The notes under the pieces were generated by a model. That model was not told the DNA's origin. It did no database searches and saw only the letters and a program-made list of their open reading frames with translations. Shown one piece after another: positions 1 to 64,000 of a DNA stretch of 64,000 nucleotides; position 1 is the stretch's first letter, and each line of letters opens with the position of its first letter. Made by a program: the position numbers and the translations under genes. The DNA lies in assembly GCA_903936565.1 (NCBI GenBank), contig CAIZVZ010000012.1, forward strand, positions 3,778 to 67,777. The letters run 5' to 3'. The DNA comes from an uncultured bacterium. Lineage in GTDB: Bacteria > Patescibacteriota > Minisyncoccia > Phycocordibacterales > CAIZLB01.

Positions 1-114
1 TATTGCATTTCTATAGATATTGGATTATCATATTGACAATGTTCGTAAAGCATTGGATGTAAGTCCAACCTGTTTAACCGCGGCATTAGAGCTGCAAGCG
101 GGCAATAGTAGAAG

Positions 115-135
115 CACTCCTAACGGGGTGTTTTT
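115..135 (+). terminator. intrinsic terminator-like hairpin (cactcc-taac-ggggtg) followed by TTTTT
   Basis: 6-bp stem with one G-U pair, then a T5 run; lies upstream of trmD and probably ends an upstream gene outside the window. Confidence 0.4.
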
Positions 136-206
136 GCTTGGTTGAAAAGTGAGAAATACGAGTCCATGGACTTAAGCCCCCATTTGTGGCATTATTCTAA
201 TAATCT

Positions 207-944
207 ATGCGATATCATTTAATATCATTATTTCCGGAATCAACAACTTCATATCTAAATGAGTCTATTTTGGCGCGTGCACAAGAGAATAAGTTGATAT
301 CATTTCACTATTACAACCCAAGAACTTTTGTTAAGCCTACCAAGGCTCAGAAGGAAAAAAACAAACCATATCTCCAGGTTGATGATAAAGCCTACGGTGG
401 AGGTCCTGGAATGATTATCAAGGCTCTACCTATTGCCAAAGCGATAGAGAAGGCGTTGAAGTTTGCTACCAAGAAGAAAGATTTTACAAAAGAACTCATT
501 GTGTTTCTATCTCCATCTGGGGAGCAATTTACTAATACCTCCGCTACAAAAATGGCAGAGAAATTCTCTGATATTATATTCATATGTGGAAGATATGAAG
601 GGGTGGATGCACGTGTGAAGAAAATGTTTAAAATGAAGGACTATTCAGTTGGTCCATTTGTGACAACAGGCGGGGAGTTGCCAGCGATGATTATGATTGA
701 TTCAATCTCTCGTCAAATTGAAGGGGTTTTGGGAAAGTTTACCAGCAGGGAAGAGTCACGTGATGCATCGAAGGATGTTTATACTAGGCCAGAAACTGTG
801 GAATTTAATGGTAAAAAATACAAAGTCCCCCAAATCCTTTTGAGCGGTGATCACAAAAAAATTGAAGGGTGGAGAAATGATAGAAGGGGAGGAATAAAGG
901 AGGGCTCAAAAGATGTACAAAAAGAAGGAATTAATACAAATTAA
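207..944 (+). CDS. trmD: tRNA (guanine37-N1)-methyltransferase TrmD with a short Gly/Lys-rich C-terminal tail
   Basis: N-terminus MRYHLISLFPE... and overall TrmD-like layout (SPOUT fold, YGGGPGM glycine-rich loop); 245 aa. Confidence 0.8.
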   Translation: MRYHLISLFPESTTSYLNESILARAQENKLISFHYYNPRTFVKPTKAQKEKNKPYLQVDDKAYGGGPGMIIKALPIAKAIEKALKFATKKKDFTKELIVFLSPSGEQFTNTSATKMAEKFSDIIFICGRYEGVDARVKKMFKMKDYSVGPFVTTGGELPAMIMIDSISRQIEGVLGKFTSREESRDASKDVYTRPETVEFNGKKYKVPQILLSGDHKKIEGWRNDRRGGIKEGSKDVQKEGINTN

Positions 945-952
945 TTATATCT

Positions 953-1786
953 ATGCTTGGTAAAATACTATCTACTATTGAATTAAAACGAGGAAGTAAA
1001 AATTATCTTTGGAAATGCCTTGTTTGGATAAAAGACAAGATTTGGGTAATTGCTAAGAAAAGTTATACAGAGTCTGTTTTCTTCATCAGTTGGCTATCGG
1101 CTGAGGATTTTAAAAATAGACCTGTAGATAAGTTCTACAAAATATCCTTTTGTATTACTTGTATGAACAGGGCTGGGCACATTAAAAAGACTTTGCTGAA
1201 AAACATTCGTAATAATATTGACTATCCAAGCGTAGAATTTGTCCTTTTGGACTATAACTCTAAGGATGATTTGGAGTCTTGGGTTAAGGATAATTTAAAG
1301 GATTATATAAAATCTGGTGTCCTTAAATATTTTCAGACAAAAGAGCCGAAATATTTTCACATGAGTAAGGCAAAAAATATGTCTCACCGTTTTGCTACTG
1401 GCAATATCGTATGTAACTTGGATGCTGATAATTTTACAGGGAAGAATTTTGCATACTTTATAAATTATGTTTTAAACAAAAAACCAAAATCCGTTGGTTC
1501 ATGCAGGGGACATGCTTACAGTGAAAAATTCTTTGATGACCTTGGAATAAGTGGTCGAATATTTCTATTTAAAAAATATTTTGATTTAATTGGTGGATAC
1601 GATGAGTCTTTTGTTGGATGGGCTGCTGAAGATAGTGATTTTGTCGCTAAAGCCAAGAAGCTTGGTCTACATGAGTATGTGATACCGCTTTGCTATCTAC
1701 GAACCGTTAAGCATAGTCATAAAATTAGATTGGAAAACTATGAACCCGATGTTGTTAAGCGATCTCCATTATTAGGATGGAAATGA
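953..1786 (+). CDS. glycosyltransferase family 2-like protein (paralog A)
   Basis: FCITCMNR...LLDYNS...NLDADN (DxD-like) motifs typical of GT-A fold enzymes; N-terminal hydrophobic segment. Confidence 0.5.
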   Translation: MLGKILSTIELKRGSKNYLWKCLVWIKDKIWVIAKKSYTESVFFISWLSAEDFKNRPVDKFYKISFCITCMNRAGHIKKTLLKNIRNNIDYPSVEFVLLDYNSKDDLESWVKDNLKDYIKSGVLKYFQTKEPKYFHMSKAKNMSHRFATGNIVCNLDADNFTGKNFAYFINYVLNKKPKSVGSCRGHAYSEKFFDDLGISGRIFLFKKYFDLIGGYDESFVGWAAEDSDFVAKAKKLGLHEYVIPLCYLRTVKHSHKIRLENYEPDVVKRSPLLGWK

Positions 1787-1889
1787 GATAAAGTGGCAAG
1801 ATTAAACAAGATAATTCATTGATAGCCAAAAAGTAAACAGTTTAATATAATGGTAATTAGTATCTGTTAAGGATATATAAACAAATTTT

Positions 1890-2717
1890 ATGCTAAGTAG
1901 AATACTGTCAATCATTGAGTCAAAAAGAGTTAGTAAAAATTATATCTTTAAATTTATCGTCTGGACAAAAGATGTGATTTGGAGGGTTACGAAGTGGTTT
2001 TATACAAAGTCAGTTTTCTTCATCAGTTGGATTTCCACACATAATTATAAGAATAAGCCAGTAGATAAGCTTTATAAAATATCTTTTTGTATAACTTGCA
2101 TGAATAGAGCGGAGCATATAAAAAAGACATTATTAAAAAACATTCGTAATAATATTGATTATCCAAATCTGGAGTTTGTCCTTTTGGACTACAATTCTAA
2201 GGACGACTTGGAATCTTGGGTTAAGAGCAATCTGAATGAATATATAAAGTCAGGTGTACTTAAATATTTTCAAACGAGAGAGCCTAAGTATTTTCATGTC
2301 AGTAAGGCCAAGAATATGGTACATAGATTTGCAACGGGCAATATTGTGTGCAACTTAGATGCGGATAACTATACCGGTAAAGATTTTGCGTACTTAATAA
2401 ATTACATCTTAAACAAAAAGCCAAAGTCTGTTGGCTCATGTATGGGGTATACTTATAGTGATAAATTCTTTGATAATTTTGGAATTGGTGGCAGAATATT
2501 CTTGTTTAAGAAATACTTTGACCAAATCGGGGGGTATGATGAGTCCTTCGTGGGGTGGAACTATGAAGATAGTGATTTCGTTACCAAAGCCAAGAAACTT
2601 GGTCTACATGAGTATATTATACCCCTATGTTATTTAAGGACTATAAAACATAGTCACAAGATGAGATTGGAGAACTATGATCCAGAAATTGCTAGAAAGT
2701 CCCCATTGTTGGGGTAG
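1890..2717 (+). CDS. glycosyltransferase family 2-like protein (paralog B)
   Basis: about 80% identical to the 953-1786 product across its full length; same motifs. Confidence 0.5.
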   Translation: MLSRILSIIESKRVSKNYIFKFIVWTKDVIWRVTKWFYTKSVFFISWISTHNYKNKPVDKLYKISFCITCMNRAEHIKKTLLKNIRNNIDYPNLEFVLLDYNSKDDLESWVKSNLNEYIKSGVLKYFQTREPKYFHVSKAKNMVHRFATGNIVCNLDADNYTGKDFAYLINYILNKKPKSVGSCMGYTYSDKFFDNFGIGGRIFLFKKYFDQIGGYDESFVGWNYEDSDFVTKAKKLGLHEYIIPLCYLRTIKHSHKMRLENYDPEIARKSPLLG

Positions 2718-2843
2718 GGAGAGGTTACGTGAACATTAAATACTAAACAGCCTTAAAATAAGGCTTTAAAACCAATTTTAGGACTTGTTTATAATTGACA
2801 AAAGCCCCAAACCAATCCAAATGGAGTTGTCAACACCTTAAAA

Positions 2844-2872
2844 TTGACACCTGTGGATAAATCATATACTAT
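2844..2872 (+). promoter_or_regulatory. candidate sigma70 promoter upstream of rpoB (TTGACA-17-TACTAT)
   Basis: ttgaca at 2844-2849 and a -10-like tactat at 2867-2872, about 85 nt before the rpoB ATG. Confidence 0.25.
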
Positions 2873-2957
2873 AAGGGTCTGCGTAAAGACGATTGAGTTT
2901 TGCTGCTCTTTCGCGGGCTCATTTTTACCAATTCTCGTTTAATTAAATAGACGCTTT

Positions 2958-5900
2958 ATGATACGTCCCAAAAAGTATTTTTCACGTTTTAAGGAGCCGC
3001 TAGCGCCGCTTCCCAATTTAGTAGAGGCACAACTAGAATCGTTTAAATGGTTACTAGACAAGGGTATATCAGAAGTGTTCAGTGAATTTTCATCAATACA
3101 AGACTACTCAGGCAAGAAGTTTGAGTTGGATTTTTTTGATTTTCAATTAGAAAAACCAAAGTTTGATGAATTTTATGCAAAGGACAATAAAGTGAACTTT
3201 GAAGCACCTCTTAAGGTCATGGTTCGCCTAAAAAACAAAATCTTAAACACAACGAAAGAGCAAGAAATCTTCGTTGCTGATTTTCCTTTGATGACTGATC
3301 ACGGAACTTTTATTATAAATGGTATTGAAAGACTTATCGTTCCTCAGCTTGCCCGTTCATATGGAGTATTTTTTACTTCACAAGAATTGAAGGGTAAGAC
3401 ATACTTTGGAGCAAAAATTATCCCTGCACGTGGTGCTTGGATTGAAATTGATACTGATGCAGATCACACTGTATATGTAAGAATGGACAGAAAGCGAAAG
3501 TTCCCTGTAACTTCACTTTTGCGTGTGTTCGGAGCTGAAACTGATACAGATATAAAGGCTTTGTTTAAAGACAATCCATTAGCCCTTCCTTTTATTGAAT
3601 CTACTCTAGCAAAGGATCATGCTAAGACAAAAGATGAGGCTTATATAGAAATTCACAGAAAGATGCGTGATGGTGAGCTTGCAACAGCAGACAACGCTCG
3701 TGAATATGTTGACTCACTACTTAAATCAGCTGAGAGATATGATTTGTCAAAGGTAGGACGTTTCCGTTTCAATCAAAGATTTGGAAAGCCTATGGATGAA
3801 AAGTCTGTGTCTATCATGACACTTAGCTTGGATGACTTGGCTGTTACAATAAATAAAATTATTGAACTTGCTCACAATCCAGCTTCTGTTCAAGACGATG
3901 TTGACCACTTAGGATCACGTCGTGTTAGATACGTTGGAGAAATGCTTCAAGCAAAAATTAGAATTGGTATGACTCAAATCAAGAGAAACATTCAGAACAG
4001 AATGTCTACTATTGATACTGATGCAAATCTTCCAATTCAATTTATTTCACCTCGTCCACTCCAAGCTCGTATAAAGGAATTCTACACTACAAACCAATTG
4101 TCACAATTCATGAGTCAAGAAAATATTCTTGCTGAAATTGAGCACTTGCGTAGAATTTCTGCCCTTGGTCCCGGCGGACTAACAAGAGAGCGTGCTGGAG
4201 TTGAAGTTCGTGACGTTCATGCATCTCACTACGGTAGAATTTGTCCAATTCACACGCCTGAGGGTCAAAACATTGGTCTTGTTCTTCAGCTTGCTATGTA
4301 TGCAAGAATCAATCACTTCGGAATGATTGAGACTCCATATGTAAAGGTTGCAAAAGGAAAGGTTACAAAAGAGGTTGTTTACCTTAACGCACTTGAGGAA
4401 GAAGGATGTAAAATTGCTCACGCCACAACTGACTATGATAAGGATGGCAACATCGCAAAAGATACATTGGAAGTTAGAATCAACGGTGAGCCTGCTGTGG
4501 TTTCAAAAGATGAAGTAGAATATATTGACGTTTCAACAGATCAAGCATTCTCTATTTCAACTTCTATGATTCCGTTCCTGAACCATGACAACGCACAAAG
4601 AGCGCTGATGGCCTCAAACATGCAGAAGCAAGCTACTCCATGTATCGTTCCTGAAGCTCCACTTGTAGCAACTGGTATTGAAGAAAAAGCAGCGGTTGAC
4701 ACAGGACGTGTAATTATCGCACCAGAGGACGGTCTTATTATTGGAGTTGATGCAAAGAAGGTGGTGCTACGTGGAAAGAAGGATCATGAGTTCAAGCTTG
4801 TGAACTTCAGTAGAACAAACCAATTCACAGCATTTCACCAACGTCCTACGGTAAGTATTGGACAAAAGGTTAAGAGAGGTGATGTTCTTGCTGATACTTC
4901 AACTTCTGTTGAAGGACAAATGGCTCTTGGACAAAACTGTCTTGTTGCTTTCATGACATGGTCTGGAGCAAACTTTGAAGACGCTATTATTCTATCAGAG
5001 AGACTAGTTAAGGAATCGAAATTTACGACTGTTCATATTGAAGAGTTTGTTATTAATGTTCGCGATACTAAGCTTGGTCCAGAAGTTACTACTCACGACA
5101 TTCCAAACGTTGGAGAAAATAGACTGAAGAATTTGGACGTTGATGGAATCGTTCGAGTTGGAGCGGAGGTTAGACCAGGAGACATTATTGTTGGAAAAAT
5201 TACTCCAAAGAGTGAGACTCAACTAACACCTGAAGAGAGGCTACTTAGATCAATCTTTGGTGAGAAATCAAGAGATGTTAAAGATACATCAAAGAGACTA
5301 GAAAACGGAAAGCGTGGACGTATTATAAGTGTAAAGATTTTCTCAAGAGAAAGAGGAGATAAACTAGAGTCAGGAATTATTAAAAGAATTCACATCGAAG
5401 TTGCACTTTTGCGTTCAGTTTCTGTTGGAGATAAGTTGGCTGGACGTCACGGTAACAAGGGAGTTATCTCACGTGTTCTTCCGGTTGAAGATATGCCATT
5501 CATGGCAGACGGAACTCCAGTTGATGTGATTCTTACACCGCTCGGTGTTCCATCACGTATGAACCTTGGACAGATTCTTGAACTTCACTTAGGTTTGGCT
5601 GCAAACAAGATGGGTTATCAAGCAATAGTTCCTCCATTTATCGGCGCAACATCTGATGAAATTAAGTCAGAGCTTGTTGCTGCTGGATACAATGAAAACG
5701 GAAAGATGAAATTATTTGATGGTAGAACCGGAGAGAAATTTGCACAGGACATCGCTGTTGGATATATGTATATTTTGAAACTTCACCACATGGTTGAGGA
5801 CAAGATTCACATGCGTTCCATCGGTCCTTACTCTCTAATTACTCAACAACCTCTAGGAGGAAAGGCGCAAGGTGGAGGACAGAGATTTGGAGAAATGGAA

Positions 5901-6167
5901 GTCTGGGCACTAGCGGGATACGGCGCAGCCCACGCTCTTCGAGAAATGCTTACAATCAAATCTGACGATATACAAGGTAGAACTCAAGCCTTTGACTCAA
6001 TCGTTAAGGGACACAAATTGTTGGATCCAAATACCCCAGCATCATTCAACGTGCTTCTTTCAAACCTTAGAGGTCTTGGAGTTGATGTTGAATTGAACAA
6101 AGATTCAACCGATCTTGAAAATGAAGTGGTCGCATATGAGCAAGCGGTAGCCGAGGAAAACAATTAA
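2958..6167 (+). CDS. rpoB: DNA-directed RNA polymerase beta subunit (compact, 1069 aa)
   Basis: numerous conserved RpoB blocks, e.g. GRHGNKGV, QRFGEMEVWALEAYGAA. Confidence 0.95.
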   Translation: MIRPKKYFSRFKEPLAPLPNLVEAQLESFKWLLDKGISEVFSEFSSIQDYSGKKFELDFFDFQLEKPKFDEFYAKDNKVNFEAPLKVMVRLKNKILNTTKEQEIFVADFPLMTDHGTFIINGIERLIVPQLARSYGVFFTSQELKGKTYFGAKIIPARGAWIEIDTDADHTVYVRMDRKRKFPVTSLLRVFGAETDTDIKALFKDNPLALPFIESTLAKDHAKTKDEAYIEIHRKMRDGELATADNAREYVDSLLKSAERYDLSKVGRFRFNQRFGKPMDEKSVSIMTLSLDDLAVTINKIIELAHNPASVQDDVDHLGSRRVRYVGEMLQAKIRIGMTQIKRNIQNRMSTIDTDANLPIQFISPRPLQARIKEFYTTNQLSQFMSQENILAEIEHLRRISALGPGGLTRERAGVEVRDVHASHYGRICPIHTPEGQNIGLVLQLAMYARINHFGMIETPYVKVAKGKVTKEVVYLNALEEEGCKIAHATTDYDKDGNIAKDTLEVRINGEPAVVSKDEVEYIDVSTDQAFSISTSMIPFLNHDNAQRALMASNMQKQATPCIVPEAPLVATGIEEKAAVDTGRVIIAPEDGLIIGVDAKKVVLRGKKDHEFKLVNFSRTNQFTAFHQRPTVSIGQKVKRGDVLADTSTSVEGQMALGQNCLVAFMTWSGANFEDAIILSERLVKESKFTTVHIEEFVINVRDTKLGPEVTTHDIPNVGENRLKNLDVDGIVRVGAEVRPGDIIVGKITPKSETQLTPEERLLRSIFGEKSRDVKDTSKRLENGKRGRIISVKIFSRERGDKLESGIIKRIHIEVALLRSVSVGDKLAGRHGNKGVISRVLPVEDMPFMADGTPVDVILTPLGVPSRMNLGQILELHLGLAANKMGYQAIVPPFIGATSDEIKSELVAAGYNENGKMKLFDGRTGEKFAQDIAVGYMYILKLHHMVEDKIHMRSIGPYSLITQQPLGGKAQGGGQRFGEMEVWALAGYGAAHALREMLTIKSDDIQGRTQAFDSIVKGHKLLDPNTPASFNVLLSNLRGLGVDVELNKDSTDLENEVVAYEQAVAEENN

Positions 6168-6180
6168 TTCAACCACTAAT

Positions 6181-9100
6181 ATGAATATAAAAAATCCATT
6201 AAACGCAAAGCATAAAGAAAAGGGAATAGATGATTTTGAATCTATCGTTCTTAAAATTGCATCACCTGATAAGGTTAGAGATTGGTCATATGGCGAGGTT
6301 ACAAAGCCGGAGACAATGAACTATAGAACTCAAAGAAGTGAGAAAAATGGTTTGTTCGATGAGAAAATCTTTGGACCTGAAAGAGACTGGGAATGTTATT
6401 GTGGAAAGTACAAGGGAATTAGATACAAGGGAATTGTTTGTGAAAAATGTGGTGTTGAATTAACTCGTTCAATTGTAAGACGTGAGAGAATGGGTCACAT
6501 TGAACTATGTGTTCCCGTTTCTCATATTTGGTACCTAAGAACAATGCCTTCTCGTATAGCTCAGGTTTTGGGAATGAGTCAAGGAGATGTCGAGAAAGTT
6601 GTATACTTTGCTGGATACTTGATTACAAATGTTAATGAAGAGGAAAAGAACAGACTTCTTAAAGAGCTCGATGGTGAGTTTAAGAATAAAGTTAAGACAG
6701 TTACTGATGAAAAAACAAAGGAGGCTCTAACTGAACTATTAATGTCTGCAAAGCGTGACATTGAGAGTATTCAAGTTGGTAGAGTTTTGGATGAAAATCA
6801 ATATCACAAATTCTCACTACGTTTTGGTGTAGCATTTGAAGCTGGAATTGGAGCTGAGGCAGTATTCAATATTTTCAAAAATCTTGATTTGTCAAAACTT
6901 TTGGTTCAATTAGAAGTTGACTATACAAAAGTTTCTGCTGCAGATCGTGAGAAGATGATTAAGAGACTTGCTCTAGTTAAGTCAATGGTTCGCTCAAAGA
7001 TTCGTCCAGAGTGGATGTTTATTACAGCACTTCCTGTTATCCCAGCTGCACTTCGTCCCATGGTTGCCCTTGAAGGAGGCCGTCACGCAACTTCAGATGT
7101 TAACGACCTATACAGACGTGTTATCAACAGAAACAATCGTCTAAAGAAGCTAAAAGAAATTAATGCTCCTGACGTAATTCTCCGAAACGAAAAGCGTATC
7201 TTGCAAGAAGCTGTTGATGCTTTGATTGATAATACAATCAGACATGGTAATGCATCTTTTGCAGGATTAAACGCAGCTCAGAGACGTCCACTTAAATCTC
7301 TTGCGGATAACCTAAAGGGAAAGAGAGGATTGTTCAGACAAAACCTACTTGGAAAGCGTGTTGATTACTCTGGACGTTCTGTTATCGTCGTTGGTCCAAA
7401 TCTTAAGCTAGATCAATGTGGAGTTCCAAAGCACATGGCGCTTGAGTTGTTCAGACCATTCGTTGTTTCTGAACTTATCAAGAAAGAGATGGCGTTCAAC
7501 ATTAGAGGAGCATCAAGACTAATTGATGATGGTATTCCTGAAGTTTGGGCAATTCTTGAAAACGTTATTAAGGAGAAATATGTTCTTCTAAACCGTGCTC
7601 CAACACTTCACCGTCTTTCAATTCAAGCTTTTAGACCTGTACTTATTGAAGGAAATGCCATTCAACTTCACCCACTAGTTTGTTCTCCCTTTAACGCGGA
7701 CTTCGATGGAGACACAATGGCCATCCACGTTCCACTTTCAGAGGAAGCTCAAATGGAGGCTAAAGAAATAATGGCAGCTGATAAGAACATTCTAAAGCCA
7801 GGATCAGGAGATCCAACTGTAACTGCAAAGCTTTTGGATATTGTTCTTGGATCATTCTGGATGTCTAGATTTGTAGAAGGAGAAAAAGGTGAAGGAAATT
7901 ACTATGGAAGTATTGATGACGCTATTCAGGCACTTAGCTTCAACGCACTTTCTTACAGAGCAAAAATTCACATTATTGCACCTGATGAAGATAAGTATGG
8001 AGAAGATCGAGGAAAAATGATTGAGACAAGTATTGGTAGAGTTTTGTTCAACAATGTGTTGCCAGCTAGTCACCCATTCATAAATAAGGAGATTACAAAA
8101 TCAATCTTGAATAATATCATTGACGATATTATTACAGAGCAAGGACTTACAAAGGTTGCACCATTTATCGACGCCCTTAAGGACTTTGGATTCAAATATC
8201 TAACAGAGTCTGGTGTTACTTGGAGTATGGACGATATTAACGTTCCAGAAGGTAAGGCTGAACTTGTAAAAATTGCAGAAGGAAAATCATTGGAAGTTCT
8301 TGAACAATACAATGAAGGTCTTCTATCAAAAGAAGAGAAGCATAGAAAGAACGTTTCTATTTGGCAAGATACAAAATCTCAAATTGAGAAATTAGTTGGA
8401 GAAGGGTTGGATAAAAATGGTCCTGTCTATGATATGGTTATCTCAGGAGCCAGAGGTTCTATGGGTCAACTTAACCAAATGGTTGGTATGGCTGGACTTA
8501 TTGCCAACGCTCAAGGAGAGACATTGGAGCTTCCAATTATCTCATCTTTCAAAGAAGGATTTTCACCTGTTGAATACTTCATCTCATCTCACGGTGCAAG
8601 AAAGGGTATGACTGACACAGCGCTTAACACCGCAAAGTCAGGATATCTAACTAGAAAGCTATTCGTTGTTGCACAAAGTGTGATGATTACAGAAGAGGAT
8701 TGTGGAACAAAAGAAGGGATCGTCGTAAACAAAGTTGGTTCATCGGGAATTAGTCTAACAATGCTAAAGATTGCAACCGGACGTGTTCTTGCAAAGGATA
8801 TTACGAACTCTGAGGGAGAGGTTCTATTCAAGAGAAACCACATGATTACAAAGGAGGATGCAAAACTACTTGATAAGCAAGGTATATCAGAAATATTTGT
8901 TAGATCTCCGCTTTCATGTAAGACACCAGGAGGAATTTGTAGAATGTGTTATGGATCAGACCTAGGACGTGGCGCACTTGTTGAGACAGGAGAAGCTGTT
9001 GGAACAATTGCTGCTCAAGCCGTTGGAGAGCCTGGAACACAGCTAACTATGCGTACTTTCCACTCAGGAGGAGTTGCTATCGTTGGAGGAGACATCACAG

Positions 9101-9885
9101 CTGGACTTCCTCGTGTTGAAGAAATTTTCGAAAAGAGAAATCCAAAGAACGCTGCGGTTGTTGTATCACACGATGGTATGATTACAGACATCAGAGAAGT
9201 TGGAAAGGAGAAAATCTTTAAGCTTCTTCCAGATGTTCCTACAAAGAGTAGGAAAGGAGCTGAGATTGAATTCTCATGTCACTATGCCCGTGTTGCGCTA
9301 GTTAAAATCGGACAACATGTTTCAAAGGGTGACATTATAACTGACGGTCACGCAAGTATCGAAGATCTGTTCGAATACGCAGGTCAAGCTCGTACACAGG
9401 AATATATTATTTCTGAAGTAAAGAAGATTTACGAACTACAGGGAGAAAATGTTTCAAGAAAGCACATCGAAATTATTGTTCGCCAAATGTTCTCACGTAT
9501 AAAGATTAAGGTTGCAGGAGACACTCAATTTGCTGTCGGAGACATAGTTGAGCAATTCGAGTTGGATCAAGAAAACGCTAGAGTAAAAGATCTTGTAAAA
9601 GGGGGAGAGTTTATCGAAGCCAAGGGAGATCCAATTGTACTTGGTATTACAGAAGCCTCACTCACAAGAAGAAGCTTCCTTTCAGCTGCTTCATTCCAAC
9701 ACACAAACAGAATGCTTATTAACGCTTCACTTAAGGCGCAAAAGGATCCATTGTACGGAATTATGGAAAACGTAATTATCGGAAGATTGATTCCAGCTGG
9801 TTCAGGATTCAAGGGAAGTGAGAAGTGGAAAATGATTGAGAAACTACGTGAGATAGTTTTGGAGGAAGAGGGATTCTTGGAATAG
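6181..9885 (+). CDS. rpoC: DNA-directed RNA polymerase beta-prime subunit
   Basis: zinc-binding CxxC...CxxC N-terminus, catalytic NADFDGD motif and conserved C-terminal blocks. Confidence 0.95.
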
Positions 9886-9939
9886 ACTCCGGTCTGAATT
9901 GATTCAAAGTAAAGTAAATCTGGTGGGTGGGTCCAAGGT

Positions 9940-10000
9940 AAGGGTACCAGGGCGATCCTCGATCGTAGTGGCGACTACCCGCGCTATAGATGAACGCGGG
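9940..10000 (+). other. GC-rich multi-hairpin element between rpoC and dnaG (terminator, attenuator or small structured RNA)
   Basis: cgatc-ctc-gatcg, tagt-ggcg-acta and cccgcg-(11 nt)-cgcggg stem-loops in an otherwise AT-rich spacer; no trailing U-run. Confidence 0.3.
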
Positions 10001-10034
10001 TGTATGGGCTAGGTCACATAAAAAATAAAAATAA

Positions 10035-11918
10035 ATGTCATCAGCTGCTCAAACAATTAAAGAAAGGCTCGGTATCGCAGATGTTATTGGAGCTTACATA
10101 AAAATTGAAAAGACAGGCGCAAATTACAAGGCGCGCTGTCCTTTTCATAATGAAAAAACTCCATCTTTCTTTATCTCACCCGCAAGGAATAATTATTATT
10201 GTTTTGGATGTGGAGCCAAGGGGGATATTTTTACCTTCGTAGAGGAATTTGAAAAAATTGATTTCCTTGGTGCGCTTAAAATCTTGGCTGAAAAGGCTGG
10301 GGTAGAACTTGCTCAATTTCAACATGACAGAAGTAAGGATTCCGAATTGGATAAGTTGCGTGCCGTCTTGGAGGTTGCAACCGTTTTCTATGAAGAGCAA
10401 CTAAATAAGAATCCATCAGCAAAATTTGCTCATGATTATTTGTTGGGTAGGGGATTAACAGAGGATACAATTTTAACCTGGAGAATTGGTCTCGCGTCGA
10501 ACGAATGGAGAGGACTAGGGGACTATCTTCGATCAAAGAATATTGGAAATACTGAAATGGAGAAGGTCGGCTTGATTAAACAAACCGGAACAAGTGTTTA
10601 TGATAGATTCCGAGAAAGAATAATGTTTCCACTTTTTGATTCGTCGGGAAGAGTGATTGGATATTCAGGGAGGTTTATAAAGTTTCCATTAGCGGAATCG
10701 TCGACTCCAACAACAGGTCAGCCAGGGACTTCCCAGTCGGCAGATGAAAATAGAGAACCACCAAAATATTTAAACAGCCCTGATGGTGTTTTGTTTAATA
10801 AATCAGAAATTCTTTACGGGTATCATCGAGCCAAGGAGGGAATAAGAAAATTCGGATATGCAATATTAGTTGAAGGTCAACTTGATATGCTAATGGCGCA
10901 TCAAGCAGGATTCAATAATACAGTTGCAACATCTGGAACATCACTTACTGCACTTCATTTGGAAAAGATAAAAAGACTGACTGATAACACCATGATTGTT
11001 TATGATGCTGATAAAGCGGGACTTAAGGCATCACTGCGAGCATGGGAGTTGGCATTGTCACTGGGGATGGATGTGAAGATTGCCGCGCTTCCAAAAGGGG
11101 AAGATCCTGCATCACTAATTTTGAGCGATAAAGAAAAATTCAAATCATGCTTGAAAAATGCAAAGCATATTATTGATTTTTATCTTGATATATTGGAGAG
11201 AGAAGGGCTAACAGGAAGAGAATTGTGGAAAGCGGTTGAGGTTGAAGTTCTCCCTTACGTTCTGGCGATAGAGAGTTCAATTGATAGGGCGCACTTTATT
11301 AATAGAATTAGTATCAGAACTGATATTCATGAAGCAGATTTGAGAGCAGAGCTGGAGAGATTGATGGTAAAGATGAAGCAGACAGAAAAGAGTGGCCCAC
11401 AGAGCGGTTCATCGAATGGAGCTGGTGGCTCGACTAATCATGGTGATGATGGTCGTGGTGGAAATGAGACTGTCTCTGATCATTCAATAATCAAAGGAGT
11501 CGATGAACTTAGTGATAGTGACAAGAAGACACTAGATCGATTAATAGGCCTGATTCTATGGCTTAAAGACTCATCCAATTTGGCTAAGTCGGAGGAGGTG
11601 GGGAAGAGGGCTGAAACTTTCTTGGATAAGTTTAGTAAAAACTATTTCAACGAGAGAATATCAACTTCCCCTACGGAGCTTTCATTTGAAGCAGAAGTTT
11701 TATTCGCTGGTAGTTCTAAGCTTGATGCAGATATTGAAGAATTATTATTAGAAATTGAAGAGCGTGCGTTAAAACAAACTCTCTCAGTTTTGATGAATAA
11801 TTTAAACAAGATGGAAAAATTACAAAAGAGAGAAGAGGCAATGGAAATTTTGAAAGAGTGCCAAACTATTTCTCTAAAATTATCAGACGTGCAAAGAAAA
11901 AAGAAATTGTATGGATAA
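10035..11918 (+). CDS. dnaG: DNA primase DnaG with low-complexity inserts
   Basis: CPFHNEKTPSF zinc ribbon and TOPRIM motifs (EGQLDMLM, YDADKAG); 627 aa. Confidence 0.9.
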   Translation: MSSAAQTIKERLGIADVIGAYIKIEKTGANYKARCPFHNEKTPSFFISPARNNYYCFGCGAKGDIFTFVEEFEKIDFLGALKILAEKAGVELAQFQHDRSKDSELDKLRAVLEVATVFYEEQLNKNPSAKFAHDYLLGRGLTEDTILTWRIGLASNEWRGLGDYLRSKNIGNTEMEKVGLIKQTGTSVYDRFRERIMFPLFDSSGRVIGYSGRFIKFPLAESSTPTTGQPGTSQSADENREPPKYLNSPDGVLFNKSEILYGYHRAKEGIRKFGYAILVEGQLDMLMAHQAGFNNTVATSGTSLTALHLEKIKRLTDNTMIVYDADKAGLKASLRAWELALSLGMDVKIAALPKGEDPASLILSDKEKFKSCLKNAKHIIDFYLDILEREGLTGRELWKAVEVEVLPYVLAIESSIDRAHFINRISIRTDIHEADLRAELERLMVKMKQTEKSGPQSGSSNGAGGSTNHGDDGRGGNETVSDHSIIKGVDELSDSDKKTLDRLIGLILWLKDSSNLAKSEEVGKRAETFLDKFSKNYFNERISTSPTELSFEAEVLFAGSSKLDADIEELLLEIEERALKQTLSVLMNNLNKMEKLQKREEAMEILKECQTISLKLSDVQRKKKLYG

Positions 11919-11997
11919 TAAATTAGAGGCCTGAAAAACAATTGAGGGCTGGAAAATTTATTATATTATGATATGATTTCTGTAAACAAATGGTGTT

Positions 11998-13452
11998 ATG
12001 CCAAAGAATGCAAAAAATAAAAAATTGAATAAGGTTGCAACTAAAAGCGCTACAAAAAAAAGCGTCATAAAAACAAAAACTGTTTTAAAAAATAAGATAA
12101 AGGTGTCAAAGGGGACAAAATCTGTTTCAAATAAAAATACAAACAAAAGCAAAGATAAAAATAAAAATTTAAATAATAAAAACTTGATTAAAAAAACTTC
12201 TAAAGCAACAAAGAAAGAAATAAAAAAGGTGGATAAAAAACCTGCTAAGGTAGCAAAGGTGGTACCTGCAAAAAAGGCTCCAGCACCGAAAAAGGAAAAG
12301 GTTAAAAAAGTTGCCGTCAAGGTTTTGAAAAAGACAGATAAGTCTGCTTTTCATTCGACTCACACTGGTGCAAAAAACAAAACTAGCACTTGGGAAGAGA
12401 GAGCTGCTATTTTGCTAACCCGTGGACGCGATAGAGGTTTCGTTACTTACGATGAGATTCTGAAAGAATTTCCAAATATTGAAGAGGATATAATGTTCTT
12501 GGATGTTTTGTATGAGAAATTACAAACAGCGGGAATCGATGTTCTTGAAGGTGGAGGAATGCTTGATGTAAACAATCAAGAAGATAATTTGTTGAAGAAA
12601 TATGCAATCAGTAAAAATGATTCAAATTATGATTCAATTCAAATGTATCTTAAGGAGATTGGACAATACCCACTTATCAATGGTTCTGAAGAAAAAGAAC
12701 TGGCAAAAAGAATTGCAAATGGAGATAAAGAGGCGGAAGGATTACTTGCAAAAGCAAACCTTCGTCTTGTTGTTTCTATTGCTAAAAAATATGCAAACAG
12801 AAGTCCTGATCTTACACTTCTAGACTTGATTCAAGAGGGAAATATAGGCTTATTTAAGGCCGTAGATAAGTTCGACTGGTCCAAGGGATTTAAATTTTCA
12901 ACTTATGCAACATGGTGGATTAGACAATCAATCACTCGTGCACTTGCCGATCAATCGAGAACAATTAGGGTTCCAGTTCACATGGTTGAGACAATCGCAA
13001 AGTATAAACAAGTTTTGAGAAGACTAACACAAGACTTGGGCCGTGATCCATTGCCAGAGGAAATCGCAATGGAAATGGGAATTGATGTCGAGAAGATTTA
13101 TACAATTGAGAAAATTGATCAGACAACAGTTTCTCTTGATGCATCGGTTGGAGATGATGATGATAAGTCAACGTTTGGAGACTTTATTCCGGATGATAAA
13201 ATTTTATCACCCGATCAAGAGGCGTCACGCAGAATCTTGGCTGATCAGGTTAAGGAAATTCTTGGTGATCTATCAGAGAAGGAGCGTGAGATTCTAATGT
13301 TGCGTCACGGTCTTGCTGATGGAATTCAGCACACATTGGAAGAGGTTGGAAAAATGTTTGGTGTGACTCGTGAACGTATTAGACAAATTGAAGCAAAGGC
13401 TCATGAGAAGATTAGACAACATGATAAGGTAAATAGATTGAAGAACTATTAA
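11998..13452 (+). CDS. rpoD: RNA polymerase sigma-70 factor RpoD with a ~125-aa lysine-rich histone-H1-like N-terminal extension
   Basis: regions 2-4 are conserved ([19 protein letters not shown], and [21 protein letters not shown] in region 4.2); N-terminus is a K/A/P-rich low-complexity segment. Confidence 0.9.
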
Positions 13453-13519
13453 AATATTATCTTAAGTTTTTTTTGGGTTTGATTTTTAAGCATTCAGTAT
13501 AAAAAAAGAGAGAAGTGAA

Positions 13520-13549
13520 AAGGCCGGCCCGCGATTGCGGTCCGGCCTT
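13520..13549. terminator. GC-rich hairpin between convergent genes
   Basis: aaggccgg-ccgc-gatt-gcgg-ccggcctt, a 12-bp stem; the A-run on its left gives a U-run for the minus-strand transcript, so it acts mainly as the terminator of the 13598-14161 gene. Confidence 0.5.
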
Positions 13550-13597
13550 GCTCGTTGGGCGGAGCGGATTGTTGGTAAACTAAGGAAGCGGGGTATC

Positions 13598-14161
13598 CTA
13601 ACTTCCTGCAACAAATCTTGCTAGTCGAACCCACCACGGCGGCTGGGTTTGTCTGGTGGTTTCCACGACAATGAAGGAGAGACCGACCCCTGAGGATTCG
13701 TTCTTGTCCATATCTTCCTTAGTTACCCTGATGACGGTATATCCATCGCAGACATCAAAGTGGATAGGTTCAAACTGTTGCCCCTCGTCGCAGAGATTCA
13801 GGTAAATCTCAAGTCGCAACAATTGGCTGATAAGCTTGAACCATTCTTCTTTGGATAAATAAGTTTGGACAAGCCGCTTGATGATCCCCAAAAGGGCAGC
13901 ACAATTGCAGTTACCGGAGCGGCAGGTTGCGATTCGCTGCTCCTCTCTTTTGTTGATCTCGGCTCCCAATCGATTGAGTTCCGTGAGCAAATTATGCCTG
14001 TAGTGATACAAGCGGACAAGTCGATCGAGGTGAGAGAAGGATCCGATGATATCATCTTTGCCCTCCTTAGCTTGTCGGAGATCAAGTGATTTGGGGTCAC
14101 TGATGTCCACCTTAGCCAGTATTGCTTCAAGGCTTTTTGTGTCTGTGCTTTCGTGATTCAT
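13598..14161 (-). CDS. hypothetical protein (GC-enriched cassette gene)
   Basis: 187-aa ORF with clearly higher GC than its neighbours; no recognisable motifs apart from a CRSGNCNC cysteine cluster. Confidence 0.4.
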   Translation of the reverse strand: MNHESTDTKSLEAILAKVDISDPKSLDLRQAKEGKDDIIGSFSHLDRLVRLYHYRHNLLTELNRLGAEINKREEQRIATCRSGNCNCAALLGIIKRLVQTYLSKEEWFKLISQLLRLEIYLNLCDEGQQFEPIHFDVCDGYTVIRVTKEDMDKNESSGVGLSFIVVETTRQTQPPWWVRLARFVAGS

Positions 14162-14332
14162 GATTTCAATCTGTGGGGTGTAGTTTTACTCAATAGGTTA
14201 TTCGGTATTCACAAAAAAACAAATCAGCCCTATGCTGACCGCTTGAATTGTAAGGAACCGACTTGAATGGAATATAACATTGTATTTAGTATATGTCAAC
14301 GGTATGGTATTTGTGAAAAAAACAATGGTAAC

Positions 14333-14347
14333 TGCTATAATCTAACT
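14333..14347 (+). promoter_or_regulatory. extended -10 promoter (TGcTATAAT) with a 6-nt leader to the ATG (leaderless-type)
   Basis: tgctataatctaactATG; the same 15-mer tataatctaactatg recurs at 24439-24453. Confidence 0.45.
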
Positions 14348-17300
14348 ATGAATAAAGTAAATCCTGCACAAAGTAAGTTTGAGGAGAGATATGGTAAGCT
14401 AAATAAGCAGCAGAAGAAGGCTGTGGATACCATTGATGGACCACTATTGGTTGTTGCTGGTCCCGGCTCGGGAAAGACAGAAATACTTTCACTTCGCGTG
14501 GCAAAGATTCTAAAAGAGACCCAGGTCTTGCCATCCAATATTTTGTGTATGACATTCACGGACGCCGCTTCATCAAATATGAGAGATCGTTTGTCACGCT
14601 TGATTGGTAACGAAGCGTACAGAGTTTCTATTCACACTTTCCACAGCTTCTGTATAAACATCATTCAAAAATATCCAGAATATTTTTATAAAGGTATACA
14701 ATTTACCCCCGCCGATTCTTTGACCCAAGTTAGGATTCTTGAAGATATTTTCTATGGATTGCCTCAAGGTAATACATTCCGCGATAGCTATCATGAAGAA
14801 AAAGGTTTTTCATATCTATCTGATGCCAAAAAGCGAATAGAGCATCTCAAAAAATCTGGAATCACACCAGATGAGTTCAGAAAGATTATTGCACACAACA
14901 AGCGGTCGGCGCGTCGAGCAGAAAAAATAGTTGTTCCTGCATTCGAAGGTCGTCTCGGAAAGGATGCCTTGGAGCTTGTTAAAAACACAGTGGCGGAATT
15001 GTTCAAGGCAGCAGAGCTGGAGAATAAAGAGGATCCATTCCCACAGGAGAATTCAATATTTTTACCAATTCTTGCATCCTATGCAAACTCACTTCAGGGT
15101 ACACATGCTGATGCAATAGCGGATGATGGAAAAAATACCCAAATCTCAACTTGGAAAACAAAGTATTTAAAGATGCGAGACGATGGTACAAAAACTCTCA
15201 AGGAAATATTAGATGAAGATAAAATGGATGTATTGGCTGATGTTTATGATTTATATCGAAAGAAGATGACGAGCAAAGCATTCTTTGACTTCGACGATAT
15301 GATTCTTGATGCTATTGAAGCGATAGAGAAGCATCCTCGTTTGAAATTCGAATTACAAGAGCAATATCAATATGTTTTAGTGGATGAGTTTCAGGATACA
15401 AATAACGCCCAGATGAAGTTGGTTAATTTGATTTTGAATGCACCAGTGAACGAGGGGCGTCCAAACGTGATGGTTGTGGGTGATGACGATCAGGCAGTCT
15501 ATAAATTCCAGGGTGCTGAGCTTTCAAATATTCTAAATTTTAGAAGAATGTTCGTCGATGTTGAAATTGTCACAATGACTGATAATTATAGATCAACTCA
15601 AGATGTGCTAGATATCGCAACTCACATAATCAGAAAGGGAAGTGGGCGACTTGAAACACTCTATAAAATTGAAAAAAGTTTGAAATCATTAGGTGAGGGA
15701 TTGACTAATGGGGAGATTGTAAATAAAAAATTTAGAACTTCATTAGAAGAATATCATTTTATATCTAGAAAAATAAAGGAATTAATTGACGGTGGAACGA
15801 ACCCAGAAGATATTGCCGTGATTGCAAGAAAGCATGATGGTTTGGAAAGTTTGGTGCCTTACTTGAAGGGGGTACATGTTCCGATTAGATACAAACGCGA
15901 GCAAGATGTTTTCCTAGAGCCCCATATAATGCAGATAATTATTATTTCGAGATTCATCGCAAGTCTATCGCGCAAGGATGCAATTGAAGCTGATAATTAT
16001 TTGCCACAGATTTTGAGTTTCCCATTTTGGCAATTAGGTCGGCAAACTGTTTGGGAGATTTCCAAGGAGGCATACGAGACAAGAAAGACTTGGCTTGAAG
16101 TTATGTTGGAATACAAGGGCGATTCTATAAAGGCACCTCATAAGGTTTCTGACATAGCACATTTTCTAATTGATATTGCAAATAAGTCATTACATGAACC
16201 GCTTGAAAAAGTTTTGGATATTATAATTGGAGCGCACGTTGTGTTGGTGGCGGAGAGCGAGGATGACTTTGAGGATGATGGGGTTGGTGCCGCAGGACCC
16301 GCAGTACCCGCAGGAGCCAAGGCACAAATTGCCTCACCATTCAAGGACTATTATTTTAATAAAGAAAAGTTTGAGCACTCAAGAACGGAATATCTCTCAT
16401 TTCTTTCGAGTCTTCGGGTGTTTATTCGTGCCCTTCGTGATTATGTCGGCGAGCGTGCATTGAACGATGATACTATCTTGAGTGGAGATTTGAATGATGT
16501 AAGTTATCATTATCTTACAATAGAAGACCTAATAAAATTTGTAGATCTTAGACAAAAGAATCATTTGCCGTTAAATGATGAGAGTCCATTTGCAAGTGGA
16601 GAAAAAGCAGTGAACCTTCTTTCATCACATGGTGCGAAGGGGCTGGAGTTTGATACCGTGTTTGTTCTTTCTTGCCAGGATAATATTTGGGCAGGCAGAG
16701 GGGTAAATAATAAAATATCATTTCCAATCAACCTACCAATTCAGCCAGCTGGAGACGATGAGACAGATCAAATGAGATTGTTTTATGTTGCATTAACTCG
16801 TGCAAAGCGACATCTATATTTAACATCGTATAAAATTGCAGAGACTGGAAAGGAGTCCTCAATCCTTCGATTCATGCTTCCATCTAATGATTTTGATTAT
16901 AAAAAGTCACCAGCAGTTTTGGAAAAATTATATAATCCAGAAGATCAATCAATTGATGATAATGGTCCAGAGACGCATGAGCTTCTGACAGCATCATGGT
17001 TGTTGTATAACACACCTCCATTTTTTGGTGAAGAAATTGAGCTATTAAAGATTCCTCTTAAGGATTACAAATTATCGGTTACTCACCTTAATAACTTCTT
17101 GGATGTTAAAAGGGGTGGTCCTCAGACATTTTTGGAACAGAACCTTCTCCGATTTCCTCAGGCGAAAACTTTGGTCAGCTCATACGGGTCAACAATTCAC
17201 AAGGCAATAGAGCGTTTAATTGTTTCTAAAAAGATAGGTAAGGATGTTGGAGAATTAGATGAGGAAGGGAATATTGTTTCTTTTAGTGACTCTTTGCCTG

Positions 17301-18016
17301 ACCTTGATGATGTTAAATCTGTCGATAAATCTAATAAGCATTCAGAAAAGCAAAAACTAATAAAATGGTTTGAAACAGCCCTTAGAAAAGAGAGGATGTC
17401 ATCAAGGGATTATGAATATTATAGACAAAAGGGAGAAGAGTCACTTTCTGCTTTTTATGATCAAAAGAGCGAGGACTTCACTGGTGACGATTTGTCCGAA
17501 GTTGATTTTAGGAATGAAGGGGTTGTGATTACAGATGAGCAAAATAGAATGGCACACCTAACTGGAAAGATAGATAAAATATTCAAAAATCAAAATCACG
17601 AATATGAAGTTGTGGATTTCAAAACTGGTAAGGCTGAATTTAGCTGGCAGTCGAGTGATGAAGACAAGAAAATTAAATTAAACAACTATAGAAGACAATT
17701 AGTCTTTTATAAGTTATTAATGGAAAACTCGGCGAGATATAAAAATTCAAAGGTTTCCAAAGGGCTGCTTCAGTTCGTTGAACCAATTAAAGAAACTACA
17801 GAGAAGGGGACAATGAAAAATAAAATAATTGGACTTGATTTGGACTTGAAAAATTTAAACGATGAGGAGCTGGGTGATGAGTATGAAAGATTGAAAAAGC
17901 TAGTCTGTATTGTCTATGACAAAATAATGAATTTGGATTTTCCAGATGTTACTTCTTATGACCCAAGTCTTAAGGGAATTAGAGCTTTTGAAGATTGGCT
18001 GTTGGAGGGGAATTAA
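14348..18016 (+). CDS. UvrD/PcrA-family SF1 helicase fused to a C-terminal PD-(D/E)xK (RecB-like) nuclease domain, AddA-like
   Basis: Walker A AGPGSGKT and UvrD motifs (DEFQDTN, VVGDDDQAVYKFQGA, LTRAK); C-terminal ...EVVDFKTG...YRRQLVFYKLL nuclease motifs; start moved from 14267 to 14348 to follow the TGn -10 element. Confidence 0.8.
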   Translation: MNKVNPAQSKFEERYGKLNKQQKKAVDTIDGPLLVVAGPGSGKTEILSLRVAKILKETQVLPSNILCMTFTDAASSNMRDRLSRLIGNEAYRVSIHTFHSFCINIIQKYPEYFYKGIQFTPADSLTQVRILEDIFYGLPQGNTFRDSYHEEKGFSYLSDAKKRIEHLKKSGITPDEFRKIIAHNKRSARRAEKIVVPAFEGRLGKDALELVKNTVAELFKAAELENKEDPFPQENSIFLPILASYANSLQGTHADAIADDGKNTQISTWKTKYLKMRDDGTKTLKEILDEDKMDVLADVYDLYRKKMTSKAFFDFDDMILDAIEAIEKHPRLKFELQEQYQYVLVDEFQDTNNAQMKLVNLILNAPVNEGRPNVMVVGDDDQAVYKFQGAELSNILNFRRMFVDVEIVTMTDNYRSTQDVLDIATHIIRKGSGRLETLYKIEKSLKSLGEGLTNGEIVNKKFRTSLEEYHFISRKIKELIDGGTNPEDIAVIARKHDGLESLVPYLKGVHVPIRYKREQDVFLEPHIMQIIIISRFIASLSRKDAIEADNYLPQILSFPFWQLGRQTVWEISKEAYETRKTWLEVMLEYKGDSIKAPHKVSDIAHFLIDIANKSLHEPLEKVLDIIIGAHVVLVAESEDDFEDDGVGAAGPAVPAGAKAQIASPFKDYYFNKEKFEHSRTEYLSFLSSLRVFIRALRDYVGERALNDDTILSGDLNDVSYHYLTIEDLIKFVDLRQKNHLPLNDESPFASGEKAVNLLSSHGAKGLEFDTVFVLSCQDNIWAGRGVNNKISFPINLPIQPAGDDETDQMRLFYVALTRAKRHLYLTSYKIAETGKESSILRFMLPSNDFDYKKSPAVLEKLYNPEDQSIDDNGPETHELLTASWLLYNTPPFFGEEIELLKIPLKDYKLSVTHLNNFLDVKRGGPQTFLEQNLLRFPQAKTLVSSYGSTIHKAIERLIVSKKIGKDVGELDEEGNIVSFSDSLPDLDDVKSVDKSNKHSEKQKLIKWFETALRKERMSSRDYEYYRQKGEESLSAFYDQKSEDFTGDDLSEVDFRNEGVVITDEQNRMAHLTGKIDKIFKNQNHEYEVVDFKTGKAEFSWQSSDEDKKIKLNNYRRQLVFYKLLMENSARYKNSKVSKGLLQFVEPIKETTEKGTMKNKIIGLDLDLKNLNDEELGDEYERLKKLVCIVYDKIMNLDFPDVTSYDPSLKGIRAFEDWLLEGN

Positions 18017-18094
18017 TTTAGTTAAAAACAAAACCCAAAACTTTTTAAATTTTGGATTTTATTTGCCCGAACATTTATTTAATTGTAGCAAATG

Positions 18095-18781
18095 CTATTT
18101 CACCGAATCAACTGCCTTTTGCAACTCTGATTCCTGAACTGCACCTTGAGTGTAGGTTGAACCCTTTGGTCCGACGAAGATTACAGTAGGGGTTGCATAA
18201 ACACTCAGTCCTTGCGCATCCTTTGCGTCTGATTCAATTGTTGCGGCGTATGCTGGATTGGCAGAATCTGTTTTCAGCTTCGCAACATCCATTCCAAGTG
18301 ACTCTGCGTATTTTATAAAGAAGGGAATATAGTCTACCCCAGTCTTAGACCACTCTTGTTGATTCTTGAAAACTAGGCTTGAATATTCCTTAAACTTCCC
18401 CTGTGCGATAGATGCGTATACTAGCTTGGCTTCTTCTTTTGATTGTGCGTGAATTGGAATAGTTCTGTAAACATATTTGATGGTTGGATTATTCTTCAAT
18501 AGTTTCTCCATTTCAGGTTGTAGAACTGAACATGCAGGACATGCGTAGTCTGCAAATTCAACGATTGTAACTGATGAAGTACTTAAGCTTGAGTCCTTTG
18601 TTAAGGATGCAATACCGTTTTCTATCATCGGACTCCCTGCTTTTATTAGAAGCTCCGGCTTAATAATTGGTTTTGGAATACCTGTTTGACCACCATTTTT
18701 TGCGGAGATATATAGTCCAGCTCCAACTACAATTATAGTCAGAATGGCTACCGCACTTATGAATTTTATTTCGCTCTTCAT
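18095..18781 (-). CDS. DsbA-like thiol:disulfide oxidoreductase, membrane-anchored
   Basis: thioredoxin-fold CPAC active site (ADYACPACSV) and an N-terminal TM helix. Confidence 0.7.
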   Translation of the reverse strand: MKSEIKFISAVAILTIIVVGAGLYISAKNGGQTGIPKPIIKPELLIKAGSPMIENGIASLTKDSSLSTSSVTIVEFADYACPACSVLQPEMEKLLKNNPTIKYVYRTIPIHAQSKEEAKLVYASIAQGKFKEYSSLVFKNQQEWSKTGVDYIPFFIKYAESLGMDVAKLKTDSANPAYAATIESDAKDAQGLSVYATPTVIFVGPKGSTYTQGAVQESELQKAVDSVK

Positions 18782-18945
18782 GTATTTAAATTATTTATTA
18801 ATTATTATGCATATAATAATAACAAAAAAATGGAGGTCAAGCCCCGTTTTTTGCAAAAAAAGTGTGGTCTAATTTTAAGTAACATAGAAGCCCCGCTTGA
18901 AAACGGTGGCGAGGTCACGCGCGGTGGGCGGGGCTTCTCTGGTTT

Positions 18946-19473
18946 TCAGGCGGGGCTTGGGGCGAGATTTGGCTTATAATCCTCCGGTGGAGTTCCCCAC
19001 CAGCGAATATGTCTTCCTCGATCGAGCTTGCTCTTGTCGGTGGGTAAGATCCGTTTAATGAGGTCTTGTAGTGTGTTGTCTCGCACTGCACCATCTAACG
19101 TCATTGTAAACAGATTCGGATCGCCCAATCGCCCTAGGCAGGTAGCATCGTGTCCGTTCGTGGTGAGTACGACAAACGGGGTCGTTTCGCGACCCATAAT
19201 TTCGCGACCCCGTGCATATACTGCTTGTCCAACATGCTTATCGCCTTGAGCAAATTCATGTGCAAATCGACTTTTACCACAGGGTAGGTAGTCGCTTATG
19301 ATGACGATTACATAGCCAGTATCCTTTTTCTCCAAGTGTTGGAGGACTTGGTGTGCGTCGGCACAGATTACCCATTTGGGTGATTGGATAACGCTACCTA
19401 GTGAAGCGAGCGTGCTTGCAAAATACTGTTGGTCTAGTTTTGGGTGTGTTGCTATTAATACTGTTACTTTCAC
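18946..19473 (-). CDS. receiver-like (CheY-fold) hypothetical protein lacking the canonical acid pocket; GC-enriched
   Basis: block-wise similarity to the 19796-20287 product (VLIATHP / ILLAYDK; VIVIISD / DIIIIDG; VVLTTNGH / VMVTTNHS); elevated GC. Confidence 0.4.
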   Translation of the reverse strand: MKVTVLIATHPKLDQQYFASTLASLGSVIQSPKWVICADAHQVLQHLEKKDTGYVIVIISDYLPCGKSRFAHEFAQGDKHVGQAVYARGREIMGRETTPFVVLTTNGHDATCLGRLGDPNLFTMTLDGAVRDNTLQDLIKRILPTDKSKLDRGRHIRWWGTPPEDYKPNLAPSPA

Positions 19474-19795
19474 TGCATCGTTCTTTCTGTGTTAGGGGTT
19501 GTTGATTAGAATTCTTCCGGACTGTCAATAAGTTTCTAGTCCAAGAAAAAGATTACCACGATTTAAAAGACTCTACAACAGTAATGTTTATGGTTAGGTG
19601 ATGTAAAAAGAAGGGTTTATATATAAAATCAGAAACAAAGAGACCCCGATCCAAACGGGGGAAGCGAGGCTCCTTTGGTTTGGGTTTCGGGGTTTAATAG
19701 GTTGTGTTTGTTGGGCGTGGTGAATCTTATTGTTTTGATATTCCTGAGGCGGGGGTTATTCGAGAATCGCCTGGTAAGACGCCATGTTCGGGTTG

Positions 19796-20287
19796 TTAAA
19801 CTCTATTTGCTGGAAAGAAGTGTCTGACGGCTGCAATGATGCTGTCATCCATTGACGCTTCAGCTTTAGTTACCGCCAAATGATGGTCGGAACTTAACGC
19901 AGCTACGGATAAACGAACAAGTTCGCTGTGGTTTGTTGTAACCATGACTACGGGAACTTCTTTCGTTTGATCTTTCCTGCGAACCTGTTTGTAGATGTAC
20001 GCCCCGGTATCTAGGGATTTTCTGGCTCTTGGTGCATATTTGGGGATCCCCTTGTTATCGAGACGTCCATCGATGATGATGATGTCAAAAACAAAACGTC
20101 TCGAATTTACATACCTTAAAACTTTACCCGCGTCTCCACAGGTCGTGACACTAAAGTCAGGCTCTGCTTCGAGTCTGGCTTGGGTGTTTTCTGAATAGAA
20201 TCTGCCAGGCTCTTTGTCGTAAGCAAGCAGTATGTTAATTTTTCTGGGCATTTTCTGACTATTTCTGGTTTGGGAACTGGACCACAT
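19796..20287 (-). CDS. stand-alone response-regulator receiver domain protein; GC-enriched
   Basis: LLAYD...FDIIIIDG...VVMVTTN resembles the CheY D/D/T pattern; elevated GC. Confidence 0.5.
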   Translation of the reverse strand: MWSSSQTRNSQKMPRKINILLAYDKEPGRFYSENTQARLEAEPDFSVTTCGDAGKVLRYVNSRRFVFDIIIIDGRLDNKGIPKYAPRARKSLDTGAYIYKQVRRKDQTKEVPVVMVTTNHSELVRLSVAALSSDHHLAVTKAEASMDDSIIAAVRHFFPANRV

Positions 20288-20307
20288 TAGGAATAATTCC
20301 TAGTCCT

Positions 20308-21657
20308 CTAAAAGCCTATCATGCTTTTGGATGGGGTACAATTGGGTGCTGTACAGGTTGGGTGTATGTAGGGTTCGTGGGTGTGCGGGAGCTGTGGAGT
20401 GTGGTGTTTAATAGGAAACTCCACCTCAAACGCCGTTCCTTTGCCTAATCTACTTTTTACGCTAATCGTACCGTTGAAATATTTTTCTACAATGTGCTTT
20501 GTTGATGATAATCCAATACCGCATCCATGTTCTTCTTTGGTCGTGTAGAATGGTTCAAATATATTTGGAATGATTTCTTCTCTGATTCCGCTTCCATTGT
20601 CTATTGCTTTAATATTTATTTTTTCGCTTTTAATCTTTGTTTTTATCAAAACTATTTTGTTCTTTAGTGGGGTGGGGGATTGTGCTTTGCTTAATCCGAT
20701 ATACAGGTCGGCGGGTGAGACTTGAAGTTGGTAAACATTAGAATTTATTTGTCTGTCTGCATGAGCGTCAATTCCATTTGATAACAGATTCATAATAATA
20801 TGAGAAAAAAGAACCTGCGGGCCATATAATTCCTGTAACTTATTTTTATTTGATAATATTAATTTTACATCACCCTTGATAGCTTTTGATTTTAAAAGTT
20901 CCATTGCTGAAAGTATTTCTTGTTCAATATAGAAGGTGGTACTTAAATCGTTTATCTTAATGTGCTTTCTTGATTGTTGAATGAGATTCTCAATTTTTTT
21001 AATTGAGGGGATTAGCTTCGTCATCGAATCTTTAACTTCTTCAACTTTATGTATTTGTAAATTAAGGGCAATGTTGGTTAAGGGGGTCATTATGTCGTGA
21101 AAAAGTCCAGAAGATATTCTTCCAAATTCGACTAGTCTGTACATGGAGTTTATCTTGTCTATTTGCAGTCTGTTGATTTCATCTGTTCTTTCTTTGACTT
21201 TAATCTCGAGATTATCTTTTTCGAATTGAAGCTTGGATTCGGATTCTCGATATTTTATAAGGGTTTTCTCGAGTTGATTGTTAGATAGCCAAGAAAATAG
21301 GGCTGCGAAGATAAGGAGAGAGGAGTATTCTAGGATGTCGAGAGTATTGAAGTTCGCAGTTTTCCAGTCATAATTTGGTACTATGATGTGATTAGAGTTT
21401 AGGTATTGAAAAAGAAAAAGGTGAAGAATGAGGATGGCGGCGGAGATCAATCCTGCTTTGGAATTTATGAGAATACCTGAAATTATGACTACCACAAATG
21501 ACGTTATAAGTATTGTTGGTAAATCAGCACCCCAATTGATTGAACCATAAAGTATACATCCGTATATTAGAAGTAATATCATCAGGCTGCTGGGTAGTAG
21601 TTTGCCCTGCTTAGTGCTTTTGTTAATATCTTTTTTGTAAATGAATGGTTTGTGCAT
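20308..21657 (-). CDS. sensor histidine kinase
   Basis: N-terminal TM helices; H-box FHDIMTPL; N, G1 and G2 boxes (NLLSNGIDAH, IDNGSGI, GCGIGLS). Confidence 0.85.
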   Translation of the reverse strand: MHKPFIYKKDINKSTKQGKLLPSSLMILLLIYGCILYGSINWGADLPTILITSFVVVIISGILINSKAGLISAAILILHLFLFQYLNSNHIIVPNYDWKTANFNTLDILEYSSLLIFAALFSWLSNNQLEKTLIKYRESESKLQFEKDNLEIKVKERTDEINRLQIDKINSMYRLVEFGRISSGLFHDIMTPLTNIALNLQIHKVEEVKDSMTKLIPSIKKIENLIQQSRKHIKINDLSTTFYIEQEILSAMELLKSKAIKGDVKLILSNKNKLQELYGPQVLFSHIIMNLLSNGIDAHADRQINSNVYQLQVSPADLYIGLSKAQSPTPLKNKIVLIKTKIKSEKINIKAIDNGSGIREEIIPNIFEPFYTTKEEHGCGIGLSSTKHIVEKYFNGTISVKSRLGKGTAFEVEFPIKHHTPQLPHTHEPYIHPTCTAPNCTPSKSMIGF

Positions 21658-21752
21658 TGTTTTTGAATAATGTGTGTGTCTGTCAATTAATTATAGATAA
21701 TTTAGTCATAATTACCAACGTAGTATTTTTAGTAATAAGGCTCAAATCTTTG

Positions 21753-21840
21753 GACTATATCTTCAAAATATAGTCCAAAATTTAACTCTTAGAATTAGAA
21801 TACAAAATCATAAACACGCCGGGAATACTCGACAGTATTC
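21753..21840. promoter_or_regulatory. two perfect palindromes in the RR-HK spacer (candidate operators)
   Basis: tttggactatat-cttcaaa-atatagtccaaa (21753-21783) and ggaatact-cgac-agtattcc (21821-21840); neither has a U-run on the correct side for a terminator. Confidence 0.3.
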
Positions 21841-21961
21841 CGAAAAAAAACATACCACTAAGTGCATAATGCTTCTATAAATATTTTCTAAATAATTTCA
21901 GAAATTTTTATTTAGGTCAAAATATTAAATAGCCAATATGGTATATATAGTATTTATTATA

Positions 21962-22633
21962 CTACTTAGATCGCCCCAGCTTATACCCCCGACCGTTTAT
22001 TGTATGAATAATCCTTTTATCCTTAGACTCAATCTTTTTTCTGAGATTCCTGACGTGCGTTTCAATCGTATTGGTAAAAGGACTCGCGTCTCTATCCCAC
22101 ACTTCCTCTAGTAATTTACTTCTCGTTATAACCTTACCTTCATTCCTGGCAAAGCACCTGAGCAACATGTATTCTCTTCTCGTTAAGTAAACATCCGAGC
22201 CGGCCTTGGTTACTGTTTGACTGCTTGTATTAATCGTCAAATCATCAAGTGTCATGACATCATCAGAAATGTCATATGGTCTTTTGATAAGAGCATTAAC
22301 CCTTGCGATGAGCTCTTCAATATTAAAAGGCTTGGTAATATAATCATCTGCTCCAATATTAAGCATTGCAACCTTATCAGGCACTTCGGATTGAGATGAC
22401 ACAACAAGTATTGGACATGTAATACCTTCACCTCTAATTTCTTTACAAATTGTCACTCCACTTTTGTCTGGCAGTATTAAATCTAACAATATTAATTTGT
22501 ATTTATTAATTCTGGCAATATATGACCCACTTTTGCCATCATGTGCGGTGTCAACGCTGAAGCAATGGGCCTCGAGTGCCTTCTTGATTGTCTGGGCTAA
22601 AAAAATATCATCTTCGATAATAAGTATTTTCAT
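21962..22633 (-). CDS. OmpR-family response regulator (receiver plus winged helix)
   Basis: MKILIIEDD...LLDLILPD...ADDYITKPF receiver motifs; C-terminal LTRREYMLL...NTIETHVRNLRKKI winged helix. Confidence 0.9.
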   Translation of the reverse strand: MKILIIEDDIFLAQTIKKALEAHCFSVDTAHDGKSGSYIARINKYKLILLDLILPDKSGVTICKEIRGEGITCPILVVSSQSEVPDKVAMLNIGADDYITKPFNIEELIARVNALIKRPYDISDDVMTLDDLTINTSSQTVTKAGSDVYLTRREYMLLRCFARNEGKVITRSKLLEEVWDRDASPFTNTIETHVRNLRKKIESKDKRIIHTINGRGYKLGRSK

Positions 22634-22965
22634 TTTTATAAATTAATTTGATAACACTAATATTAAACCATTTTGACCCTAAGCAAAACTTAAAGAAAAA
22701 GTGGGTGATGGGGATAAGTTTGTGGATATCATTTGAGTCCCTTGGCGAGACTTTACTTATCCTTGGTTTGAGGTATAGTTCTGGTGTTATAGTTCCTTTT
22801 AAAAGCGTGATTTTGGGACAACTTGTTTTGCTTTATGACATTGAATTGCGGCCCATCACTTGACTGTATCTTTAAGGGTATTTTTGTACCTTAAAAGATG
22901 CAGTCCAAGCGGGACTGCTGTCTAGAGTAGAGAGTAATAACCATCAACATCACGTAATTGTAATT

Positions 22966-23376
22966 ATGAAGAACAAACTATTGGAAATGGCTATCTTAGC
23001 CAGACATCTCAAGGCAATGTTGGGTGGACATACGATGTCCAATGAGGCTCATGCCACCCAGATGGCGGCTGTAGTCGGCCGACTGTTTGAACAACATGTT
23101 CCTGCGGCCATCAAGATGCACTTCGCCGATCCTGAATCTGCAAACAACGGGTCCTACGATTCGTTTGACAGGACGACGGCTGGTGTTCGTACGCGTGCTT
23201 ATGAGTATCATCATGGTTCCCAGTTATACTTCAACCTGCGTGTGGAAACCGTAGAGGGGGCGATCATGGTCCTCTGTGACGATTCCTTCACGGCAGAAGA
23301 AATTGCTGAGGCTTCACGTTTGCCTCTTGACGCATTGCTTGAGCAGAGTGTCGCTACCACTGCTGGACCAGCCTGA
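22966..23376 (+). CDS. hypothetical protein (GC-enriched cassette gene)
   Basis: 136-aa ORF at about 50% GC, against about 35% in its flanks; no recognisable motifs. Confidence 0.35.
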   Translation: MKNKLLEMAILARHLKAMLGGHTMSNEAHATQMAAVVGRLFEQHVPAAIKMHFADPESANNGSYDSFDRTTAGVRTRAYEYHHGSQLYFNLRVETVEGAIMVLCDDSFTAEEIAEASRLPLDALLEQSVATTAGPA

Positions 23377-23380
23377 AATC

Positions 23381-23430
23381 AACCCGCCCTATGGAGCCCG
23401 CCGCGAGGCACCTCCAAACGGCGGGTTTTC
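23381..23430 (+). terminator. GC-rich hairpin terminator after the GC-enriched ORF
   Basis: aacccgcc...ggcgggtt stem enclosing an inner GC stem, followed by tttcctattaaatatttttt. Confidence 0.4.
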
Positions 23431-23444
23431 CTATTAAATATTTT

Positions 23445-24302
23445 TTATACAATTCCTAGCTTTTCTTTAATTAATTTTAAGGAAGTTGCATACGCAATAC
23501 AAAGTGGAATATTTTTGTCCCAATTCATATTGCCATTGATTATTCCAATCACAGTGTTACTTCCTTCGACAAATAACGGCGCACCGCTATTTCCTCCGAG
23601 GTTGATAGAATTTAATTGAATGTGTTCGTGGACTCCTCCAGCGACAGCTGTTAGAGGCATAGCTGAAACCACAGCTCGATTAACTGAAAAAGGATATTGA
23701 GTTGGATTATCATAGCCACCAGTCATCTGAAATCCGCAGAAGAAAGTAGATTCATCATATTCGGGAGTGTATTTATCGTCGAGTAAAAAGAATGGTGTTC
23801 CGTTTTTCGTAATCTCGCTTTTCTCAAAATCAGCTTTTATAATTTGAAGTATGGCAACATCAAGGTGCTCATCAATTTTTTTGATTTCTGCTATAACTCT
23901 ATTTCCATTTGAAAGTTCAATCTGAAGAGTCATGATGGATTGAGTGATGTAGTTTTGGAATTTTATGTGTTTAGATTCATTATCTATATCCCTGTAGTTT
24001 GAAGTGTTGGAATCAGCTGAAACACTAATACTAGATTCTGATGCGTCCACGAGACTACCGGTGACTCTAAAATCTATTGATTCAAGATTCCGTAGTTCCG
24101 TCCCGGCGATTACATGTGCACAGGTTAGAATTTCTCCATCTTTGCTTATAAAAAAACCGGTGCCTGTGGAGGTGTTTCCATTTCTCATTTGAACTATTAC
24201 TCGAACTAGTCGCTCGCGCTTGTAGGGGACATTGTTTTTTATTTTTCTATCTCCTCCGTTTTGCATATTAATATTTGTATCAGTATTTTGATTTTGTTCC
24301 AT
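23445..24302 (-). CDS. trypsin-like (S1 family) serine protease with no obvious signal peptide
   Basis: TCAHV (His), GNSGAPLF (Ser) and the spacing of a chymotrypsin fold. Confidence 0.65.
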   Translation of the reverse strand: MEQNQNTDTNINMQNGGDRKIKNNVPYKRERLVRVIVQMRNGNTSTGTGFFISKDGEILTCAHVIAGTELRNLESIDFRVTGSLVDASESSISVSADSNTSNYRDIDNESKHIKFQNYITQSIMTLQIELSNGNRVIAEIKKIDEHLDVAILQIIKADFEKSEITKNGTPFFLLDDKYTPEYDESTFFCGFQMTGGYDNPTQYPFSVNRAVVSAMPLTAVAGGVHEHIQLNSINLGGNSGAPLFVEGSNTVIGIINGNMNWDKNIPLCIAYATSLKLIKEKLGIV

Positions 24303-24435
24303 GATTTAGATATTGTAGCATTAAATCGGGGGAGGTTCATGGATTGGGAATAGTGTTAAGAAGGAACGTTTGGCAAAGACGGGTACAGTGATGGCGACAT
24401 CACACACTTGAAGATGTTCTGGCCGGGCTTACTCA

Positions 24436-24450
24436 TGGTATAATCTAACT
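24436..24450 (+). promoter_or_regulatory. extended -10 promoter (TGgTATAAT) with a 6-nt leader, identical 15-mer to the one at 14334-14350
   Basis: tggtataatctaactATG. Confidence 0.45.
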
Positions 24451-25776
24451 ATGGAACCAGAAAGGGCACAAAACATAACTTCACCAATCGAAACTCATAA
24501 CGTTCATGAAAGAAATATCTTACTTGATGGGAAGATAAATTTAATTTCGTTGCATTATGCTGACAGAAAATATCAAGAGATTAAAAGGGAAGAACCTAAT
24601 TATAAATTTCATGAAGCTCTAAAAGATTATACTGAGATACCGTGGAATATAGTGAAAGGTTTGCGTAGATTAGAGGGGTTTGATTTAAATGATCATAAAA
24701 AATCGCTGGATTTATTTCTCGCCTCTTTTTTTGAAAAAATTGATTTATTATATGAAGAAGTAGGTTTTGATTTAGATAGAATTCTAGAATTAGTTGAGGT
24801 TGCCAAGGGTTCTGTTGCGCAATACTTAGGCGTTGAAAATTATAAAAAAATAGAAATAAAAGATGGTCCTGAAGAAAAAGGTGAAAACGGTTTGGTGTAT
24901 TTTGAGAATATTGATTCAATCGGAGGGTCTGACGATGGAAGATGGTCTGGTCTTAAAAAGGTAGGTTTTTCTAAGTACTCCAAATTAACTGAGATTCATG
25001 TTCGTGATTTTTACAAAACAGGCCGAGACAGAGCCGGTTTAGAATTGATAAAGAAAGATCTTGAAAGGGTGGCGGTAAGTATTATCGATAAAGCACCTGA
25101 TACTGCTGCTGTTGTCGGTGCTTCATGGTTGATGAGCACTCCCATAGCTAAAGCGTTGGGTTTTATTAAAATTCCTGGGGAGGATGACAGCGATGAAGAA
25201 AGATTGCGGAGGGGTGAGAAAAGGAAAAGAGAAAATGATCCATCTACTTGGTCGCAGTTTGTTGGTAAGGATGGACAGATAAATCAAAAGAGATTTGATG
25301 AATTTCAGGCGACAGGAAAGATTCCATTTAAAAGTGTTAAGGCCTATATTCCTGTAGAAGATTTTTTAAGGCGGTATTTGCCAACCGAGCGTCGTGGAGA
25401 GGTGGTTTTGAAAGTGTTGAGAGAGGATCACGAAGATATTGAAGCAGAAAATAATGCTATAGCTAACACACTTAAGCAGGATTGGGATGAATTATTGGGA
25501 GATCCTGTGTGGGGTGCTAAAAGTTTTGGAGCAGAAGGGAGTGATGATGATTTTCTGCAATCTTTCATAGCCAATCCAAATACTCAGAAATTCCTTAGTT
25601 TACTTGAGGCTGACGATAGGGAGGTTGTAATCAGTTTTTTTGGGGAGATGTATTCTAAAAAGATTCCTGTGAAAGAATTTAATCAATACAGAGTTGGTAA
25701 GTTTGAAATGATGAAGGGGTTAGGAATGAAAATGTCGAATCGAAAATATATTGAGAAGAAAGTTATGATAGATTAA
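24451..25776 (+). CDS. hypothetical protein (441 aa)
   Basis: long ORF with typical AT-rich codon usage; acidic and low-complexity stretches; no motif recognised. Confidence 0.5.
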   Translation: MEPERAQNITSPIETHNVHERNILLDGKINLISLHYADRKYQEIKREEPNYKFHEALKDYTEIPWNIVKGLRRLEGFDLNDHKKSLDLFLASFFEKIDLLYEEVGFDLDRILELVEVAKGSVAQYLGVENYKKIEIKDGPEEKGENGLVYFENIDSIGGSDDGRWSGLKKVGFSKYSKLTEIHVRDFYKTGRDRAGLELIKKDLERVAVSIIDKAPDTAAVVGASWLMSTPIAKALGFIKIPGEDDSDEERLRRGEKRKRENDPSTWSQFVGKDGQINQKRFDEFQATGKIPFKSVKAYIPVEDFLRRYLPTERRGEVVLKVLREDHEDIEAENNAIANTLKQDWDELLGDPVWGAKSFGAEGSDDDFLQSFIANPNTQKFLSLLEADDREVVISFFGEMYSKKIPVKEFNQYRVGKFEMMKGLGMKMSNRKYIEKKVMID

Positions 25777-25868
25777 GTATCTCGATCTAATAATACAAAA
25801 CCTCCGTATACGGTATACGGAGGGGTGGACTACAAAATTTAAATTTTTTTGTCTTGTCACTTTTGCTG

Positions 25869-26489
25869 TCAGGTCTCTACTGGCTCAACAATACTGAAAA
25901 GGTGAAGGCTTGCTCGCGCAGCTTTTAGGGTTTCTTCTGCTGCTTTCAAGTCATCAGTTGCGTAGATTACATCCGCACTGACTTTACCTTGGCGATTCAC
26001 CAGTAATTTAATGAGTGCTTCATAAGCGTCAATTTGCCGACGCATTTCCTCCAGGTTACTCAAGACTGAGGTAGTAGTCGTTTTCCGCCTCCTTCTTGTC
26101 GTTCGCCAAGTGCACTCGATTGGGTCAATCTTCTCCCAAGCCTCATTAAAGTCTTGGAAAATCTTCCAATGCTTAACGCACTCTTTGTTTGCCTTGCGAA
26201 AGAATGTGACGCCAAGTAGGGTGCCAAGTGAAAAGAAGGACTCAACGGTGACATAACACCGAATCGGCATCGATTGCTTATAGGTGAAGACCGTTACGGC
26301 GGTAGTTATCATTAGTCCCAACAAGGCAAGACTGGCTAGCCATTTAAAGATTTTGGCGGACCTTTCTGCGGATGCTAGGAGCTTTGCTTCTTTCTCAAGG
26401 TTTACGCCAACGTTTCTTTCGTAGGCCGCCACTAGTCCAATGAACATCCGGTTAAGGATTTGTTCGTATCTGTTTCTTTTTGGTTTCAA
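25869..26489 (-). CDS. hypothetical membrane protein
   Basis: two predicted TM helices; Arg/Thr-rich linker. Confidence 0.4.
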   Translation of the reverse strand: MKPKRNRYEQILNRMFIGLVAAYERNVGVNLEKEAKLLASAERSAKIFKWLASLALLGLMITTAVTVFTYKQSMPIRCYVTVESFFSLGTLLGVTFFRKANKECVKHWKIFQDFNEAWEKIDPIECTWRTTRRRRKTTTTSVLSNLEEMRRQIDAYEALIKLLVNRQGKVSADVIYATDDLKAAEETLKAARASLHLFSIVEPVET

Positions 26490-26698
26490 TGTATGCGTGT
26501 GTTCTAATGCCAGAAATTATGATTATGGGATTAATATATCCTCTATGTCGACCAATTGCGATCAACTTAGAACAACCGTAAGGAGGTTGTCATATTCTCT
26601 GAATAGTATTGGCAAAGCTATTCTGTGAGAGATTGTGACATGAAATACACCGCTTGGTCAAGCGGTGTATTTATGCTTTTTGCTTGTGGCAGTAAAAA

Positions 26699-27430
26699 TT
26701 ATTTAATCAGTTGATCAAGTATTTGCTTCATTTGAGGATATGTTAGTGCACCTAGTCCACTTCCGTCTTTGTCAACCAGTGGTACATTCTTTCCATCCAT
26801 TACAAGCACAGCATAAGGGGTTCCTTCAACGCCAGCTTTTTTTGCTGCCAATATTTGTTCGTTAATCTTGGTTGCATATTTTCCACTATCCAAACATGCT
26901 TTAAATGCTTTTGCGTTTAATCCAACAGTGTCCGCAAAATCATAAAGATTTGCTAGATCAAGCCCGTTGTTTGTAGGTGTGTTACTAAACACTTCTGCTA
27001 GATATTTCCAAAATACAACATTACCACCAAGTTCTGCCGCACACTCCGTTGCCTCAGCTTCTTTTGGTGCCTTGCTGTGAAGCTCAACTATTGGAGAATG
27101 TCTAAAGACCCAGGCTAATTTTCCACTTGCCTTATTCTCATCGTACAATTTTGAAAGTGTCTCGTGATAAACTTTACAGAAAGGACACTCTAAATCTGAA
27201 TATTCAATAATTGTAACCTTTGCTGTTTTAGGATCTCCCAAAACGTGATCTGCTGAGGTTATAGGTTCAATTACGGCTGCCGCCTTTATTGGAGATGTCC
27301 CATCAACTTTTTTGGAAGTTCCACTCATATAAATTCCACCCGATATTAATGCACCAGCGATTATGATGGCGATTGGTATAATCATTGTTTGCAATGACAT
27401 ATTACTTTGTTTTTGTTCGGTATTTTCCAT
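26699..27430 (-). CDS. DsbA-like thiol:disulfide oxidoreductase (second paralog)
   Basis: CPFC active site (YSDLECPFCKVY) and an N-terminal TM anchor. Confidence 0.7.
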   Translation of the reverse strand: MENTEQKQSNMSLQTMIIPIAIIIAGALISGGIYMSGTSKKVDGTSPIKAAAVIEPITSADHVLGDPKTAKVTIIEYSDLECPFCKVYHETLSKLYDENKASGKLAWVFRHSPIVELHSKAPKEAEATECAAELGGNVVFWKYLAEVFSNTPTNNGLDLANLYDFADTVGLNAKAFKACLDSGKYATKINEQILAAKKAGVEGTPYAVLVMDGKNVPLVDKDGSGLGALTYPQMKQILDQLIK

Positions 27431-27455
27431 ATTGTTTATTATATCAAAATTAATA

Positions 27456-28028
27456 TTAAAAGGGTAATGTAAAATTCATCTTGTTTTCCCCCGTATCCTC
27501 CCAATCTTTGGTGTCCATTGGAAATTCAATTATCGCTTCACCTTCCTTATATTTAAGCTTCTTGTTGGCGATAGCATAATCATGAACTTCTTTGGTTATT
27601 TTTACGTCATCTAAACAGTATTTGATTATTTTATCAATCTCGCCTTTTTTCCACCATTCAACCGCTTCAAGTCCATGGGCACTTTTACCAGCGTTTAATG
27701 TTCCCTGTGCGATCACTCCAAGTCCTACGCGGAAGCCTAGAGATTTCTTAACCTCCTTCAGTAGGTCCAGACTTTTCTTTTGCAACAGGTTGCCGTGATA
27801 ATATTTGTTGAGCAGGGGGATGTCAAAGTGATCGCCGTTGAAGGTTACCAGAACATCGGATTGCTCAATTAGTGGCCATAATTTATGTAATTCTTCCTGT
27901 GTGTAGCTAGAATAGGTCTCGGTTTCTGAATCATATGCACAAACAACTGAGATATCTAGTGCTGCCGGGTCGGCCTTGCCAACCTCCTGAAATGTGTTTC
28001 TGGTTTCAATGTCAAAAAAAAGTTTTCT
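27456..28028 (-). CDS. DEDD-family 3'-5' exonuclease (RNase H-like fold)
   Basis: FFDIET (Exo I), FNGDHFDIPLL (Exo II), YCLDD (Exo III); start set at MRKLFFDIET to avoid overlap with truB. Confidence 0.6.
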   Translation of the reverse strand, partial: RKLFFDIETRNTFQEVGKADPAALDISVVCAYDSETETYSSYTQEELHKLWPLIEQSDVLVTFNGDHFDIPLLNKYYHGNLLQKKSLDLLKEVKKSLGFRVGLGVIAQGTLNAGKSAHGLEAVEWWKKGEIDKIIKYCLDDVKITKEVHDYAIANKKLKYKEGEAIIEFPMDTKDWEDTGENKMNFTLPF

Positions 28029-28065
28029 CATATTTTTTAATTTAGTGGTATTATTGTATCCTAAT

Positions 28066-28920
28066 ATGAGCAATTTAGACAATCAAATGAAGCATACACA
28101 AAGTGATGTTTTTGTGGCATATAAAAATGAGGGGGAGACACCGCTCGAGTGTCTTAATCGTCTGAAGGATGAGGGTTTTTTGCCATTTAATGATAAATTC
28201 ACTTATGCTGGACGCCTTGACCCCATGGCTGAAGGGTTGATGATATATTTGAGGGGTGAGGCCATAAAGTCTAAACATGAGTTTTTGGGGCTGAGTAAGG
28301 AGTATGAAGTGGAGATCTTACTAGGGGTGAGTACAGATACAGGGGACATTTTGGGTATGGTCAGTGGGACAGTCCTGGGGGACGTGGTGTTTGATTTGAA
28401 GAATGTTCAGAATATTTGTGAATCTTTTGTGGGGGATATGGAAGTGCCGTACCCATGGTTTTCTTCGAAGACTTTGCAGGGTAAGCCGCTATATGAATGG
28501 GCAAGGGAGTTTGCAGAGGAGGATGATGAAGTAAGTGTCAAGGGCGAAGAAGGCCAAGAAATATTTTTAAGACCAATGACTAAATTATCAATTCAGAAAA
28601 TTGAATTTCTTGATTTGAGTTTGATGCCTGTAGAAGTTTTGCATAATAATATTGTAAATAGAATTGCAAAAGTTAAGGGAGATTTTAGACAAGATAAAAT
28701 TTTAAATGAGTGGAATGAAAAAGTTTTTGCAGATAAAATTAAGAAAACAAAAAGCCTGCATAAAAATGAAGAAATAGAATATCCTATTATAAAAATAAAA
28801 GTTAAATGTGCAAGCGGTTCATATATGAGAACTCTTGCAGAATTAATTGGTGATAAATTAAAGGTGCCAGCGCTAGCTTATTCGATTAAGAGATTGGGTG
28901 TGGGGGATTATAGTTTGTAA
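28066..28920 (+). CDS. truB: tRNA pseudouridine synthase, TruB family
   Basis: HAGRLDPMAEGLM catalytic-Asp motif and the N-terminal KP.G.TS-like pattern; start moved from 27994 to 28066. Confidence 0.6.
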   Translation: MSNLDNQMKHTQSDVFVAYKNEGETPLECLNRLKDEGFLPFNDKFTYAGRLDPMAEGLMIYLRGEAIKSKHEFLGLSKEYEVEILLGVSTDTGDILGMVSGTVLGDVVFDLKNVQNICESFVGDMEVPYPWFSSKTLQGKPLYEWAREFAEEDDEVSVKGEEGQEIFLRPMTKLSIQKIEFLDLSLMPVEVLHNNIVNRIAKVKGDFRQDKILNEWNEKVFADKIKKTKSLHKNEEIEYPIIKIKVKCASGSYMRTLAELIGDKLKVPALAYSIKRLGVGDYSL

Positions 28921-29039
28921 TGATACGCTAGTTTGACCTTGGGGCTCGGGCGTGTTGTATAAAGTTGTTGTGGATAAACTAATATTCATAATATTGCTAT
29001 TTTTTGTGGTTTTGCTAGCATTATATCTGGGAGAGTTCT

Positions 29040-29400
29040 TGACCAACAAATGATTTGGATAGACTCTTTCTTTTGCTAACCCTAAACCACTGAAAAGAGA
29101 ATGAAACACAGACTCGGCACTATGTGCCCTCGAACAGCGACGGATGATTCCGCCACCAAAACCGGTACCGCCTCCAGCAAGACGCGTGGCATCGCCGGCC
29201 TCAACATCGACATCATCGTTCCCTGAACGCGGCCGCATTCACCATGAAAGCTCATCTTGATCAGTTATAGGGGAGTAAGAAAGACGTGCTCCCCAGTCGC
29301 TACTCGCATAAAGACCTGTCTTTATTTTCAACAAGGAAGGCACAGCTCGCTGTTCCATCCTACCGGCCCCCCTGCTCACTTGCTAGTTAAGTCCATGTGG
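29040..29400. other. GC-enriched ~360-nt segment without a convincing ORF (candidate structured ncRNA or decayed GC cassette)
   Basis: sharp local GC rise; only short low-quality ORFs on both strands; ends in an intrinsic terminator. Confidence 0.2.
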
Positions 29401-29435
29401 CTTATAGAGAGGGGGGTTTCCTCTTGCCTATTTTT
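29401..29435 (+). terminator. intrinsic terminator (gagagg-gggtttc-cctctt, then TTTTTTT)
   Basis: 6-bp stem followed by ctatttttttaat. Confidence 0.5.
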
Positions 29436-29510
29436 TTAATACACAAAATATTCCGAAATTCTTTAAGTAATTTTTATAGAGGCATTATGTCCATTTGATA
29501 GTATGTCCCC

Positions 29511-30569
29511 ATGGCACAAGAGCGAGAGGGAAATATTATTGAACCACTATTATATATAAATTCAAAAAACTCAGTCGATCAAGCTGACGCTCTTATTATT
29601 GATGCCATACAATTGAAAGCTTCGGACATTCACATTCAGCCATCAAAAGACAGAACAGAAATTAGGTTCAGAATTAAGGGCCACATGAGTAATGGTCGCT
29701 TCATAAGCTACGGCCAATATATTGAGCTGGTTGGTCGATACAAAATTTTGGCCCAAATGCGAATTGATATTAAAGACATACCGCAAGATGGTAGCTTTGG
29801 TCATGAGGGTTATAGAGTACGCGTTGCTACAATCCCCGGAGTTGATGGGGAGTGTATGGTTCTTCGTATTCTAGATTCCGCCAGTTTACAAATTAAATAT
29901 TTAACTGAGGCGGGAATGTCGTCGAATATCTTTCATAATTTACTTGAAGGTCTACGGGCATCCCCTGGTCTTGTAATTTTTTCTGGTCCAACGGGGAGTG
30001 GTAAGTCAACGAGTGCATATAGTTTGCTCTCGTCTCTGATTGAAGAAAATAAGCAGATACTAACAATCGAGGATCCAGTTGAGAGGAGGATAGAGGGACT
30101 AAGGCAGGTTCAGATACGTCCACAGTCTGGATTCAATTACGCTCAAGCTCTCAAGGCTTCAATGCGACAAGATCCGGATGTAATTTATGTCGGTGAGGTT
30201 AGAGATTCTGACACAATGAAAAGTGTGATGAATCTTGCTCTAACTGGACACACTGTTATTACCACAATTCATGCAAGAGATATAAGAATGACAATCAGAA
30301 GATGTCGATACCTAGGTGCGGATGCATATGAATTATCAATGGTCACAAGAGCAATATTTAATCAAAGACTTGAGAAGGTTCAAAGCGGAGCTCGGTGGAA
30401 TTTTGAACAAATAGCCATGTTTGAAAGTCTCATAAATAACAAAGGGGGCGACGCGCAGTGTGTGTTTATGGATGATCATTCGGTCGGCTCGGGTAACGCT
30501 CAGTATAAACAGGAATTTACTTATGAATCAATGGAGGAGGATAGGGAAAATAAGGCAAGTAATGTGTAA
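29511..30569 (+). CDS. type II/IV secretion ATPase (PilB/GspE/PilT family)
   Basis: Walker A GPTGSGKST, Asp box, EDPVE and His-box motifs. Confidence 0.8.
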   Translation: MAQEREGNIIEPLLYINSKNSVDQADALIIDAIQLKASDIHIQPSKDRTEIRFRIKGHMSNGRFISYGQYIELVGRYKILAQMRIDIKDIPQDGSFGHEGYRVRVATIPGVDGECMVLRILDSASLQIKYLTEAGMSSNIFHNLLEGLRASPGLVIFSGPTGSGKSTSAYSLLSSLIEENKQILTIEDPVERRIEGLRQVQIRPQSGFNYAQALKASMRQDPDVIYVGEVRDSDTMKSVMNLALTGHTVITTIHARDIRMTIRRCRYLGADAYELSMVTRAIFNQRLEKVQSGARWNFEQIAMFESLINNKGGDAQCVFMDDHSVGSGNAQYKQEFTYESMEEDRENKASNV

Positions 30570-30576
30570 TAAAAAT

Positions 30577-31632
30577 ATGAAGAAAATTAGCAAATTAAAA
30601 TTGAGAAAAGAAATACTCGGGCATTTCAAAATGTTTGCCAGATTGTATTCTTCTGGGGTGCCACTCATTGAATCCCTGGAAGTTTTTTGTGATAAAAATA
30701 ATTTTGATTGGAAGAGGCAAATAATTGAGAATTTAAAATCAGGTAAAACATTTGGACAATCTATTGAGGAGCTCCGTTTGCCAATTAGAGATTACGAATT
30801 AACAATCATCAAAAAGTCTGAGGAGTCCGGTAATTTGGCAGAGGGGATTAATAGAGTGTGTGAAATGAGTAAGAGCATAGACAAGACTAAGTCTAAATTT
30901 TTTATGGCTTTGCTTTATCCTTTTATCATATTCACTGTGTCTATTGTGTTGGTGTTGATGATTATAATAATAATCGTTCCAAAAATAAAACCGCTATTCA
31001 GTGGTGGTCAAATCAAAATCCCTTGGACAACACAGGTTCTCTTTTTCTTGAGCACATATTTACTCCATTTAATTATCGTTATTTTTAGCCTTATAATCCT
31101 CGGTATTATTTTTGTTTTATTTAGCATTAACAGGAAGGGAATTAACTATTTCAAAAACTATATCGGGGCTTTTTTGGTAAAAGTCCCAATTCTTGGAGCT
31201 CTACTTAGTCATTACTCGGCCCTTATTAGCTTTAGGATTGCAAGCGAAGTCTTTGCGTCAAGTGGGCTTTTGGTTGAATCTCTCCGAGACTCAGCGATGG
31301 GATCTATTATTCCTAAAGAAAAGATAAAATTATTAAACGTAGCACGTGATGTGGAAAGTGGAGTTTTGTTATCAAGGAGTATTAGCAGAGAAATATCAAG
31401 GGAAAATAAAATATGGGTACCGCTTATCGTTTGTGGTGAGCGGACTGGTTCAATTTCAGAAACATTTTCTTCAATTGCGGACATTCATCAAGAATATTTT
31501 GATGAGGGTATTGCGATGATTAATAAATTGATTGAACCGGTTTCAATGATTGTGGTGGGCCTTGGGGTTGGATTTATTGCCGTATCTATTATTACTCCAA
31601 TGTATTCACTGATATCTTACACGGGTTATTAA
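30577..31632 (+). CDS. type IV pilus/T2SS inner-membrane platform protein (PilC/GspF family)
   Basis: two T2SSF-like repeats with TM helices; sits directly after the ATPase gene; start taken at MKKISK. Confidence 0.7.
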   Translation: MKKISKLKLRKEILGHFKMFARLYSSGVPLIESLEVFCDKNNFDWKRQIIENLKSGKTFGQSIEELRLPIRDYELTIIKKSEESGNLAEGINRVCEMSKSIDKTKSKFFMALLYPFIIFTVSIVLVLMIIIIIVPKIKPLFSGGQIKIPWTTQVLFFLSTYLLHLIIVIFSLIILGIIFVLFSINRKGINYFKNYIGAFLVKVPILGALLSHYSALISFRIASEVFASSGLLVESLRDSAMGSIIPKEKIKLLNVARDVESGVLLSRSISREISRENKIWVPLIVCGERTGSISETFSSIADIHQEYFDEGIAMINKLIEPVSMIVVGLGVGFIAVSIITPMYSLISYTGY

Positions 31633-31655
31633 TTAATTATTCTAATTATCCGCCT

Positions 31656-32966
31656 ATGCTCATATTAGAATTAATTACATCGCTAATACTTTGGATTATG
31701 ATTTTGGTCCCGATGAATTCGTATATTATCGATTTAAATGACAGATCGCCTTACAGGCTAGTTCAAGATGTTTCAAACCAGACAATATTTGATGTAACAA
31801 AGGTTTCTTCCGAGTCCTTAATGAATCGAAGTGGCGTGTGCGGGTACATCGATAATGCGGATCCGTATACCAGTGGGTCGACGGCAACGTATGTAATGTC
31901 CATCAAAAATATTCCAGTCAAATCAACTTCAACTGATGCTGTTTTTATAACTTCGGATGGCCAGCATATTTTTGTTGGACTTAATTCTGCATCTACTACA
32001 GATTACGATTTAATTGCATACGATTCACAAGATATATCAATCCCGCTAGATAAAGTTGATTCTGGTCCTGGAATGGTTGGGGGAGTACTTGTCGGTAAAA
32101 ACCTATTTCTCATCAACTCCAGCGTTAATAGTGCGCTTCAAAGATTTAAATTTAATCAAGTCTCCAAAAAACTGGAGAAGACTGGAGATTACAAAGTACC
32201 ATGGTCAACTTCAGGGAATCCAGTGTACGGAACAAAAATATCTACAATTTATCCAAACTTATTTCTCGGTCTCAAGAAAAATAACGGGGAAGAGCTGTTG
32301 TCTATTGATTTAAATAAAATAGATGGAGGCCTTGCTTTGGCGATAAATAGTAAGTGGGAGCTGGATAGTTCAGTTCAGGATATTTGGCCGATGTATGATA
32401 AATATCTGCATCTGTTAATTTCAACTGCAAAAGAGCCTGAGATAAATGACTTTTGTTTGAATTGTGATTTTACTCCGTTTTCTACTACCACATCTTCGTT
32501 TGCGACAACGTCCCCGATAAATACCTTTGATTTATTTGGATCCTTGGGAAATGTCAGGAGTTTAATTGCAAAGGACGGTGTGATATATGTTGGCAGGACT
32601 GCGGGCAATAATGAATTATTTAAAATTAATATAACGAGAGATTACTCTTCACAGCCTATCGCGACCCCCACATCAAGCACCTATAGTTATGACTTAATTA
32701 ATTCAATCGATGTCAATGATGGAATTTATTCTATGATAATCTCCAATCATCGCCTGTTCTTGGTGGAAGGGAAAAGTAATTCAAAGATTCAAATCAGGAA
32801 CGAGGAGGATATCTCTAAAATAATTCAAACAATAGATGTTGGTGGAGCGGTATATGACATGGATTGTTCGGGTTCAAAAATATTTGGGGTTGGGTCGATT
32901 TATAAGATGTCAGGGACGTCGACGGAATATATTACACCTATTATTTTTGAGTTGAGGCCGGTGTAA
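31656..32966 (+). CDS. hypothetical protein with an N-terminal TM/signal segment (pilus-cluster gene)
   Basis: 436-aa Ser/Thr/Asn-rich ORF between the platform and pilin genes. Confidence 0.4.
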   Translation: MLILELITSLILWIMILVPMNSYIIDLNDRSPYRLVQDVSNQTIFDVTKVSSESLMNRSGVCGYIDNADPYTSGSTATYVMSIKNIPVKSTSTDAVFITSDGQHIFVGLNSASTTDYDLIAYDSQDISIPLDKVDSGPGMVGGVLVGKNLFLINSSVNSALQRFKFNQVSKKLEKTGDYKVPWSTSGNPVYGTKISTIYPNLFLGLKKNNGEELLSIDLNKIDGGLALAINSKWELDSSVQDIWPMYDKYLHLLISTAKEPEINDFCLNCDFTPFSTTTSSFATTSPINTFDLFGSLGNVRSLIAKDGVIYVGRTAGNNELFKINITRDYSSQPIATPTSSTYSYDLINSIDVNDGIYSMIISNHRLFLVEGKSNSKIQIRNEEDISKIIQTIDVGGAVYDMDCSGSKIFGVGSIYKMSGTSTEYITPIIFELRPV

Positions 32967-32987
32967 TATTTAAATAATTCCTAACAT

Positions 32988-33422
32988 ATGATTATACAAA
33001 ATAAAATCAATTTGATTGGTCGATTCGATCGCGGAGGTCGTACCCGCCAAAACAAAGGCTTCACTCTGATTGAAGTCGTAATCTATTGTTCAATCTTTAT
33101 AATCTTTGCAGTCACTACTATTGAATCAATGATTTGGATTGGTGCTCAGTTGTCTACTCAGGCAAATGTTGCTGAGATTCAAGAACAAGATATTTACAAA
33201 ATTTATTTCTCTAATATATATAGGCGAACAAGAATGAATAATCAAAAGGTGGAAACACTTTATTCGACGCTAATTTCTTCGTCGAGCAGAGTTTGTCTTG
33301 ATGTCACTGAGGACTGCAAAATGAATATAATTTTGAACAGTGACATTGTTACTAAATTTAATCATAAAAATAGATATCAATCAGACCTTTTATTTTTTGA
33401 TTCCATAGATAATGGTGTATAA
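32988..33422 (+). CDS. type IV pilin or pseudopilin (prepilin-type N-terminal cleavage/methylation domain)
   Basis: ...QNKG|FTLIEVVIY class III signal motif followed by a hydrophobic helix; C-terminal Cys pair CLDVTEDC. Confidence 0.7.
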   Translation: MIIQNKINLIGRFDRGGRTRQNKGFTLIEVVIYCSIFIIFAVTTIESMIWIGAQLSTQANVAEIQEQDIYKIYFSNIYRRTRMNNQKVETLYSTLISSSSRVCLDVTEDCKMNIILNSDIVTKFNHKNRYQSDLLFFDSIDNGV

Positions 33423-33431
33423 TAAAACAAT

Positions 33432-33932
33432 ATGGTATTTGGATATCAACAAGGTAATAGTTTTTCACAACACAAGCAGGCGCTTGGTTTTGATGCTGCG
33501 GCAGGGGAGCAGATGCGTCTAAAGCAAATAACAGAACAGAGAAAGAGGGAACAGCAGATGCGTGCCAAGCAAGATATTCAATCAAAAGAAGTGAAGCTCC
33601 GCATAATAAAGGATGAGATTAGTAGAAGAGCAATGGATTTAAAGAGGGTGGATTCTAGCGTTGTTAAACTGTCTGCTGCTACGCATGGTCATACGGACAA
33701 TTTTGATTTGAAAATCAGAGAATTGAAAAACAAGATTAAGGATCTGGAAAAGGAAATTGAAAAAGAGATGAGTCTAAAGGCTTATGCAGAAAAAACAGGT
33801 GCAAATCAGGCTCGGGAGCTTACAGTTGTGCAAGGTAGAAAAAAAATCGAAGAAGGGGAGATTGTTAGACTAAAAACCGAAGAACATCATCTTGAGACGG
33901 AGATTGCGGAGTTGAGGAGATTGACGATATAG
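33432..33932 (+). CDS. coiled-coil protein
   Basis: heptad-rich, charged sequence (EQRKREQQMRAKQD...LKNKIKDLEKEIEKE). Confidence 0.45.
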   Translation: MVFGYQQGNSFSQHKQALGFDAAAGEQMRLKQITEQRKREQQMRAKQDIQSKEVKLRIIKDEISRRAMDLKRVDSSVVKLSAATHGHTDNFDLKIRELKNKIKDLEKEIEKEMSLKAYAEKTGANQARELTVVQGRKKIEEGEIVRLKTEEHHLETEIAELRRLTI

Positions 33933-33979
33933 AGTTTATCCACTTATATAAGGGTGTATGTTGTTGTTAATATGTATTC

Positions 33980-35092
33980 GTGTTGTATACTAGTAGAAGT
34001 AATCTTACTTTATATATTAAAATTAACATGAAATCAAAACAATATAATTCAAAATATCCTACAGCGTTTATCGCTGTGTTAGCAGTAGCGCTAATTTTCT
34101 CACAATATTCAAATATTAAAAGTGCCATTGGGTATGTGGGGGTTGGGGCAGGTAACTTGGTTGCCGCAGTTGGTAAGGCTGTTGTATCTAGTCCATCTGC
34201 AAAATCACCATCTACTCCAAGTAATAGTCAACCTGGTTCTGGCGCTAGTAATATTAGTAGTAACAGCGGCGAGAATGCCAGTAGCAATGGTGGAACTAAT
34301 GTAAGTAGTAACTCAGGAGAATATAATTCAAAAAATAATATTAAGTATACCTTATTGGTCTACCCCACAGCAGTTGTGGCAAGTAAACTTGATGCAAATG
34401 GTAAAAGGGTTTCGATTCAAGGTAAAGGTACAATAATATCTTCCGATAAGACTATCGACTGTGGTAAGGCGTGTTTATACTCATATACACCAAATTCAGT
34501 TGTCGGATTAAAGGCTGTTCCTGATGCAAATTCTATTTTTGAGGGTTGGCGAGGAGATGTTACGGACAAGAATTCTTCTGCTTCTGTAATTATGAATAAG
34601 GATAAAAAGGTTTCCGCGATATTTGCACCAAGAGAAAATAAATATTCTCTTAAGACTAATGTCGCTGTTACACAATTGGGTGTCGGTGCTGGAGGAAAAA
34701 TAGTTGGTCAAGGAATAGATTGTGAAGATGATTGTTTTGAAAAATACAATGAAAACAGCAAGGTTACTTTAACTGCAATACCTAATGATAAGTCTGTATT
34801 TATAAAATGGAGTCCATTAGTAGCTGAAAGTTCCTGTTCCGGAAAAGGTGTGTGTACACTTACTATGAATTCAAATAAGGATGTTGAAGCCGACTTTGGA
34901 TTAATTTCTAAGACGTGTGGTCAAGCATTTCTTGAAGCGTTAGGTCAGGCTTTAGGAAGTAAGTTGACTGGTACTGAAAGTCAAGCTTCGGTGATAGAGC
35001 AAATTCTTAAAAACCAAACAATGTCTAAAGATCAGAAAGATGATCATATAAGGAGTGTTCAAGGGTCATCTTGTTATTTCAGGACGTTTTAA
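33980..35092 (+). CDS. secreted surface protein with three divergent InlB B-repeat-like (bacterial repeat) domains
   Basis: signal/TM segment, S/N-rich linker, then three repeats of the form G.G.I...DCG..C...Y....V.L.A.P.....F.GW.GD. Confidence 0.5.
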   Translation: MLYTSRSNLTLYIKINMKSKQYNSKYPTAFIAVLAVALIFSQYSNIKSAIGYVGVGAGNLVAAVGKAVVSSPSAKSPSTPSNSQPGSGASNISSNSGENASSNGGTNVSSNSGEYNSKNNIKYTLLVYPTAVVASKLDANGKRVSIQGKGTIISSDKTIDCGKACLYSYTPNSVVGLKAVPDANSIFEGWRGDVTDKNSSASVIMNKDKKVSAIFAPRENKYSLKTNVAVTQLGVGAGGKIVGQGIDCEDDCFEKYNENSKVTLTAIPNDKSVFIKWSPLVAESSCSGKGVCTLTMNSNKDVEADFGLISKTCGQAFLEALGQALGSKLTGTESQASVIEQILKNQTMSKDQKDDHIRSVQGSSCYFRTF

Positions 35093-35121
35093 TAAATAAG
35101 ATATACTTCCTTTTGGTTACA

Positions 35122-35160
35122 TAAATAAACACATCAATTTGATGTGTTTATTTTATTCTT
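35122..35160 (+). terminator. intrinsic terminator (14-bp AT-rich perfect hairpin plus T-run)
   Basis: taaataaacacatc-aattt-gatgtgtttattta, then ttattctt. Confidence 0.5.
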
Positions 35161-35315
35161 GCTTTTGCCCCCTGTACTTATCTGTGCTACTCTATTGTTG
35201 AAAACAGACGCGGAGCATTAGATGGCGTCTAAGAACAAATTTCAAGGCACTTTACCCCTCGCTCTAAGAGGTAAAATTGTTTTGGAAAACAACTGCATTA
35301 GAAACGGAGAATCAA

Positions 35316-35945
35316 ATGATACTTACAAAAAGGGCTTTTAAAGCTGGTGATGCTGATGGAGACGTTGGGGAAATACCAGACTTGAATTTTAACGTGTTTG
35401 AGGGTTCAACTCCTTCAAATCTACTCGCGAGTCTTACTGCACGAGGCGACGTCACCATCATTGGTGATACCCAGGTGTTGGACCGACTGTTGTGGCCGGA
35501 GTACGAATTCCCTGAATTTTCCCACATGGTGTCTGCCTGTTTTGCCAGGGTCGACAATAGTTCACCTTCACTGGCAGATACCGCTAGTTTGTCCTTTTTT
35601 GATAAAATGGACCTGCTAATCGGTGGTCTTAATGTTCAGCTCGGATATGGCGAAAAAGAGTCTCTGTATCTAGCTGGAGACATGGAGGCTGCCACTGTTA
35701 TTTGTTGCTTGGCAAGGAACAAGGATCATGGCTGGGGGCAACTGCCTTCACGTGCACTGATCCGTATCTTTCCAGAGGAGGAGTTTGTTGCTAGCACGGT
35801 TGTAATTTTGACGACCGAGATTCAAAATGATCAATTGGTACTGCGCTTTTTTGAACTCCCCCCTGAGCACGCTGGTTTGCATTATGACGACTGCCGTGTC
35901 TTGCTGACTCGGATGGCTGACGATAGGGATAGTGCACATGAGTGA
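35316..35945 (+). CDS. hypothetical protein (GC-enriched cassette gene)
   Basis: elevated GC; GGAG sits 7 nt before the ATG at 35316; the longer ORF starts at 35277. Confidence 0.35.
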   Translation: MILTKRAFKAGDADGDVGEIPDLNFNVFEGSTPSNLLASLTARGDVTIIGDTQVLDRLLWPEYEFPEFSHMVSACFARVDNSSPSLADTASLSFFDKMDLLIGGLNVQLGYGEKESLYLAGDMEAATVICCLARNKDHGWGQLPSRALIRIFPEEEFVASTVVILTTEIQNDQLVLRFFELPPEHAGLHYDDCRVLLTRMADDRDSAHE

Positions 35946-35978
35946 CTTTCCCTTCAAAAAACTCGCACTGTTTAAGTG

Positions 35979-36003
35979 CCCGGTCCTAACAGGCCGGTTT
36001 TTT
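35979..36003 (+). terminator. GC hairpin plus T6 terminator for the 35316-35945 gene
   Basis: ccgg-t-cct-aac-agg-ccgg, then tttttt. Confidence 0.45.
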
Positions 36004-36012
36004 GTTGCAAGT

Positions 36013-36039
36013 AAAAACCGCATCTTTTCTAATGCGGTT
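36013..36039 (-). terminator. terminator hairpin for gpmI on the minus strand
   Basis: aaccgcat-cttttcta-atgcggtt; the A5 run on the plus side gives a U-run on the minus transcript. Confidence 0.4.
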
Positions 36040-36092
36040 AATTACTTTTATTTTTTCGCTGAAGTGATGATGAAGTGGTGGTGAATTAAAAT

Positions 36093-37733
36093 CTACTTCA
36101 CAATCAAGCTCTCTCCGGTCATGAAATCTGGTTTTTTGATTTGCATTTCGTCGAAGATTGTTGGGGCGATGTCAGCTAGAGTTGGAACTCCAAGTGTGTC
36201 TGGATTAGTTGAGTTTCCTTCTACTCTCAACTTAATTGCTTTGTCTGTTACAATCATCGGTACAAGATTAGTTGTGTGTGATGTATGTTTGTTGCCCGTT
36301 GTTTGATCGACATTCAATTCTGCATTTCCATGGTCCGCAGTAATGAATGCAACTCCACTATGGGCAAGTACTGATTCAACAACTCTCCCTAGTTGCTTAT
36401 CTGCTTCTTCGACAGATTCGATTATCGCAGGAACATTTGCTGTGTGGCCAACCATGTCAGCATTTGCGAAGTTGATGAAGATGAAATCAGTTCCTGCTTC
36501 AATTTGCTCAATTGCTTTATCGGCAATTCCTTCAGCGCGCATCTTTGGAGCCAAATCATGTGTTGCGACATCCTTATGGCTTGCCAAAAGAATATGAGAC
36601 TCACCAGGATATGGTTTTTCAACCCCACCATTTAAGAAATATGTTGCGTGAGGGAATTTCTCAGTTTCCGCAATATGAGCTTGAGTAAACCCACCTTCTG
36701 AAATTTCCTTTGCAAGGGTGGTTTCAATTACAAGAGAAGGGAAGACGACTGGGTAATGGAACTCATCGCCGTATGATGTCATGCCAGCAAACTTCCAGTC
36801 CATTGCTTTTGCTTTTGCAAGTATATCTCTTGTTAATTGTCTTGCGCGATCTGCTCTGAAGTTAAAGAAGAAAATAGCATCATCCTCTTTTGTTGGTGTA
36901 CCAAATACTTCTACTCCATCAATAATATTTTTGCATACTATTGGTTCTAGTAGCTCATCAATCTTTCCTTCTTTGTATAAGCCCTCTAGAAATTCAGTTG
37001 GTTCAATTTCACAATCATGCCCGATTCCACTAAAGATTGCATCCTCTGCTTTATCAGTTCTCTCTGCGTTATTGTCTCTATCCATTGCGTAATATCTACC
37101 ACAAATTGTTGCGATATGACCAAGGCCAGTTTCTTTTAGAACTGCTTCTAATTCTCCAACATATTTCGCTGCGCTTTGTGGAGGAGTATCGCGTCCATCT
37201 GTAAAGACATGAACTGCAAGCTTATTAACCCCAGCATTTTTTGCGGCCCTGATAAAGGCAAAGAGATGTTCTTGGTGTGAGTGGATACCACCATCACTCA
37301 ATAGTCCCATTACATGAAGGGTACTATCGTGCTCTTTAACATGATTAAACAATTCTACAAAAGGTGGTAGGGTGTCATATTCACCAGAAGTAATAGACTT
37401 TTTTATTCTTACCAAGTCTGTGTCCATTGCGCGCCCAGCTCCGATTGTTGTGTGGCCGATTTCACTATTTCCCATTTGTCCTTCAGGAAGTCCGACAGCA
37501 AGACCGCTGGCATCTAGCAGGGTGTGTGGGTAATTGTTCCAAAATTCTCGAAACTTCGGAGTATTGGCTGATGCAAGTGCATTGTCCTTTGTATCCTCTC
37601 TATGGCCCCAACCATCAAGTACTATTAATACAACCGGCTTTCTTAAGTGATGTCTATCAGCGATAGTTGCACCGTCAGTTTCTGTTGTACCAAAATCTGG
37701 ATCTTGATTTATGTTTTGTGATTGTGTGTCCAT
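36093..37733 (-). CDS. gpmI: 2,3-bisphosphoglycerate-independent phosphoglycerate mutase
   Basis: LIVLDGWGHRED...GNSEIGHTTIGAGR and alkaline-phosphatase-like metal-binding motifs. Confidence 0.9.
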   Translation of the reverse strand: MDTQSQNINQDPDFGTTETDGATIADRHHLRKPVVLIVLDGWGHREDTKDNALASANTPKFREFWNNYPHTLLDASGLAVGLPEGQMGNSEIGHTTIGAGRAMDTDLVRIKKSITSGEYDTLPPFVELFNHVKEHDSTLHVMGLLSDGGIHSHQEHLFAFIRAAKNAGVNKLAVHVFTDGRDTPPQSAAKYVGELEAVLKETGLGHIATICGRYYAMDRDNNAERTDKAEDAIFSGIGHDCEIEPTEFLEGLYKEGKIDELLEPIVCKNIIDGVEVFGTPTKEDDAIFFFNFRADRARQLTRDILAKAKAMDWKFAGMTSYGDEFHYPVVFPSLVIETTLAKEISEGGFTQAHIAETEKFPHATYFLNGGVEKPYPGESHILLASHKDVATHDLAPKMRAEGIADKAIEQIEAGTDFIFINFANADMVGHTANVPAIIESVEEADKQLGRVVESVLAHSGVAFITADHGNAELNVDQTTGNKHTSHTTNLVPMIVTDKAIKLRVEGNSTNPDTLGVPTLADIAPTIFDEMQIKKPDFMTGESLIVK

Positions 37734-37809
37734 ATATTTGTTTAATTGCGAACTTTTAATTGATAAAAATATTTTTTAAAATTCTACCGCAAGTGAGAGG
37801 AAAAGGGAA

Positions 37810-39201
<1,392 letters not shown>

Positions 39202-39292
39202 TTACCTCTGTTTTAAATTTTCTTATAATTTGTATACGCCCATTGTATCATAACTTTTAATGTAGTATTCTATCGAACAGAAGGGTTGACCT

Positions 39293-40198
39293 ATGTCAAA
39301 TGTCCTTTTCGGTTTTCTCAACCAAATTCAACTAAACCAACAGAATAAAGAACCAAATCACATGAAAAAACTAGAACGTGAAAGCCCGAGAGGGGCTGGG
39401 CAAAACGGCCCTTGCGACATAGTTCTGGATGATGATCTGGGACTTTGGAGCTGTGAACAACAGGTAATCCATGTGGGGTTAAAACCCGATGGGACACCAA
39501 TGGATATGACCATTTTTGGTCTCGATATGACGCTCATGGATACCGCTTATTCACTTTGGGCGGCGTCTCAGCGGATTGTGGAGGTGTACACTGATAACCT
39601 GAGTCGGATACCCGAACTCTCAGAATTTGAACTCGGTGTACCGAGTTTTGATTTCTATGCTTGGGGGGTACCAAAATACGTTCCACTTAGTCAAGCTTGG
39701 GAAACGTTTGCTGAAATTCTTGCGGGAATTGAAGCGGCTAGACCAAGCGGGCTTTTACCAGGTGTCGCAGAGTGGCTTAAAACTCTGGCGTTGCAGTCTC
39801 ATCTAATCATTGTGACCAACAACAAGACTCCAAGCCTCCCTGAGATTATCAGAGTTCAGGCCGGGGTTGATGTTGATCTGGTTGTGGTGGATGATGACGT
39901 TGCACCGGTTCTCGGAGTTTTGAATAATTCGTACCGTGCTCTCCATGAGTATGGGTGTAAGCTGTTCTACTTTGATAACTCGCTAAGGGAAATACAGGCG
40001 GCAGACGCCTGTGGACCTCCACTTTACCCAGTTGCTGTTGCGTGTAATAAAATTCACGCACCAAGTAACGCCGGGCAAAAGGCGGCGTGGAAGAGGTTGG
40101 CAATTCAAAGCGGGGCACGTGGCATTCTGTCTCCTGGTCAAATCTGCGCGGCCATTTCAGGTGGATATGATTTGAACGGTTCGCTTTCTAGCTGGTAG
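39293..40198 (+). CDS. HAD-superfamily-like protein with a substituted nucleophile; GC-enriched
   Basis: IFGLDMTLMDT resembles HAD motif I, but Gly replaces the first Asp; HLIIVTNN matches motif II; FDNSLREIQAADACG matches motif IV. Confidence 0.4.
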   Translation: MSNVLFGFLNQIQLNQQNKEPNHMKKLERESPRGAGQNGPCDIVLDDDLGLWSCEQQVIHVGLKPDGTPMDMTIFGLDMTLMDTAYSLWAASQRIVEVYTDNLSRIPELSEFELGVPSFDFYAWGVPKYVPLSQAWETFAEILAGIEAARPSGLLPGVAEWLKTLALQSHLIIVTNNKTPSLPEIIRVQAGVDVDLVVVDDDVAPVLGVLNNSYRALHEYGCKLFYFDNSLREIQAADACGPPLYPVAVACNKIHAPSNAGQKAAWKRLAIQSGARGILSPGQICAAISGGYDLNGSLSSW

Positions 40199-40240
40199 GG
40201 CTTAGGCCTGATTCCAGCTTTGGTGGCAGTTCAATTCATT

Positions 40241-40273
40241 GGGGCGCGGCGAGAAATCGCCGCGCCCCTTTTG
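40241..40273 (+). terminator. strong intrinsic terminator (12-bp GC stem plus TTTT)
   Basis: ggggcgcggcga-gaaa-tcgccgcgcccc, then ttttg; lies inside the 5' end of the tracked ORF 40239-41207, which argues that ORF starts later. Confidence 0.55.
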
Positions 40274-40346
40274 CATTGCACTTTTTTGTAAAAGTAGTAT
40301 TCTTTTTTCCAGAAAGGGGGCTTCAAACCAAGGCCCACAGATTTTG

Positions 40347-41207
40347 ATGAATAAAAGATTGAAAGCACAATTTGCTTCACTTATTCACAGAAAAGATGTT
40401 GGCCTCAACATTAGTCTGTGTCGAAATGTGGGGCTGTCCATTCTGGAGGCACAAGAAGTGCAGCCACGCAAAACCCCAGGCGGTTCACCGTTTCCGCTTG
40501 TGGCATGTTCCTTTGACGAACTGTTGGCTCCTACTGCTTCCAACTGCTACAAGGCGCTGGTGCGGTATGCAGCCGATATTGATGATGATTATGACTATGA
40601 TTTGCCGTCGCGATCTGATTTTAGAAATATGAATATCTACGAGAACCGTTCTATTCTACACGGTCTAAACCTTTTAAGGAGAACCCCATACAGCAATGTC
40701 TGGTATTCATATCTTGAATTGCTCCGTGATGTGGAGAATGAGACTCCAACTAGGCTGTATCCATGGGTTGCTGAAACCTTACGGAGAATCATGGAACATT
40801 TCCATCTGGTCATAGTGACTTCAAATCGTACTCATGATGTCGCTCGTATGGTCAGAAACCAAACGGGGATTACGGAACATTTTGACGTTGTGAAAGTACC
40901 AAGAGCCAACAAGGGTTTGGTGCTTGCCACTTTGGCGGGCTATCACAAGACTCATCACGGTGACGGTGTCTGGATTCCCTTCGACTTTTTTTGCCGTTCC
41001 GAACAGGATGTGAGATCAGCCGAGGAGTGTGGTAGGTACGTAAGTACCTATTGTGTTGCGAACCAACATCACTTGAACGGAAATGGTAGTCTCAAGAACT
41101 ATCTCCGCCGGAATAGTGCAACCCACATCACCGCCGATGAAATTCTCTCTACCGTCTATGGCTATCGCCTCCACAGCTTGGGGTATGGACAAGACAAATG
41201 TTCCTAG
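40347..41207 (+). CDS. HAD-like paralog of the 39293 product, more degenerate; GC-enriched
   Basis: aligns with the upstream gene (L.P.VAE.L...HL.IVT.N.T, F..S...A..CG, LNG.GSL); start moved to MNKRLKAQ because the 40239 start overlaps the terminator hairpin. Confidence 0.35.
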   Translation: MNKRLKAQFASLIHRKDVGLNISLCRNVGLSILEAQEVQPRKTPGGSPFPLVACSFDELLAPTASNCYKALVRYAADIDDDYDYDLPSRSDFRNMNIYENRSILHGLNLLRRTPYSNVWYSYLELLRDVENETPTRLYPWVAETLRRIMEHFHLVIVTSNRTHDVARMVRNQTGITEHFDVVKVPRANKGLVLATLAGYHKTHHGDGVWIPFDFFCRSEQDVRSAEECGRYVSTYCVANQHHLNGNGSLKNYLRRNSATHITADEILSTVYGYRLHSLGYGQDKCS

Positions 41208-41224
41208 CTGCTCCAAGGTCTGTC

Positions 41225-41261
41225 AAAGGGTGCGGTGGGTTCCAACCCTGCCGCGCCCTTT
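41225..41261 (+). terminator. GC-rich hairpin after the second HAD-like gene, with no U-run
   Basis: aaagggtgcgg...ccgcgcccttt outer stem with an inner gggtt/aaccc stem. Confidence 0.3.
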
Positions 41262-41376
41262 CAAATACCTACAAAATTTAAATAATAAAATAACAACTGT
41301 GTATAAAGTGCATAATTAAATTGCTATTAATATTTGCAGTAATATAATTAGTATGGATTAACCCCCATACATAAAT

Positions 41377-41778
41377 ATGAAATACAGACTGATAGATACA
41401 CAAAGGGTAATCGTTCGTTGCACGGCAGAAGAAGGTATTGTGGCACTCTCGTATTCCGCAAGGGATCTTGTGTCCTACAATGATGAGCGTCCTGAATGGA
41501 GGGACGTTAGCATAACTAGGGATGAATTTGTGGCAATACTTCAGAATTGTCCCTATGCACATAACATGGTCCCGTCCACAGTTTTGTGGGATTGGGTGCA
41601 GAATAAAACCGCACCTGTTTTCCTTCAAACCGGGGATTGGTTCATATCAACTCTCCTGGAGGATCCCGCCACTTCAATGTGGTGCCTTCATGGGAAATTA
41701 TACATATCCAGCGTTGGCCCACTGCCAGGTCACGTTGAAATAGGTAAGAGATTCGAGTTTGTTCTCGCCTATGCCTAA
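41377..41778 (+). CDS. hypothetical protein (moderately GC-enriched)
   Basis: 133-aa ORF at about 46% GC, followed by the GC hairpin at 41803-41832. Confidence 0.35.
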   Translation: MKYRLIDTQRVIVRCTAEEGIVALSYSARDLVSYNDERPEWRDVSITRDEFVAILQNCPYAHNMVPSTVLWDWVQNKTAPVFLQTGDWFISTLLEDPATSMWCLHGKLYISSVGPLPGHVEIGKRFEFVLAYA

Positions 41779-41802
41779 GTTCTAGGCTGATATTTTCGGA
41801 CC

Positions 41803-41832
41803 GGGCGCGGCGGGGATTCTCCCTCCGCGCCC
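41803..41832 (+). terminator. GC-rich hairpin (gggcgcgg...ccgcgccc)
   Basis: 8-bp GC stem 25 nt after the stop of the 41377-41778 ORF. Confidence 0.3.
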
Positions 41833-41894
41833 TATCGTTTATCAAAAAATTTGATACAATGACAAGACCAAAAGAAACATGAAATTTGTGAAAT

Positions 41895-43055
41895 ATGAAC
41901 CCACTAAATCTATTTAAATATTTTCTAAAAGTATCCAAAAAAACAAAAGCTGTTGTTGAACCACAGCTTGGATTTTGGAATGATTTAAATAATAAATGTA
42001 GATCAATTAAACATAATGGTGGGGAAGTCGAGGGTAGAAGAAATATTGGACGACCCATCTGTGTTCTTGCTCCAATGGCGGATGTAACGGATTGCGCATT
42101 CAGATATGCAATAAATAAATATGGCAAGCCAGATGTATTGTGGACAGAATTCGTTTCGGCTGACGGACTCGTTCGTGCAAATCCAGAAGGGATGAAAAAA
42201 CTTTTGGCTGATTTGAAATTCGAAAAAGAAGAAAAGCTAATCGTGGCACAACTGTTTGGTTCAAATCCACAATATATGGAAGAAGCCTGCAAAATTGTTG
42301 CAGATCTAGGGTACGATGGAATCGATTTGAATATGGGTTGTCCTGATAAGAGTATTGAAAGACAAAAAGCTGGGGCCTCGATGATGAAGAATCCGAAGCT
42401 TGCTAAGGAGATTATTTTTGCAGCTAAACGTGGTGCACCAAATATTCCAATAACCGTGAAGACCAGAGTTGGGTACAATAAAGATGAGCTTGACTCGTGG
42501 CTTAGAAATATTCTAGAAGCAAGTCCTGCGGTTGTTACAATTCATGCTCGCACAAGAAAGGAAATGTCGAAGGTTCCAGCTGATTGGAGTTATGTAAAAA
42601 GAGCAGTGGAGATTAGAAATGAATTTCAAAAGGACTTGATTAGTTCTGGTAAACAACACACTTTAATTTTTGGAAATGGAGATGTGACATCTGTTGCCGA
42701 CGCTTACAAAAAAGCGGAAGAATCAAATGCTGATGGTGTGATGATTGGTAGGGGAATATTTGGAAACCCATGGTTGTTCTCAACTTTGCAAAAACCTATC
42801 ACAAGGAATGCAGGCGATGATTTTAATGTTCTACAAAATGAACCTACACTTGAAGAAAAATTAAATGTAATGGTAGAACATACTCAAAGGTTTCAAGATG
42901 AGTTGGGTGGAATAAAAAACTTTGCGGTAATGAAAAAACATTTCAAAGCTTATGTGAATGGTTTTGATGGTGCAAAAGAACTGAGAGCAGAACTAATGGA
43001 GACAAATAACGCGGGGGAGGTGAGGCTGATAACTGAAGGTTTTTTGTCTAAATAA
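41895..43055 (+). CDS. dus: tRNA-dihydrouridine synthase
   Basis: LAPMADVTD, VAQLFGSNP and DGIDLNMGCP motifs of the Dus TIM barrel; ~30-aa N-terminal extension. Confidence 0.85.
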   Translation: MNPLNLFKYFLKVSKKTKAVVEPQLGFWNDLNNKCRSIKHNGGEVEGRRNIGRPICVLAPMADVTDCAFRYAINKYGKPDVLWTEFVSADGLVRANPEGMKKLLADLKFEKEEKLIVAQLFGSNPQYMEEACKIVADLGYDGIDLNMGCPDKSIERQKAGASMMKNPKLAKEIIFAAKRGAPNIPITVKTRVGYNKDELDSWLRNILEASPAVVTIHARTRKEMSKVPADWSYVKRAVEIRNEFQKDLISSGKQHTLIFGNGDVTSVADAYKKAEESNADGVMIGRGIFGNPWLFSTLQKPITRNAGDDFNVLQNEPTLEEKLNVMVEHTQRFQDELGGIKNFAVMKKHFKAYVNGFDGAKELRAELMETNNAGEVRLITEGFLSK

Positions 43056-43251
43056 AGTCCTGCCTGTGCTTCACTAGACTAAATACTATATATGTGTTAT
43101 TATTTTGAACATAAAGTTCTTTGTAATTTGGTTGTGACTTTTAGGTCCTTAAATATAAGGATTCAAAAGTTGCAACCAACAGGTTGGTTGTAGCTCGTGG
43201 TTTCGGCCGCGATTGAGATAACAAAGCTAAACTAGAAAGACAAGTCACTCG

Positions 43252-43686
43252 ATGAGGACAATGTTAAAGAAATTGATGACGGCAGGTGTTTTGCCTGGAA
43301 CAAAAAAACGCAACAAAAAAGTTAGTGGGGCAATATCGGTTTACATTCCTAATCTCTCCGCCCTTCTCGGGGACGTTGAAGATGCTGGGTACTTTGAAAG
43401 GGTAGATCTCCTTGTAGAGACTTTGAAGGAGGCGGATGCTAAAAACCAGTGGCGGGATCCAGATCCTGGGTCATTCCATTTTATATCTGCTGCCTTATCC
43501 AAGGAGGATAATCGTATCATCCTCTACTTCCGCCCGGATGACCCACTTGTGACGAGTGGTCAAACGCACGCCTACCAGAAGTATGTCGAAAGAGTCTGCT
43601 CTGTGATGGATAAGATGCTTTCAAGAAGTATCAATGGTGTTTTCAGGATGACCCTTACACCATCAGTCACTATCGGGCCTGTCTAA
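43252..43686 (+). CDS. hypothetical protein (GC-enriched cassette gene)
   Basis: 144-aa ORF with elevated GC, followed by a strong terminator. Confidence 0.35.
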   Translation: MRTMLKKLMTAGVLPGTKKRNKKVSGAISVYIPNLSALLGDVEDAGYFERVDLLVETLKEADAKNQWRDPDPGSFHFISAALSKEDNRIILYFRPDDPLVTSGQTHAYQKYVERVCSVMDKMLSRSINGVFRMTLTPSVTIGPV

Positions 43687-43719
43687 TAGGCGTAAGCACT
43701 TAGTCAACATACACAAACA

Positions 43720-43772
43720 CCGCCACCGTAACCCGACGAAACCGTCGGCCTCACGGCTGGCGGTTTCTTTTT
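43720..43772 (+). terminator. intrinsic terminator (compound GC hairpin plus T-run)
   Basis: ccgccaccg...ccgacg-aaac-cgtcgg...cggctggcgg, then tttctttttg. Confidence 0.55.
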
Positions 43773-43802
43773 GCCTTACAAAATAAATGTTATACTCTCT
43801 TT

Positions 43803-44942
43803 ATGTCTTCAAAAACCACAAACAACAGCCGTGCGGAAATAAACGGCGCTGGCGCAAGCGCGACACAGGCACCTACTGTACACTCGTCATTATACAGAAC
43901 ATATCGCCCAGCAAACTTCAGTGAAGTTATTGGACAAGAGCACGTTGTTTCGGTTCTAGAAGATTCCATTAAGTCTGGAAAAATCGCCCACGCATATCTT
44001 TTTTGTGGAGGAAGAGGAACTGGAAAGACAAGTGTTGCAAGAATTTTTGCACGCGAGCTTGGAACAACGGATAAAGATTTATATGAAATAGACGCCGCAT
44101 CAAATACAAGTGTCGATGATATTAGAAATTTAAATGAGTCAGTCCACACGATTCCTTTCGATTCAACATACAAGGTTTATATATTGGATGAGGTACACAT
44201 GCTTTCTAAATCTGCCTTCAATGCATTTTTGAAAACCTTGGAAGAGCCACCAAAACATGTCATTTTTATACTAGCAACAACAGAGATGCAAAAACTGCCA
44301 GAGACAGTTATATCAAGATGTCAGACTTTTCAATTCAAAAAACCAAATGTAGAAACTCTTAAAAAAATTGCAATTGATATTGCAAAAAAAGAAGGAATTA
44401 CAATCGATGAAGAAGTGGGTAGTTTAATCGCACTTCTCGGTGACGGATCATTTAGAGATACACTCAGTGTTTTACAAAAAGTCTTGTCGCTATCTGGTGG
44501 ATCATCAGACGCAAAAGGTGGTAGTACAAAAACAGAAATTACCCTAGCTGAGGCTGAGCAAATAACCGGTGCGCCAAAGTCGGTTGTTGTAAACAATTTT
44601 GCAAAGGGGATAATCACTGGAGACGCCATGCTTTCCTTAGCCCAACTTGATATTGTTCGTGATAACGGAGGTGACGTAAAGCTGTTCACTGAGCTTGTTT
44701 TGGAGAGTGTTAGAAAGACTTTGCTTTTGAGCATGAATAGTGGGGCGGTGCGTGCACCAGCCGAGGCTATAAATTTTGAAAAGGAAAAGGGAAGTGCGAC
44801 TGATGCAGAAAGATTAGCACTAAAGTCACCAAAAAAGATTGCTATAATCTTGGAGAGACTTTTGATTGCTCATGGAAGATTGGGGAAGAGTGCGATACCG
44901 ACTTTGCCGCTTGAGATGGTGGTAGCGGAGTGTTTGGAGTAG
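43803..44942 (+). CDS. dnaX: DNA polymerase III gamma/tau subunit (short form, 379 aa)
   Basis: YRP..F.EVIGQEHV, Walker A GGRGTGKTS, DEVHML, SRCQTF sensor motifs. Confidence 0.85.
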   Translation: MSSKTTNNSRAEINGAGASATQAPTVHSSLYRTYRPANFSEVIGQEHVVSVLEDSIKSGKIAHAYLFCGGRGTGKTSVARIFARELGTTDKDLYEIDAASNTSVDDIRNLNESVHTIPFDSTYKVYILDEVHMLSKSAFNAFLKTLEEPPKHVIFILATTEMQKLPETVISRCQTFQFKKPNVETLKKIAIDIAKKEGITIDEEVGSLIALLGDGSFRDTLSVLQKVLSLSGGSSDAKGGSTKTEITLAEAEQITGAPKSVVVNNFAKGIITGDAMLSLAQLDIVRDNGGDVKLFTELVLESVRKTLLLSMNSGAVRAPAEAINFEKEKGSATDAERLALKSPKKIAIILERLLIAHGRLGKSAIPTLPLEMVVAECLE

Positions 44943-45060
44943 GTTCTTGCGCCTCCTAATTTTATATGACACAATTCACGCAGACTAGCACAAGCGAGTC
45001 TGGCGCCTCGGCGTCCACCTGAATTTGAATTCAAACTAAACCAATAGGAAAACAGAAGTT

Positions 45061-45483
45061 GTGAAAAATATCGTTGTTAGGTGTATCCAGTTCATTGCAT
45101 TATTTGCATCGGTCTTTTCGATCGTATTGCTGATTATGGCGTCGCTGGTTGGGGTTGAGGTTGATAAGATGAATTATTGTAGCCAGATCTATTTTAAGTC
45201 GGCCTGCATAATTCCATTTGTCAGCCTTGTTGTCTTGTCAGTGATGCGTATCATGAGAGAAAGGAAGTACATGCTCGATCATGTCCGCGGTATCTACAAC
45301 ACTTTCATTCATGTACTCATGTGTATTGAGATTTCATTGACTTTGACGGCGTCCATCTTCTCCGTGGCATACCTTTCGATCACTCCAATGTACTCCTACA
45401 TTACAAGGGACATGATTTTGGGGCTGGTAGGATGGTTGCTGCTTTTGCGAGGTTTTACCTCTGTGTTTTGGCAACGGAAATAG
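45061..45483 (+). CDS. hypothetical small membrane protein
   Basis: four predicted TM helices. Confidence 0.4.
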   Translation: MKNIVVRCIQFIALFASVFSIVLLIMASLVGVEVDKMNYCSQIYFKSACIIPFVSLVVLSVMRIMRERKYMLDHVRGIYNTFIHVLMCIEISLTLTASIFSVAYLSITPMYSYITRDMILGLVGWLLLLRGFTSVFWQRK

Positions 45484-45526
45484 GGGTAGGCACTCAATTA
45501 CGGCCTTATCAAGCAAAGGCTTCGAT

Positions 45527-45552
45527 GGCGCGGGACCTTTCGGTCCCGCGCC
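45527..45552 (+). other. perfect 11-bp GC hairpin (ggcgcgggacc-tttc-ggtcccgcgcc) about 100 nt upstream of tRNA-Gln
   Basis: read directly; no U-run follows. Confidence 0.35.
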
Positions 45553-45650
45553 ATGCTCATATATGTAAAACCTCAATAAAGATGCATATTTATAAAGCTG
45601 CCATTTCAGGCCTTGATTTATAGTCAATTTCATATTAAAGTATAGAACAT

Positions 45651-45721
45651 TGGGAGATCGTCTAACGGTAGGACAGAAGCCTTTGAAGCTTTTAATCTAG
45701 GTTCGATTCCTAGTCTCCCAG
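45651..45721 (+). tRNA. tRNA-Gln (anticodon UUG)
   Basis: manual cloverleaf: 7-bp acceptor stem with the bacterial tRNA-Gln U1:A72 pair, 4-bp D stem, 5-bp anticodon stem, loop cuUUGaa, T-arm ctagg-TTCGATT-cctag, discriminator G; CCA not encoded. Confidence 0.85.
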
Positions 45722-45767
45722 CACGAGTCAGCGCAGTATCGAGGCAAGACCACAGAGCCTGGTTGAG

Positions 45768-47639
45768 TTGCGTTTCAAAATGGTTGGAGTCTTAAAAAGT
45801 GTGAGCCAATATGTTGGACAAACTATTCATAACATTATGAAAAATGAGGATAAAATATTTACAAGAGAAGATATTTATAGATTATCTTTTTGTGTTATTG
45901 TTTTGTTTTTGGTATTTATCTTACCTAAAATAGATTTATACCCAATGTTTGTAAATTTTTTGGTCCTATTGAGACCAAATATGGACCACTATCCATATGC
46001 GAACCCTCCCATATTTTTTTCGATTGGGGAAGCTTTATCATCTATTGCTATATTATTTGCTATATATCAGTTTAAGAAAGAGAAATGGAGTATTGCTTTG
46101 AGGATAAGAAGTTATATTGAACCTACAATATTTATTTGTATCATCCTCGGTATAACACTATCCTTAGTAGCATCAGTAGTTACTTTTTTTTACCCAACAA
46201 ATATTTTCCTTCTGTCAGTTTTTTGGCAAATTATATCCAGTCTTTTCATAGCCTTTTCAATTGTATTTTTATTTTTAAAAGCAACTAATATAAAGCTATT
46301 TAATAAAAATAATTCTCGTAAATTTTATGAAGTAATGGTTGGGGAATTATCTAGGCCAAGTCCTCAAAGGTTAGATGTTACGTTAGAGGCTTTATTAGAT
46401 AATTTTCAAAATATATGTACAGCTGCAAATGGAGATCGTGAATCAGAAGTTTCTAAATCATCAATAGCAATACTCGATGTGGTTTTAGGAGAGTCTTCAT
46501 TAGTTGAACTTTTGGTTACAAAAAGACTCGATGCATTACGTCATTTGATTTATATTATTGAAAAAAACAACATAAATCAGCGCCAAGCACCTGGTTTTCA
46601 AGTCATCGTAAGGAATTTATTTCTTAATGAAGAATCTTTTTTCTATAGACACCTCAATAGAGATGGTTTATCTCTTTCTTCGAATATTTATGAAAGCATA
46701 TTTGAATACCCAAAAATACTTACAAACTTCAATTTATTTGGATATCCAACTTTGGGTTATTTAAAAAGAAACGATAGTCGTGTTGGCCTAAAAGTATTTA
46801 TACAGGCATTGTCAAAAGCAATAGAAACATACTTAAAAACTGGTAACGTGCCAACAAGTTATATTAATAATGGTTTAGAGTATCTTAGTGAGGCTTTCGG
46901 AAATATTTGCACCAAGATCAGTCTTGAGGAAAGTAGAGGGGTTGATACAAAAAATGTCTTAAGTGAAGAGTGGTGGATATTATATGACATTGCAAATTTT
47001 TTAGGTCACGATTATATATTTATTGCTTACGAAGATGATCTAAACCAAGATGTTATAAGAAACGAAAGGGCTACTTCTGAAGCAAGTTTTCATTCAACTT
47101 CTACAATAAACGCAGGAATTGCAGCTGTTTTGTTTAAATCTTTTGAACAACTGTCGCATATCACTAAAACTGTGGACACTTATTATATTGTTCTAGAGTT
47201 ACTTGGTGGTGTAATGCAAGGGGAAAATTACAAAGAAGGTTACAGAGATCCTTTTGAGAAAAGAATGTGGGAGCAAATTGCAAAAAACGTTATAGGTAAA
47301 CATTACCCTAATGTTTTGAGACCTTACTTAACTTTCATTGGTTTTACATTATCTTCGGAAGATAATAATCAAAGAACAGGTTGGGTTGGTGAACAAACGG
47401 AAAGAATGAGAAGATTGCTTTACATCGATTTAAAACCTTTATTTGATAATGAAGAAAGGATGGTTAACGATAAATTAATGAAAGATATTCTCCTTCCTGA
47501 TTCAATGGATTATATAGATGGTAAATTTCTGTATGTAGATGGTTTTGGAAAAGGTGAACGGAGGATAATCAGTGAACCAGCCCCAGGGTCAAAGTCTGCT
47601 TTAGAGGGAGTTGATACTCAAACAAGATCATTGCTTTAG
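45768..47639 (+). CDS. hypothetical polytopic membrane protein (first island gene)
   Basis: several N-terminal TM helices and a large soluble C-terminal region; no motif recognised. Confidence 0.45.
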   Translation: MRFKMVGVLKSVSQYVGQTIHNIMKNEDKIFTREDIYRLSFCVIVLFLVFILPKIDLYPMFVNFLVLLRPNMDHYPYANPPIFFSIGEALSSIAILFAIYQFKKEKWSIALRIRSYIEPTIFICIILGITLSLVASVVTFFYPTNIFLLSVFWQIISSLFIAFSIVFLFLKATNIKLFNKNNSRKFYEVMVGELSRPSPQRLDVTLEALLDNFQNICTAANGDRESEVSKSSIAILDVVLGESSLVELLVTKRLDALRHLIYIIEKNNINQRQAPGFQVIVRNLFLNEESFFYRHLNRDGLSLSSNIYESIFEYPKILTNFNLFGYPTLGYLKRNDSRVGLKVFIQALSKAIETYLKTGNVPTSYINNGLEYLSEAFGNICTKISLEESRGVDTKNVLSEEWWILYDIANFLGHDYIFIAYEDDLNQDVIRNERATSEASFHSTSTINAGIAAVLFKSFEQLSHITKTVDTYYIVLELLGGVMQGENYKEGYRDPFEKRMWEQIAKNVIGKHYPNVLRPYLTFIGFTLSSEDNNQRTGWVGEQTERMRRLLYIDLKPLFDNEERMVNDKLMKDILLPDSMDYIDGKFLYVDGFGKGERRIISEPAPGSKSALEGVDTQTRSLL

Positions 47640-48964
47640 TTATTTAGATAAATTATTTTATTTTTCATTGTGATTCTAGTATCTAAATTTGCCAACATCT
47701 CTCTTTTCTCTTCAACCGTCCCTTCCGTCAAAATGTGCTCTGTATACTTCTTTGAGTCAAACTCAATTTCTAGTTTTGATTGCTTAACCCCATAAAACTG
47801 TTTTTGGAAGGTGACCATGCGTTCTCGTTCTTGTTCAAATTTTCCTTTGATAAACTTTTGATCAACCTCTATTTTATCTATCATTTCAACTAATTGCTTA
47901 ATCAATTCTTCTTCTCGTAGGTATCCACATTTGCAATCTAAGTTTTTTGACCTGTTACATCCATAGTATATGTAATGTGCTGTACCACCATTCTTGAGTT
48001 TTTTGTATTTATCTTCAGCACAAATTCCTGATCCACATAGTCCGCATGTCATTAGTCTAGAAAATGCATAGTCTTTTCTTTCGTGAGTTATTTCAGATCT
48101 CTTGAGTTGCTCACGGACTTTTTCAAAAAGTTCAATATTTATTAAAGGTTCATGTTTTCCTGTATACCAATTACCACTTTTGACAGGGTATTCAAACTTT
48201 CCATAATAAAACGGTGTTTGTAAAAGTTTATATATATTACTCAAGGTTAATGGCTTGTTGCTCGTTGAACTTCTGAAATTCATCTCAAATTTAAGCCAGT
48301 GGTATATCTTTCTACCACTCCACTTTTCATATGCTACTTTCTCAAACATTTTCTTGATAACTGGTGCTCGTTCAGTATCAATCATTACATACCCCTTTCT
48401 ATCGATTCTCTTTTCGTTCAAATATCCTGTTGGGGCAGGGGCAGGCCATAGCCCCATCTCGCACCTTGTCCTTAGTCCTCTTTTGACATTCACGCTTTTG
48501 TTGTCATTTTCAAGTTTGGCTTGCGAACATAAAATCATAAGAAGGAATTTATCACTAGGTGAGTTACTAAATACTTGCCCATAGGTTTTAATTTCAATAA
48601 GCGCCTTTTGGTCTATGAGATCCACTAAACTTCCAAGATCTCCAGCATTTCTTGATAATCTATCTGGTGCCCATGTTAATATTCCTGAATATCTTCCACT
48701 TTTGATGTACATAAGTATTTCCTTAAAAACAGGTCTTTGTCCTGAATCCTTTGCTGAATGCGATTCACGCCTAATGTCCACAATCTCTAACCCTTCTCTT
48801 TCAGCTATCTGTAGCATCTCGTGTACTTGCGATTCTATCGATAGGATCTGTCGCTCCTCAGATTCTGTTGATTTTCTTGCATAAAGGCAGTATTTTACCT
48901 TTACAGGGCTTGATAGCAGGTTCCTCGTGTCAGGGTTCACTTGTAGCGGGTTTTTTGTTTCCAT
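47636..48964 (-). CDS. large serine recombinase (resolvase/invertase-type catalytic domain, recombinase domain and zinc ribbon)
   Basis: YARKSTE...SIESQ catalytic-Ser region, ...DRLSRN..., C-terminal Cys-rich CGLCG...C region. Confidence 0.85.
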   Translation of the reverse strand: METKNPLQVNPDTRNLLSSPVKVKYCLYARKSTESEERQILSIESQVHEMLQIAEREGLEIVDIRRESHSAKDSGQRPVFKEILMYIKSGRYSGILTWAPDRLSRNAGDLGSLVDLIDQKALIEIKTYGQVFSNSPSDKFLLMILCSQAKLENDNKSVNVKRGLRTRCEMGLWPAPAPTGYLNEKRIDRKGYVMIDTERAPVIKKMFEKVAYEKWSGRKIYHWLKFEMNFRSSTSNKPLTLSNIYKLLQTPFYYGKFEYPVKSGNWYTGKHEPLINIELFEKVREQLKRSEITHERKDYAFSRLMTCGLCGSGICAEDKYKKLKNGGTAHYIYYGCNRSKNLDCKCGYLREEELIKQLVEMIDKIEVDQKFIKGKFEQERERMVTFQKQFYGVKQSKLEIEFDSKKYTEHILTEGTVEEKREMLANLDTRITMKNKIIYLNN

Positions 48965-49092
48965 GCCTACATTGATGACGTAGATTACTGAGGAAGTCTA
49001 GCTAAAATGAGTAAAATTTGGGCTTTTATAACCGATATTTATCTGCAAACTATTCTGTACTACCACGATCTTTTAGAGTAGAATGGTTTGTA

Positions 49093-51549
49093 ATGGTTAA
49101 TCCCCTGACTAATATCACGACGATCAAGAATGTTCATCTGTACAAGTTGCTGCAGGTTTTTTTAAGAGACTTTGGAACCGTCCTTGAAAGATATATTACT
49201 GACATCGTTGATACGGAAAATCCAAAATTACTTATAAGTACTAATTATGCAACTTATAAAATTAGTATTATTGATGGAGAAGAAAATAAAGTAGATAACA
49301 AAACTATAGATATAGGACGTGACGCTCTTGATAAAGACTTAAATAAAATAAAATATTTTATTCGTAGACAGTTTATTGCTGATGAAGAGTTGTCAAACCT
49401 TTACTTGAGGCGTGGTTCTGATATAAAACCACATGAAGTACAAGAGGGTGCACTCAATAGTCTTGCTGCGGCTCGAGATGATAATTTAAAAAGAGCTTTA
49501 GTTGTGTTTGCCACTGGACTTGGAAAAACTATTTTATCAGCCCTTGATGTTAAAATGTTTGACGCAAAAAAAGTTTTATTTATTGTTCATATCAATGAGA
49601 TTTTAAGACAGACTAAAGATGCTTTTGAAAAGGTTATGCCTGAAAGGAGAGATGATTTTGGTTTTTTTACAGGCAAACAAAAAGATAGACAAAAAGACAT
49701 TTTATTTACTTCTATACAGACGATTGGTAGGCAAAAACATATCGAAACATTTCCTCCAAGCTACTTCGATTATATTATAGTTGATGAGACACACCATGTA
49801 GCGGCACCTACTTATAGGAAAATATTTGAATATTTTACACCGAAGTTCTTTCTTGGTCTAACAGCAACACCAGATAGAATGGACAAGAAAGATATATTGA
49901 GTTTTTATAACGAGAATGTTGTATTTGAAATGGATCAGAAGGCTGCAATTGAACAGGGTTATTTAACCCCATTTCGATACCTAGGTTTTAAAGATAATAT
50001 AGATTATTCCGACATTTACTTTAATGGATTCAAATATGACACCAAAGATCTTAATAAACATCTTCTTATTAATGAGCGTGATGATGCCATAATAGAGAAA
50101 TTTAAATTGCACGCTTTTGATAGAAAAACAATCGGATTCTGTGCGTCTATTGAACATGCAGAAAGATGTGCAAAAAAATTCAACGAGGCTGGAATAAAAT
50201 CGATAGCAATTCATTCAAAAAGTTTAGAGCTTGATGACTATGAGGATAAAACAAAAGGATCTCTTGTGGACCATTTTAGGAATAATAGATGTCAAATTGC
50301 ATTTACTGTTGATATGTTCAATGAGGGGGTCGATATTCCAGATGTTTCTTGCTTACTTTTTTTGCGTCCGACGGAATCAAAGACAATATTTGTTCAGCAT
50401 ATGGGACGTGGCCTACGTATAGCGCCAAGCAAAGAAAATGTGATTATTCTAGATTTTATCGGTAATTATAGGACTGCAAACCTAATATTAGAGGCTCTAG
50501 ATATTGAGAATAATATTCGAGGTCTTAAAAAGACTTGTGTAGATAATAAAGATATGTTTATTTACGAAATTAATGGATGTGAGGTATGTTTTGAATCAGA
50601 GGTTGTAGATATATTTAAAAATAATGAAGTCCTTTATTCTAAAGAAATCAGAGAAGATGTTGTTGATATTAGGTGGAAGGAGTATTCAGAGTATTTAGAT
50701 AAATGGACTAAGGATAATCTGTATTGGAAATGTGGTCAGCATAATAAATATTTTGAAGTGCATTTCGAGGCACTGAAGATAATCAAGGAAAATAAGGGTA
50801 TTGGGGAGAAGGATTTTATTGAAAAGATTCAGAAAGTTGTTACTGAAAAATACGTTAATAAAAATATGACTGCTGGTTTCAGAGCTTTAATGTTGAGCAA
50901 GATATGTGGTTTTGTTTCGTCTGATTCGCCATTAATGCCGATGCAACCTTATGACGTTATTTACAAAATAACTAAGGATTTTTCAGATTTAAGAAAATAT
51001 GAGGATATATTAACTCAACAACTTGAAAAAATATTCTATTGGAACCCTATCTATGGTTCATATAATAAATATGTTGATTTGACTAAAAGGGTTTCATTTA
51101 AGGATTTTAAAATATACCCGTTTTTCTTAATATACGATGTAATGATTAGATTACTCGATGATTACGGTTCTGAACCGTGCATAAGTAAGTTTGAATTTGA
51201 TACTTTTTTGTCTATTACTAAAGAACACATAGAATCAAGAGATGTGGCGGAAAAGATATTGCGTTACCGTAATGATGACGAAAAAAAGCAGGTTGAAAAG
51301 CTTTTGAATTCAAAAAACCACATCGATTCAAGGTTTTTCGGCATTTTACATTACTGTAAATATATTAAAACTGATAAAAGAGGTGTTTCCATTAAACCTG
51401 AGTGTATTGAAGAAATACGGTTGAGAGTTGGTAAATTTAGGGGATTATATGAATCTGGAAAACTGATTATGTACAGCACAGAGTCTCCAAAAACTTATAA
51501 AGATATGCTATACTCAGAGGGTGACTTACTCAGTTTTCATGTTAACTAA
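49093..51549 (+). CDS. SF2 helicase (ResIII/DEAD-like ATPase core) with a C-terminal domain homologous to the N-terminus of the 54243-55601 product
   Basis: Walker A ATGLGKT, DEAH-like box VDETHH, motif III GLTATP; start taken at MVNPL (49093; the ORF track starts at 49018); stop codon abuts the start of the next gene. Confidence 0.75.
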   Translation: MVNPLTNITTIKNVHLYKLLQVFLRDFGTVLERYITDIVDTENPKLLISTNYATYKISIIDGEENKVDNKTIDIGRDALDKDLNKIKYFIRRQFIADEELSNLYLRRGSDIKPHEVQEGALNSLAAARDDNLKRALVVFATGLGKTILSALDVKMFDAKKVLFIVHINEILRQTKDAFEKVMPERRDDFGFFTGKQKDRQKDILFTSIQTIGRQKHIETFPPSYFDYIIVDETHHVAAPTYRKIFEYFTPKFFLGLTATPDRMDKKDILSFYNENVVFEMDQKAAIEQGYLTPFRYLGFKDNIDYSDIYFNGFKYDTKDLNKHLLINERDDAIIEKFKLHAFDRKTIGFCASIEHAERCAKKFNEAGIKSIAIHSKSLELDDYEDKTKGSLVDHFRNNRCQIAFTVDMFNEGVDIPDVSCLLFLRPTESKTIFVQHMGRGLRIAPSKENVIILDFIGNYRTANLILEALDIENNIRGLKKTCVDNKDMFIYEINGCEVCFESEVVDIFKNNEVLYSKEIREDVVDIRWKEYSEYLDKWTKDNLYWKCGQHNKYFEVHFEALKIIKENKGIGEKDFIEKIQKVVTEKYVNKNMTAGFRALMLSKICGFVSSDSPLMPMQPYDVIYKITKDFSDLRKYEDILTQQLEKIFYWNPIYGSYNKYVDLTKRVSFKDFKIYPFFLIYDVMIRLLDDYGSEPCISKFEFDTFLSITKEHIESRDVAEKILRYRNDDEKKQVEKLLNSKNHIDSRFFGILHYCKYIKTDKRGVSIKPECIEEIRLRVGKFRGLYESGKLIMYSTESPKTYKDMLYSEGDLLSFHVN

Positions 51550-53145
51550 ATGAAGAAATTCAATAAAAATATTACAGCCGAATCACATCCGTCGCATTAT
51601 ATGATGCATAAATACTGGGGTAGAAAGCCTCACAATGTTGTTCGTGACTATATTTTAAATTTTACTAAGCCTGGAGACGTTGTCCTAGACCCTTTTATGG
51701 GTAGTGGAGTTGTCGTCATAGAATCTCTAAAGATTAATCGTAAGGTAATTGGAATAGACTTAAATCCAATGGCTTGTTTTATTGCTCAGAACACAATCAA
51801 TGATGTTGATTTGGATGATTTCTCGGTTGAATTTGAAAAAATATACAAAAAAAATTATGATCTTTTTTCTAAATTGTATCTTACTAAGTGTCCAACATGT
51901 AAGACAGAAGTTCCTTTCGAAAATTCTATTTGGGAACTAGAAGATTTTGTTAAGATAAAAGGTACGTGTTTACTTTGTGGTAAGTTTACAAAAGATACTG
52001 ATTCCCATGACCACAAAACATTCAATAAATCTAAGGATATTTTTTTCGAATTGAATAGTCAAAATAAAATATTTTATCCAAAGGATGAAATATTAAAGTT
52101 CGTCAAGAGAAACGGAAAAAGTCATGTTAATCAATTTTTTACCGATCGCTCTCTTGCTGTGCTTGGATCTATTATAAAAGATATAGAGAAGATAAAAAAT
52201 ATTAATACAAAGAATTTGGTTTTGATGTGTTTTACTTCAATGTTACCAAACGTGTCTAAAATGATTCCTGGAGATAAAGATACTGTAAATGGCAGATCGG
52301 GTTGGGTAATAAGTAAGTTATGGGCTCCCAAGATACACACAGAACGCAATCCATTGAACAGTTTTAGAGAAAGATTTAAAAAAATTAAAAAAGGAAAATT
52401 AGAACTAATTGATGCTTTTAACGCAAAGGATGCAAAAATATTAAACATTGACGCTACAAACCTAAAGGTAATAAAGAGTTCATCGGTAAATTATATTTTT
52501 ACTGATCCACCGTATGGCGATAGCATTGCTTACTTTGGGTTGAGTATGTTCTGGAATTCGTGGCTTAAAAAGGTTGTGGATTATGAAAATGAAATAATAT
52601 TTGATCCTTATAGAAATAAAAAATACGAAGATTATTCGAACCGAATGAAAAAAGTGTATGAAGAGTTGTTTAGAGTTCTTAAAAATAAGAGCTATTTGTC
52701 ATTTACTTTTCACAATAGAAATTTAAATATCTGGAAAGCTGTCATGGATGCTGTAACTGATGCTGGATTTCATCTAGTTAATGTTGTATATCAAGAACAG
52801 GCAGTAGCGTCGGGTACGCAAGGTATAAACAGAAATAATACACTTCGTGGTGATTTTGTATATAATTTTTTAAAGGACTCAAGTGTTATTTCTAAAAAAA
52901 ATAGCAACTTAAGTAAAATAGATAATGAGATAGAAATAATAAAGAAAGTAGAAAAATGGATTTTAAAAGCTGAAGGATCAATAACTTCTGACGCGTTATA
53001 TGAAAAGTTAATCCCGTTCATTGTTGAAGGTCAATTGTATGCTGATAATAACGGATTGGTTATGAACATAGAAGATGTGTTAAAGAGACATTTTGAATAT
53101 AGTTTTATCAAAACAAAAAAAGAATATGGCTGGCAAAAAAAATAA
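51550..53145 (+). CDS. DNA N6-adenine/N4-cytosine methyltransferase
   Basis: AdoMet motif I VLDPFMGSGVV at the N-terminus and catalytic motif IV DPPYG at ~residue 310; atg directly follows the helicase stop. Confidence 0.8.
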   Translation: MKKFNKNITAESHPSHYMMHKYWGRKPHNVVRDYILNFTKPGDVVLDPFMGSGVVVIESLKINRKVIGIDLNPMACFIAQNTINDVDLDDFSVEFEKIYKKNYDLFSKLYLTKCPTCKTEVPFENSIWELEDFVKIKGTCLLCGKFTKDTDSHDHKTFNKSKDIFFELNSQNKIFYPKDEILKFVKRNGKSHVNQFFTDRSLAVLGSIIKDIEKIKNINTKNLVLMCFTSMLPNVSKMIPGDKDTVNGRSGWVISKLWAPKIHTERNPLNSFRERFKKIKKGKLELIDAFNAKDAKILNIDATNLKVIKSSSVNYIFTDPPYGDSIAYFGLSMFWNSWLKKVVDYENEIIFDPYRNKKYEDYSNRMKKVYEELFRVLKNKSYLSFTFHNRNLNIWKAVMDAVTDAGFHLVNVVYQEQAVASGTQGINRNNTLRGDFVYNFLKDSSVISKKNSNLSKIDNEIEIIKKVEKWILKAEGSITSDALYEKLIPFIVEGQLYADNNGLVMNIEDVLKRHFEYSFIKTKKEYGWQKK

Positions 53146-54250
53146 AAAATTAAAAATTATAGATTTGTTCGCAGGGGTAGGAGGTCTTTCGTCGGGATTT
53201 AGAAAGGCAGGTTTTGAAGTTGTTTCAGCTAATGAATACAAACCTGATATAGCAAATACTTATATAAAAAATCACCCAGAAACGAAGATGTTTATAGAGG
53301 ATATTTCAAAAATTAAATCATCAGATCTGGTTAACGGAGAAGAAATTGACGTAATCGTAGGAGGACCTCCTTGTCAGGGATTTAGTATGGCGGGTCGCAG
53401 AATAAGAAATGATGGAGCTTTTTTAAATGATCCAAGAAACGAGTTGTTTAAGGAATTTCACCGGATAGTAAAAGATGTAAGACCAAAGGTTTTTGTTATG
53501 GAAAATGTTGCGGCAATGCTTAATATGCATGGGGGTACTGTAAAAGATAAAATAATTGAAATATTCAAAGAGATTGGGTATGAGACTGAAGTCAGAGTAC
53601 TTCTTGCTGCGGAATATGGAGTGCCACAACTTAGAAAAAGAGCTGTGTTTATTGGTAATAGGATTGGATTTAGTCCAAAGGATTTTTTTCCAAATAAAAC
53701 TCATGGCCCTCTATGTTCAAAACCTTTTGTTTCAGTAGGGGAAAGTATTTTAGATTTACCTAAAATATTGTCAGGGGCCGGAGAGTTTGAATCAGAATAT
53801 TTAAATAGTTCAGACATGACTAGTTATGAGAAGGAAAGAAAATCTAACTCCAAAAAACTTTATAATCACCAATCAACTAAACACGACAAAAGAATTATAG
53901 AGTTGCTTAAAAATATTAAACCAGGGCAAGGGCGAATTCATATACCTAAAGAGTTACAGACAAAATCTATTCATAGTGGTGCTTTTGGAAGACTAGAAAA
54001 AGGCAAACCAGCATATACTATTACGACTAGGTTTGATACACCTTCTGTAGGTAGAGTAACCCACCCCGTCTCTCATAGAGCCCTGACTCCTCGCGAGGCT
54101 GCAAGAATTCAATCTTTTGACGACGATTTTATTTTTTATGGAAATAAAAGTTCGATTGGAGTTCAGATTGGAAACGCTGTTCCCCCTCTATTAGCCAAGG
54201 CTATAGCATTGAAAATTAGAAGTGTCTTAGATAAACAAAAAAATGATTAA
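53126..54250 (+). CDS. DNA cytosine-5 methyltransferase
   Basis: motif I LFAGVGG, motif IV GGPPCQGFS, motif VI ENV, motif X QIGNAVPP; overlaps the upstream gene by 20 nt. Confidence 0.9.
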   Translation: MAGKKNKKLKIIDLFAGVGGLSSGFRKAGFEVVSANEYKPDIANTYIKNHPETKMFIEDISKIKSSDLVNGEEIDVIVGGPPCQGFSMAGRRIRNDGAFLNDPRNELFKEFHRIVKDVRPKVFVMENVAAMLNMHGGTVKDKIIEIFKEIGYETEVRVLLAAEYGVPQLRKRAVFIGNRIGFSPKDFFPNKTHGPLCSKPFVSVGESILDLPKILSGAGEFESEYLNSSDMTSYEKERKSNSKKLYNHQSTKHDKRIIELLKNIKPGQGRIHIPKELQTKSIHSGAFGRLEKGKPAYTITTRFDTPSVGRVTHPVSHRALTPREAARIQSFDDDFIFYGNKSSIGVQIGNAVPPLLAKAIALKIRSVLDKQKND

Positions 54251-55601
54251 AAAATATATTGAATTATTAAAAAACAAGGGTACTAAAAACTTTTGGAAAA
54301 AGGCTAAGCAAAAGGAGTATACAAAAGATGCTGTAAATAAAATATATCATGATTTGACTGCTCATTTTGAAGATCTAACCACACGTAACAGTATAACTTT
54401 GCGTTATTTAGGTTTAGTAATTAATCTAGGATCTGATAATCTAAAAGTTTCAAATGCTGGAGAAACATTTATAAGTTCCCCTTATAAGCAAAAAATATTA
54501 GATGAACAGATAATGAAAATTTATCTTGATTGCCCAAGACTCAATGATAATCTTTCCATTAAAATTGCCCCAATGGAGATTCTTCTGCATGTCTTGTATA
54601 AAATAAATTTTGTATCTTTCGAGGAGTATCAACTTTTCGTCTGTTGGATAAATAGCAAAGAGGATGTTGATCTGGCGCTTGATTTAATAAGCGAATATAG
54701 ACAATCTAATAAACAGTATTTATATATGTATGCCTTGAAAGAAAAGAGTGAAGAACTTGGTATAAGTGATTTTTCAGATAATGTTAAAAGATTTTTTGAC
54801 ATGTTATTAATATCTTCTTATATAACAAAAGATTATAATAATAATTTGTCATTAGCACTTTCTAAAAAAGACACCGAAATAATATTAGAGAGCTTTTCAT
54901 TAAGAGATTTTAGTGACGAACATTATTTTGATTATCTAACTACTAATAATGGTTGGCAGATTTACTCTATAAATCCGAATTATATTCGTGTCATTGAAAG
55001 TCTTGAGAAAAAAACAACAGAAGAGCAAGAAGATATAATAAATAATATAACGAACGACTTGAAGTTTCCAAATATTGACGACGTCAAACCTAAGATTATA
55101 GAGGTTGAAATTGATGATAGTCGTAGTGAGGAAGAGTCAACCCCTACAAGAAAAAAACTATCGCCACATAAAATTGACTTTGAAATTAGGGACAATAATA
55201 ATAGGGCGGCAGGGGATTTTGCGGAAAAAATCGTAATTAAACATGAGATAGAACAACTTTCTGAGGCAAATCAAACCACGGTTGATAATGTTAAGCAGGT
55301 TTCTCTAGAGGATGACACTTTGGGGTATGATATACTCTCATTTGATTTTGATGGGGTTACTGAGAAACACATAGAAGTTAAAGCTGTGAGAAGTGAACCC
55401 TCAATATCTTTCAGATTTTATATTTCAGAAAATGAAGTTTTAATAGCAAAGAATGATCCTAATTATTATCTTTATATTGTGTTTGGGTATCTTTCTGATA
55501 CTCCTTATATATATAAGATGCCGAATCCATTCACTAAAGATATTCCAGGAGTCACAATTGATCCAATTAAATATATTGTAACTGTTAAACTTAAAAAATA
55601 A
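54243..55601 (+). CDS. putative restriction endonuclease: N-terminal domain shared with the helicase, C-terminal PD-(D/E)xK-like (DUF3883-like) motif
   Basis: GYDILSFDFD...EKHIEVKA fits a D-(x)n-E-x-K nuclease signature; 8-nt overlap with the C5-MTase stop; its N-terminal domain aligns to helicase residues ~700-830. Confidence 0.45.
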   Translation: MIKKYIELLKNKGTKNFWKKAKQKEYTKDAVNKIYHDLTAHFEDLTTRNSITLRYLGLVINLGSDNLKVSNAGETFISSPYKQKILDEQIMKIYLDCPRLNDNLSIKIAPMEILLHVLYKINFVSFEEYQLFVCWINSKEDVDLALDLISEYRQSNKQYLYMYALKEKSEELGISDFSDNVKRFFDMLLISSYITKDYNNNLSLALSKKDTEIILESFSLRDFSDEHYFDYLTTNNGWQIYSINPNYIRVIESLEKKTTEEQEDIINNITNDLKFPNIDDVKPKIIEVEIDDSRSEEESTPTRKKLSPHKIDFEIRDNNNRAAGDFAEKIVIKHEIEQLSEANQTTVDNVKQVSLEDDTLGYDILSFDFDGVTEKHIEVKAVRSEPSISFRFYISENEVLIAKNDPNYYLYIVFGYLSDTPYIYKMPNPFTKDIPGVTIDPIKYIVTVKLKK

Positions 55602-55617
55602 AATTAATATCATATTT

Positions 55618-56016
55618 TTAAGTACTACTATCAAGTTCCGTCTTTTTTGATTCACCACTCTTGTCCTGCGGATTGTGTATCTCATATATAATCTTCTCCA
55701 CACCATGGTGAATCGGCTCAAAGAAGCCTCTAGGGCGAGGCTTTACATATTCTTTATGATTATTTTCTAACCATAATTTAGAGGCTCGAAAGTCGCCTTT
55801 CTTAATCAGAGAAATAATATGTCCTTCAGCAAGGTCGTTCACACTAGAGCGACCTTGTTTTAGTGCTTTTTCAAGTTTTTTAGCAAATCTTTTATCTTTT
55901 TCTTTCCACCTATATATAGTTGCTTTGCATATGCCAACTCGTCTACAAACAACAGATATGAGTGGAATCTCAACAAGTTCTTGAAGGAACTTTTCTTTAT
56001 CATCATGATTTTTCAT
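55618..56016 (-). CDS. HTH DNA-binding protein resembling a phage terminase small subunit
   Basis: ISVVCRRVGICKATIYRW helix-turn-helix; co-oriented with, and overlapping, the ParB-methylase gene as in phage packaging modules. Confidence 0.4.
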   Translation of the reverse strand: MKNHDDKEKFLQELVEIPLISVVCRRVGICKATIYRWKEKDKRFAKKLEKALKQGRSSVNDLAEGHIISLIKKGDFRASKLWLENNHKEYVKPRPRGFFEPIHHGVEKIIYEIHNPQDKSGESKKTELDSST

Positions 56017-57343
56017 GTATCTTTATTGCTTTTTTGCCAGTAAGATTTTCCCAGCGTTTTTTTATGACTTCTGCATATACTGGAGATTTCTCCATCAAGA
56101 AACACCTGCGGTTCATTCTGGTTGATGCCATAAGTGTTGACCCACTTCCTCCAAATGGTTCTACAATTAGATCATCTCTTTTGGTAAGGACTTTGATGTA
56201 GGGGATTAGTATCTCTAATGGTTTTGTGCCAAATATAACACCCTGTCCAGACGATGCTTCATCAGATGCTTTGTACTCAATGAAGTCTGTTGGACATATT
56301 TTCTTTCCTTTCTCGTACCCTTCCCATTGTGGCTTGCCTGAAATTGCATAAAGAGCTGTCTGATACTCATTCTCAAGGATTTCATCTTCTGGCTGAATAT
56401 TCATCTCTACAGAGTCTTCTGTTGTTCCAACCATAGCTATGTCATGTTTGCTAAAAAACTTATACTTAGCCGAGAAACCTTGAGTTCTGTTTGGTAAATG
56501 CCACACAAGCATGTTTTTTACCTTCCAGTATTTTTCCATCTCATTCCAAATGATTCTAATATTCTTCCAATTTTCATAAACGATTATATGAAAATTGTCT
56601 TTGGAAATATCTTTTATGTTCTTCATCCACAGTTCTGTGAAGTTGTCTGGTAGGGAATCAGTTTCAAGATATCTTCGATTCTTCTTTGCTCCAAAACCTG
56701 TAGTGACCCCATCCTTTTGTTTTGTTTTGCCAGACAAATAATCTAGTATATAAGGAGGGTCAGTAAAACACATATCGGCCTTGTGACCGTCCATGAGTGT
56801 TTGCATATCAGATTCTATAGTACTATCTCCACACATTAGTCTTGATCCATCTAAGTCATATACATCGCCCTTCTTAATGTCTATGTTTTGAATATCTAGT
56901 TTATGTAGTTCCTTTTCCAGATCAAACATCTCAGTTGTTTCTTCGGTAAGGAAGATATCGTCTAATTCTTCACTTGAAAAGCCAATGTCAGAAAGAAAAG
57001 TCTCGTCAAACTCCTTAAGTAAATCTAGATCAAATTCCCCAGTATTTTTATTTAGACGAATATTCAACTCCTTTTCTTTTTCAAGATCTGCGATATTCAC
57101 ATAAACTACAGGTATTAAATCTATACCTAGTTCTTTTGCCACTTCGTATCTGAAACACCCGCCAATTATCACATTTTCACGTCCGGGTGCATTGTTGCAT
57201 ATAATAGGATCGATAAAACCGAATCTCTTTAAAGATTCTTTTAACTGGTCGGATTGGTCCTTGGAATGTTTTCTTGGATTGTAATCTGGTACTACTAACA
57301 TGCTCGTTGAGAGATACTCAACTTTAATATTCTCCTTGTTCAT
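56003..57343 (-). CDS. ParB-like nuclease N-terminal domain fused to an N6/N4 DNA methyltransferase (phage-type orphan methylase)
   Basis: ParB-N fold residues ~1-90; DPPY motif CFTDPPYILDY; C-terminal AdoMet motif VEPFGGSGST (beta-class motif order). Confidence 0.8.
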   Translation of the reverse strand: MNKENIKVEYLSTSMLVVPDYNPRKHSKDQSDQLKESLKRFGFIDPIICNNAPGRENVIIGGCFRYEVAKELGIDLIPVVYVNIADLEKEKELNIRLNKNTGEFDLDLLKEFDETFLSDIGFSSEELDDIFLTEETTEMFDLEKELHKLDIQNIDIKKGDVYDLDGSRLMCGDSTIESDMQTLMDGHKADMCFTDPPYILDYLSGKTKQKDGVTTGFGAKKNRRYLETDSLPDNFTELWMKNIKDISKDNFHIIVYENWKNIRIIWNEMEKYWKVKNMLVWHLPNRTQGFSAKYKFFSKHDIAMVGTTEDSVEMNIQPEDEILENEYQTALYAISGKPQWEGYEKGKKICPTDFIEYKASDEASSGQGVIFGTKPLEILIPYIKVLTKRDDLIVEPFGGSGSTLMASTRMNRRCFLMEKSPVYAEVIKKRWENLTGKKAIKIHEKS

Positions 57344-57666
57344 ATTTAATTTAATTAACTAATAAAATCGAATCTTTCCTATATAAATGTAGTTTTTAGA
57401 GTTAATTTGTAGGTGAAAGTTTGCAAGCGTTTGGTTTAATATCAGTTTTATGCACTAATTATATAACATATAAAACAAAAAGCATTAAAAAGTGTGCATA
57501 AATTTAAAATGTAAGTTTTTGATCTATATTTTTGAGTAAGAACCATGAAATGAATATCGGCGTTTGCTGATAACTTGCCAGAGACATGATTAGATAGCCC
57601 AGAGGCTCTTTGTTTCAAATTTAGCAAAAATCTAGTAGACTTAGGACAAATATAATAAACAATACA

Positions 57667-59163
57667 ATGAGCCATATAATCTCAAAAACACTTTTTCTAG
57701 AGTACCGCTATTGCCCCAAGAATATTTGGCTTAAGCTAAATAAACGAGAATTACTTGATAAGTTCACACTTTCCGACTTTGAAAAGCATCTTGCAGAGCA
57801 GGGGAATGAAGTTGAATCATGTGCTAGAGGTTTGTTTTCCAAGGGGGTTGAAGTTAAGTCTAACGGGGAGGGTGCTTGCATAGAAACTGTGCAGCTTATA
57901 ACATCAGGAGTTAAAACACTTTTTCAATCAACGTTTATTGTCGATGGATTTATTGCTCGTAATGACATACTCCACTTCGATGAACAGAATGATTGTTGGG
58001 ACTTATTTGAAGTCAAAGGTACAAATAGTTTAAAGGAAAGTGGAGAAAGAGATCATATTGAAGATGTAGGGTTTCAAGTTTCAGTTCTTAAGCGTGCAAA
58101 TGTGAGGATAGGTAAATATTTCTTGATTCATTTAAATAAAGAATATGTACGCGACGGCGATTTAGATCTAGGTCTTCTATTTAAAATAGAAGATGTGACA
58201 GAAAAAGTAAATGAGAGATTGGTAGATATTGAAAAACAAATGGATTCAGCTCGTGAATATTTAAATAGAGAAAGTGAACCAGAAGGAGGTTGTGACTGTG
58301 TATACAAAGGGAGAGGTAAGCATTGCTCAACGTTCAAGCATTCTAACTCGCATGTGCCTGACTATTCAGTTCACGATCTTTCAAGTATAAGAGAAAAGAA
58401 AGTGACTGAATTAATAGAAAATGGAATCTTTGAGCTAAATGACATTCCAGATGAGTTTGAATTATCTGATAATCAAAAACTTCAAATAAGTGCTCATGTA
58501 AGACAATCGCCAATTATTGATTTGGGTAGTGTAAAGGATGAGTTAGATAAACTTGAATTTCCTTTATACTTTTTTGACTATGAAGCTTTTGCTCCAGCAA
58601 TTCCAATGTTCAATGGTTATAGCCCTTACAATCCAATTCCATTTCAATTTTCTTTGCACATATTAGATGCGCCAAATACTGAGATGCGACATGTTGAATT
58701 TCTGCATATGGAAAGAACTGATCCATCACATCTAGTCGCCGAGATTTTAGACAAACATATTTCAAATAAGGGGACAGTAATTGCTTGGAATAAGTCTTAT
58801 GAGACAAGAGTGAATGAACAGATAGCTGCACGCTTACCACAATACAATAGTTTATTTAGTAGAATAAATAGTTCAATGTATGATTTACGTGATATATTTC
58901 AAAAACAGTATTATGTGCACCACGGCTTTAAGGGTAAGACTTCTATAAAAAAAGTTCTTCCAATTCTTGCTCCAGATCAGCGTTATGATGTTCTAGATAT
59001 TCAAGAAGGTGGACAAGCTGCAGACGCATGGTGGAGGATGGTGTCTCCCGTCCCTGGCGATGAGGAGAAAGCTAAGATTGCAAAAGATCTAAAGATTTAT
59101 TGTGGTTTAGATACATATGCGATGTACGCGATTTGGAAGCATTTAGTTGATTTAATGAATTAA
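57667..59163 (+). CDS. two-nuclease protein: Cas4/RecB-like Fe-S PD-(D/E)xK domain plus C-terminal DEDDy 3'-5' exonuclease-like domain (DUF2779-like architecture)
   Basis: N-terminal YRYCPKNIWL, D...DLFEVKG motifs, C-x-C-x8-C cluster (GGCDCVYKGRGKHC); C-terminal FFDYEAF (Exo I), YDLRDIF (Exo II), YCGLD (Y-x3-D). Confidence 0.55.
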   Translation: MSHIISKTLFLEYRYCPKNIWLKLNKRELLDKFTLSDFEKHLAEQGNEVESCARGLFSKGVEVKSNGEGACIETVQLITSGVKTLFQSTFIVDGFIARNDILHFDEQNDCWDLFEVKGTNSLKESGERDHIEDVGFQVSVLKRANVRIGKYFLIHLNKEYVRDGDLDLGLLFKIEDVTEKVNERLVDIEKQMDSAREYLNRESEPEGGCDCVYKGRGKHCSTFKHSNSHVPDYSVHDLSSIREKKVTELIENGIFELNDIPDEFELSDNQKLQISAHVRQSPIIDLGSVKDELDKLEFPLYFFDYEAFAPAIPMFNGYSPYNPIPFQFSLHILDAPNTEMRHVEFLHMERTDPSHLVAEILDKHISNKGTVIAWNKSYETRVNEQIAARLPQYNSLFSRINSSMYDLRDIFQKQYYVHHGFKGKTSIKKVLPILAPDQRYDVLDIQEGGQAADAWWRMVSPVPGDEEKAKIAKDLKIYCGLDTYAMYAIWKHLVDLMN

Positions 59164-59164
59164 A

Positions 59165-59695
59165 ATGAAAAATAAACTTACAAAACATTTAAATTTCTCC
59201 AGTATATCACTATGGAATGAAAAATTTGATGATGTTCTGGAATTGGATAAACATCTAGATAAGTTAGATAAAAGAGTTGTTTTCATTGGTCTTAACGCAA
59301 CAAAAACACTTGATCCTTTTCTAAATTTTCATTCTGTGAGAAGAGGGGGAAGAGATAGATGGATCAAAGAGGCTTTCGACAATGGCAATTTAGGAATTGT
59401 CTATATGACTGATGTAATTAAGAATGATACAACGGTGGATTCTGGTAAGGTAAATTTGTCAAAAGAGAATATTAAAGAAAATCTTAAATATTTAAAGCAA
59501 GAGTTGTTAGATTTGAGTAGTGATAAAAAGCTGGTGATTGCAGTGGGAGGTGAAGTTAAGAAAATAATTTTAAATAATAAGGACTATCTAGGTGTAGAGG
59601 ATGTCTTTTGTTGTAGGTATTATGCTAGTCGCTGCACAAAGGATGAATTTCTAAGGAGTTTCTCTGATGTTGTAAAAGAAATAATTAAAATATGA
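59165..59695 (+). CDS. hypothetical protein (176 aa)
   Basis: abuts the stop of the upstream nuclease gene; no motif recognised. Confidence 0.4.
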   Translation: MKNKLTKHLNFSSISLWNEKFDDVLELDKHLDKLDKRVVFIGLNATKTLDPFLNFHSVRRGGRDRWIKEAFDNGNLGIVYMTDVIKNDTTVDSGKVNLSKENIKENLKYLKQELLDLSSDKKLVIAVGGEVKKIILNNKDYLGVEDVFCCRYYASRCTKDEFLRSFSDVVKEIIKI

Positions 59696-60258
59696 AAATA
59701 GACATAAATAAAATTGAAAAAGACTCATTAAAAATTAAAAACATTAGTGATAATTCATATATTCAGTCTTATAAAGAATTCATTAAATATTTTGATGGTT
59801 TAGATGAGATAAAAAAAGAAAATTTAATAATAGGTTCACATCTTGTGTATGGCTGGATGCCAAAGGTCTTGCGTCTTAATTTGAGACAGGAGAAGGAGGT
59901 ACTTCAAATTTTAAATGAAGTCAAAAGAGGTGTGTTAATATCAAAAACAAATTTGGAAACCTTGAGGTCAGCAATAGGTAATTCAATGGTTGGCGTATCT
60001 AAGCTTCTGCATTTTATATCACCAAAGAAGTATGCTATTTGGGATAGCCGGGTATATAGCTATATCCATAATGGTGTAAAGCCTTATGACTATCAGATAA
60101 AAAGACCTGAATTGTATTTGGAATATTTACAAGAAATGGAGAAGGTCTCAAAAGAAACTGCTGTAAAGGAAATACAATCTACCGTAGTGAAAGCTTGCGG
60201 ATATAAAGCAACTCCATTTAGAGCTATTGAATTAGTTATGTTTGAGACAGGTAGGTAA
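59692..60258 (+). CDS. hypothetical protein (188 aa)
   Basis: 4-nt overlap (atga) with the upstream ORF. Confidence 0.4.
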   Translation: MKIDINKIEKDSLKIKNISDNSYIQSYKEFIKYFDGLDEIKKENLIIGSHLVYGWMPKVLRLNLRQEKEVLQILNEVKRGVLISKTNLETLRSAIGNSMVGVSKLLHFISPKKYAIWDSRVYSYIHNGVKPYDYQIKRPELYLEYLQEMEKVSKETAVKEIQSTVVKACGYKATPFRAIELVMFETGR

Positions 60259-60301
60259 AAGGTCTTTAATTATTCTCAGACAGGAGTATTATATTAGGTA
60301 T

Positions 60302-60964
60302 ATGAGAGTCCCAGATGAAAAAATTCAAAAAATGAAAGATATTCTTGAAAAAAGAGGTGGAAAGGAAGTAACTTGGGCAGAAGCTTCTGATGCTTCAACT
60401 AGACTATCAAGTCTCATGGAGTTACTTTTAAAACATGCACAGGAAGACTGGAAAAGGGAACAGAAGCTCAAAGAATATCCAAAAGGTTTTTCTTTAGGCG
60501 GTGTCGGTTATTCTTGCTTTATATGTGGACAAGGAACTTCTTTAAATGGAAATTGGTACGATAAATATGGAATAAAATGTATGGTCTGTCAGGATTCAAT
60601 TAACAGAAAGGAAATACCCGCAAGTTTATCTAAGGATAAAGAAAGTTGGTATAGTAAATATGATCTAGAAGGTAGTTTTAATTTGAAAGCACCAACCCTT
60701 CGAGGTTGGATAAAGAGAGGTATTATCAAAGCTCGTACACTTACATATAATGGAAAGGGTGTGCACTATCAAGTATTTCTAATTAAGGATAACAAAGGAT
60801 TTTTACCACCGAAACATATGGTAAAAAATCAATTTGTTAGTGAGGAGATTGACGGTAAAATTTGGCATCATTCAGAACCTTGGTATAAGTTTGTTGACCC
60901 TTTTGAGCACTTAAAGGACTATGGAATCATGAAGTATATGAGTTACACGGAAGTGGAAAAATAA
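60302..60964 (+). CDS. hypothetical zinc-ribbon protein
   Basis: CFICGQG...(15 aa)...CMVCQ four-Cys ribbon; start taken at MRVPDE. Confidence 0.4.
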   Translation: MRVPDEKIQKMKDILEKRGGKEVTWAEASDASTRLSSLMELLLKHAQEDWKREQKLKEYPKGFSLGGVGYSCFICGQGTSLNGNWYDKYGIKCMVCQDSINRKEIPASLSKDKESWYSKYDLEGSFNLKAPTLRGWIKRGIIKARTLTYNGKGVHYQVFLIKDNKGFLPPKHMVKNQFVSEEIDGKIWHHSEPWYKFVDPFEHLKDYGIMKYMSYTEVEK

Positions 60965-60978
60965 TTTTCTATTTTCCC

Positions 60979-61022
60979 TCTATCCCTATGATGTTTGGGT
61001 ACCCAAACATCATAGGGATAGA
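60979..61022. repeat. perfect 44-bp palindrome (two 22-nt arms with no spacer, centred on gggtaccc)
   Basis: tctatccctatgatgtttgggt|acccaaacatcatagggataga read directly; no flanking T-run. Confidence 0.9.
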
Positions 61023-61408
61023 AGAGAAGTACGTCAATAACACTACAACACAAAGTTGTGTTGTAAACATTAATTTTGAAATTGATCTTAATGATGTATT
61101 GGAAAGCATTAGAGTGTTGCTCTATTATATCAGAAAAACGGCTAGAAATAAAGGTTTAGTTCCAAAATCAAAGAATATTTTTTTAGTCATAACATATTGC
61201 CCAGTGTGTCTCATTTGTCTTATTTTGGAAATAAAACACCCGACCGAGACGGGTCAATATGATACAATAATAATCGTTGAAGAACCCTTACGGTGTCTCA
61301 CGGTGAGAGGTTCTAGACCGAAGTACACAGCTGATTTTTCCTCTATGTGCGAAGCGCATAAATATTAGATTAAATCATCCCGAGCCTCGCGAGGGACAGT
61401 TTTTGCAA

Positions 61409-61468
61409 GCCTTATTTATCAACGTATTTTCGGGTGGGGTATTGTGGGGTTCGAACTTCTGATATAAT
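61409..61468 (+). promoter_or_regulatory. copy 1 of a repeated ~52-nt motif (gccttattt...tattttCgggtggggtaTtGtGgGttcGaacTtctg) ending in an extended -10 tgatataat
   Basis: about 80% identical to 63552-63603; tgatataat lies 9 nt before the ATG at 61478. Confidence 0.35.
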
Positions 61469-61477
61469 ATTTGTTAT

Positions 61478-62572
61478 ATGAATAATAAATTAAAAATATC
61501 ATTAATCGTCGTAATAATTGTCGTTTTAGTAATTGCAATCGTACAATCGTCAAAACAATCAAACTCTCAGATAAAAATCGGGGCAGTAATACCTCTAACT
61601 GGCACTGGAGCATTTTGGGGTGAGCCAGCTCAAAATGGAATCTTCTTAGCGCAAGATACAATAAATAAAAAGTATGGACCTAACGCGGTAAATATATTAA
61701 TTGAGGATGGTAAGAGTGTGCCGCCTGAGTCGGTTACAGCAGCACAAAAGCTATTGTCAGTAGATAAGGTGGATGCCGTGTATACAGAACTGTCAGGTCC
61801 AAGTGGCGCCGTTGCACCTGTCGTAAAAAATGCAAATAAAATATATTATTATAGTGCATTCAACCCATCGATTATATCTCAAAATGATAATTCAATAAAA
61901 GGATTCCTTTCTTTTTATGACCCTTGTGATGTGTTTGGAAGATATTTGCAACGTATGGATATAAAGAAAGTAGCTATATTTAATCAGTTTGCAGGTGTGG
62001 CACCTTCTTGTCTTGCTGCGCTTGATAAATATATATCTAAAGACAACATATTACTTTTTGAAAATCTACCAAAAGATAATGATTACAGAAGTATTCTTCT
62101 GGAGATAAAGAATTTTGGAGCTGGTGCTGTAATTGGTATGACATATGAAGGTCCGTCATTGGCGTGGATAAGGCAAATGCACGACCTCGGTATTAAGATT
62201 CCAGTATTTAGTGGGGTTGAAGCATCTCTTACTCAAAAAAATATTGATACAATCGGTGCTGACAAATTAGCAGGTAGTTTGTACTTTACGCCGAAGATTA
62301 ATCAGAGTTTTATTGAATTATATAATCAAAAATATCCAAATAGACCAGGTTCAGATTTAGAGCCAGCAGCTTATGCTTACGAAGCGATGGTGAATCTTGC
62401 TGAGGCTATGGTTACATGTAAATCTAATGTAGCATGTACTGTTCAGTCATTCCGAAATCGTAATAGTGACGCAGGTGCTATTTCTGACACAAAATATATT
62501 GATAGAGTGTTAACTTCTACTTTAAATTATTACCTAATCAATTCTGGTACAAGCACTCCGTTTAACATTTGA
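61478..62572 (+). CDS. ABC transporter substrate-binding protein (periplasmic binding protein type I, branched-chain amino acid binding-like)
   Basis: signal/TM anchor then KIGAVIPLTGTGAFWGEPAQNG..., a LivJ-like N-terminal signature. Confidence 0.65.
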   Translation: MNNKLKISLIVVIIVVLVIAIVQSSKQSNSQIKIGAVIPLTGTGAFWGEPAQNGIFLAQDTINKKYGPNAVNILIEDGKSVPPESVTAAQKLLSVDKVDAVYTELSGPSGAVAPVVKNANKIYYYSAFNPSIISQNDNSIKGFLSFYDPCDVFGRYLQRMDIKKVAIFNQFAGVAPSCLAALDKYISKDNILLFENLPKDNDYRSILLEIKNFGAGAVIGMTYEGPSLAWIRQMHDLGIKIPVFSGVEASLTQKNIDTIGADKLAGSLYFTPKINQSFIELYNQKYPNRPGSDLEPAAYAYEAMVNLAEAMVTCKSNVACTVQSFRNRNSDAGAISDTKYIDRVLTSTLNYYLINSGTSTPFNI

Positions 62573-62716
62573 TTTACAGAATCAAAAGAGGGTATTTTTG
62601 TACTGCGAGAGCTTTATCATACTCACGCTAATCCTCCCATACATCCCCACCAGTTCGGAAATACTCAATCATCCCCAGCAAGTTATTTCCAAATATTGCT
62701 GTGATATAATAGATGT

Positions 62717-63451
62717 ATGAAGAAAATTATTTACATTATTTTAACATTGGCTTTAGTTGGAATCCTCTTTTATTATAGTATTGGAAGCAAGAAGGAAGAA
62801 ATAGTAAACAGTCCGATAAATGATTCTGAAACAGAATATGTATCTTATAAAAATTCCAAATATAGCCCAGAATTCATTTACCCTAAATCATGGGGCGAAG
62901 TTATCATAAAAGAAGGATATAAAATATGTCCTGAGGAAGGAGTTAAGTATATCACAGGTGATACACTACAAGTTTTTGACTGGGAATTCGCCTTTAATGA
63001 GATGAAGCTACCAGGATCAGAAAGTATTATTCAGGTTGGTATTCGACAGTATGAGCTTAACCCCCAAAAACTGAATGATTGCGGGGATGATTTTCATTTA
63101 AAGATTGCCAGAAAAGAAGTTATTCCTGAATCACTATCTTCTTTTATGTTAAATTCAGTAACACTTAAAAGTGGTCTGTCTGGTACTTATAATAAGGAGG
63201 CTAGCCGACTCAATACGGAGGCACGAACACAATATGCTTTATTTGTTTTACAAAACTCAAGAATATATATTCTTCAACCTTACATGAGGTTTATGCCTTA
63301 TTTTGGTTCTCCTGAGTCAAAAGAAATGGAGCAAGAATTTGATGGGGATATGAGTAATTATATAAAGAATGGAAAAACAGCCGAAAATATAAGAAAATAT
63401 TTGGAAGAATTTACTAAGATGACAGAAAGTTTAAAATTTTCAGCTAAATAA
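62717..63451 (+). CDS. hypothetical secreted or membrane-anchored protein
   Basis: N-terminal hydrophobic helix; preceded by tgtgatataat-9nt-ATG. Confidence 0.4.
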   Translation: MKKIIYIILTLALVGILFYYSIGSKKEEIVNSPINDSETEYVSYKNSKYSPEFIYPKSWGEVIIKEGYKICPEEGVKYITGDTLQVFDWEFAFNEMKLPGSESIIQVGIRQYELNPQKLNDCGDDFHLKIARKEVIPESLSSFMLNSVTLKSGLSGTYNKEASRLNTEARTQYALFVLQNSRIYILQPYMRFMPYFGSPESKEMEQEFDGDMSNYIKNGKTAENIRKYLEEFTKMTESLKFSAK

Positions 63452-63551
63452 TTTTTAAATCTAAACTTGCTCCAACATCGTCCTAAACAGCCAGCCGATT
63501 TTTAAGCGTAAAAATCGCGCAGAAATCAGCAGATTTCTGCCTAAATGTTAA

Positions 63552-63603
63552 GCCTTATTTCCAGAGTATTTTTGGGTGGGGTAATATAGGATTCAAACAT
63601 CTG
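63552..63603 (+). promoter_or_regulatory. copy 2 of the repeated ~52-nt motif
   Basis: gccttatttccagagtatttttgggtggggtaatataggattcaaacatctg; 56 nt upstream of the ATG at 63659. Confidence 0.35.
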
Positions 63604-63658
63604 TCTGTCAATAAATTAGGTATATTAATAAATATATAATCTTGATATACTATCTAAA

Positions 63659-64000
63659 ATGCAAAATCAAAAGCCGATATACGACATGGGTAACGCCACA
63701 GCTGGGATTTTTAAGGGTAATTCAATTTCAAATGCAATAAAGGAAATTTATGGAGAGTCAGCTAGCCTATTTGCTAATCTTATAAAATCTAAATTACCTG
63801 ATACAGCAAGAGAATATACATTACTGGACATTGGGTCGTCTAAGGGGGAATTACTATCTGATATTTTAGCACTTTTACCAGAGTATAATTTTGATATAAC
63901 AGTTACAGACACAAACCCTGATGCTGTATCTCAAAACTGCATTAATGGAAAGAAGATAGTAGCAGATGCCGAGTCGCTACCACTTGATGATAAAAGTATT
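63659..64000 (+). CDS. class I SAM-dependent methyltransferase (partial, runs off the window end)
   Basis: LLDIGSSKGE resembles motif I (hhDhGxGxG) and ESLPLDD follows it; no stop codon before 64000. Confidence 0.45.
   Translation, partial: MQNQKPIYDMGNATAGIFKGNSISNAIKEIYGESASLFANLIKSKLPDTAREYTLLDIGSSKGELLSDILALLPEYNFDITVTDTNPDAVSQNCINGKKIVADAESLPLDDKSI

Follow-up and report, generated by a model that had tools for sequence, protein, structure and literature searches.

The GC-rich patches in this genome are probably a resident class of small, genus-restricted coding genes in fixed slots, and not recent imports. The DNA is from a freshwater ultra-small bacterium of the Paceibacteria (candidate phyla radiation), and our analysis covered one 64-kb stretch, here called the window, together with partial sequence from some ten sister genomes. 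Against a window GC of 0.375, per-gene composition set apart 11 ORFs between 13.6 and 45.5 kb with a GC of 0.43–0.51 (Table 1), so that the local rise over the flanks reported in the initial annotation is real. The GC3 of these ORFs, hereafter cassettes, is 0.44–0.57 (mean 0.48, sd 0.04) and does not overlap with that of the 41 other ORFs (0.23–0.41, mean 0.30, sd 0.05), a separation that is descriptive, given that GC3 itself was used to define both classes. The same 11 genes are picked by independent criteria, namely the lack of an above-threshold Pfam match and low conservation. The GC profile rises 40–80 nt inside each ORF, spans the terminator and then drops to about 0.30. The GC rises at the loci listed earlier were recovered; one of these loci, 29040-29440, is GC-rich without holding an ORF, and two cassettes had not been listed, one at 25869-26447 and one at 45061-45483, slightly beyond the range of 13520-43772 then covered. 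This ORF-less region of about 400 nt has no Rfam match and its fold is not unusual (z=-1.06); it may be a decayed cassette or an RNA. A similar tendency is seen in other AT-rich Paceibacteria loci, where 22% of small ORFans exceed the median GC3 of their locus by 0.12 or more, as against 1% of conserved genes.

All 11 ORFs exceed the length found in composition-matched shuffles (p<=0.0075 each), and GC by codon position follows the coding pattern GC1>GC3>GC2 or a similar one. Their third positions show near-equal base use, and Cys, Trp, Arg and His are enriched in the products. Read on the + strand, T exceeds A at third positions in all 11 cassettes and G exceeds C in 10 of them, independent of gene orientation; these skews track the replication strand of the host and mark a long residence. 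Independent assemblies are 100% identical over 15–20 kb, and a fourth shows a single SNP in 20.6 kb. This identity excludes a chimeric assembly or other assembly artefact, which had been named as a potential source of the patches.

Table 1. Cassettes, hairpins and the ORF-less GC-rich segment in the window
Feature	Coordinates	Strand	Remarks
fam1 ORFan cassette, 187 aa	13598..14161	-	GC 0.48, GC3 0.54
fam1 terminator	13520..13549	-	-25.2 kcal/mol, 13-bp G/C stem, AATC loop, T-run
Receiver-like paralog B cassette, 175 aa	18946..19473	-	GC 0.49
Terminator of 18946-19473	18888..18936	-	-28.1 kcal/mol
Receiver-like paralog A cassette, 163 aa	19796..20287	-	GC 0.45
Weak 5-bp hairpin, ~135 nt downstream of 19796	19644..19660	-	-8.9 kcal/mol
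Singleton ORFan cassette, 136 aa	22966..23376	+	GC 0.51, GC3 0.52
Terminator common to the 22966 cassette and the convergent trypsin-like protease gene	23381..23430	+	-26.9 kcal/mol
fam3 cassette, 192 aa	25869..26447	-	GC 0.46; 1-2 membrane segments, coiled-coil-like tail
GC-rich segment	29040..29400	unassigned	GC 0.51; without significant ORF (p=0.68)
Terminator-like hairpin at the end of the GC-rich segment	29407..29425	+	T-run
fam4 cassette, 209 aa	35316..35945	+	GC 0.48
fam4 terminator	35980..35997	+	hairpin
HAD-like a cassette, 301 aa	39293..40198	+	GC 0.48
HAD-like a terminator	40241..40268	+	-30.1 kcal/mol, 12 bp with 11 G/C pairs, T-run
HAD-like b cassette, 286 aa	40347..41207	+	GC 0.46; tandem paralog
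HAD-like b terminator	41225..41261	+	-29.8 kcal/mol
fam5 cassette, 133 aa	41377..41778	+	GC 0.46
Hairpin after fam5	41803..41832	+	-26.7 kcal/mol, T-tract weak
fam6 cassette, 144 aa	43252..43686	+	GC 0.46
Terminator between fam6 and DnaX promoter	43719..43767	+	conserved in L004, L005
Membrane-protein cassette, 140 aa	45061..45483	+	GC3 0.57; 4 membrane segments
13-bp G/C hairpin after 45061-45483	45525..45554	+	-31.4 kcal/mol, no T-tract

All ten hairpins of the initial annotation exist, and an eleventh was found at 45525-45554. Their description as long GC stem-loops suits the seven that fold at -25 to -30 kcal/mol, and not those at 29401-29435 and 35979-36003, which are modest (-11.6 and -10.3 kcal/mol), or the weak one at 19645 (5 bp). 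The best downstream hairpin energy is -24.3 kcal/mol for the GC-rich genes versus -12.3 kcal/mol for the others (Mann-Whitney p=4e-4), two of the strongest values among the latter being hairpins common to a convergent cassette. The stems span 8–14 bp with mostly 4-nt loops and lie 5–60 nt past a stop codon, with a clear T-run after those at 13520, 23381, 29407, 35980, 40241 and 43738 and a weak or absent T-tract at 18888, 41803 and 45525. These hairpins are ordinary intrinsic (Rho-independent) terminators and not recombination sites. They are present for about 10 of the 11 cassettes, most of which end in a strong one; the view of each cassette as closed by its own hairpin thus holds with reservations, 19796 having only a weak hairpin. 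The latter cassette starts 20 nt past the stop of a histidine kinase gene and, given this spacing and its weak hairpin, is probably operonic and co-transcribed with it. The fam1 terminator also serves the convergent sigma-70 gene. Promoter-like consensus matches occur upstream of 13598 (14299-14271, 11/12 matches), 22966, 25869, 39293 (39201-39229), 41377 (41321-41348) and 43252, in a region where the number of such matches is about that expected by chance. The slot between Dus and DnaX further separates the fate of terminator and gene: the hairpin is kept in the window, in L004, where a paired change preserves the stem, and in L005, which has no ORF there. Terminator and leader are conserved in this slot and the ORF body has diverged at a neutral-like level; conservation of the hairpin follows the backbone and not the cassette.

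Searched by HMMER against the whole of a set of 1.84 billion representative proteins, six of the ORFans gave 16 matches in total, none of them outside the lineage, and 22966..23376 matched only itself in this set. The HAD-like and receiver-like queries recovered only themselves in a word-indexed search (5.8 billion proteins for 19796), and no homologues were found for 45061..45483. Four families had no relatives in IMG/VR, PADLOC and Rfam gave no matches, and PHROG gave one weak match (E 0.0028). All homologues traced to contigs with flanking genes occupy the corresponding syntenic slot in sister genomes of the Paceibacteria, with identical slots in L164, L165/166, L167, L170/171, L174, L175 and L176. 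These sister homologues have a GC3 of 0.38–0.56 (all but one at least 0.43) versus 0.19–0.39 for the flanking genes, and the identity of cassette proteins to their sisters is 24–69% versus 78–98% for the flanking core. The cassettes are real, resident, genus-restricted protein-coding genes. Their confinement to sister genomes and their divergence agree with an earlier proposal of fast-evolving, lineage-specific accessory cassettes, and comparison with relatives revealed gain, loss and duplication between otherwise collinear genomes.

Individual families illustrate this pattern. The fam1 homologues (P0033 and P0035) are 31–36% identical to the window copy; they occupy the syntenic slot adjoining the UvrD/PDDEXK helicase gene in L170/L171 and have a GC3 of 0.56. 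For fam3 we found P0028 (43%) and P0036 (28%), the latter in the syntenic slot of L175 with a GC3 of 0.55 versus 0.19–0.25 in its flanks. Three fam6 homologues (49, 47 and 30% identity) include syntenic Dus-DnaX copies in L164 and L176, and the ORF was not found in L005 and L165. The single fam5 homologue (P0026, 69% identity) is syntenic in L167, and the gene was not found in L004, L005 and L165. HAD-like a has 32–34% identity with the sole or first copy of L004, L165 and L167, and HAD-like b is 50% identical to L167 8990-9847; a repeat upstream of the two copies (39259-39285 / 40291-40317) indicates that the whole unit was duplicated. L171 has four receiver-like paralogs, one GC-rich ORF being 27% identical to 18946..19473.

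The cassettes have a dN of 0.19–1.12 versus 0.01–0.24 in the core, and their dN/dS is 0.14–0.43 where dS can be estimated (0.43 for fam1, with a dN of 0.76, and 0.20 for fam5), several pairs being saturated. Core dS is about 0.5–2, placing synonymous sites at or near saturation, and cassette dS, where estimable, falls within or above this range; thus, the faster protein change needs no higher local mutation rate. Rate alone is also no predictor of GC3, since a fast-evolving Flg_new-repeat protein gene (GC3 0.24, dN/dS 0.16) and a pilin-like gene (GC3 0.30) stay AT-rich. Turnover is seen as cassettes that are present in one genome and missing in another, as altered copy number and as whole units duplicated in tandem. 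Between the window and L165 the HAD-like copies have a dN of 0.72 where core dS is 0.5–0.9, and between the window and L167 the dS of fam5 is 0.96, below the core dS of 1.3–2.1. Together these values go beyond simple orthology and point to a sorting of paralogs or to exchange among relatives.

Under the explanation that we favor, most cassettes would be separate transcription units, in which a promoter-like site and a short leader precede a single ORF and a terminator with a strong G/C stem would insulate the adjacent housekeeping genes from the cassette. In their fixed intergenic slots they evolve at about 40–100% of the neutral rate under weak constraint, with tandem duplication, decay and loss within the slots, which accounts for sisters with 80–97% core identity carrying barely recognisable, multiplied or absent versions. 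The GC-rich state persists in all sister lineages, and the maintenance of a GC3 of about 0.48 after synonymous turnover suggests that this composition is actively held apart from that of the core. For its cause we lean, with rather less than half of the weight given to the explanation as a whole, towards codon selection that would hold core genes A/T-ending and that the weakly expressed, weakly constrained cassettes would escape; the main alternative would be GC-biased gene conversion in slots prone to recombination. Mutation in bacteria is generally biased towards AT (PMC12315717), and a neutral equilibrium near 50% would therefore be surprising. We consider it rather doubtful that there are two gene classes with stable GC3 values of about 0.3 (core) and 0.48 (cassettes), kept in the same slots through speciation by near-unbiased mutation or by biased gene conversion at the slots. 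If this were true, the cassettes would be at neutral equilibrium, mutation in this lineage would be about unbiased, contradicting the general rule, and the AT-richness of the core would be held by selection; otherwise, biased conversion would act on single-gene recombination slots. With the present results, an apparent signature of host-to-symbiont transfer gives way to genus-specific, nearly neutral genes at set positions in a streamlined genome, and atypical GC, a routine criterion for horizontal transfer, would mislead here. Two classes with different stable base compositions on one chromosome, with the same replication strand and similar synonymous rates, offer a natural experiment, and denser sampling of this lake-dwelling genus could help to tell mutation bias from codon selection and from biased gene conversion in ultra-small bacteria that are uncultivated.

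Some of these observations would also fit a replacement of cassettes or alleles among close relatives, to which we give a minor share of the probability. Divergent alleles or paralogs would be swapped when the conserved flanks, leader and terminator, undergo homologous recombination, and the slots would be recombination hot spots where GC-biased gene conversion raises the GC of both ORF and terminator. The flanks are 82–95% conserved around interiors at the random level, fam5 and HAD-like b are shared with the more distant L167 and not with the closer L004, L005 and L165, fam5 dS is lower than core dS, HAD-like dN is above the orthology expectation, and the GC rise covers the terminator as well as the codons. 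A serine recombinase 97.7% identical between the window and L167 indicates that these lineages exchange DNA. However, core synonymous sites are just about 55% identical between these species, so that an unalignable interior beside selected regulatory flanks fits plain neutral divergence, and the sampled population is clonal (1 SNP in 20.6 kb). GC-biased gene conversion in bacteria is itself debated.

Recent, independent and still unameliorated acquisition from a donor of higher GC, for instance a host, had been suggested on account of the atypical composition, and single-gene units with their own terminators that are missing from some close relatives could be read in the same way. We judge it improbable, and for families with sister-genome homologues it is largely refuted: neither the 1.84e9 representatives (six ORFans) nor IMG/VR (four families) contained donor-side homologues, and all traced homologues are syntenic in sisters and equally GC-rich despite a core dS of 0.5–2. 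A rough two-state decay estimate would leave about 20% of an initial excess after the split of the window from L167, too small to explain a GC3 of 0.44–0.54 by unameliorated import. The cassettes fall together in one narrow range of GC3, use the bases near-equally and show no spread of donor signatures, carry the strand skew of the host already imprinted, and lack an integrase, repeats or tRNA, while the mobile island proper in the window is AT-rich. Slightly less probable still is an origin de novo from non-coding or out-of-frame GC-rich sequence, in which AT-rich stop codons are rarer. Restriction to the genus level, a third-position usage and residue enrichment resembling translated random sequence, a simple ferredoxin-like fold with matches to designed proteins, and the slot filled by a GC-rich segment without an ORF would all suit such very young genes. 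Against this, the cassettes of the receiver-like and HAD-like types appear to be members of ancient superfamilies and have the same composition, the families last across species with dN/dS <1, and the idea does not explain where an AT-rich genome would obtain GC-rich non-coding DNA. Structured RNAs are conspicuously GC-rich in AT-rich genomes, and the segment at 29040-29400 lacks an ORF; that the patches in general are non-genes, whether such RNAs or artefacts of assembly or contamination, is nevertheless very improbable. This reading is rejected for the 11 full-length ORFs by their length beyond shuffles, dN/dS <1, coding-like codon-position GC, lack of Rfam matches and identical sequence in independent assemblies.

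Set beside known systems, the cassettes are a lineage-specific class of ORFans with a moron-like architecture, ordinary in kind and no new system. Like bacterial ORFans they are short, fast-evolving under relaxed constraint, gained and lost, off the core in composition, and have homologues in close relatives only. Classical ORFans, as far as they are summarised in PMC12315717, are AT-richer than their own genome (Daubin & Ochman 2004); the cassettes are unlike them in being about 10 points GC-richer, with a GC3 of about 0.48, and in keeping this state in syntenic slots across species. A survey in which ORFans of GC3-poor genomes have an equal or higher GC3 (PMC4706650) is a precedent for the direction of the shift. 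Phage morons are single genes that sit between two conserved genes and bring along a promoter and a factor-independent terminator; they differ from their neighbours in composition and are present or absent between collinear genomes (PMC3594210). The cassettes resemble them in single-gene architecture, odd composition and patchy presence, with a terminator for most and a putative promoter for some, but their flanks are cellular (sigma-70, helicase, enolase, iPGM, Dus and DnaX) with no phage or prophage, they have no meaningful PHROG or IMG/VR relatives, and they are inherited in place with no visible spread by transfer. Integron gene cassettes are likewise single ORFans, mostly promoter-poor, followed by an imperfect inverted repeat. 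Unlike in these, there is no attC-like consensus or shared repeat family at the cassette ends, the hairpin sequences are unrelated and carry T-tracts typical of terminators, IntI and attI are absent, and the units occur dispersed over both strands instead of forming a one-way array. A large serine recombinase (47636-48964) is the sole recombinase and is encoded inside the AT-rich segment 45768-57343, which lies beside tRNA-Gln, has genomic-island features and is the window's single clear mobile island; at the cassettes there are no donor-side homologues, integrase, tRNA or direct-repeat boundaries. Replacement or flexible genomic islets, an established concept in population genomics, share with the cassettes fixed core-gene slots, conserved flanks and poorly related content in sisters. 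However, islets are multi-gene and AT-rich, the cassettes are GC-rich single genes of 0.4–0.9 kb, and their divergence is compatible with near-neutral evolution in place, without any replacement. A diversity-generating retroelement target was rejected: there are no long direct repeats in 13–46 kb that could form a TR/VR pair and no RT domain among the annotated genes, and the sequence is identical across samples, a weak C-type-lectin/FGE-like fold match of fam4 being the sole link to such elements.

Both paralog pairs of the initial annotation were recovered, the receiver-like pair 18946/19796 with 22% identity (E 3e-5) and the HAD-like pair 39293/40239 with 26% (E 2e-18), and the proteins are mostly motif-less as stated there, Pfam giving just sub-threshold Response_reg and HAD_2 matches. 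The HAD_2 scores are 18.6 and 23.1 bits for 39293 and 40347 (gathering cut-off 23.8), and 39293 has a PDB match to AlnB (E 0.004). By sequence reading, the motif I region is FGLDMT (D-x-T) in 39293 and FDELL in 40347. Response_reg matches 19796 with 23.1 bits (E 8.6e-5, cut-off 30.2) and gives no match for 18946; in both proteins an Asp occupies the position where beta-3 is expected to end (IIIIDG and IISDY). No similarity of 19796 to the neighbouring response regulator was detectable. The fam4 product has a weak C-type-lectin/FGE-like fold match, and the predicted fold of fam6 is a ferredoxin-like beta-alpha-beta-beta-alpha-beta arrangement (pLDDT 72) whose matches include designed proteins. 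A hydrophobic N-terminus, signal peptide or membrane segment is absent in 9 of the 11 proteins, which speaks against a role as surface or effector genes. The products might mostly be small alpha/beta proteins of the cytoplasm, some of them with divergent phospho-aspartate folds of receiver-like or HAD-like type. As accessory factors they would be plausible candidates for lineage-specific regulation or conflict, and they comprise the receiver-like and HAD-like paralogs, which are expanding, and five motif-less families.

Gene-by-gene composition separated the ORFs of the window, whose overall GC is 0.375, into two classes: eleven small ORFs, here called cassettes, with a GC of 0.43-0.51 and a GC3 of 0.44-0.57, and forty-one others with a GC3 of 0.23-0.41. 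The GC rise claimed in the initial annotation is real and statistically clear. Of the eleven ORF intervals given there, ten are right; the exception is the locus at 29040-29440, which is GC-rich but contains no ORF beyond chance and shows no unusual folding energy. Two members of the set, the family 3 ORF and ORF 45061, had been overlooked. Third positions of the eleven ORFs are almost even (A.23, C.25, G.23, T.30); the remaining ORFs have A.34, C.12, G.17 and T.37. Read on the plus strand, cassette third positions show T>A in 11/11 cases and G>C in 10/11, irrespective of gene orientation. GC starts to climb 40-80 nt into the ORF, stays high past the stop codon and across the hairpin, and then falls to ~0.30. 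The encoded proteins have more Cys, Trp, Arg, Ala and His, and less Lys, Ile, Asn and Glu.

Each of the eleven ORFs is longer than the longest open frame in 2000 composition-matched shuffles (p<=0.0075), a test that is supportive and not exact, given that its segments were chosen from the ORFs themselves. Their codon-position GC follows a coding pattern, and dN/dS is 0.14-0.43 for the families with homologues in sister genomes, wherever dS could be estimated. Judged by sequence, the eleven cassettes are protein-coding genes. Both of the paralog pairs that had been proposed, the receiver-like and the HAD-like, were confirmed, and the repeat found upstream of both HAD-like copies indicates that this unit was duplicated along with its leader.

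Cassettes and other features of the window
Feature	Position (nt)	Strand	Remark
Family 1 ORF	13598-14161		slot in sister genomes adjoins helicase
Receiver-like pair	18946-19473, 19796-20287
Kinase Pro/His/Thr-rich tail	20308-20400		3' end of histidine kinase gene
ORF 22966	start 22966
Family 3 ORF	25869-26447		slot in sister genomes follows DsbA
ORF-less GC-rich segment	29040-29400		between TruB and pilus ATPase gene
Family 4 ORF	35316-35945		slot in sister genomes: Flg_new-repeat gene to iPGM interval
HAD-like pair (a, b)	starts 39293, 40347		slot in sister genomes: enolase to Dus interval
Repeat upstream of HAD-like a, b	39259-39285, 40291-40317
Small hairpin AGAGGTTTTACCTCTGT	39195-39211, 45448-45464		upstream of HAD-like a; within 3' end of 45061 ORF
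Decamer CCCACAGATT	14168-14177, 40334-40343	-, +	identical copies
Family 5 ORF	41377-41778		slot in sister genomes: enolase to Dus interval
Family 6 ORF	43252-43686		slot in sister genomes: Dus to DnaX interval
ORF 45061	45061-45483
Eleventh hairpin	45525-45554		additional to those first listed
tRNA-Gln	45651-45722
AT-rich mobile island	45.8-57.3 kb (45651-57343 including tRNA-Gln)		right after tRNA-Gln
Large serine recombinase	47636-48964	-	in AT-rich island
Strongest hairpin	about 60975-61020		downstream of 60242-60964

Apart from the cassettes, the window contains genes for TrmD and two glycosyltransferases, rpoB/rpoC-sized genes, DnaG, sigma-70, a UvrD/PDDEXK helicase and DsbA-like proteins, together with an OmpR-type two-component system, TruB, type IV pilus genes, iPGM, enolase, Dus and DnaX. 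Against species-representative genomes the Dus protein matched exclusively Patescibacteria/Paceibacteria MAGs, the nearest (87-88% identity) being from stratified freshwater lakes. A chimeric assembly or contamination as the source of the GC-rich patches is ruled out, because same-species contigs from independent assemblies are 100% identical across 15-20 kb and one additional assembly differs by 1 base in 20.6 kb. The within-species SNP spectrum, at 0-1 SNP per 15-20 kb, is too sparse for an estimate of mutation bias.

When six motif-less ORFans, concatenated into one query, were run exhaustively with HMMER against 1.84 billion representative proteins, 16 matches were returned altogether, one to four clusters for each family, and ORF 22966 recovered only itself. 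Single-protein queries with the HAD-like and receiver-like proteins in a word-indexed search of 5.8 billion proteins returned self matches alone. Among the 10/11 cassette proteins scanned, there was no Pfam match above threshold, no PADLOC match and a single weak PHROG match (E 0.0028); IMG/VR yielded no relative for any of the four families tested. We traced the contigs of eight remote matches: one (L169, 1.35 kb) was too short for context, and all others belong to sister Paceibacteria and carry the homologue in the same slot. The flanking core proteins there are 78-98% identical to those of the window and have a GC3 of 0.19-0.39, and the cassette homologues show 24-69% identity with a GC3 of 0.38-0.56, all at least 0.43 save one. 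A profile comparison of family 6 with the positional ORF of one sister contig (L004) gave E 0.0025 at a probability of 12%. Every sister genome has additional GC-rich ORFs of its own without a counterpart in the window. Transfer from a higher-GC donor, as had been considered in the initial annotation, is not supported, the traced homologues being syntenic and equally GC-rich in sister genomes, with none found elsewhere in the collections searched.

Content of the slots differs between genomes that are collinear in other respects. Family 4 is shared with L165 and missing from L004 and L167; family 5 and the second HAD-like copy are shared with L167 and missing from L004, L005 and L165; and family 6 is missing from L005 and L165. 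The L171 contig (28-4162) has four GC-rich receiver-like paralogs of 152-200 aa beside DsbA, as opposed to two in the window, and L164 has two family 6 copies; these extra copies are tandem family expansions inside slots. Core genes of the window differ from those of its relatives by a dS of 0.5-2 and a dN of 0.01-0.24. For cassettes dN is 0.19-1.12, and dS, where estimable, lies in the core range or above, several pairs being saturated. As cassette dS is comparable to or above core dS, a higher local mutation rate is not needed, and the fast protein change, which proceeds at some 40-100% of the neutral rate, is due to weak constraint (or diversifying selection). The alternative description as fast-evolving, lineage-specific accessory genes is supported by these rates, the patchy content and the sister-only homologues.

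The slot interiors are unalignable, with adjoining regulatory flanks 82-95% identical. Since only about 55% of core synonymous sites are identical between the window and L165, such interiors are expected under near-neutral divergence, and cassette replacement is not thereby proven. The HAD-like copies have a dN of 0.72 to L165 while core dS is 0.5-0.9, and family 5 has a dS to L167 below that of core genes, which hints at paralog sorting or exchange between relatives. That these lineages exchange DNA follows from the large serine recombinase, which the window and L167 share at 97.7% identity, their core proteins being only 70-89% identical; this points to a recent between-species exchange.

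Why these genes are GC-rich is the only part of the problem with potential for wider interest. A fading foreign signature is unlikely, because the identical GC3 band is found in every lineage after synonymous turnover, one narrow, near-uniform composition is common to all cassettes, the third-position skews track the replication strand and not gene orientation, and the part of the window that is plainly mobile is AT-rich. Fast protein evolution was rejected as the sole cause, as the Flg_new-repeat and pilin-like genes are fast-evolving yet AT-rich. Two possible explanations remain: codon selection may hold the expressed core genes A/T-ending, with the cassettes lying near an almost unbiased neutral equilibrium, or cassette GC may be raised by a local force, be it biased gene conversion or selection acting at the transcript level.

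For background we used 60 loci of other Paceibacteria (an iPGM-anchored metagenome scan, matches listed at no more than 63% identity). In its AT-rich loci, 22% of small ORFans exceed the GC3 median of their locus by 0.12 or more, versus 1% of conserved genes; where loci are GC-rich, ORFans fall below that median instead. The pattern of ORFans GC-richer than their AT-rich locus is not unique to the genus of the window. A survey across prokaryotes found ORFan GC3 to deviate in the same direction (PMC4706650); the textbook ORFan is AT-rich (PMC12315717). We also noted small GC-rich ORFs (GC3 0.5-0.7), frequently accompanied by strong hairpins, amid the AT-rich core genes of three more distant Paceibacteria loci (L041, L007 and L017), with no sequence relation to the cassettes of the window.

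All hairpins that had been listed fold as described, seven at -25 to -30 kcal/mol and two modestly, that at 19645-19660 being weak. Their stems are G/C, 8-14 bp long, with short loops and mostly a T-run, and no attC-like core or common sequence family was found among them; where a terminator of the window follows an AT-rich core gene, its stem is richer in A/T. Hairpins downstream of GC-rich genes have about twice the stability of those of other genes (-24.3 versus -12.3 kcal/mol, p=4e-4). The anatomy of the cassette hairpins is that of intrinsic terminators. In the Dus-DnaX slot the hairpin and 5' leader are conserved in the window, L004 and L005, and the L005 slot has no ORF and retains the hairpin directly after Dus, so that this hairpin belongs to a conserved regulatory backbone insulating DnaX and does not mark the end of a mobile unit. 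The strongest hairpin in the window, a perfect 20-bp stem at -33.9 kcal/mol, has no GC-rich gene attached.

A surface or secreted role is unsupported for most cassettes, 9/11 of the proteins having no hydrophobic N-terminus or membrane segment; there are one or two membrane helices in family 3 and four in 45061. The receiver-like pair lies on the strand of the histidine kinase and response regulator that precede it, its first copy (19796) starting 20 nt past the kinase stop and, on our reading of the sequence, keeping the expected Asp. Derivation from the adjacent response regulator was rejected, no similarity being detected. The GC rise here starts within the C-rich kinase tail directly upstream, which suggests that what is annotated as the kinase C-terminus may result from read-through into DNA that was once intergenic. 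The HAD-like pair falls just under Pfam thresholds, with a weak match to the HAD phosphatase AlnB, and searches by fold brought up nothing beyond weak or generic matches.

Like phage morons (PMC3594210), the cassettes are single genes of odd composition between conserved genes, most with a terminator of their own and some with a candidate promoter; unlike them, they lie amid cellular housekeeping genes and lack meaningful phage relatives. Integron cassettes and classical genomic islands were rejected on testing for their defining features, as were DGR targets, there being no repeats, RT or within-species variation, and no repeat family common to cassette boundaries was found. The cassettes are best filed as lineage-restricted ORFan/accessory genes, unusual in that their GC content exceeds that of the AT-rich host genome, a state held across speciation.

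The ORF-less segment (GC 0.51) is either an unknown RNA or the remnant of a cassette in decay. Its minus strand has a 168-codon frame broken by a single in-frame stop. The same slot holds an unalignable stretch of GC 0.54 in L165 (3660-4060), with flanks about 85-95% identical, and only a 110-bp spacer in L004. Rfam scans, at the gathering threshold for the window and by E-value for 28800-29600, matched nothing but the tRNA.

Two small motifs have two copies each, a number not above chance: AGAGGTTTTACCTCTGT, with 0 and 1 mismatch and 0.17 expected, and CCCACAGATT, whose common position a few nucleotides 5' of the ATG in the unrelated family 1 and HAD-like b cassettes is curious. The mobile restriction-modification island (GC 0.30-0.36) further encodes a 623-aa protein, a Type III restriction helicase, N6/N4 and C5 DNA methylases, a NOV_C protein and a ParB-methylase.

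Follow-up and report, generated by a model that had tools for sequence, protein, structure and literature searches.

Single-domain response regulators such as CheY1 of Sinorhizobium meliloti and DivK of Caulobacter act as phosphate sinks or kinase modulators; to our knowledge, the described proteins of this type keep the whole catalytic quintet and are conserved in sequence. A second group of candidates for comparison consists of pseudo-receivers, which are recognisable receivers that lack at least one of the five catalytic residues; they are common, their mechanisms are largely unknown, and they typically lack an Ala or Gly at T+1 (PMC12632262).

Here we describe two small receiver-like genes, REC1 and REC2, that lie beside a two-component system in a 64-kb window (the whole stretch of DNA analysed, 64,000 nucleotides). 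The DNA is AT-rich and belongs to a saccharibacterium from a freshwater lake. The regulator, kinase, REC2, REC1 and dsbA genes follow one another on the minus strand, and eight contigs from other samples match the window across this region at 99.99–100% identity. The OmpR-type response regulator gene (21962–22633, minus strand) encodes a canonical receiver and a winged-helix domain (Pfam Response_reg, 1.2e-25; Trans_reg_C, 3.9e-25). The membrane histidine-kinase gene (20308–21657, minus strand) matches HATPase_c (4.8e-18), HisKA weakly (0.01) and many NCBIfam kinase profiles, and the DsbA-like gene (18095–18781, minus strand) comes last. Both REC1 and REC2 are pseudo-receivers by the definition above, and their T+1 residue is Thr, not Ala or Gly. 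The original prediction placed two free-standing receiver-like proteins beside a classical kinase/OmpR pair, and profile–profile comparison, predicted folds and the Pfam matches of the neighbours uphold it; its expectation that one of the two would be a pseudo-receiver holds for REC1, and REC2 is one as well.

Gene calls, receiver identity and catalytic residues

REC1 (18946–19473, minus strand) encodes a stand-alone pseudo-receiver of 175 aa with a disordered C-terminal tail that contains a WWG motif, and its GTG start codon aligns with the ATG of the counterpart in L009, a sister locus. REC2 (19796–20251, minus strand) encodes a stand-alone CheY-like protein of 151 aa with an insertion of ~13 residues after beta3. 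These limits for REC1 are those first predicted, and the start of REC2, initially placed at 20287, is corrected to 20251: the ATG at 20287 falls within the conserved leader, ahead of the position at which the starts of other cassettes align, and 20251 is agreed on by the public gene call and by a leader alignment with at least seven other cassettes. The proposed paralogy of the two proteins was confirmed by BLASTP (23% identity across 151 aa, E 2e-6).

Receiver identity is weak from sequence alone. REC2 matched Pfam Response_reg (PF00072) with E 8.6e-5 and 23.1–23.5 bits, under the gathering cut-off of 30.2, and REC1 had no match in the Pfam search, so that neither protein is a member at the gathering threshold and this profile agrees with the predicted identity for REC2 only, below threshold. 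PDB sequence searches gave nothing significant for either protein, and searches of NCBIfam, PADLOC and PHROGs profiles gave no match. Word-indexed protein searches with REC1 and REC2 each retrieved only the query itself, and the alignment of 15 family members retrieved only four proteins. The 15-member family profile aligned by hhalign to a receiver profile made from CheY, Spo0F, PhoB and the window's own regulator with a probability of 95.3% (E 2.2e-8, 117 aligned columns), and 8 of the 15 members individually matched Response_reg, all below threshold. AF2 models of the two proteins are predicted (beta-alpha)5 folds, with five strands alternating with helices (pTM 0.62 and 0.67); their confidence is moderate (pLDDT 60–65) because the alignment held two sequences. 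The top Foldseek matches of the REC2 model are nearly all receiver domains (PorX, RcpA, Spo0A, PmrA; E about 1e-4, TM 0.5–0.77), and those of REC1 are less specific: they are generic flavodoxin-like folds that include many receivers (E at least 1.2e-3). As a negative control, the family HMM was run on 80 loci from a scan with the OmpR-type regulator, which are dominated by generic OmpR proteins at 33–44% identity; it weakly recognised canonical OmpR receivers and found zero true members. We regard receiver identity as settled by the hhalign result, the sub-threshold family matches and the predicted folds with their Foldseek matches.

Scoring of the CheY-equivalent residues separated the two proteins. 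By hhalign, Y11-D12 of REC2 correspond to CheY D12-D13, D61 to D57, T105 to T87 and K129 to K109; REC2 retains four of the five catalytic residues and lacks the first acidic one. REC1 has T9-H10 at the CheY D12-D13 positions, in agreement with the predicted lack of an acidic pocket, S60 at the D57 position and T104, and no conserved Lys. REC1 is also classed as an aspartate-less receiver (ALR), with the caveat that D61 stands one residue after the D57-equivalent position. Across the family, the quintet (DD-D-T-K) is complete in none of the 16 members that can be scored at all five positions, the phospho-acceptor Asp is missing from 6 of 17 members, and only REC2, P0003 and P0005 among the 17 retain the D13, D57, T and K equivalents together. 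The kinase-proximal genes of the related loci L009 (H-N/D/T/M) and L012 (S-R/D/T/L) both lack the D13 equivalent and the Lys.

The finding that no scorable member has a full quintet argues against a conserved phosphate-sink role. An acceptor site that is intact in this locus and conserved in the equivalents from relatives was not found; the phosphate-sink part of the original prediction is thereby weakened, and a sink appears unlikely as the role conserved in the family. The family-wide loss of catalytic residues argues, further, that the common function does not need phosphorylation. The family also has motifs of its own: YS(D/E)P (alpha1), DPNL (ahead of beta5) and a C-terminal FFP. The alpha1 region of receivers contacts the kinase, and the conservation of the alpha1 motif YS(D/E)P...RL in the family fits docking on a common partner.

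Conserved flanks and divergent coding parts in the kinase–dsbA slot

Loci of sister species were recovered by a scan with the neighbouring helicase, in which the nearest public loci belong to lake metagenome bins and those further away carry the label Candidatus Saccharibacteria. Proteins of L009 are 89% (helicase), 97% (regulator), 82% (kinase) and 89% (DsbA) identical to those of the window. L009 and L012 each have two receiver-like ORFs, which in L009 lie between dsbA and the kinase gene, and the L024 contig, which includes only the 3′ end of the kinase gene, continues with four units and dsbA. The order is regulator–kinase–P0003 in another context, regulator–kinase–P0015–second family member in a further one, with a 155-aa ORF on the opposite strand between kinase and P0015, and regulator–kinase–four small ORFs on the P0004 contig; P0009 and P0010 are on short contigs with no kinase gene visible. 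Family members were seen beside the regulator/kinase pair in seven of the nine contexts for which neighbours could be read (the window, L009, L012, L018, L024 and the P0004 and P0015 contigs), a constant association with one such pair that speaks for a functional link. Unit number ranges from one to four per species. A pilin-like gene follows the single cassette of L018. A family profile search with a query profile built from two sequences gave 13 matches among 1.84 billion representative proteins, of which about 9 are real, and the family was found in this clade only; no further family copy was found within the 64-kb window.

The units share promoter-like leaders. The REC2 leader (20313–20341, minus strand) has TTGTAC, a 17-nt spacing and TAGGCT, with TG before the −10, and matches TTGTA-N13-CRTGRTARKCT exactly; the REC1 leader (19550–19578, minus strand) has TTGTAG, 17 nt and TAATCT, also with TG before the −10. 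In nine cassettes (of the window, L009, L021 and L024), the leader has the core TTGTAC, 17 nt, TG-n-TAGGCT, and an AGAAAGA-type ribosome-binding region follows this promoter-like core. The motif stands before L009_a and all four L024 units as well, and within the window it occurs only before REC1 and REC2, even when two mismatches are allowed; as it was derived from some of the same sites, the independent evidence is confined to its absence from the rest of the window. Conservation of the REC1 leader in L009 extends as far as the start codon, and the 5′ end of L021 (the P0005 contig) matches this leader with a different cassette, P0005, behind it. RNAalifold predicted no consensus structure for the nine leaders, and we therefore claim no 5′ RNA element.

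Two inverted-repeat features were found in the non-coding DNA around these genes. TGGACTA...AGTCC (19519–19543, minus strand) lies just downstream of the REC1 −10, is conserved in L009 and is a candidate operator; across the 64 kb, TGGACTA-N(3-30)-AGTCC occurs only in the regulator–kinase spacer and the REC1 leader (3 matches versus 0.16 expected), a shared presence that hints at common regulation. In the same spacer, an inverted-repeat search found a near-perfect palindrome, TTTGGACTATAT...ATATAGTCCAAA (21749–21779, no strand assigned), that is conserved in L009 and has the TGGACTA...AGTCC repeat in common with the REC1 leader.

Each gene also has a hairpin of its own, as first predicted, and both hairpins are more stable than shuffled sequence. 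A terminator scan placed a terminator-like hairpin after REC2 (19643–19693, minus strand; −24.1 kcal/mol, z −2.95), with a U-rich tail to about 19625, in a block that is about 85% conserved in L009 and L024. The long hairpin after REC1 (18886–18938, minus strand; −29 kcal/mol, z −4.1) has an 11-bp G+C-rich stem, is nearly identical in L009 and is homologous to the hairpins of other cassettes. RNAalifold on the terminators gave a 10-pair stem with one compensatory pair, and an Rfam search of 18000–23500 gave only one sub-threshold chance match. With a promoter-like element and a terminator for each gene, co-transcription with the kinase gene is not required. In L024, the four units recur with a period of 1.12–1.22 kb and one is frameshifted; their 178-nt leaders are 68–89% identical and their coding parts 17–23%, and a 66-nt hairpin, 95% identical, follows two of them.

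Comparison of the window with L009 at the DNA level gave the same division between species. The dsbA gene together with the post-REC1 hairpin aligned at 82.6%, the REC2–REC1 spacer at 72–85% and the kinase gene at 81%, whereas both REC coding bodies failed to align. Alignment is lost a few bases at most from the start and the stop codon of REC1, and also at the stop codon of the L009 kinase gene, exactly where kinase similarity ends; this stop is lost in the window, where the last ~33 codons of the kinase gene (20308–20410) are a species-specific extension into the REC2 leader. At the protein level, cassettes in the same slot of different species are about 25% identical, compared with 81–97% for the flanking genes. 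The flanking genes have dS of 0.36–0.98 and dN/dS of 0.02–0.14, with the regulator at 0.02. For REC pairs, pS was 0.70–0.77 (saturated) and dN 0.77–0.87, estimates that are rough because the alignments are at 25% identity, and the same codon was used at identical amino acids in 28–48% of cases versus 62–74% in the flanks. In two closer family pairs (63% and 58% aa identity), pN was 0.21–0.25 against a pS of 0.75; pN is far below pS, indicating constrained coding genes. Positive selection acting in place would not raise synonymous divergence, and cassettes in the same slot are thus old paralogues, replaced alleles or products of faster mutation. In-situ hypermutation was considered and rejected on the near identity of the eight contigs from other samples.

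The predicted difference in composition was also observed. GC content is 0.489 for REC1 and 0.445 for REC2, compared to 0.356 for the kinase gene, 0.381 for the regulator gene and 0.375 for the whole window. The REC pair is elevated but not unique, since about 11 further small ORFs of the window have just as high a GC content. Cassettes of L009, L012, L024 and L025 have a GC content of 0.43–0.50, and the kinase and regulator genes of L009 and L012 one of 0.29–0.38. Between 11 and 27 kb, where 16 kb can be compared with L009, all species-specific segments are GC-rich (0.451 versus 0.367 for alignable DNA), and the others contain unrelated ORFans (13598–14161, 22966–23376 and 25869–26489). Cassette GC and GC3 stay well above those of core genes despite saturated synonymous sites. 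An array model alone is insufficient for this high GC, for which possible causes are GC-biased gene conversion where loci recombine and import from a gene pool richer in GC.

Explanations for the cassettes

We consider it probable, with moderate confidence, that REC1 and REC2 belong to a native, lineage-specific tandem array of degenerate CheY-like genes that turns over by recombination and modulates the neighbouring kinase or its regulator, for the most part without phosphorylation of the REC proteins. In a clade of Saccharibacteria from fresh water, the array would fill the slot that separates dsbA from the histidine-kinase gene, and each unit would be built from a conserved promoter-like leader, a coding part that diverges strongly and a terminator hairpin that is again conserved. 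Old paralogues would be gained, lost and exchanged, most likely through recombination between the conserved leader and terminator repeats, and this turnover, together with fast protein evolution, would produce the differences between species. The REC proteins would tune signalling by docking on the adjacent kinase or else on its regulator; for docking on the kinase, the evidence that we draw on is gene neighbourhood. REC2, which keeps D12, D61, T105 and K129, may still accept a phosphoryl group from the kinase, and REC1 presumably cannot be phosphorylated and would have to act without phosphorylation. A decoy or a modulator role for the REC proteins is possible.

This cassette-array organisation with hyperdivergent coding parts is unusual, and our literature search found no description of one. 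A compact, reduced symbiont genome here keeps one to four pseudo-receivers by a single kinase/regulator pair, with the expression signals conserved and the proteins so diverged as to be hardly recognisable. If the cassettes tune the kinase, they would provide a natural series of variants for how degenerate receivers act, and if the array reading is true, the locus would clearly exemplify how recombination drives the turnover of signalling genes in candidate-phyla-radiation bacteria, with a conserved scaffold, a hypervariable insert and raised GC. We also suggest, with low confidence, that the homogenised promoter and terminator repeats might be recombination handles by which units are swapped, added or deleted, and the cassettes lineage-specific pseudo-receiver modulators for one conserved two-component system, perhaps tied to a host or to phage. 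Were this handle-and-swap reading true, the locus would represent a type of signalling-gene cassette array not described before, a module that diversifies signalling inside the cell.

A different cause of the divergence would be conflict, with the cassettes under diversifying or frequency-dependent selection, for instance as targets or decoys in interactions with phages or with the bacterium that hosts this episymbiont, and the leader and terminator repeats shuffling alleles within or between populations. The divergence of coding parts between conserved non-coding flanks, both within the L024 array and between species, is what such shuffling would give, as are the P0005 cassette behind a REC1-type leader in another contig and synonymous sites more diverged than those of the flanks; the GC-rich species-specific segments between 11 and 27 kb would fit GC-biased gene conversion. 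We nevertheless think conflict rather unlikely, as dN/dS is below 1 wherever it can be estimated, the eight contigs of the population do not vary, no matches to defence-system or phage profiles were found, and cytoplasmic receiver-like proteins are not obvious targets.

The shared leader admits another reading, in which the cassettes are output genes of the two-component system, switched on by the OmpR-type regulator through that leader, and have unrelated targets (type IV pili or the envelope, for example) in place of the kinase. The same promoter-like leader before every cassette, the TGGACTA...AGTCC repeat common to the REC1 leader and the regulator–kinase spacer, and the pilin-like gene after the L018 cassette all speak for it. 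So does the binding of diverse partners, through which single-domain regulators often act (PMC12802240, PMC5964349). OmpR-family proteins, however, usually bind direct repeats, and the shared repeat is inverted. No target can be named, and sequence data cannot by themselves separate output genes from the kinase-modulating array that we prefer; we judge the output-gene reading unlikely.

In the account built on the original prediction, the pair would be a recent, GC-rich foreign insert of single-domain receivers, of which one would drain phosphoryl groups from the kinase as a sink and the other, a pseudo-receiver, would be a decoy. The raised GC relative to the kinase and regulator genes, the lack of DNA similarity between the coding parts and L009, and the four catalytic residues kept by REC2 are compatible with that account, which we hold to be improbable overall. 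L009, L012, L024 and further contigs hold the family in the kinase–dsbA slot, so that comparison of presence and absence went against an insertion, and the relatives' members are themselves GC-rich where measured rather than of normal GC. Leader and terminator DNA on either side of the coding parts is native and conserved, no mobility genes were found among the called genes flanking the REC pair in the 16-kb neighbourhood, and the search of representative proteins found the family in the clade only. Family members in the same slot of relatives, between conserved flanks, thus argue that the pair is not a foreign insert, and the insert part of this account is largely refuted; its sink part is opposed by the incomplete quintets, including those of the kinase-proximal genes in L009 and L012. 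As a caution for genome scans, a GC-rich ORFan beside AT-rich core genes need not mean a recent foreign insertion.

That the genes are decaying remnants or spurious ORFs without function is highly improbable: database relatives are almost absent, REC1 has no profile match and one L024 unit is frameshifted, but open frames of 150–200 aa are retained in all species examined, pN is far below pS in closer pairs, the fold prediction is coherent, and neutral decay would leave coding DNA as similar as the spacer, when it is observed to be less similar.

Comparison with known systems

Two kinds of variable locus were considered and rejected. For an integron cassette, inspection of the hairpins found no attC R″/R′ core, and there was no integrase among the called genes of the 16-kb neighbourhood. 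For the target of a diversity-generating retroelement, which requires a template repeat nearly identical to the variable region and a reverse transcriptase, no long direct repeat of the coding parts was found in 18700–20600, the 64-kb window has no further family copy, and the population is invariant.

The locus nonetheless resembles integron cassette arrays in its tandem, same-orientation small ORFs, the hairpin-forming repeat after each, a content that varies between relatives and a distinct composition. It differs in that its hairpins have no R″/R′ (GTTRRRY) cores, each unit has its own promoter-like leader, and the units encode one protein family. The REC proteins are like CheY1 and DivK in being small and receiver-only, beside a kinase that also serves a DNA-binding regulator, and REC2 keeps the Asp, Thr and Lys; unlike CheY1 and DivK, their quintet is incomplete in every scorable member and sister species share about 25% identity. 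The likeness to described pseudo-receiver and ALR domains (PMC12632262, PMC4395418) lies in the catalytic positions, as REC1 lacks the acidic pair, the D57 Asp and the Lys, and REC2 lacks the first acidic residue. In contrast to those domains, the REC proteins stand alone, are too divergent for the Pfam threshold, and have a ~13-residue insertion after beta3 and motifs of their own, and their genes form a tandem array of variable copy number with conserved non-coding flanks. The REC family is a new and very divergent one, of a kind that is already known.

Kinase 3′ end and an inverted repeat near the receiver-like genes

In the window, the histidine-kinase gene (20308-21657, minus strand) has lost the stop codon used in the sister species L009, and its reading frame continues for ~33 codons past that position (20308-20410; HHTPQLPHTHEPYIHPTCTAPNCTPSKSMIGF) across the promoter-like leader of REC2, one of two tandem pseudo-receiver genes. 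Because the kinase frame crosses this leader, kinase translation is predicted to overlap the REC2 promoter. The spacer between the OmpR-type regulator gene and the kinase gene contains a 31-nt palindrome (21749-21779), which has the inverted repeat TGGACTA...AGTCC in common with the leader (repeat at 19519-19543) of REC1, the paralogous pseudo-receiver gene. This pattern matched three times in 64 kb, compared to 0.16 expected matches, and never outside these two sites; thus, the repeat may represent a putative common operator.

GC-rich segments and variable slots

Between 11 and 27 kb of the window, all segments that could not be aligned to L009 were GC-rich (0.43-0.48, compared to 0.367 for alignable DNA), and each carries a small ORF without a family match. 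These segments are 13452-14329 (ORF 13598-14161), 22735-23375 (ORF 22966-23376), and 25779-26699 (ORF 25869-26489); in L009, two of them are missing, leaving a ~100-bp gap, and the other is replaced by an unrelated 111-residue ORF. One more variable slot amid conserved genes separates the helicase gene from dsbA. This spacer measures 78 bp in the window (18017-18094) but is occupied in relatives (L009, 13891-14447; L012, 13847-14239; L011, 7172-7744) by 0.4-0.8 kb of sequence that is unrelated and carries small ORFs. Elsewhere in the window, we observed GC-rich small ORFs with no Pfam match at 35277-35945, 41377-41778, 43252-43686, and 45061-45483. The neighbouring GC-rich ORFs at 39293-40198 (GC 0.48) and 40239-41207 (GC 0.465), each with a weak, sub-threshold match to HAD-type hydrolases, may constitute a further divergent pair of tandem paralogues.

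Cassette arrays in relatives and a C-terminal motif

In the related contig L024 (1-5200), four tandem cassette units lie between the 3′ end of the kinase gene and dsbA, comprising P0013, a frameshifted copy (1956-2420), P0006, and P0007, with 178-nt leaders recurring at a spacing of 1.12-1.22 kb. The contig encoding P0004 likewise has four small ORFs beyond the kinase gene. L018 has a single cassette, P0003, and the gene that follows it (4449-4823) encodes a product whose N-terminus (FTLIEILVVISIIALL) resembles that of type IV prepilins. Several members of the receiver-like family, including REC1 (residues ~145-175; window 18946-19040), P0003, P0004, and P0007, carry a short W-G motif (RWWGTPP, DGWGKK, NWGEPL, or REWGRR) 5-20 residues past the conserved C-terminal FFP. 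This motif sits in a tail predicted by AF2 to be disordered, and may serve as a docking motif.

What the first reader, a model, noticed from the sequence alone, without database searches (positions are those of the whole stretch)
45651..61400. Accessory island inserted next to tRNA-Gln(UUG) with a large serine recombinase
Just past the tRNA 3' end the gene content switches from core housekeeping genes to a membrane ORF, a large serine recombinase, methyltransferases, nucleases and phage-like genes. It returns to transport and core genes around 61.4 kb. A tRNA anchor together with a recombinase is the classic mark of an integrative element. A serine rather than tyrosine recombinase at a tRNA site is the less common arrangement.
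Basis: inference. Interest (0 to 1): 0.6.

Follow-up and report, generated by a model that had tools for sequence, protein, structure and literature searches.

The report
Serine-recombinase defence island at tRNA-Gln
A 15.6-kb mobile DNA element carrying restriction-modification genes sits exactly at the 3' end of a tRNA-Gln gene in an uncultured Patescibacteria genome. It was inserted by a large serine recombinase from a widespread family that consistently sits next to tRNA gene ends.

Summary
tRNA-Gln(UUG) lies at 45651-45722. An integrated element occupies 45723-61331 (15,609 bp).

- **Left junction:** similarity to relatives without the element stops exactly at the tRNA 3' end.
- **Right junction:** It was placed using two other lineages (L105, L158), in which the sequences at the window's right end (P arm) and left end (P' arm) are contiguous.
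- **Recombinase:** it is intact, with 442 aa, three domains and a catalytic-serine motif.
- **Mobility:** a host whose flanks are only 82% identical in DNA carries the same left end at 99.9% identity. Another contig with that host's identical DnaX protein has no recombinase gene downstream.
- **Family:** of 80 related recombinase loci, 42 have a tRNA (Ser, Gln, Asp, Trp, Asn) on the opposite strand just past the recombinase 3' end, and none has one upstream. A P' motif, GTATCGAGG..GACC, recurs at a fixed distance from the tRNA end.
- **Content:** the backbone is the recombinase, a helix-turn-helix protein and a ParB-methyltransferase. The cargo is restriction-modification or defence genes and differs between close relatives. 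No phage structural or conjugation genes were found.

It is a new member of a known kind.

The parts
45651..45722 (+). tRNA-Gln(UUG). Its 3' part (about 45698-45722, GGTTCGATTCCTAGTCTCCCAGC) is the B arm of attL. The crossover lies within AGC at 45720-45722, so the tRNA stays whole.
   Evidence: ARAGORN and Rfam. Similarity to genomes without the element ends at 45722.
45723..45767 (+). P' arm of attL, the left end of the element: ACGAGTCAGCGCAGTATCGAGGCAAGACCACAGAGCC...
   Evidence: It is conserved directly after tRNA-Gln in L104, L106, L107, L109, L113, L114 and L103, and in the P|P' junction of L105. The GTATCGAGG..GACC motif recurs after tRNA-Ser and tRNA-Asp in other clades.
45768..47639 (+). 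Cargo slot 1: a 623-aa protein (619 aa from the ATG used by gene callers). It has N-terminal hydrophobic helices (read as membrane-spanning; no topology tool was run) and an all-alpha domain. Function unknown.
   Evidence: No Pfam, PADLOC, PHROG, NCBIfam or PDB hit. The AF2 model has pLDDT 85.8 and no PDB fold match. At this position L093 has a KAP NTPase and L009 has a P-loop (GPGTGKS), UvrD-like protein as read by eye. Homologues elsewhere are not linked to a recombinase.
47636..48964 (-). Large serine recombinase (integrase), 442 aa, intact. Its 3' end points toward the tRNA.
   Evidence: PF00239, PF07508 and PF13408. YARKS32T and DRLSR motifs. phrog_95 integrase at 1.5e-61. Best PDB match is the SPbeta YokA recombinase (called SprA from my own knowledge) at 1.9e-8. 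CcrB at 7e-31, below the family cut-off.
49018..51549 (+). Cargo slot 2, gene 1: an SF2 helicase of restriction-enzyme type.
   Evidence: ResIII and Helicase_C domains. PADLOC mREase_IV at 5e-81. PDB 7clg putative helicase at 8e-78 over residues 130-511; I take 7clg to be SauUSI from my own knowledge.
51550..53145 (+). Cargo: N6/N4 DNA methyltransferase, 531 aa.
   Evidence: PF01555. PADLOC MTase_II and PglX-like hits.
53093..54250 (+). Cargo: C5 cytosine DNA methyltransferase.
   Evidence: PF00145 at 1e-74. PADLOC MTase_II at 1e-114.
54243..55601 (+). Cargo: NOV_C (DUF3883-type) nuclease-like protein, 452 aa.
   Evidence: PF13020. PADLOC PDC-S36 and PD-T4-1.
55618..56016 (-). Backbone: helix-turn-helix protein, 132 aa. 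Its role is unknown. Candidates are a regulator, a recombination directionality factor, or a small-terminase-like protein.
   Evidence: PF13022 at 31.6 bits. Weak small-terminase PHROG hits at about 5e-7. Homologues occur in 33 of 80 recombinase loci.
56003..57343 (-). Backbone: ParB-N domain fused to an N6/N4 DNA methyltransferase, 446 aa.
   Evidence: PF02195 and PF01555. phrog_498 at 4e-79. Homologues occur in 30 of 80 recombinase loci. The part of this backbone block held for L104 (window 55670-56106: HTH gene plus the first ~100 nt of this gene) is 96.6% identical in DNA.
57667..59163 (+). DUF2779 protein, 498 aa. Function unknown.
   Evidence: PF11074 at 1e-36. NCBIfam UU173 family, below cut-off. 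A homologue occurs in the L105 element.
59165..60964 (+). Three ORFs without family hits (59165-59695, 59692-60258, 60242-60964).
   Evidence: No hits in four libraries. The 240-aa ORF has homologues in 2 of 80 loci.
60979..61022 (.). Near-perfect palindrome with a 20-bp stem and a 4-nt loop, in the non-coding right end.
   Evidence: z -8.7. It is not conserved in L105 or L158.
61109..61331 (+). Conserved non-coding right end that finishes in the P arm of attR: ...GGTGTCTCACGGTGAGAGGTTCTAGACCGAAGTACACAGC. The core AGC is at 61329-61331.
   Evidence: It aligns to the sequence immediately left of the P|P' junction in L105 and L158 and ends exactly at CAGC.
61332..61375 (+). B' arm, where host sequence resumes: TGATTTTTCCTCTATGTGCGAAGC...
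   Evidence: Weak similarity (24 of 46) to the post-tRNA sequence CGGTATTTCCGCCTTTGTTTCAAGCC of relatives without the element.

Best explanation
Positions 45723-61331 are a 15.6-kb integrative element of an uncultured Patescibacteria (Paceibacteria-like) bacterium.

**How it inserts.** Its large serine recombinase (47636-48964) is inferred to have recombined an element site with a chromosomal site.
- The element site attP is the P arm (...GGTTCTAGACCGAAGTACACAGC) joined to the P' arm (ACGAGTCAGCGCAGTATCGAGG...).
- The chromosomal site attB is the last roughly 25 nt of tRNA-Gln(UUG) plus the sequence that follows it.
- The crossover lies within the AGC shared by all four sites, at the acceptor end and discriminator of the tRNA. 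The tRNA therefore stays intact and no long direct repeats form.
- The P arm resembles the tRNA T-arm and acceptor end, as expected when one protein dimer binds all the half-sites.

**What it carries.**
- The conserved backbone has four parts: the P' arm, the recombinase, a helix-turn-helix protein with a ParB-methyltransferase, and the right-end non-coding region.
- Two variable slots hold the cargo. Here slot 1 holds a membrane protein of unknown function.
- Slot 2 holds a helicase-type restriction enzyme, an N6/N4 methyltransferase, a C5 methyltransferase and a NOV_C nuclease-like protein.
- The cargo most likely protects the host against foreign DNA. The ParB-methyltransferase most likely protects the element's own DNA.

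**Shown versus inferred.**
- Shown: the junctions, the intact recombinase, absence from close relatives, near-identical copies in a diverged host, the family-wide tRNA linkage, and cargo swapping.
- Inferred: catalysis by this recombinase, the exact crossover dinucleotide, the defence function, and the transfer route, which is unknown.
For: **Left junction**
- Relatives L091, L092 and L093 match the window through 45722 or 45723 and then diverge.
- Six genomes without the element share one post-tRNA sequence.

**Right junction**
- In L105, the sequence homologous to window 61109-61331 is directly followed by the homologue of 45723-45767. L105 is assembled identically in three samples (L184, L186).
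- L158 shows the same P-arm joined to a P' arm of another class.
- P-arm identity to the window is 35 of 46 for L158 and 32 of 48 for L105. P' identity to L105 is 42 of 48.

**Mobility**
- L103 has DnaX 91% identical in protein and flanks 82% identical in DNA. It carries the tRNA plus the left 770 nt of the element with one mismatch.
- A 48-kb contig encoding the identical DnaX protein has NUDIX, a 427-aa gene and DsbB downstream, and no recombinase.

**Recombinase**
- Intact, as shown.

**Family**
- 42 of 80 loci have a tRNA on the opposite strand 98-9235 nt past the recombinase 3' end, and none has one upstream.
- 32 of the 38 loci without a tRNA have less than 4 kb of downstream DNA.
- Three P' sequence classes that I assigned by eye follow the recombinase clades of the tree.

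**Backbone and cargo**
- Helix-turn-helix and ParB-methyltransferase homologues occur in 33 and 30 of 80 loci.
- L104 has a recombinase 96% identical in protein and a backbone segment (window 55670-56106) 96.6% identical in DNA. In place of this window's cargo it carries at least a type I restriction R subunit (HsdR).
- L093, in the same genus, carries a KAP NTPase and a type I restriction-modification system behind a different recombinase at the same tRNA.
- A Pfam census of 103 interior ORFs is dominated by DNA methyltransferases and restriction subunits. No capsid, portal or large-terminase family is among the 25 most frequent listed.
Against: - No read-level evidence of excision, a circle or an empty site exists for this population. 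Every contig read that carries this window's exact proteins and extends past the tRNA carries the element; two end at or near it.
- The P|P' junction of L105 lies inside an 82-kb contig. Its recombinase there has an in-frame stop. It is therefore more likely a fossil tandem array than a free attP.
- No circular contig was found.
- B' similarity to the sites without the element is weak, 24 of 46.
- A second B'-like copy at about 63.52 kb leaves the history of the right flank unclear.
- The G+C shift does not mark the right boundary.
- Only the left 770 nt of the second-host copy are available.
- The defence role of the cargo rests on domain matches only.
- No recombination directionality factor, replication gene or transfer gene was identified.
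Confidence: 0.85

Rival explanations
1. The element is a phage satellite, or is otherwise transferred by phage. It would integrate through the same serine recombinase but spread by hijacking a helper phage, with the helix-turn-helix protein acting like a small terminase. This rival concerns only the transfer route and does not conflict with the integration mechanism.
For: - The size of 15.6 kb is in the satellite range as I recall it; not checked here.
- The helix-turn-helix protein matches PF13022 and three small-terminase PHROGs at E 5e-7 to 7e-6.
- The ParB-methyltransferase matches phrog_498 at 4e-79.
- IMG/VR lists fragments of the related L105 element as viral contigs.
- Variable defence cargo between conserved core genes is what P4-like satellites and PICIs show. 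This is from my own knowledge.
Against: - The terminase-like hits are weak and cover little more than a helix-turn-helix motif.
- No primase, replicase, capsid-remodelling or packaging genes were detected here.
- No capsid, portal or large-terminase family is among the 25 most frequent in 103 interior ORFs of relatives.
- No helper phage is known.
Confidence: 0.12
2. The element is a decayed prophage. On this view the region is what remains of a temperate Patescibacteria phage after loss of its structural genes.
For: - Large serine recombinases are typical phage integrases (phrog_95).
- The ParB-methyltransferase and helix-turn-helix module is phage-like.
Against: - The small backbone recurs across many diverged lineages with intact recombinases.
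- The copy in a second host is 99.9% identical, which points to a functional unit and not random decay.
- No structural, lysis or replication families were found.
Confidence: 0.04
3. The element is mobilised by conjugation, as an integrative mobilizable element, or moves by natural transformation. It would excise as a circle and transfer through another element's machinery or through DNA uptake.
For: - It is small and lacks self-transfer genes, like serine-recombinase mobilizable elements (PMC5704250).
- Type IV pilus and secretion-type genes (T2SSF, N_methyl) occur near the same region in a related host genome (L093).
Against: - No relaxase, oriT or coupling-protein family was detected.
- As far as I know, conjugation systems are not established in Patescibacteria.
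- Single-stranded uptake would not obviously regenerate a circular attP substrate.
Confidence: 0.07
4. The region is ancestral, with a domesticated recombinase. On this view the gene block is inherited vertically and the recombinase is not an integrase of this block.
For: All contigs read that carry this window's exact proteins and extend past the tRNA show the same arrangement.
Against: - It is absent from relatives with 91-97% identical DnaX.
- It is near-identical in a host whose flanks are 82% identical.
- Both ends join as P|P' in other lineages.
Confidence: 0.02

Closest known systems
Serine-integrase elements and phages (SPbeta SprA, Bxb1, phiC31, TP901-1, A118)
   Same: - Same three-domain architecture: resolvase catalytic domain, recombinase domain and zinc ribbon.
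- Best PDB matches are the SPbeta YokA recombinase (SprA) and the TP901-1 integrase.
- Junctions lack long direct repeats and share only AGC.
   Different: - The target is the extreme 3' end of a tRNA gene, not a site inside a protein-coding gene.
- The element has no phage genes.
- Sequence relatedness is distant (E about 1e-8).
- No directionality factor has been identified.
Staphylococcal cassette chromosome (SCC/SCCmec) with Ccr recombinases
   Same: - It uses a large serine recombinase. The best NCBIfam hit is CcrB at E 7e-31, well below the family cut-off.
- From my own knowledge, SCC inserts at the 3' end of a conserved RNA-related housekeeping gene without inactivating it, carries accessory cargo including restriction-modification genes, has no self-transfer genes and forms tandem composite arrays.
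- Tandem-like P|P' junctions are seen here in L105 and L158.
   Different: - It has a single recombinase, not a CcrA/CcrB pair.
- The target is a tRNA, not rlmH.
- The host is a different phylum.
- It is not a member: the score is 107 bits against a cut-off of 900.
Tycheposons and related tRNA-adjacent elements of Prochlorococcus (Hackl et al., bioRxiv 10.1101/2020.12.28.424599)
   Same: - They are cargo-carrying integrative elements next to tRNA genes that build variable islands.
- 27 of 937 carry a large serine recombinase.
   Different: - Most use tyrosine recombinases, and many carry replication genes.
- The host is a cyanobacterium.
- No sequence relationship was tested here.
tRNA-targeting tyrosine-integrase islands and satellites with defence hotspots (P4-like, PICI)
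   Same: - They also sit at a tRNA 3' end.
- They are small.
- Their variable defence cargo is bracketed by conserved core genes. This is from my own knowledge.
   Different: - The recombinase family is unrelated.
- There is no duplicated tRNA segment forming direct repeats.
- No satellite hallmark genes were found.

Membership tests
Large serine recombinase (serine integrase) | N-terminal resolvase catalytic domain with a serine nucleophile | tested here: met
   PF00239 at 5e-19 over residues 27-171. YARKS32T and DRLSR motifs are present.
Large serine recombinase (serine integrase) | Recombinase domain plus a zinc-ribbon C-terminal region | tested here: met
   PF07508 at 2e-12 and PF13408 at 5e-7, both above their gathering scores. 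The alignment to the SPbeta YokA recombinase (SprA) spans residues 16-365.
Large serine recombinase (serine integrase) | Short att sites, a 2-bp crossover, and no long direct repeats at the junctions | tested here: inconclusive
   attL, attR, the L105 P|P' junction and the L091 empty site share only AGC at the junction. No long direct repeat flanks the element. The crossover dinucleotide itself was not resolved.
Large serine recombinase (serine integrase) | Catalyses attP x attB recombination | not testable with these tools
   This needs an in vitro or in vivo recombination assay.
tRNA-associated integrative genomic island | Inserted at a tRNA gene and absent from close relatives | tested here: met
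tRNA-associated integrative genomic island | Defined attL and attR that reconstitute attP and attB | tested here: met
   P|P' is contiguous in L105 and L158. B' resembles the empty-site sequence only weakly, 24 of 46.
tRNA-associated integrative genomic island | Evidence of horizontal movement | tested here: met
   The left end is 99.9% identical in a host whose flanks are 82% identical. A contig with the same DnaX protein has no recombinase gene downstream of dnaX.
Prophage | Capsid, portal, large terminase, tail and lysis genes | tested here: not met
   None were found by Pfam or PHROGs in the element. None of these families is among the 25 most frequent listed (of 71 matched) for 103 interior ORFs of relatives.
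Integrative conjugative or mobilizable element | Relaxase or oriT, with or without a type IV secretion system | tested here: not met
   No such family was found in the Pfam or NCBIfam scans of the element's ORFs. oriT cannot be tested.
Phage satellite (PICI or P4-like) | Integrase, replication module and packaging-hijack genes | tested here: inconclusive
   The integrase is present. There are only weak small-terminase-like hits for the 132-aa helix-turn-helix protein. No primase or replicase was found.
Restriction-modification or defence island cargo | DNA methyltransferases together with nuclease or helicase restriction components | tested here: met
   PF01555, PF00145, ResIII and NOV_C. PADLOC mREase_IV at 5e-81, MTase_II, PDC-S36 and PD-T4-1. 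PDB 7clg putative helicase (SauUSI, from my own knowledge) at 8e-78. Activity was not tested.
SCC (Ccr) elements | CcrA/CcrB or CcrC recombinase scoring above the family cut-off | tested here: not met
   CcrB scores 107 bits against a cut-off of 900.

The most novel reading that the evidence does not exclude
The recombinase may belong to an undescribed, Patescibacteria-wide clade of large serine recombinases that specialise in the extreme 3' end of tRNA genes.
- The element-borne P arm imitates the tRNA T-arm and acceptor end.
- A conserved P' motif, GTATCGAGG..GACC, sits at a fixed distance from the tRNA end.
- The clade has switched repeatedly between tRNA-Gln, Ser, Asp, Trp and Asn.

Such a clade would be a main vehicle for moving restriction-modification cargo in these reduced genomes, possibly with phage help. 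It would also offer a natural series of recombinase and att pairs that land on highly conserved sites without damaging them.
Probability: 0.45. Interest if true: 0.6.

Novelty: new member of a known kind. Interest (0 to 1): 0.48.

Why it matters
Mobile elements of Patescibacteria (the Candidate Phyla Radiation) are, to my knowledge, poorly characterised, and four text searches found no description of this recombinase family.

The window gives a cleanly delimited example with base-level junctions. It shows how these very small genomes gain and exchange restriction-modification genes:
- an integrase cassette docks at a tRNA end without harming the tRNA;
- its cargo differs between close relatives while the backbone stays the same.

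The wider family supplies many natural recombinase and att-site pairs aimed at different tRNAs. That could interest people who study how serine integrases choose their sites, or who look for new integrases as tools. It does not overturn any current view. The mechanism is the standard serine-integrase one.

Tried and rejected
- **Repeats:** a repeat search across 45-64 kb found no flanking direct or inverted repeats that define the element, as expected for a serine integrase.
- **A right junction at about 63.52 kb:** the sequence ...AATCAGC|AGATTTCTGCC resembles the empty-site sequence of L091, and a 38-nt repeat links 61424-61461 with 63566-63603. I rejected it as the element's end because no P-arm precedes it. 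The L105 and L158 alignments end at 61331.
- **GTDB representative genomes:** the closest has only about 50% DnaX identity. This was useful for dnaX-tRNA-Gln synteny and for L009 and L023, but not for the junctions.
- **Rfam:** only the tRNA was found.
- **Promoter and terminator scan:** promoter-like sites were not above chance, 63 against 69 expected.
- **Circular contigs:** none were found among the recombinase loci.
- **P-arm search allowing substitutions only:** it found only the window's own copies. A gapped search was needed.
- **The 623-aa protein:** no family hit, no PDB sequence hit and no fold match despite a confident model. Its homologues elsewhere are not next to recombinases.
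- **The DUF2779 protein:** no PDB sequence match.
- **The palindrome at 60979-61022 as a conserved element feature:** it is absent in L105 and L158.
- **Composition as a marker of the right boundary:** rejected, because G+C stays low past attR.

Full report
**What is in the sequence**

ARAGORN and Rfam both find one tRNA in the window, tRNA-Gln(UUG) at 45651-45722 on the + strand. Upstream lie housekeeping genes: phosphoglycerate mutase, enolase, Dus, and DnaX at 43803-44942.

- a 623-aa protein with N-terminal hydrophobic helices (I read these as membrane-spanning; no topology tool was run);
- a 442-aa large serine recombinase on the minus strand;
- a ResIII helicase;
- an N6/N4 and a C5 DNA methyltransferase;
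- a NOV_C protein;
- a helix-turn-helix protein and a ParB-methyltransferase on the minus strand;
- a DUF2779 protein;
- three ORFs without hits;
- a periplasmic binding protein from 61478.

G+C falls from 0.39 to 0.33 at the tRNA but stays near 0.34 beyond 61.3 kb.

**Host and synteny**

Exact copies of the window's proteins occur only in metagenome contigs, and those that extend past the tRNA all have the same arrangement. The best matches in the species-representative genome collection are Patescibacteria (Paceibacteria-type) assemblies at about 50% DnaX identity. In these, dnaX followed by tRNA-Gln is a conserved pair. Most have no recombinase after the tRNA. Two do: L009 at 60% recombinase identity and L023 at 38%.

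**Close relatives without the element, and the left junction**

A protein search with DnaX found closer relatives.
- Contigs with 94-97% identical DnaX (L091, L092, L099-L102) have dnaX, tRNA-Gln and then unrelated genes.
- A 48-kb contig with the 91%-identical DnaX protein P0005 also has unrelated genes after dnaX; no DNA is held for it, so its tRNA was not checked.
- None of these has a recombinase.
- In the relatives compared by blastn (L091, L092, L093), DNA similarity to the window runs from 45608 to 45722 or 45723 and stops there; L099-L102 carry the same tRNA end and the same post-tRNA sequence as L091.

The left junction is therefore 45722|45723, at the discriminator end of the tRNA.

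An 87% relative (L093-L096) has tRNA-Gln, a KAP NTPase, a recombinase only 54% identical, and a type I restriction-modification system. This is the same layout with a different element at the same site.

**The recombinase family and tRNAs**

A metagenome scan returned 80 loci with recombinases 58-96% identical.
- In 42 loci, a tRNA lies on the opposite strand 98-9235 nt beyond the recombinase 3' end: Ser 23, Gln 14, Asp 3, Trp 1, Asn 1.
- No tRNA lies upstream of a recombinase.
- Of the 38 loci without a tRNA, 32 have under 4 kb of downstream sequence.
- Directly after tRNA-Gln in the window's clade comes a conserved stretch of about 40 nt, ACGAGTCAGCGCAGTATCGAGG-N-AGACC-N-GAGCC.
- Its core, GTATCGAGG..GACC, recurs at the same distance from the ends of tRNA-Ser and tRNA-Asp in other clades.
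- Two further motif classes occur elsewhere.
- In a neighbour-joining tree without support values, clades follow the motif classes I assigned by eye, while the tRNA target changes within clades.

I read this stretch as the P' half-site.

**The right junction**

In L105 (93% recombinase identity), the P' stretch is preceded not by a tRNA but by a sequence that aligns to window 61109-61331 and ends exactly at CAGC. The same contiguous junction is assembled identically in three samples.

L158, from a different recombinase clade, has the same P-arm (35 of 46 to the window) joined to a P' of another class.

The window's two ends are therefore the two halves of one element site. The right junction is 61331|61332 and the element is 15,609 bp.

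The four sites share only AGC left of the junction:

| Site | Sequence at the junction |
|---|---|
| attL | CCCAGC\|ACGAG |
| attR | CACAGC\|TGATT |
| L105 junction | GTCAGC\|ACGAG |
| L091 empty site | CCCAGC\|CGGTA |

- The P arm resembles the tRNA 3' end (17 of 26).
- The P arms of different elements resemble each other more than they resemble the tRNA. That argues they belong to the element and are not decayed host tRNA fragments.
- The sequence after 61331 resembles the empty-site sequence only weakly (24 of 46).

**Mobility**

L103 is a 4-kb contig whose DnaX is 91% identical in protein and whose flanks are about 82% identical in DNA. It carries the tRNA and the first 770 nt of the element with a single mismatch. 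The 48-kb contig that encodes the identical DnaX protein has no recombinase gene in the 10 kb downstream of dnaX. This is the pattern of recent horizontal transfer into the same site, with presence or absence varying within a host lineage.

**Backbone and cargo**

- Helix-turn-helix and ParB-methyltransferase homologues accompany the recombinase in 33 and 30 of 80 loci. The other genes are rarely shared.
- L104 shares three segments with the window: P' at 94% DNA identity, the recombinase at 90% DNA and 96% protein identity, and the stretch of the helix-turn-helix/ParB-methyltransferase block held for L104 (window 55670-56106) at 96.6% DNA identity.
- L104 nevertheless has a different gene between tRNA and recombinase. 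In place of 49-55.6 kb it carries other genes, at least a type I restriction R subunit (HsdR).
- A census of 103 interior ORFs is dominated by DNA methyltransferases and restriction subunits. No capsid, portal or large-terminase family is among the 25 most frequent listed.
- In this window the helicase core matches PDB 7clg (a putative helicase that I take to be SauUSI) at E 8e-78, and PADLOC's type IV restriction model at 5e-81. The NOV_C protein matches the candidate defence families PDC-S36 and PD-T4-1.
- The 623-aa protein belongs to a family of at least 130 Paceibacteria proteins. It has no known domain and a confident all-alpha model without a fold match. Its homologues elsewhere are not next to recombinases.

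**Mechanism**

The recombinase is intact. It is distantly related to the SPbeta YokA recombinase (SprA), the TP901-1 integrase and the Ccr recombinases.

The most likely mechanism is ordinary serine-integrase recombination between attP (P-AGC-P') and attB (the tRNA end plus B'). The crossover would be at the acceptor end and discriminator, so the tRNA is never disrupted.

The transfer route is unknown. No conjugation, replication or virion genes were detected. A phage-satellite lifestyle is possible, but it rests only on weak small-terminase-like hits.

**Comparison with what is known**

Reviews state that serine-recombinase elements usually insert inside genes and tyrosine-recombinase elements at tRNA 3' ends (PMC5704250). 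Even so, 27 of 937 tRNA-adjacent Prochlorococcus elements carry a large serine recombinase. Four text searches found no description of this Patescibacteria family.

I therefore file it as a new member of a known kind: a serine-integrase genomic island. The family-level tRNA-end specialisation is the part that may be new.

**Limits**

- There are no reads, so there is no direct evidence of excision.
- The L105 junction is probably a fossil tandem array, since its recombinase has an in-frame stop.
- The crossover dinucleotide, the directionality factor and the cargo activity are all untested.
- The region between attR and the first gene shared with the 94% relative, a deacetylase about 4.3 kb further on and outside the window, is itself variable. 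It contains a second B'-like repeat.

Noticed in passing
window 61380-61470 and 63500-63610: An intergenic sequence of about 100 nt occurs twice, upstream of the genes at 61478 and about 63660. Its core is 61424-61461 against 63566-63603, 82% identical over 38 nt. Both copies resemble the post-tRNA sequence of relatives without the element. It could be a promoter or regulatory element, or a scar of earlier insertions at the tRNA site.
   Followed up: partly
window 61332-64000 and beyond (L089 8477-10073): The genes right of attR are a binding protein, a 244-aa ORF, a methyltransferase and DsbB. They are not next to tRNA-Gln in the 94% relative. The first shared gene there is a polysaccharide deacetylase about 4.3 kb beyond attR, so the variable region is larger than the element.
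   Followed up: partly
window 60979-61022: A near-perfect palindrome (20-bp stem, 4-nt loop; DNA fold z -8.7) lies in the 367-nt non-coding right end of the element. It is absent from the related elements L105 and L158. It may be a terminator, a protein-binding site or an origin.
   Followed up: partly
window 60988-61368: A 126-aa ORF called by gene finders runs across the attR junction (61331|61332). It lies over a region conserved as DNA with indels, so it is probably not a real gene.
   Followed up: no
L105 (also L184, L186), junction at L105 12884/12885: The P and P' arms are contiguous inside an 82-kb contig, with ParB-methyltransferase genes on both sides in opposite orientation. The recombinase there has an in-frame stop. 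This looks like a tandem or composite array. IMG/VR lists fragments of it as viral.
   Followed up: partly
L093-L096, after tRNA-Gln (L093 12410-21083): A different recombinase lineage (54% identical) occupies the same tRNA-Gln site in a host of the same genus. It carries a KAP NTPase, a type I restriction-modification system and an AAA_15/AAA_21 ATPase. A PemK toxin gene sits between dnaX and the tRNA.
   Followed up: partly
L091 and L092, 82 nt after tRNA-Gln: Two contigs encoding the identical DnaX protein share 82 nt after the tRNA and then diverge completely. One continues with RhuM, MFS and RhuM genes, the other with a metallo-beta-lactamase-fold gene, CdaA and GlnA. This is a second variable junction at the same locus.
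   Followed up: no
L126, L169/L170, L174, L175, just after tRNA-Ser: Partial tRNA-like 3' fragments (GGTTCGAATCC...) lie tens of nucleotides beyond the full tRNA, near the P' motif. They suggest remnants of earlier elements or stacked att sites.
   Followed up: no
window about 55506-55525 (ends of L006 and L007, start of L089): Contigs from two assemblies break near the 3' end of the NOV_C gene, close to the boundary between variable cargo and conserved backbone. In L008 the helicase gene is split into 661 and 159 aa. Both hint at coexisting cargo variants in the population.
   Followed up: no
window 45768-47639: The 623-aa protein belongs to a Paceibacteria family of at least 130 sequences with no Pfam domain. 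Its AF2 model is confident (pLDDT 85.8), with N-terminal hydrophobic helices (probably membrane-spanning; no topology tool was run) and an all-alpha domain, and it has no PDB fold match.
   Followed up: yes

What the first reader, a model, noticed from the sequence alone, without database searches (positions are those of the whole stretch)
49093..55601. Translationally coupled four-gene cassette: SF2 helicase, N6/N4 methyltransferase, C5 methyltransferase and PD-(D/E)xK-like nuclease, with a domain shared between helicase and nuclease
The four plus-strand genes are packed stop-to-start or overlapping (taaATG at 51547-51552; 20-nt and 8-nt overlaps at 53126 and 54243). That argues for a single operon and probably one machine. 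One N6/N4 MTase, one C5 MTase and one nuclease is the layout of Type IIS systems that recognise asymmetric sites, such as the Eco31I/BsaI family, where each strand gets a different modification. The 843-aa helicase does not belong in such a system. Its C-terminal ~130 aa align clearly with the N-terminal domain of the putative nuclease. Examples are KIyPffLiydVmirL...S.fEF..F....E..D.A..I..YR and SRFFGILHYCKYIKTD against KRFFDMLLISSYITKD. In Type IIS enzymes the N-terminal domain is the DNA-recognition module. This suggests the helicase carries the same specificity module as the endonuclease. That would make it a translocase-coupled, Type ISP/III-like restriction activity built from separate proteins. 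I do not recognise this combination as a described system.
Basis: partly seen in the sequence, partly recalled or inferred. Interest (0 to 1): 0.85.

Follow-up and report, generated by a model that had tools for sequence, protein, structure and literature searches.

The report
Restriction system with nuclease-dead motor partner
This is a four-gene restriction-modification cassette from a candidate-phyla-radiation bacterium in which a DNA-cutting enzyme and a DNA motor protein carry related DNA-reading domains; the motor has lost its own cutting domain, so the two probably work together, an arrangement not found in the literature or defence-system libraries searched.

Summary
Four intact plus-strand genes are packed as described: TAA-ATG abutment, then 20-nt and 8-nt overlaps. 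They encode an SF2 helicase, an N6/N4 methyltransferase, a C5 methyltransferase and a nuclease.

Comparative genomics changes the reading:
- The methyltransferase pair plus nuclease occurs alone in some genomes.
- The helicase occurs alone with an orthologous methyltransferase pair in others. There it carries an intact N-terminal Vsr/DUF559-like nuclease.
- In the window's clade that nuclease is degenerate.
- The nuclease was lost at least three times. Every sampled loss has a recognition-domain-nuclease partner gene next to it (NOV_C or HNH type).
- The motor and recognition domain stay under strong purifying selection (dN/dS 0.02-0.05).

The best model is a composite ATP-dependent, Type IIS-like restriction enzyme: a nuclease-dead SauUSI-like translocase working with a separate site-specific nuclease. 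CglI/NgoAVII and LlaJI are the nearest described systems. I rate it a new variant of a known kind. All functional steps are inferred.

The parts
49093..51549 (+). SF2 helicase-like translocase, 818 aa (843 aa from the TTG at 49018).
49093..49400 (+). Relic of a Vsr/DUF559/MTES_1575-type nuclease domain (residues ~1-100); the catalytic motifs are lost.
   Evidence: Ninety-one of 118 full-length relatives keep RIDFV...YAIECDGxxYHAxG. The window clade lacks the D and has an 11-aa deletion of the ExDG..H motif. hhalign of relic against intact domain gives Prob 70%, E 4e-5. It is folded in the model, with pLDDT about 90. dN/dS is 0.15.
49405..50547 (+). ATPase/translocase core (residues ~105-485). 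Walker A GKT is at 49522-49530 and DETHH at 49783-49797.
   Evidence: All helicase motifs are invariant in 31 family members. dN/dS is 0.02.
50665..51432 (+). C-terminal AlwI/BpuJI-type recognition domain of the helicase, a paralogue of the gene-4 N-terminus.
   Evidence: Pfam RE_AlwI positions 51-123, E 1.7e-4, below the gathering score. hhalign to the gene-4 N-terminus gives E 6e-8 and 1.9e-7, with controls. dN/dS is 0.05.
51550..53145 (+). N6-adenine or N4-cytosine DNA methyltransferase, 531 aa. Motif I is N-terminal and DPPY lies near residue 320.
   Evidence: N6_N4_Mtase E 1.9e-23. It always lies next to the C5 methyltransferase in 30+ loci and is fused to it in L004/L047.
53126..54250 (+). 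C5-cytosine DNA methyltransferase, 374 aa.
   Evidence: DNA_methylase E 1e-74; TIGR00675 dcm.
54243..55601 (+). Type IIS-like endonuclease, 452 aa.
   Evidence: Family of 60+ clusters, almost all from candidate-phyla-radiation bacteria. Model pLDDT 82.
54243..54899 (+). N-terminal double winged-helix recognition domain of the endonuclease.
55200..55601 (+). NOV_C/DUF3883 PD-(D/E)xK nuclease domain. D363 is at 55329-55331, E378 at 55374-55376 and K380 at 55380-55382.
45651..45722 (+). tRNA-Gln at the left edge of the low-GC island that holds the cassette (context).
   Evidence: ARAGORN. GC drops from about 0.40-0.44 to 0.30-0.34 after 46 kb.
47636..48964 (-). Large serine recombinase, divergent from the cassette (context: mobile element).
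   Evidence: Resolvase, Recombinase and Zn_ribbon_recom. A 65% identical copy flanks the cassette in L032.

Best explanation
The cassette is a restriction-modification system for an asymmetric DNA site, with two restriction proteins that share one kind of recognition domain.

Proposed mechanism:
- The two methyltransferases (one m6A or m4C, one m5C) each mark one strand of the host's sites.
- Gene 4 is a Type IIS-like endonuclease. An AlwI/BpuJI-type double winged-helix domain reads the unmethylated site, and a NOV_C-type PD-(D/E)xK domain cuts.
- The helicase descends from a family of self-contained restriction enzymes with the layout Vsr-like nuclease, SauUSI/HsdR-like dsDNA translocase, then the same kind of recognition domain. 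In this lineage its own nuclease has decayed.
- The helicase now most likely acts as the ATP-driven motor subunit. It binds unmethylated sites through its own recognition domain and translocates along the DNA.
- It then delivers or activates cleavage by the gene-4 nuclease, for example by bringing two single-active-site nucleases together.

Shown here: the domain identities, the homology of the two recognition domains, the intact catalytic and ATPase motifs, the loss of the helicase's nuclease motifs, the co-occurrence pattern and purifying selection.

Inferred: the shared specificity, ATP-dependent translocation, and any physical or functional coupling of the two proteins.
For: 1.

2. The recognition-domain homology is significant: hhalign E 6e-8 and 1.9e-7, against shuffled controls of E ≥0.016. 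There are also cross HMM hits. The nuclease N-terminal HMM hits the L041 helicase C-terminus at E 4e-5.

3. One orthologous methyltransferase pair (60-78% identical, same order) occurs in three configurations:
- with the gene-4 nuclease only (L001, L009, L024, L030);
- with the helicase only (L049);
- with both (window, L004, L047).
Both proteins are therefore kept in check by the same methylation.

4. Helicase-only loci L039, L041, L042, L049, L050 and L120 all keep the N-terminal nuclease motif. None has a second recognition-domain ORF within ±8 kb.

5. The nuclease motif is lost in three separate places on a neighbour-joining tree of 118 helicases. Every sampled loss has a recognition-domain-nuclease partner gene in the operon:
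- NOV_C type in the window clade (about 13 distinct loci) and in L047;
- HNH type in L044 and L046.
Four of four degenerate groups have a partner, against one of seven intact ones. My hand-calculated Fisher test gives p of about 0.015, or about 0.03 if only three loss events are counted.

6. The nuclease-dead helicase is not decaying. For L011 against L025, dN/dS is 0.02 in the motor, 0.05 in the recognition domain and 0.15 in the relic, at dS about 0.47. All ATPase motifs are invariant.

7. Described precedents exist for NTP-driven restriction-modification enzymes with a separate motor and nuclease. These are CglI/NgoAVII (PMC4267653, PMC5737866) and LlaJI (PMC1459862). SauUSI shows that this motor type translocates on dsDNA after target recognition (PMC7913695).
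Against: - No experiment or complex prediction links the two proteins.
- The gene-4 nuclease with the methyltransferases occurs without the helicase in close relatives (L024 at 65% and L009 at 60% identity). The nuclease is therefore probably self-sufficient and the helicase dispensable for basic restriction.
- L004 keeps an intact helicase nuclease alongside the partner.
- The co-occurrence statistics rest on about 11 independent groups of loci, not a full census.
- The two recognition domains are only about 23% identical, so identical specificity is not demonstrated.
- Homology between the relic and the intact N-terminal domain is only moderately supported (Prob 70%).
Confidence: 0.6

Rival explanations
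1. There are two independent restriction activities under one methylation umbrella. Gene 4 is an ordinary ATP-independent Type IIS enzyme. The helicase, having lost its nuclease, acts on its own without cutting, for example as a site-triggered translocase that stalls or strips replication or packaging complexes on unmethylated DNA. There is no partnership with gene 4.
For: Both proteins exist as stand-alone restriction components elsewhere with the same methyltransferase pair. Gene 4 is found without the helicase in close relatives (L009, L024). The motor and recognition domain are under strong purifying selection regardless of the nuclease.
Against: This does not explain why loss of the nuclease is seen only where a recognition-domain-nuclease gene sits in the same operon. 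It also does not explain why it recurs with two unrelated nuclease types, NOV_C and HNH. No nuclease-dead helicase was found alone.
Confidence: 0.2
2. The helicase is a redundant leftover. A helicase-type restriction system acquired the gene-4 nuclease, the helicase's nuclease became dispensable, and the gene is on its way to loss. The 3-gene loci are the end state.
For: Three-gene loci without the helicase exist among close relatives (L009, L024). In one assembly (L006) the helicase is split by a stop codon, while identical relatives are intact. The N-terminal relic evolves about 7 times faster than the motor.
Against: The nuclease-dead clade is old and diverse: 24 clusters down to 61% identity. 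It has full-length ORFs, invariant ATPase motifs and dN/dS of 0.02-0.05. That is not how a decaying gene looks.
Confidence: 0.1
3. The helicase is a modification-dependent (Type IV, SauUSI-like) enzyme that happens to lie next to a Type IIS system in a defence island.
For: The best PADLOC and PDB matches of the motor are the Type IV enzyme SauUSI.
Against: The match covers only the motor, profile positions 216-590 of 953. The PLD nuclease and the SRA/DUF3427 5mC reader are both absent. Its recognition domain is a paralogue of the one in the neighbouring modification-blocked nuclease. The family is tightly linked to methyltransferase pairs, stop-to-start, in every locus examined. That linkage would be self-destructive for a methyl-dependent enzyme.
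Confidence: 0.03

Closest known systems
CglI / NgoAVII ATP-dependent restriction enzymes (PMC4267653, PMC5737866, PMC5861437)
   Same: A restriction-modification operon for an asymmetric site. A site-specific nuclease protein and a separate SF2 helicase-like ATPase protein are both encoded. ATP-driven dsDNA translocation is needed to activate a nuclease that has too few active sites to make a double-strand break alone.
SauUSI (Type IV; 7clg; PMC7913695)
   Same: It is the closest solved relative of the motor (E 8e-78, 34% identity over about 360 residues). The nuclease-motor-recognition-domain order of the ancestral helicase family is also the same. In SauUSI, target recognition switches on ATP-driven translocation.
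   Different: SauUSI has a PLD nuclease and an SRA-like reader of 5mC, and it has no cognate methyltransferase.
AlwI family and BpuJI Type IIS enzymes (N.BspD6I 2ewf; BpuJI 5hlt; Pfam PF09491)
   Different: The cleavage domain is NOV_C/DUF3883 rather than the AlwI/FokI-like catalytic domain. Only positions about 50-125 of the 441-position RE_AlwI profile are matched, and below the gathering score. No AlwI-family system is known to me (from my own knowledge) with a helicase carrying the same domain.
LlaJI (PMC1459862), with the related LlaI/BsuMI-type McrBC-like systems (bioRxiv 10.64898/2026.08.31.748284)
   Same: LlaJI is a four-gene, co-oriented cassette with two methyltransferases for the two strands of an asymmetric site. 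It also has an NTPase motor subunit that carries the DNA-recognition domain and no catalytic centre, and a separate PD-(D/E)xK nuclease subunit. It restricts unmethylated DNA.
   Different: The LlaJI motor is a McrB-type AAA+ GTPase, not an SF2 helicase. Its nuclease (McrC-like) has no recognition domain of its own. Both of its methyltransferases are m5C.
Type ISP enzymes LlaGI/LlaBIII (PMC2790903; 4xqk)
   Different: Type ISP enzymes contain their own gamma-class adenine methyltransferase and an Mrr nuclease. Here the methyltransferases are separate genes and the nuclease is of a different family.

Membership tests
Type IIS restriction-modification system (genes 2-4) | Endonuclease built from a separate DNA-recognition domain and a cleavage domain | tested here: met
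Type IIS restriction-modification system (genes 2-4) | Asymmetric recognition site, with cleavage at a fixed distance outside it | not testable with these tools
   Two methyltransferases of different chemistry, fused in some relatives, fit one enzyme per strand. The site and cut positions need a methylome and cleavage mapping.
AlwI family (Pfam PF09491 RE_AlwI) | Full-length match to the RE_AlwI profile, including its catalytic domain, above the gathering score | tested here: not met
   Gene 4 has no RE_AlwI hit at E ≤0.01. The helicase C-terminus matches only profile positions 51-123 at 21.1 bits, against a cut-off of 23.1. The cleavage domain of gene 4 is NOV_C.
NOV_C / DUF3883 PD-(D/E)xK nucleases | Pfam match above the gathering score, with catalytic D...ExK present | tested here: met
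   The match scores 51.3 bits against a cut-off of 22.1. D363, E378 and K380 are invariant.
SauUSI-type Type IV restriction enzyme | N-terminal PLD nuclease | tested here: not met
   The PADLOC mREase_IV and 7clg matches begin at profile/chain position about 215, after the PLD domain. There is no PLD hit in Pfam.
SauUSI-type Type IV restriction enzyme | C-terminal SRA/DUF3427 reader of 5-methylcytosine | tested here: not met
   The matches end at about position 590 of 953. The C-terminus is AlwI-like.
SauUSI-type Type IV restriction enzyme | SF2 translocase core of this subfamily | tested here: met
CglI / NgoAVII | Nuclease and motor form a complex, and cleavage needs ATP hydrolysis | not testable with these tools
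   Only the genomic co-occurrence pattern is available.
Type I restriction-modification | HsdM and HsdS subunits alongside the HsdR motor | tested here: not met
Type ISP | Nuclease, motor, methyltransferase and recognition domain on a single polypeptide | tested here: not met
   The methyltransferases are separate ORFs.
Type III restriction-modification | Mod methyltransferase that carries the specificity, plus a Res helicase-nuclease lacking a recognition domain | tested here: not met
   The helicase carries its own recognition domain. PADLOC REase_III matches are marginal (E 4e-4), and MTase_III is absent from the 25 best methyltransferase hits shown.
Named anti-phage systems in PADLOC (PD-T4-1, PDC-S36, TmtA, Pbe, DISARM, Druantia) | Full-length match of the signature proteins and the system's gene set | tested here: not met
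   Only the NOV_C domain of gene 4 (residues about 263-451) matches PD-T4-1, PDC-S36 and TmtA. Only the motor matches PbeA. The methyltransferase hits are generic.

The most novel reading that the evidence does not exclude
A previously undescribed class of composite ATP-dependent restriction enzymes. A translocase subunit and a nuclease subunit each carry their own paralogous copy of a Type IIS recognition domain and answer to one pair of strand-specific methyltransferases. In this class the motor has repeatedly given up its own nuclease to an interchangeable partner (NOV_C or HNH). If so, this would be a natural series of intermediates showing how single-chain motor nucleases turn into multi-subunit restriction machines.
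Probability: 0.45. Interest if true: 0.75.

Novelty: new variant of a known kind. Interest (0 to 1): 0.66.

Why it matters
ATP-dependent restriction enzymes with separate motor and nuclease subunits are rare and mechanistically puzzling; CglI/NgoAVII and LlaJI are the known examples. This family offers three naturally occurring configurations around one orthologous methyltransferase pair: nuclease only, motor-nuclease only, and both together. It also shows repeated loss of the motor's own nuclease when a partner is present. That makes two questions directly testable with a handful of clones: what a translocase adds to a Type IIS enzyme, and how multi-subunit restriction complexes arise.

There are three further points of interest.
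- The recognition domain behaves as a portable module. It is found on NOV_C, HNH, SF2-motor and McrB-like AAA+ proteins, which matters for enzyme engineering.
- The TRD–NOV_C endonuclease and the helicase-type enzyme may be new sources of Type IIS specificities.
- The system is common in candidate-phyla-radiation bacteria and on their mobile elements, where defence is poorly characterised.

Tried and rejected
- Pairwise BLASTP of the helicase C-terminus against gene 4 gave nothing significant. I dropped it in favour of profile methods.
- phmmer and profile searches of gene 4 and of both recognition-domain alignments against PDB sequences gave no meaningful hits. Only the fold comparison worked.
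- A word-indexed search with the helicase C-terminus alone returned only 8 fragments and missed the full-length protein.
- phmmer of that segment against 1.84 billion representatives gave just 67 hits. The helicase-type recognition domain is therefore rare at the sequence level.
- I looked for an att repeat of the tRNA-Gln 3' end downstream. None of 14 nt or more lies within the window, so the island's right end is undefined.
- The promoter and terminator scan is uninformative. It found 32 promoter-like sites against 33 expected, and no convincing internal terminator.
- The 665-aa gene that follows the methyltransferases in the helicase-only locus L049 is not a hidden recognition-domain-nuclease partner. 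It has a weak GHKL ATPase hit and no recognition-domain match.
- The MhoVII paper (PMC12898733) concerns a different system, with fused adenine methyltransferases and an unrelated nuclease.
- I considered and rejected Type I, Type III, Type ISP, DISARM, Druantia and Pbe. The reasons are given in the membership table.


Full report
**1. Observation**

- The helicase runs 49093..51549. That is 818 aa from the ATG, which is also the NCBI/ENA gene call, or 843 aa from an upstream TTG.
- The N6/N4 methyltransferase runs 51550..53145.
- The C5 methyltransferase runs 53126..54250.
- A 452-aa protein, called gene 4 here, runs 54243..55601.

The junctions read TAA-ATG, a 20-nt overlap and an 8-nt overlap. 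The nuclease domain of gene 4 is NOV_C/DUF3883 at the C-terminus. Its GYD...EVK motif (D363, E378, K380) is invariant in 28 homologues.

**2. The shared domain**

Pairwise BLASTP between the helicase C-terminus and gene 4 is not significant. Three other lines of evidence show the domains are homologous.
- The helicase C-terminus gives a sub-threshold hit to the N-terminal part of Pfam RE_AlwI (E 1.7e-4). Many gene-4 homologues carry the same precomputed hit.
- hhalign of helicase C-termini against gene-4 N-termini gives Prob 94.7%, E 6e-8 over 203 columns. With a broader alignment of 16 helicases it gives Prob 93.7%, E 1.9e-7 over 190 columns.
- Reversed, column-shuffled and block-shuffled controls never exceed Prob 2.8% or fall below E 0.016.

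Identity is only about 23-24%, so this is an old paralogy.

**3. What the relatives show**

I collected loci by three routes:
- through gene 4;
- through the helicase;
- by scoring all ORFs in all 121 sequences held (120 loci plus the window) with HMMs for the motor and both recognition domains.

The main findings are as follows.

(a) The order methyltransferase, methyltransferase, gene 4 is invariant in every gene-4 locus that retains enough upstream sequence. In L004 and L047 the two methyltransferases are fused into one 903-908-aa protein.

(b) The helicase sits directly upstream in most close relatives. It is absent from several loci that have ample upstream sequence: L001, L003, L009, L024 and L030. 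Among these are nucleases 60-65% identical to the window's (L009, L024). The three-gene unit therefore looks like an autonomous Type IIS system.

(c) The helicase belongs to a family of about 850-aa proteins. It gave 5,960 hits at E <1e-10, and the best 120 are mostly full-length.

(d) These relatives occur next to an N6/N4 (or Eco57I-type N6) plus C5 methyltransferase pair with no gene-4-like protein. This is seen in L039, L041, L042, L049, L050 and L120. In L049 the methyltransferases are orthologues of the window's (60% and 65% identical, same order). One methyltransferase pair thus serves a nuclease-only, a helicase-only and a combined configuration.

**4. The helicase's lost nuclease**

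In 91 of 118 full-length family members, the region before the motor carries a conserved motif, RIDFV...YAIECDGxxYHAxG. It gives sub-threshold Pfam matches to MTES_1575 (E 9e-6), DUF559 and NERD. This is a Vsr/DUF559-type PD-(D/E)xK nuclease.

The window protein and its whole clade (24 clusters, 61-100% identical) have lost the aspartate of the first motif. They also carry an 11-residue deletion that removes the ExDG..H motif. The remaining roughly 100 residues still fold confidently (pLDDT about 90). They retain detectable similarity to the intact domain (hhalign Prob 70%, E 4e-5).

On a neighbour-joining tree of the motor plus C-terminus, the degenerate state appears three times:
- in the window clade;
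- in P0127 plus P0129, which are sisters of the intact P0130;
- in P0114.

Each case has a partner gene encoding a recognition domain fused to a nuclease in the same operon.
- The partner is NOV_C type in the window clade and for P0127 (L047).
- It is HNH type for P0129 (L044) and P0114 (L046).
- The N-termini of the HNH partners match the helicase C-terminal HMM at E 4e-11 and 4e-10.

None of the six intact-nuclease loci sampled has such a partner within ±8 kb, even with HMMER filters off. L004 is the single intact-plus-partner case. The tally is four of four degenerate groups with a partner against one of seven intact ones. Fisher's exact test, calculated by hand, gives p of about 0.015, or about 0.03 if only three loss events are counted. 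The sample is small, but the trend is consistent and involves two unrelated nuclease types.

**5. Is the helicase still functional?**

All SF2 motifs are invariant across 31 family members: GxGKT, DETHH, TAT and QxxGRGxR. For a pair with unsaturated synonymous divergence (L011 against L025, dS about 0.47), dN/dS is 0.02 in the motor, 0.05 in the recognition domain and 0.15 in the relic domain. This argues against a decaying gene.

**6. Mechanism**

Best model, confidence about 0.6:
- The two methyltransferases protect the two strands of an asymmetric site.
- Gene 4 recognises the unmethylated site and cuts with a single PD-(D/E)xK active site.
- The helicase is a former stand-alone restriction enzyme that has lost its nuclease. 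It binds unmethylated sites through its own paralogous recognition domain and translocates along DNA using ATP.
- It then promotes cleavage by gene 4, for instance by bringing single-site nucleases together.

The last step parallels CglI, where R2H2 complexes with one active site each must communicate along the DNA before cleavage (PMC5737866). It also parallels SauUSI, where target recognition triggers translocation and collisions produce breaks (PMC7913695).

That this is a restriction-modification system with a Type IIS-like nuclease is well supported; I put it at about 0.85. The partnership itself rests on comparative genomics only.

The rivals are:
- two independent activities (0.2);
- a redundant relic on its way to loss (0.1);
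- an unrelated Type IV enzyme (0.03).

**7. Comparison with known systems**

PADLOC contains no named system with this composition, and its hits cover single domains only. Full-text searches for the relevant domain and enzyme names found no description. REBASE could not be queried.

The nearest described systems are these.
- CglI/NgoAVII has a separate SF2 motor and a site-specific nuclease, but different domain families, and its motor has no recognition domain.
- LlaJI is a four-gene cassette with two methyltransferases. Its NTPase carries the DNA-binding domain but no catalytic centre, and a separate PD-(D/E)xK nuclease does the cutting. Its motor, however, is McrB-like (PMC1459862).
- SauUSI has the same motor subfamily and domain order, but it is methyl-dependent.
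- The AlwI/BpuJI enzymes share the same recognition fold.

The membership tests fail for each of these on at least one defining feature. I therefore file the cassette as a new variant of ATP-dependent, multi-subunit restriction-modification, not as a member of any named family.

**8. Context**

The cassette lies in a low-GC stretch that starts right after a tRNA-Gln gene (45651-45722). A divergent large serine recombinase sits on one side. A small-terminase-like HTH protein and a ParB-methyltransferase sit on the other. Relatives sit beside serine recombinases, integrases, terminases and other defence genes. Three appear on IMG/VR viral contigs. The system therefore travels on integrative elements of candidate-phyla-radiation bacteria, namely Paceibacterota/Nomurabacteria, Saccharibacteria and Liptonbacteria.

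**9. Caveats**

- There is no experimental evidence at any step.
- The recognition sequence is unknown.
- Shared specificity of the two recognition domains is inferred only from their dependence on one methyltransferase pair.
- The tree is a simple neighbour-joining tree.
- MTES_1575 and RE_AlwI matches are below Pfam's gathering scores, and the calls lean on profile-profile and fold evidence.

Noticed in passing
window 45651-49000: A tRNA-Gln gene is followed at once by a drop in GC (about 0.42 to about 0.31), a 623-aa protein with no family match (45768-47639) and a large serine recombinase (47636-48964, minus strand). This looks like the left end of an integrated element. No att repeat of 14 nt or more was found downstream within the window.
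   Followed up: partly
window 55618-57343 (minus strand): Two overlapping genes encode a small-terminase-like HTH protein (132 aa) and a ParB-N-domain DNA methyltransferase (446 aa). This is a typical phage pairing, and it adds a third methyltransferase right next to the cassette.
   Followed up: partly
window 57667-59163; L042 14153-15631: A DUF2779 protein (498 aa, with a weak Cas4-like N-terminus) lies downstream of the cassette. Another DUF2779 protein (492 aa) lies beside the helicase-type system in L042. This may be recurrent linkage.
   Followed up: no
proteins P0252, P0269, P0270, P0272; P0217, P0253, P0266: The helicase-type recognition domain is also found at the N-terminus of McrB-like AAA_5 ATPases (558-654 aa). 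It is also found fused to HNH nucleases (419-459 aa). It is therefore a mobile module used by several kinds of restriction effector.
   Followed up: partly
L042 10549-11070; L120 9272-9793: A 173-aa ORF directly follows and overlaps the intact-nuclease helicase. In both loci the methyltransferase is of the Eco57I/N6_Mtase type. The only match is a weak DUF1822 hit. It is possibly a conserved accessory gene.
   Followed up: partly
L049 13248-15245: In a helicase-only locus, the slot occupied by gene 4 in the window holds a 665-aa protein. It has a weak GHKL ATPase N-terminus and a C-terminal D...ExK-like motif by eye (PDLVIFD...FEFKRP). It has no recognition-domain match.
   Followed up: partly
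L004 7291-10017; L047 2898-5609: The N6/N4 and C5 methyltransferases are fused into a single 903-908-aa protein. This fusion supports their acting on one site.
   Followed up: no
L006 4783-7257; L012 2426-3692: In one assembly the helicase is split by an in-frame stop, although near-identical loci (L007, L019, L022) are intact. In another assembly gene 4 is split into two ORFs. These are either assembly errors or occasional inactivation.
   Followed up: no
L001, L002, L034, L035 compared with the window: The methyltransferases are 70-78% identical to the window's, but the gene-4 nuclease is only 36-38% identical. The nuclease has diverged much faster than its methyltransferases, or it has been exchanged.
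   Followed up: no
L120 5230-6338 (minus strand): A stand-alone 131-aa NOV_C-like protein and a 225-aa PDDEXK_1 protein lie just upstream of an intact-nuclease helicase system. Neither has a recognition domain.
   Followed up: no
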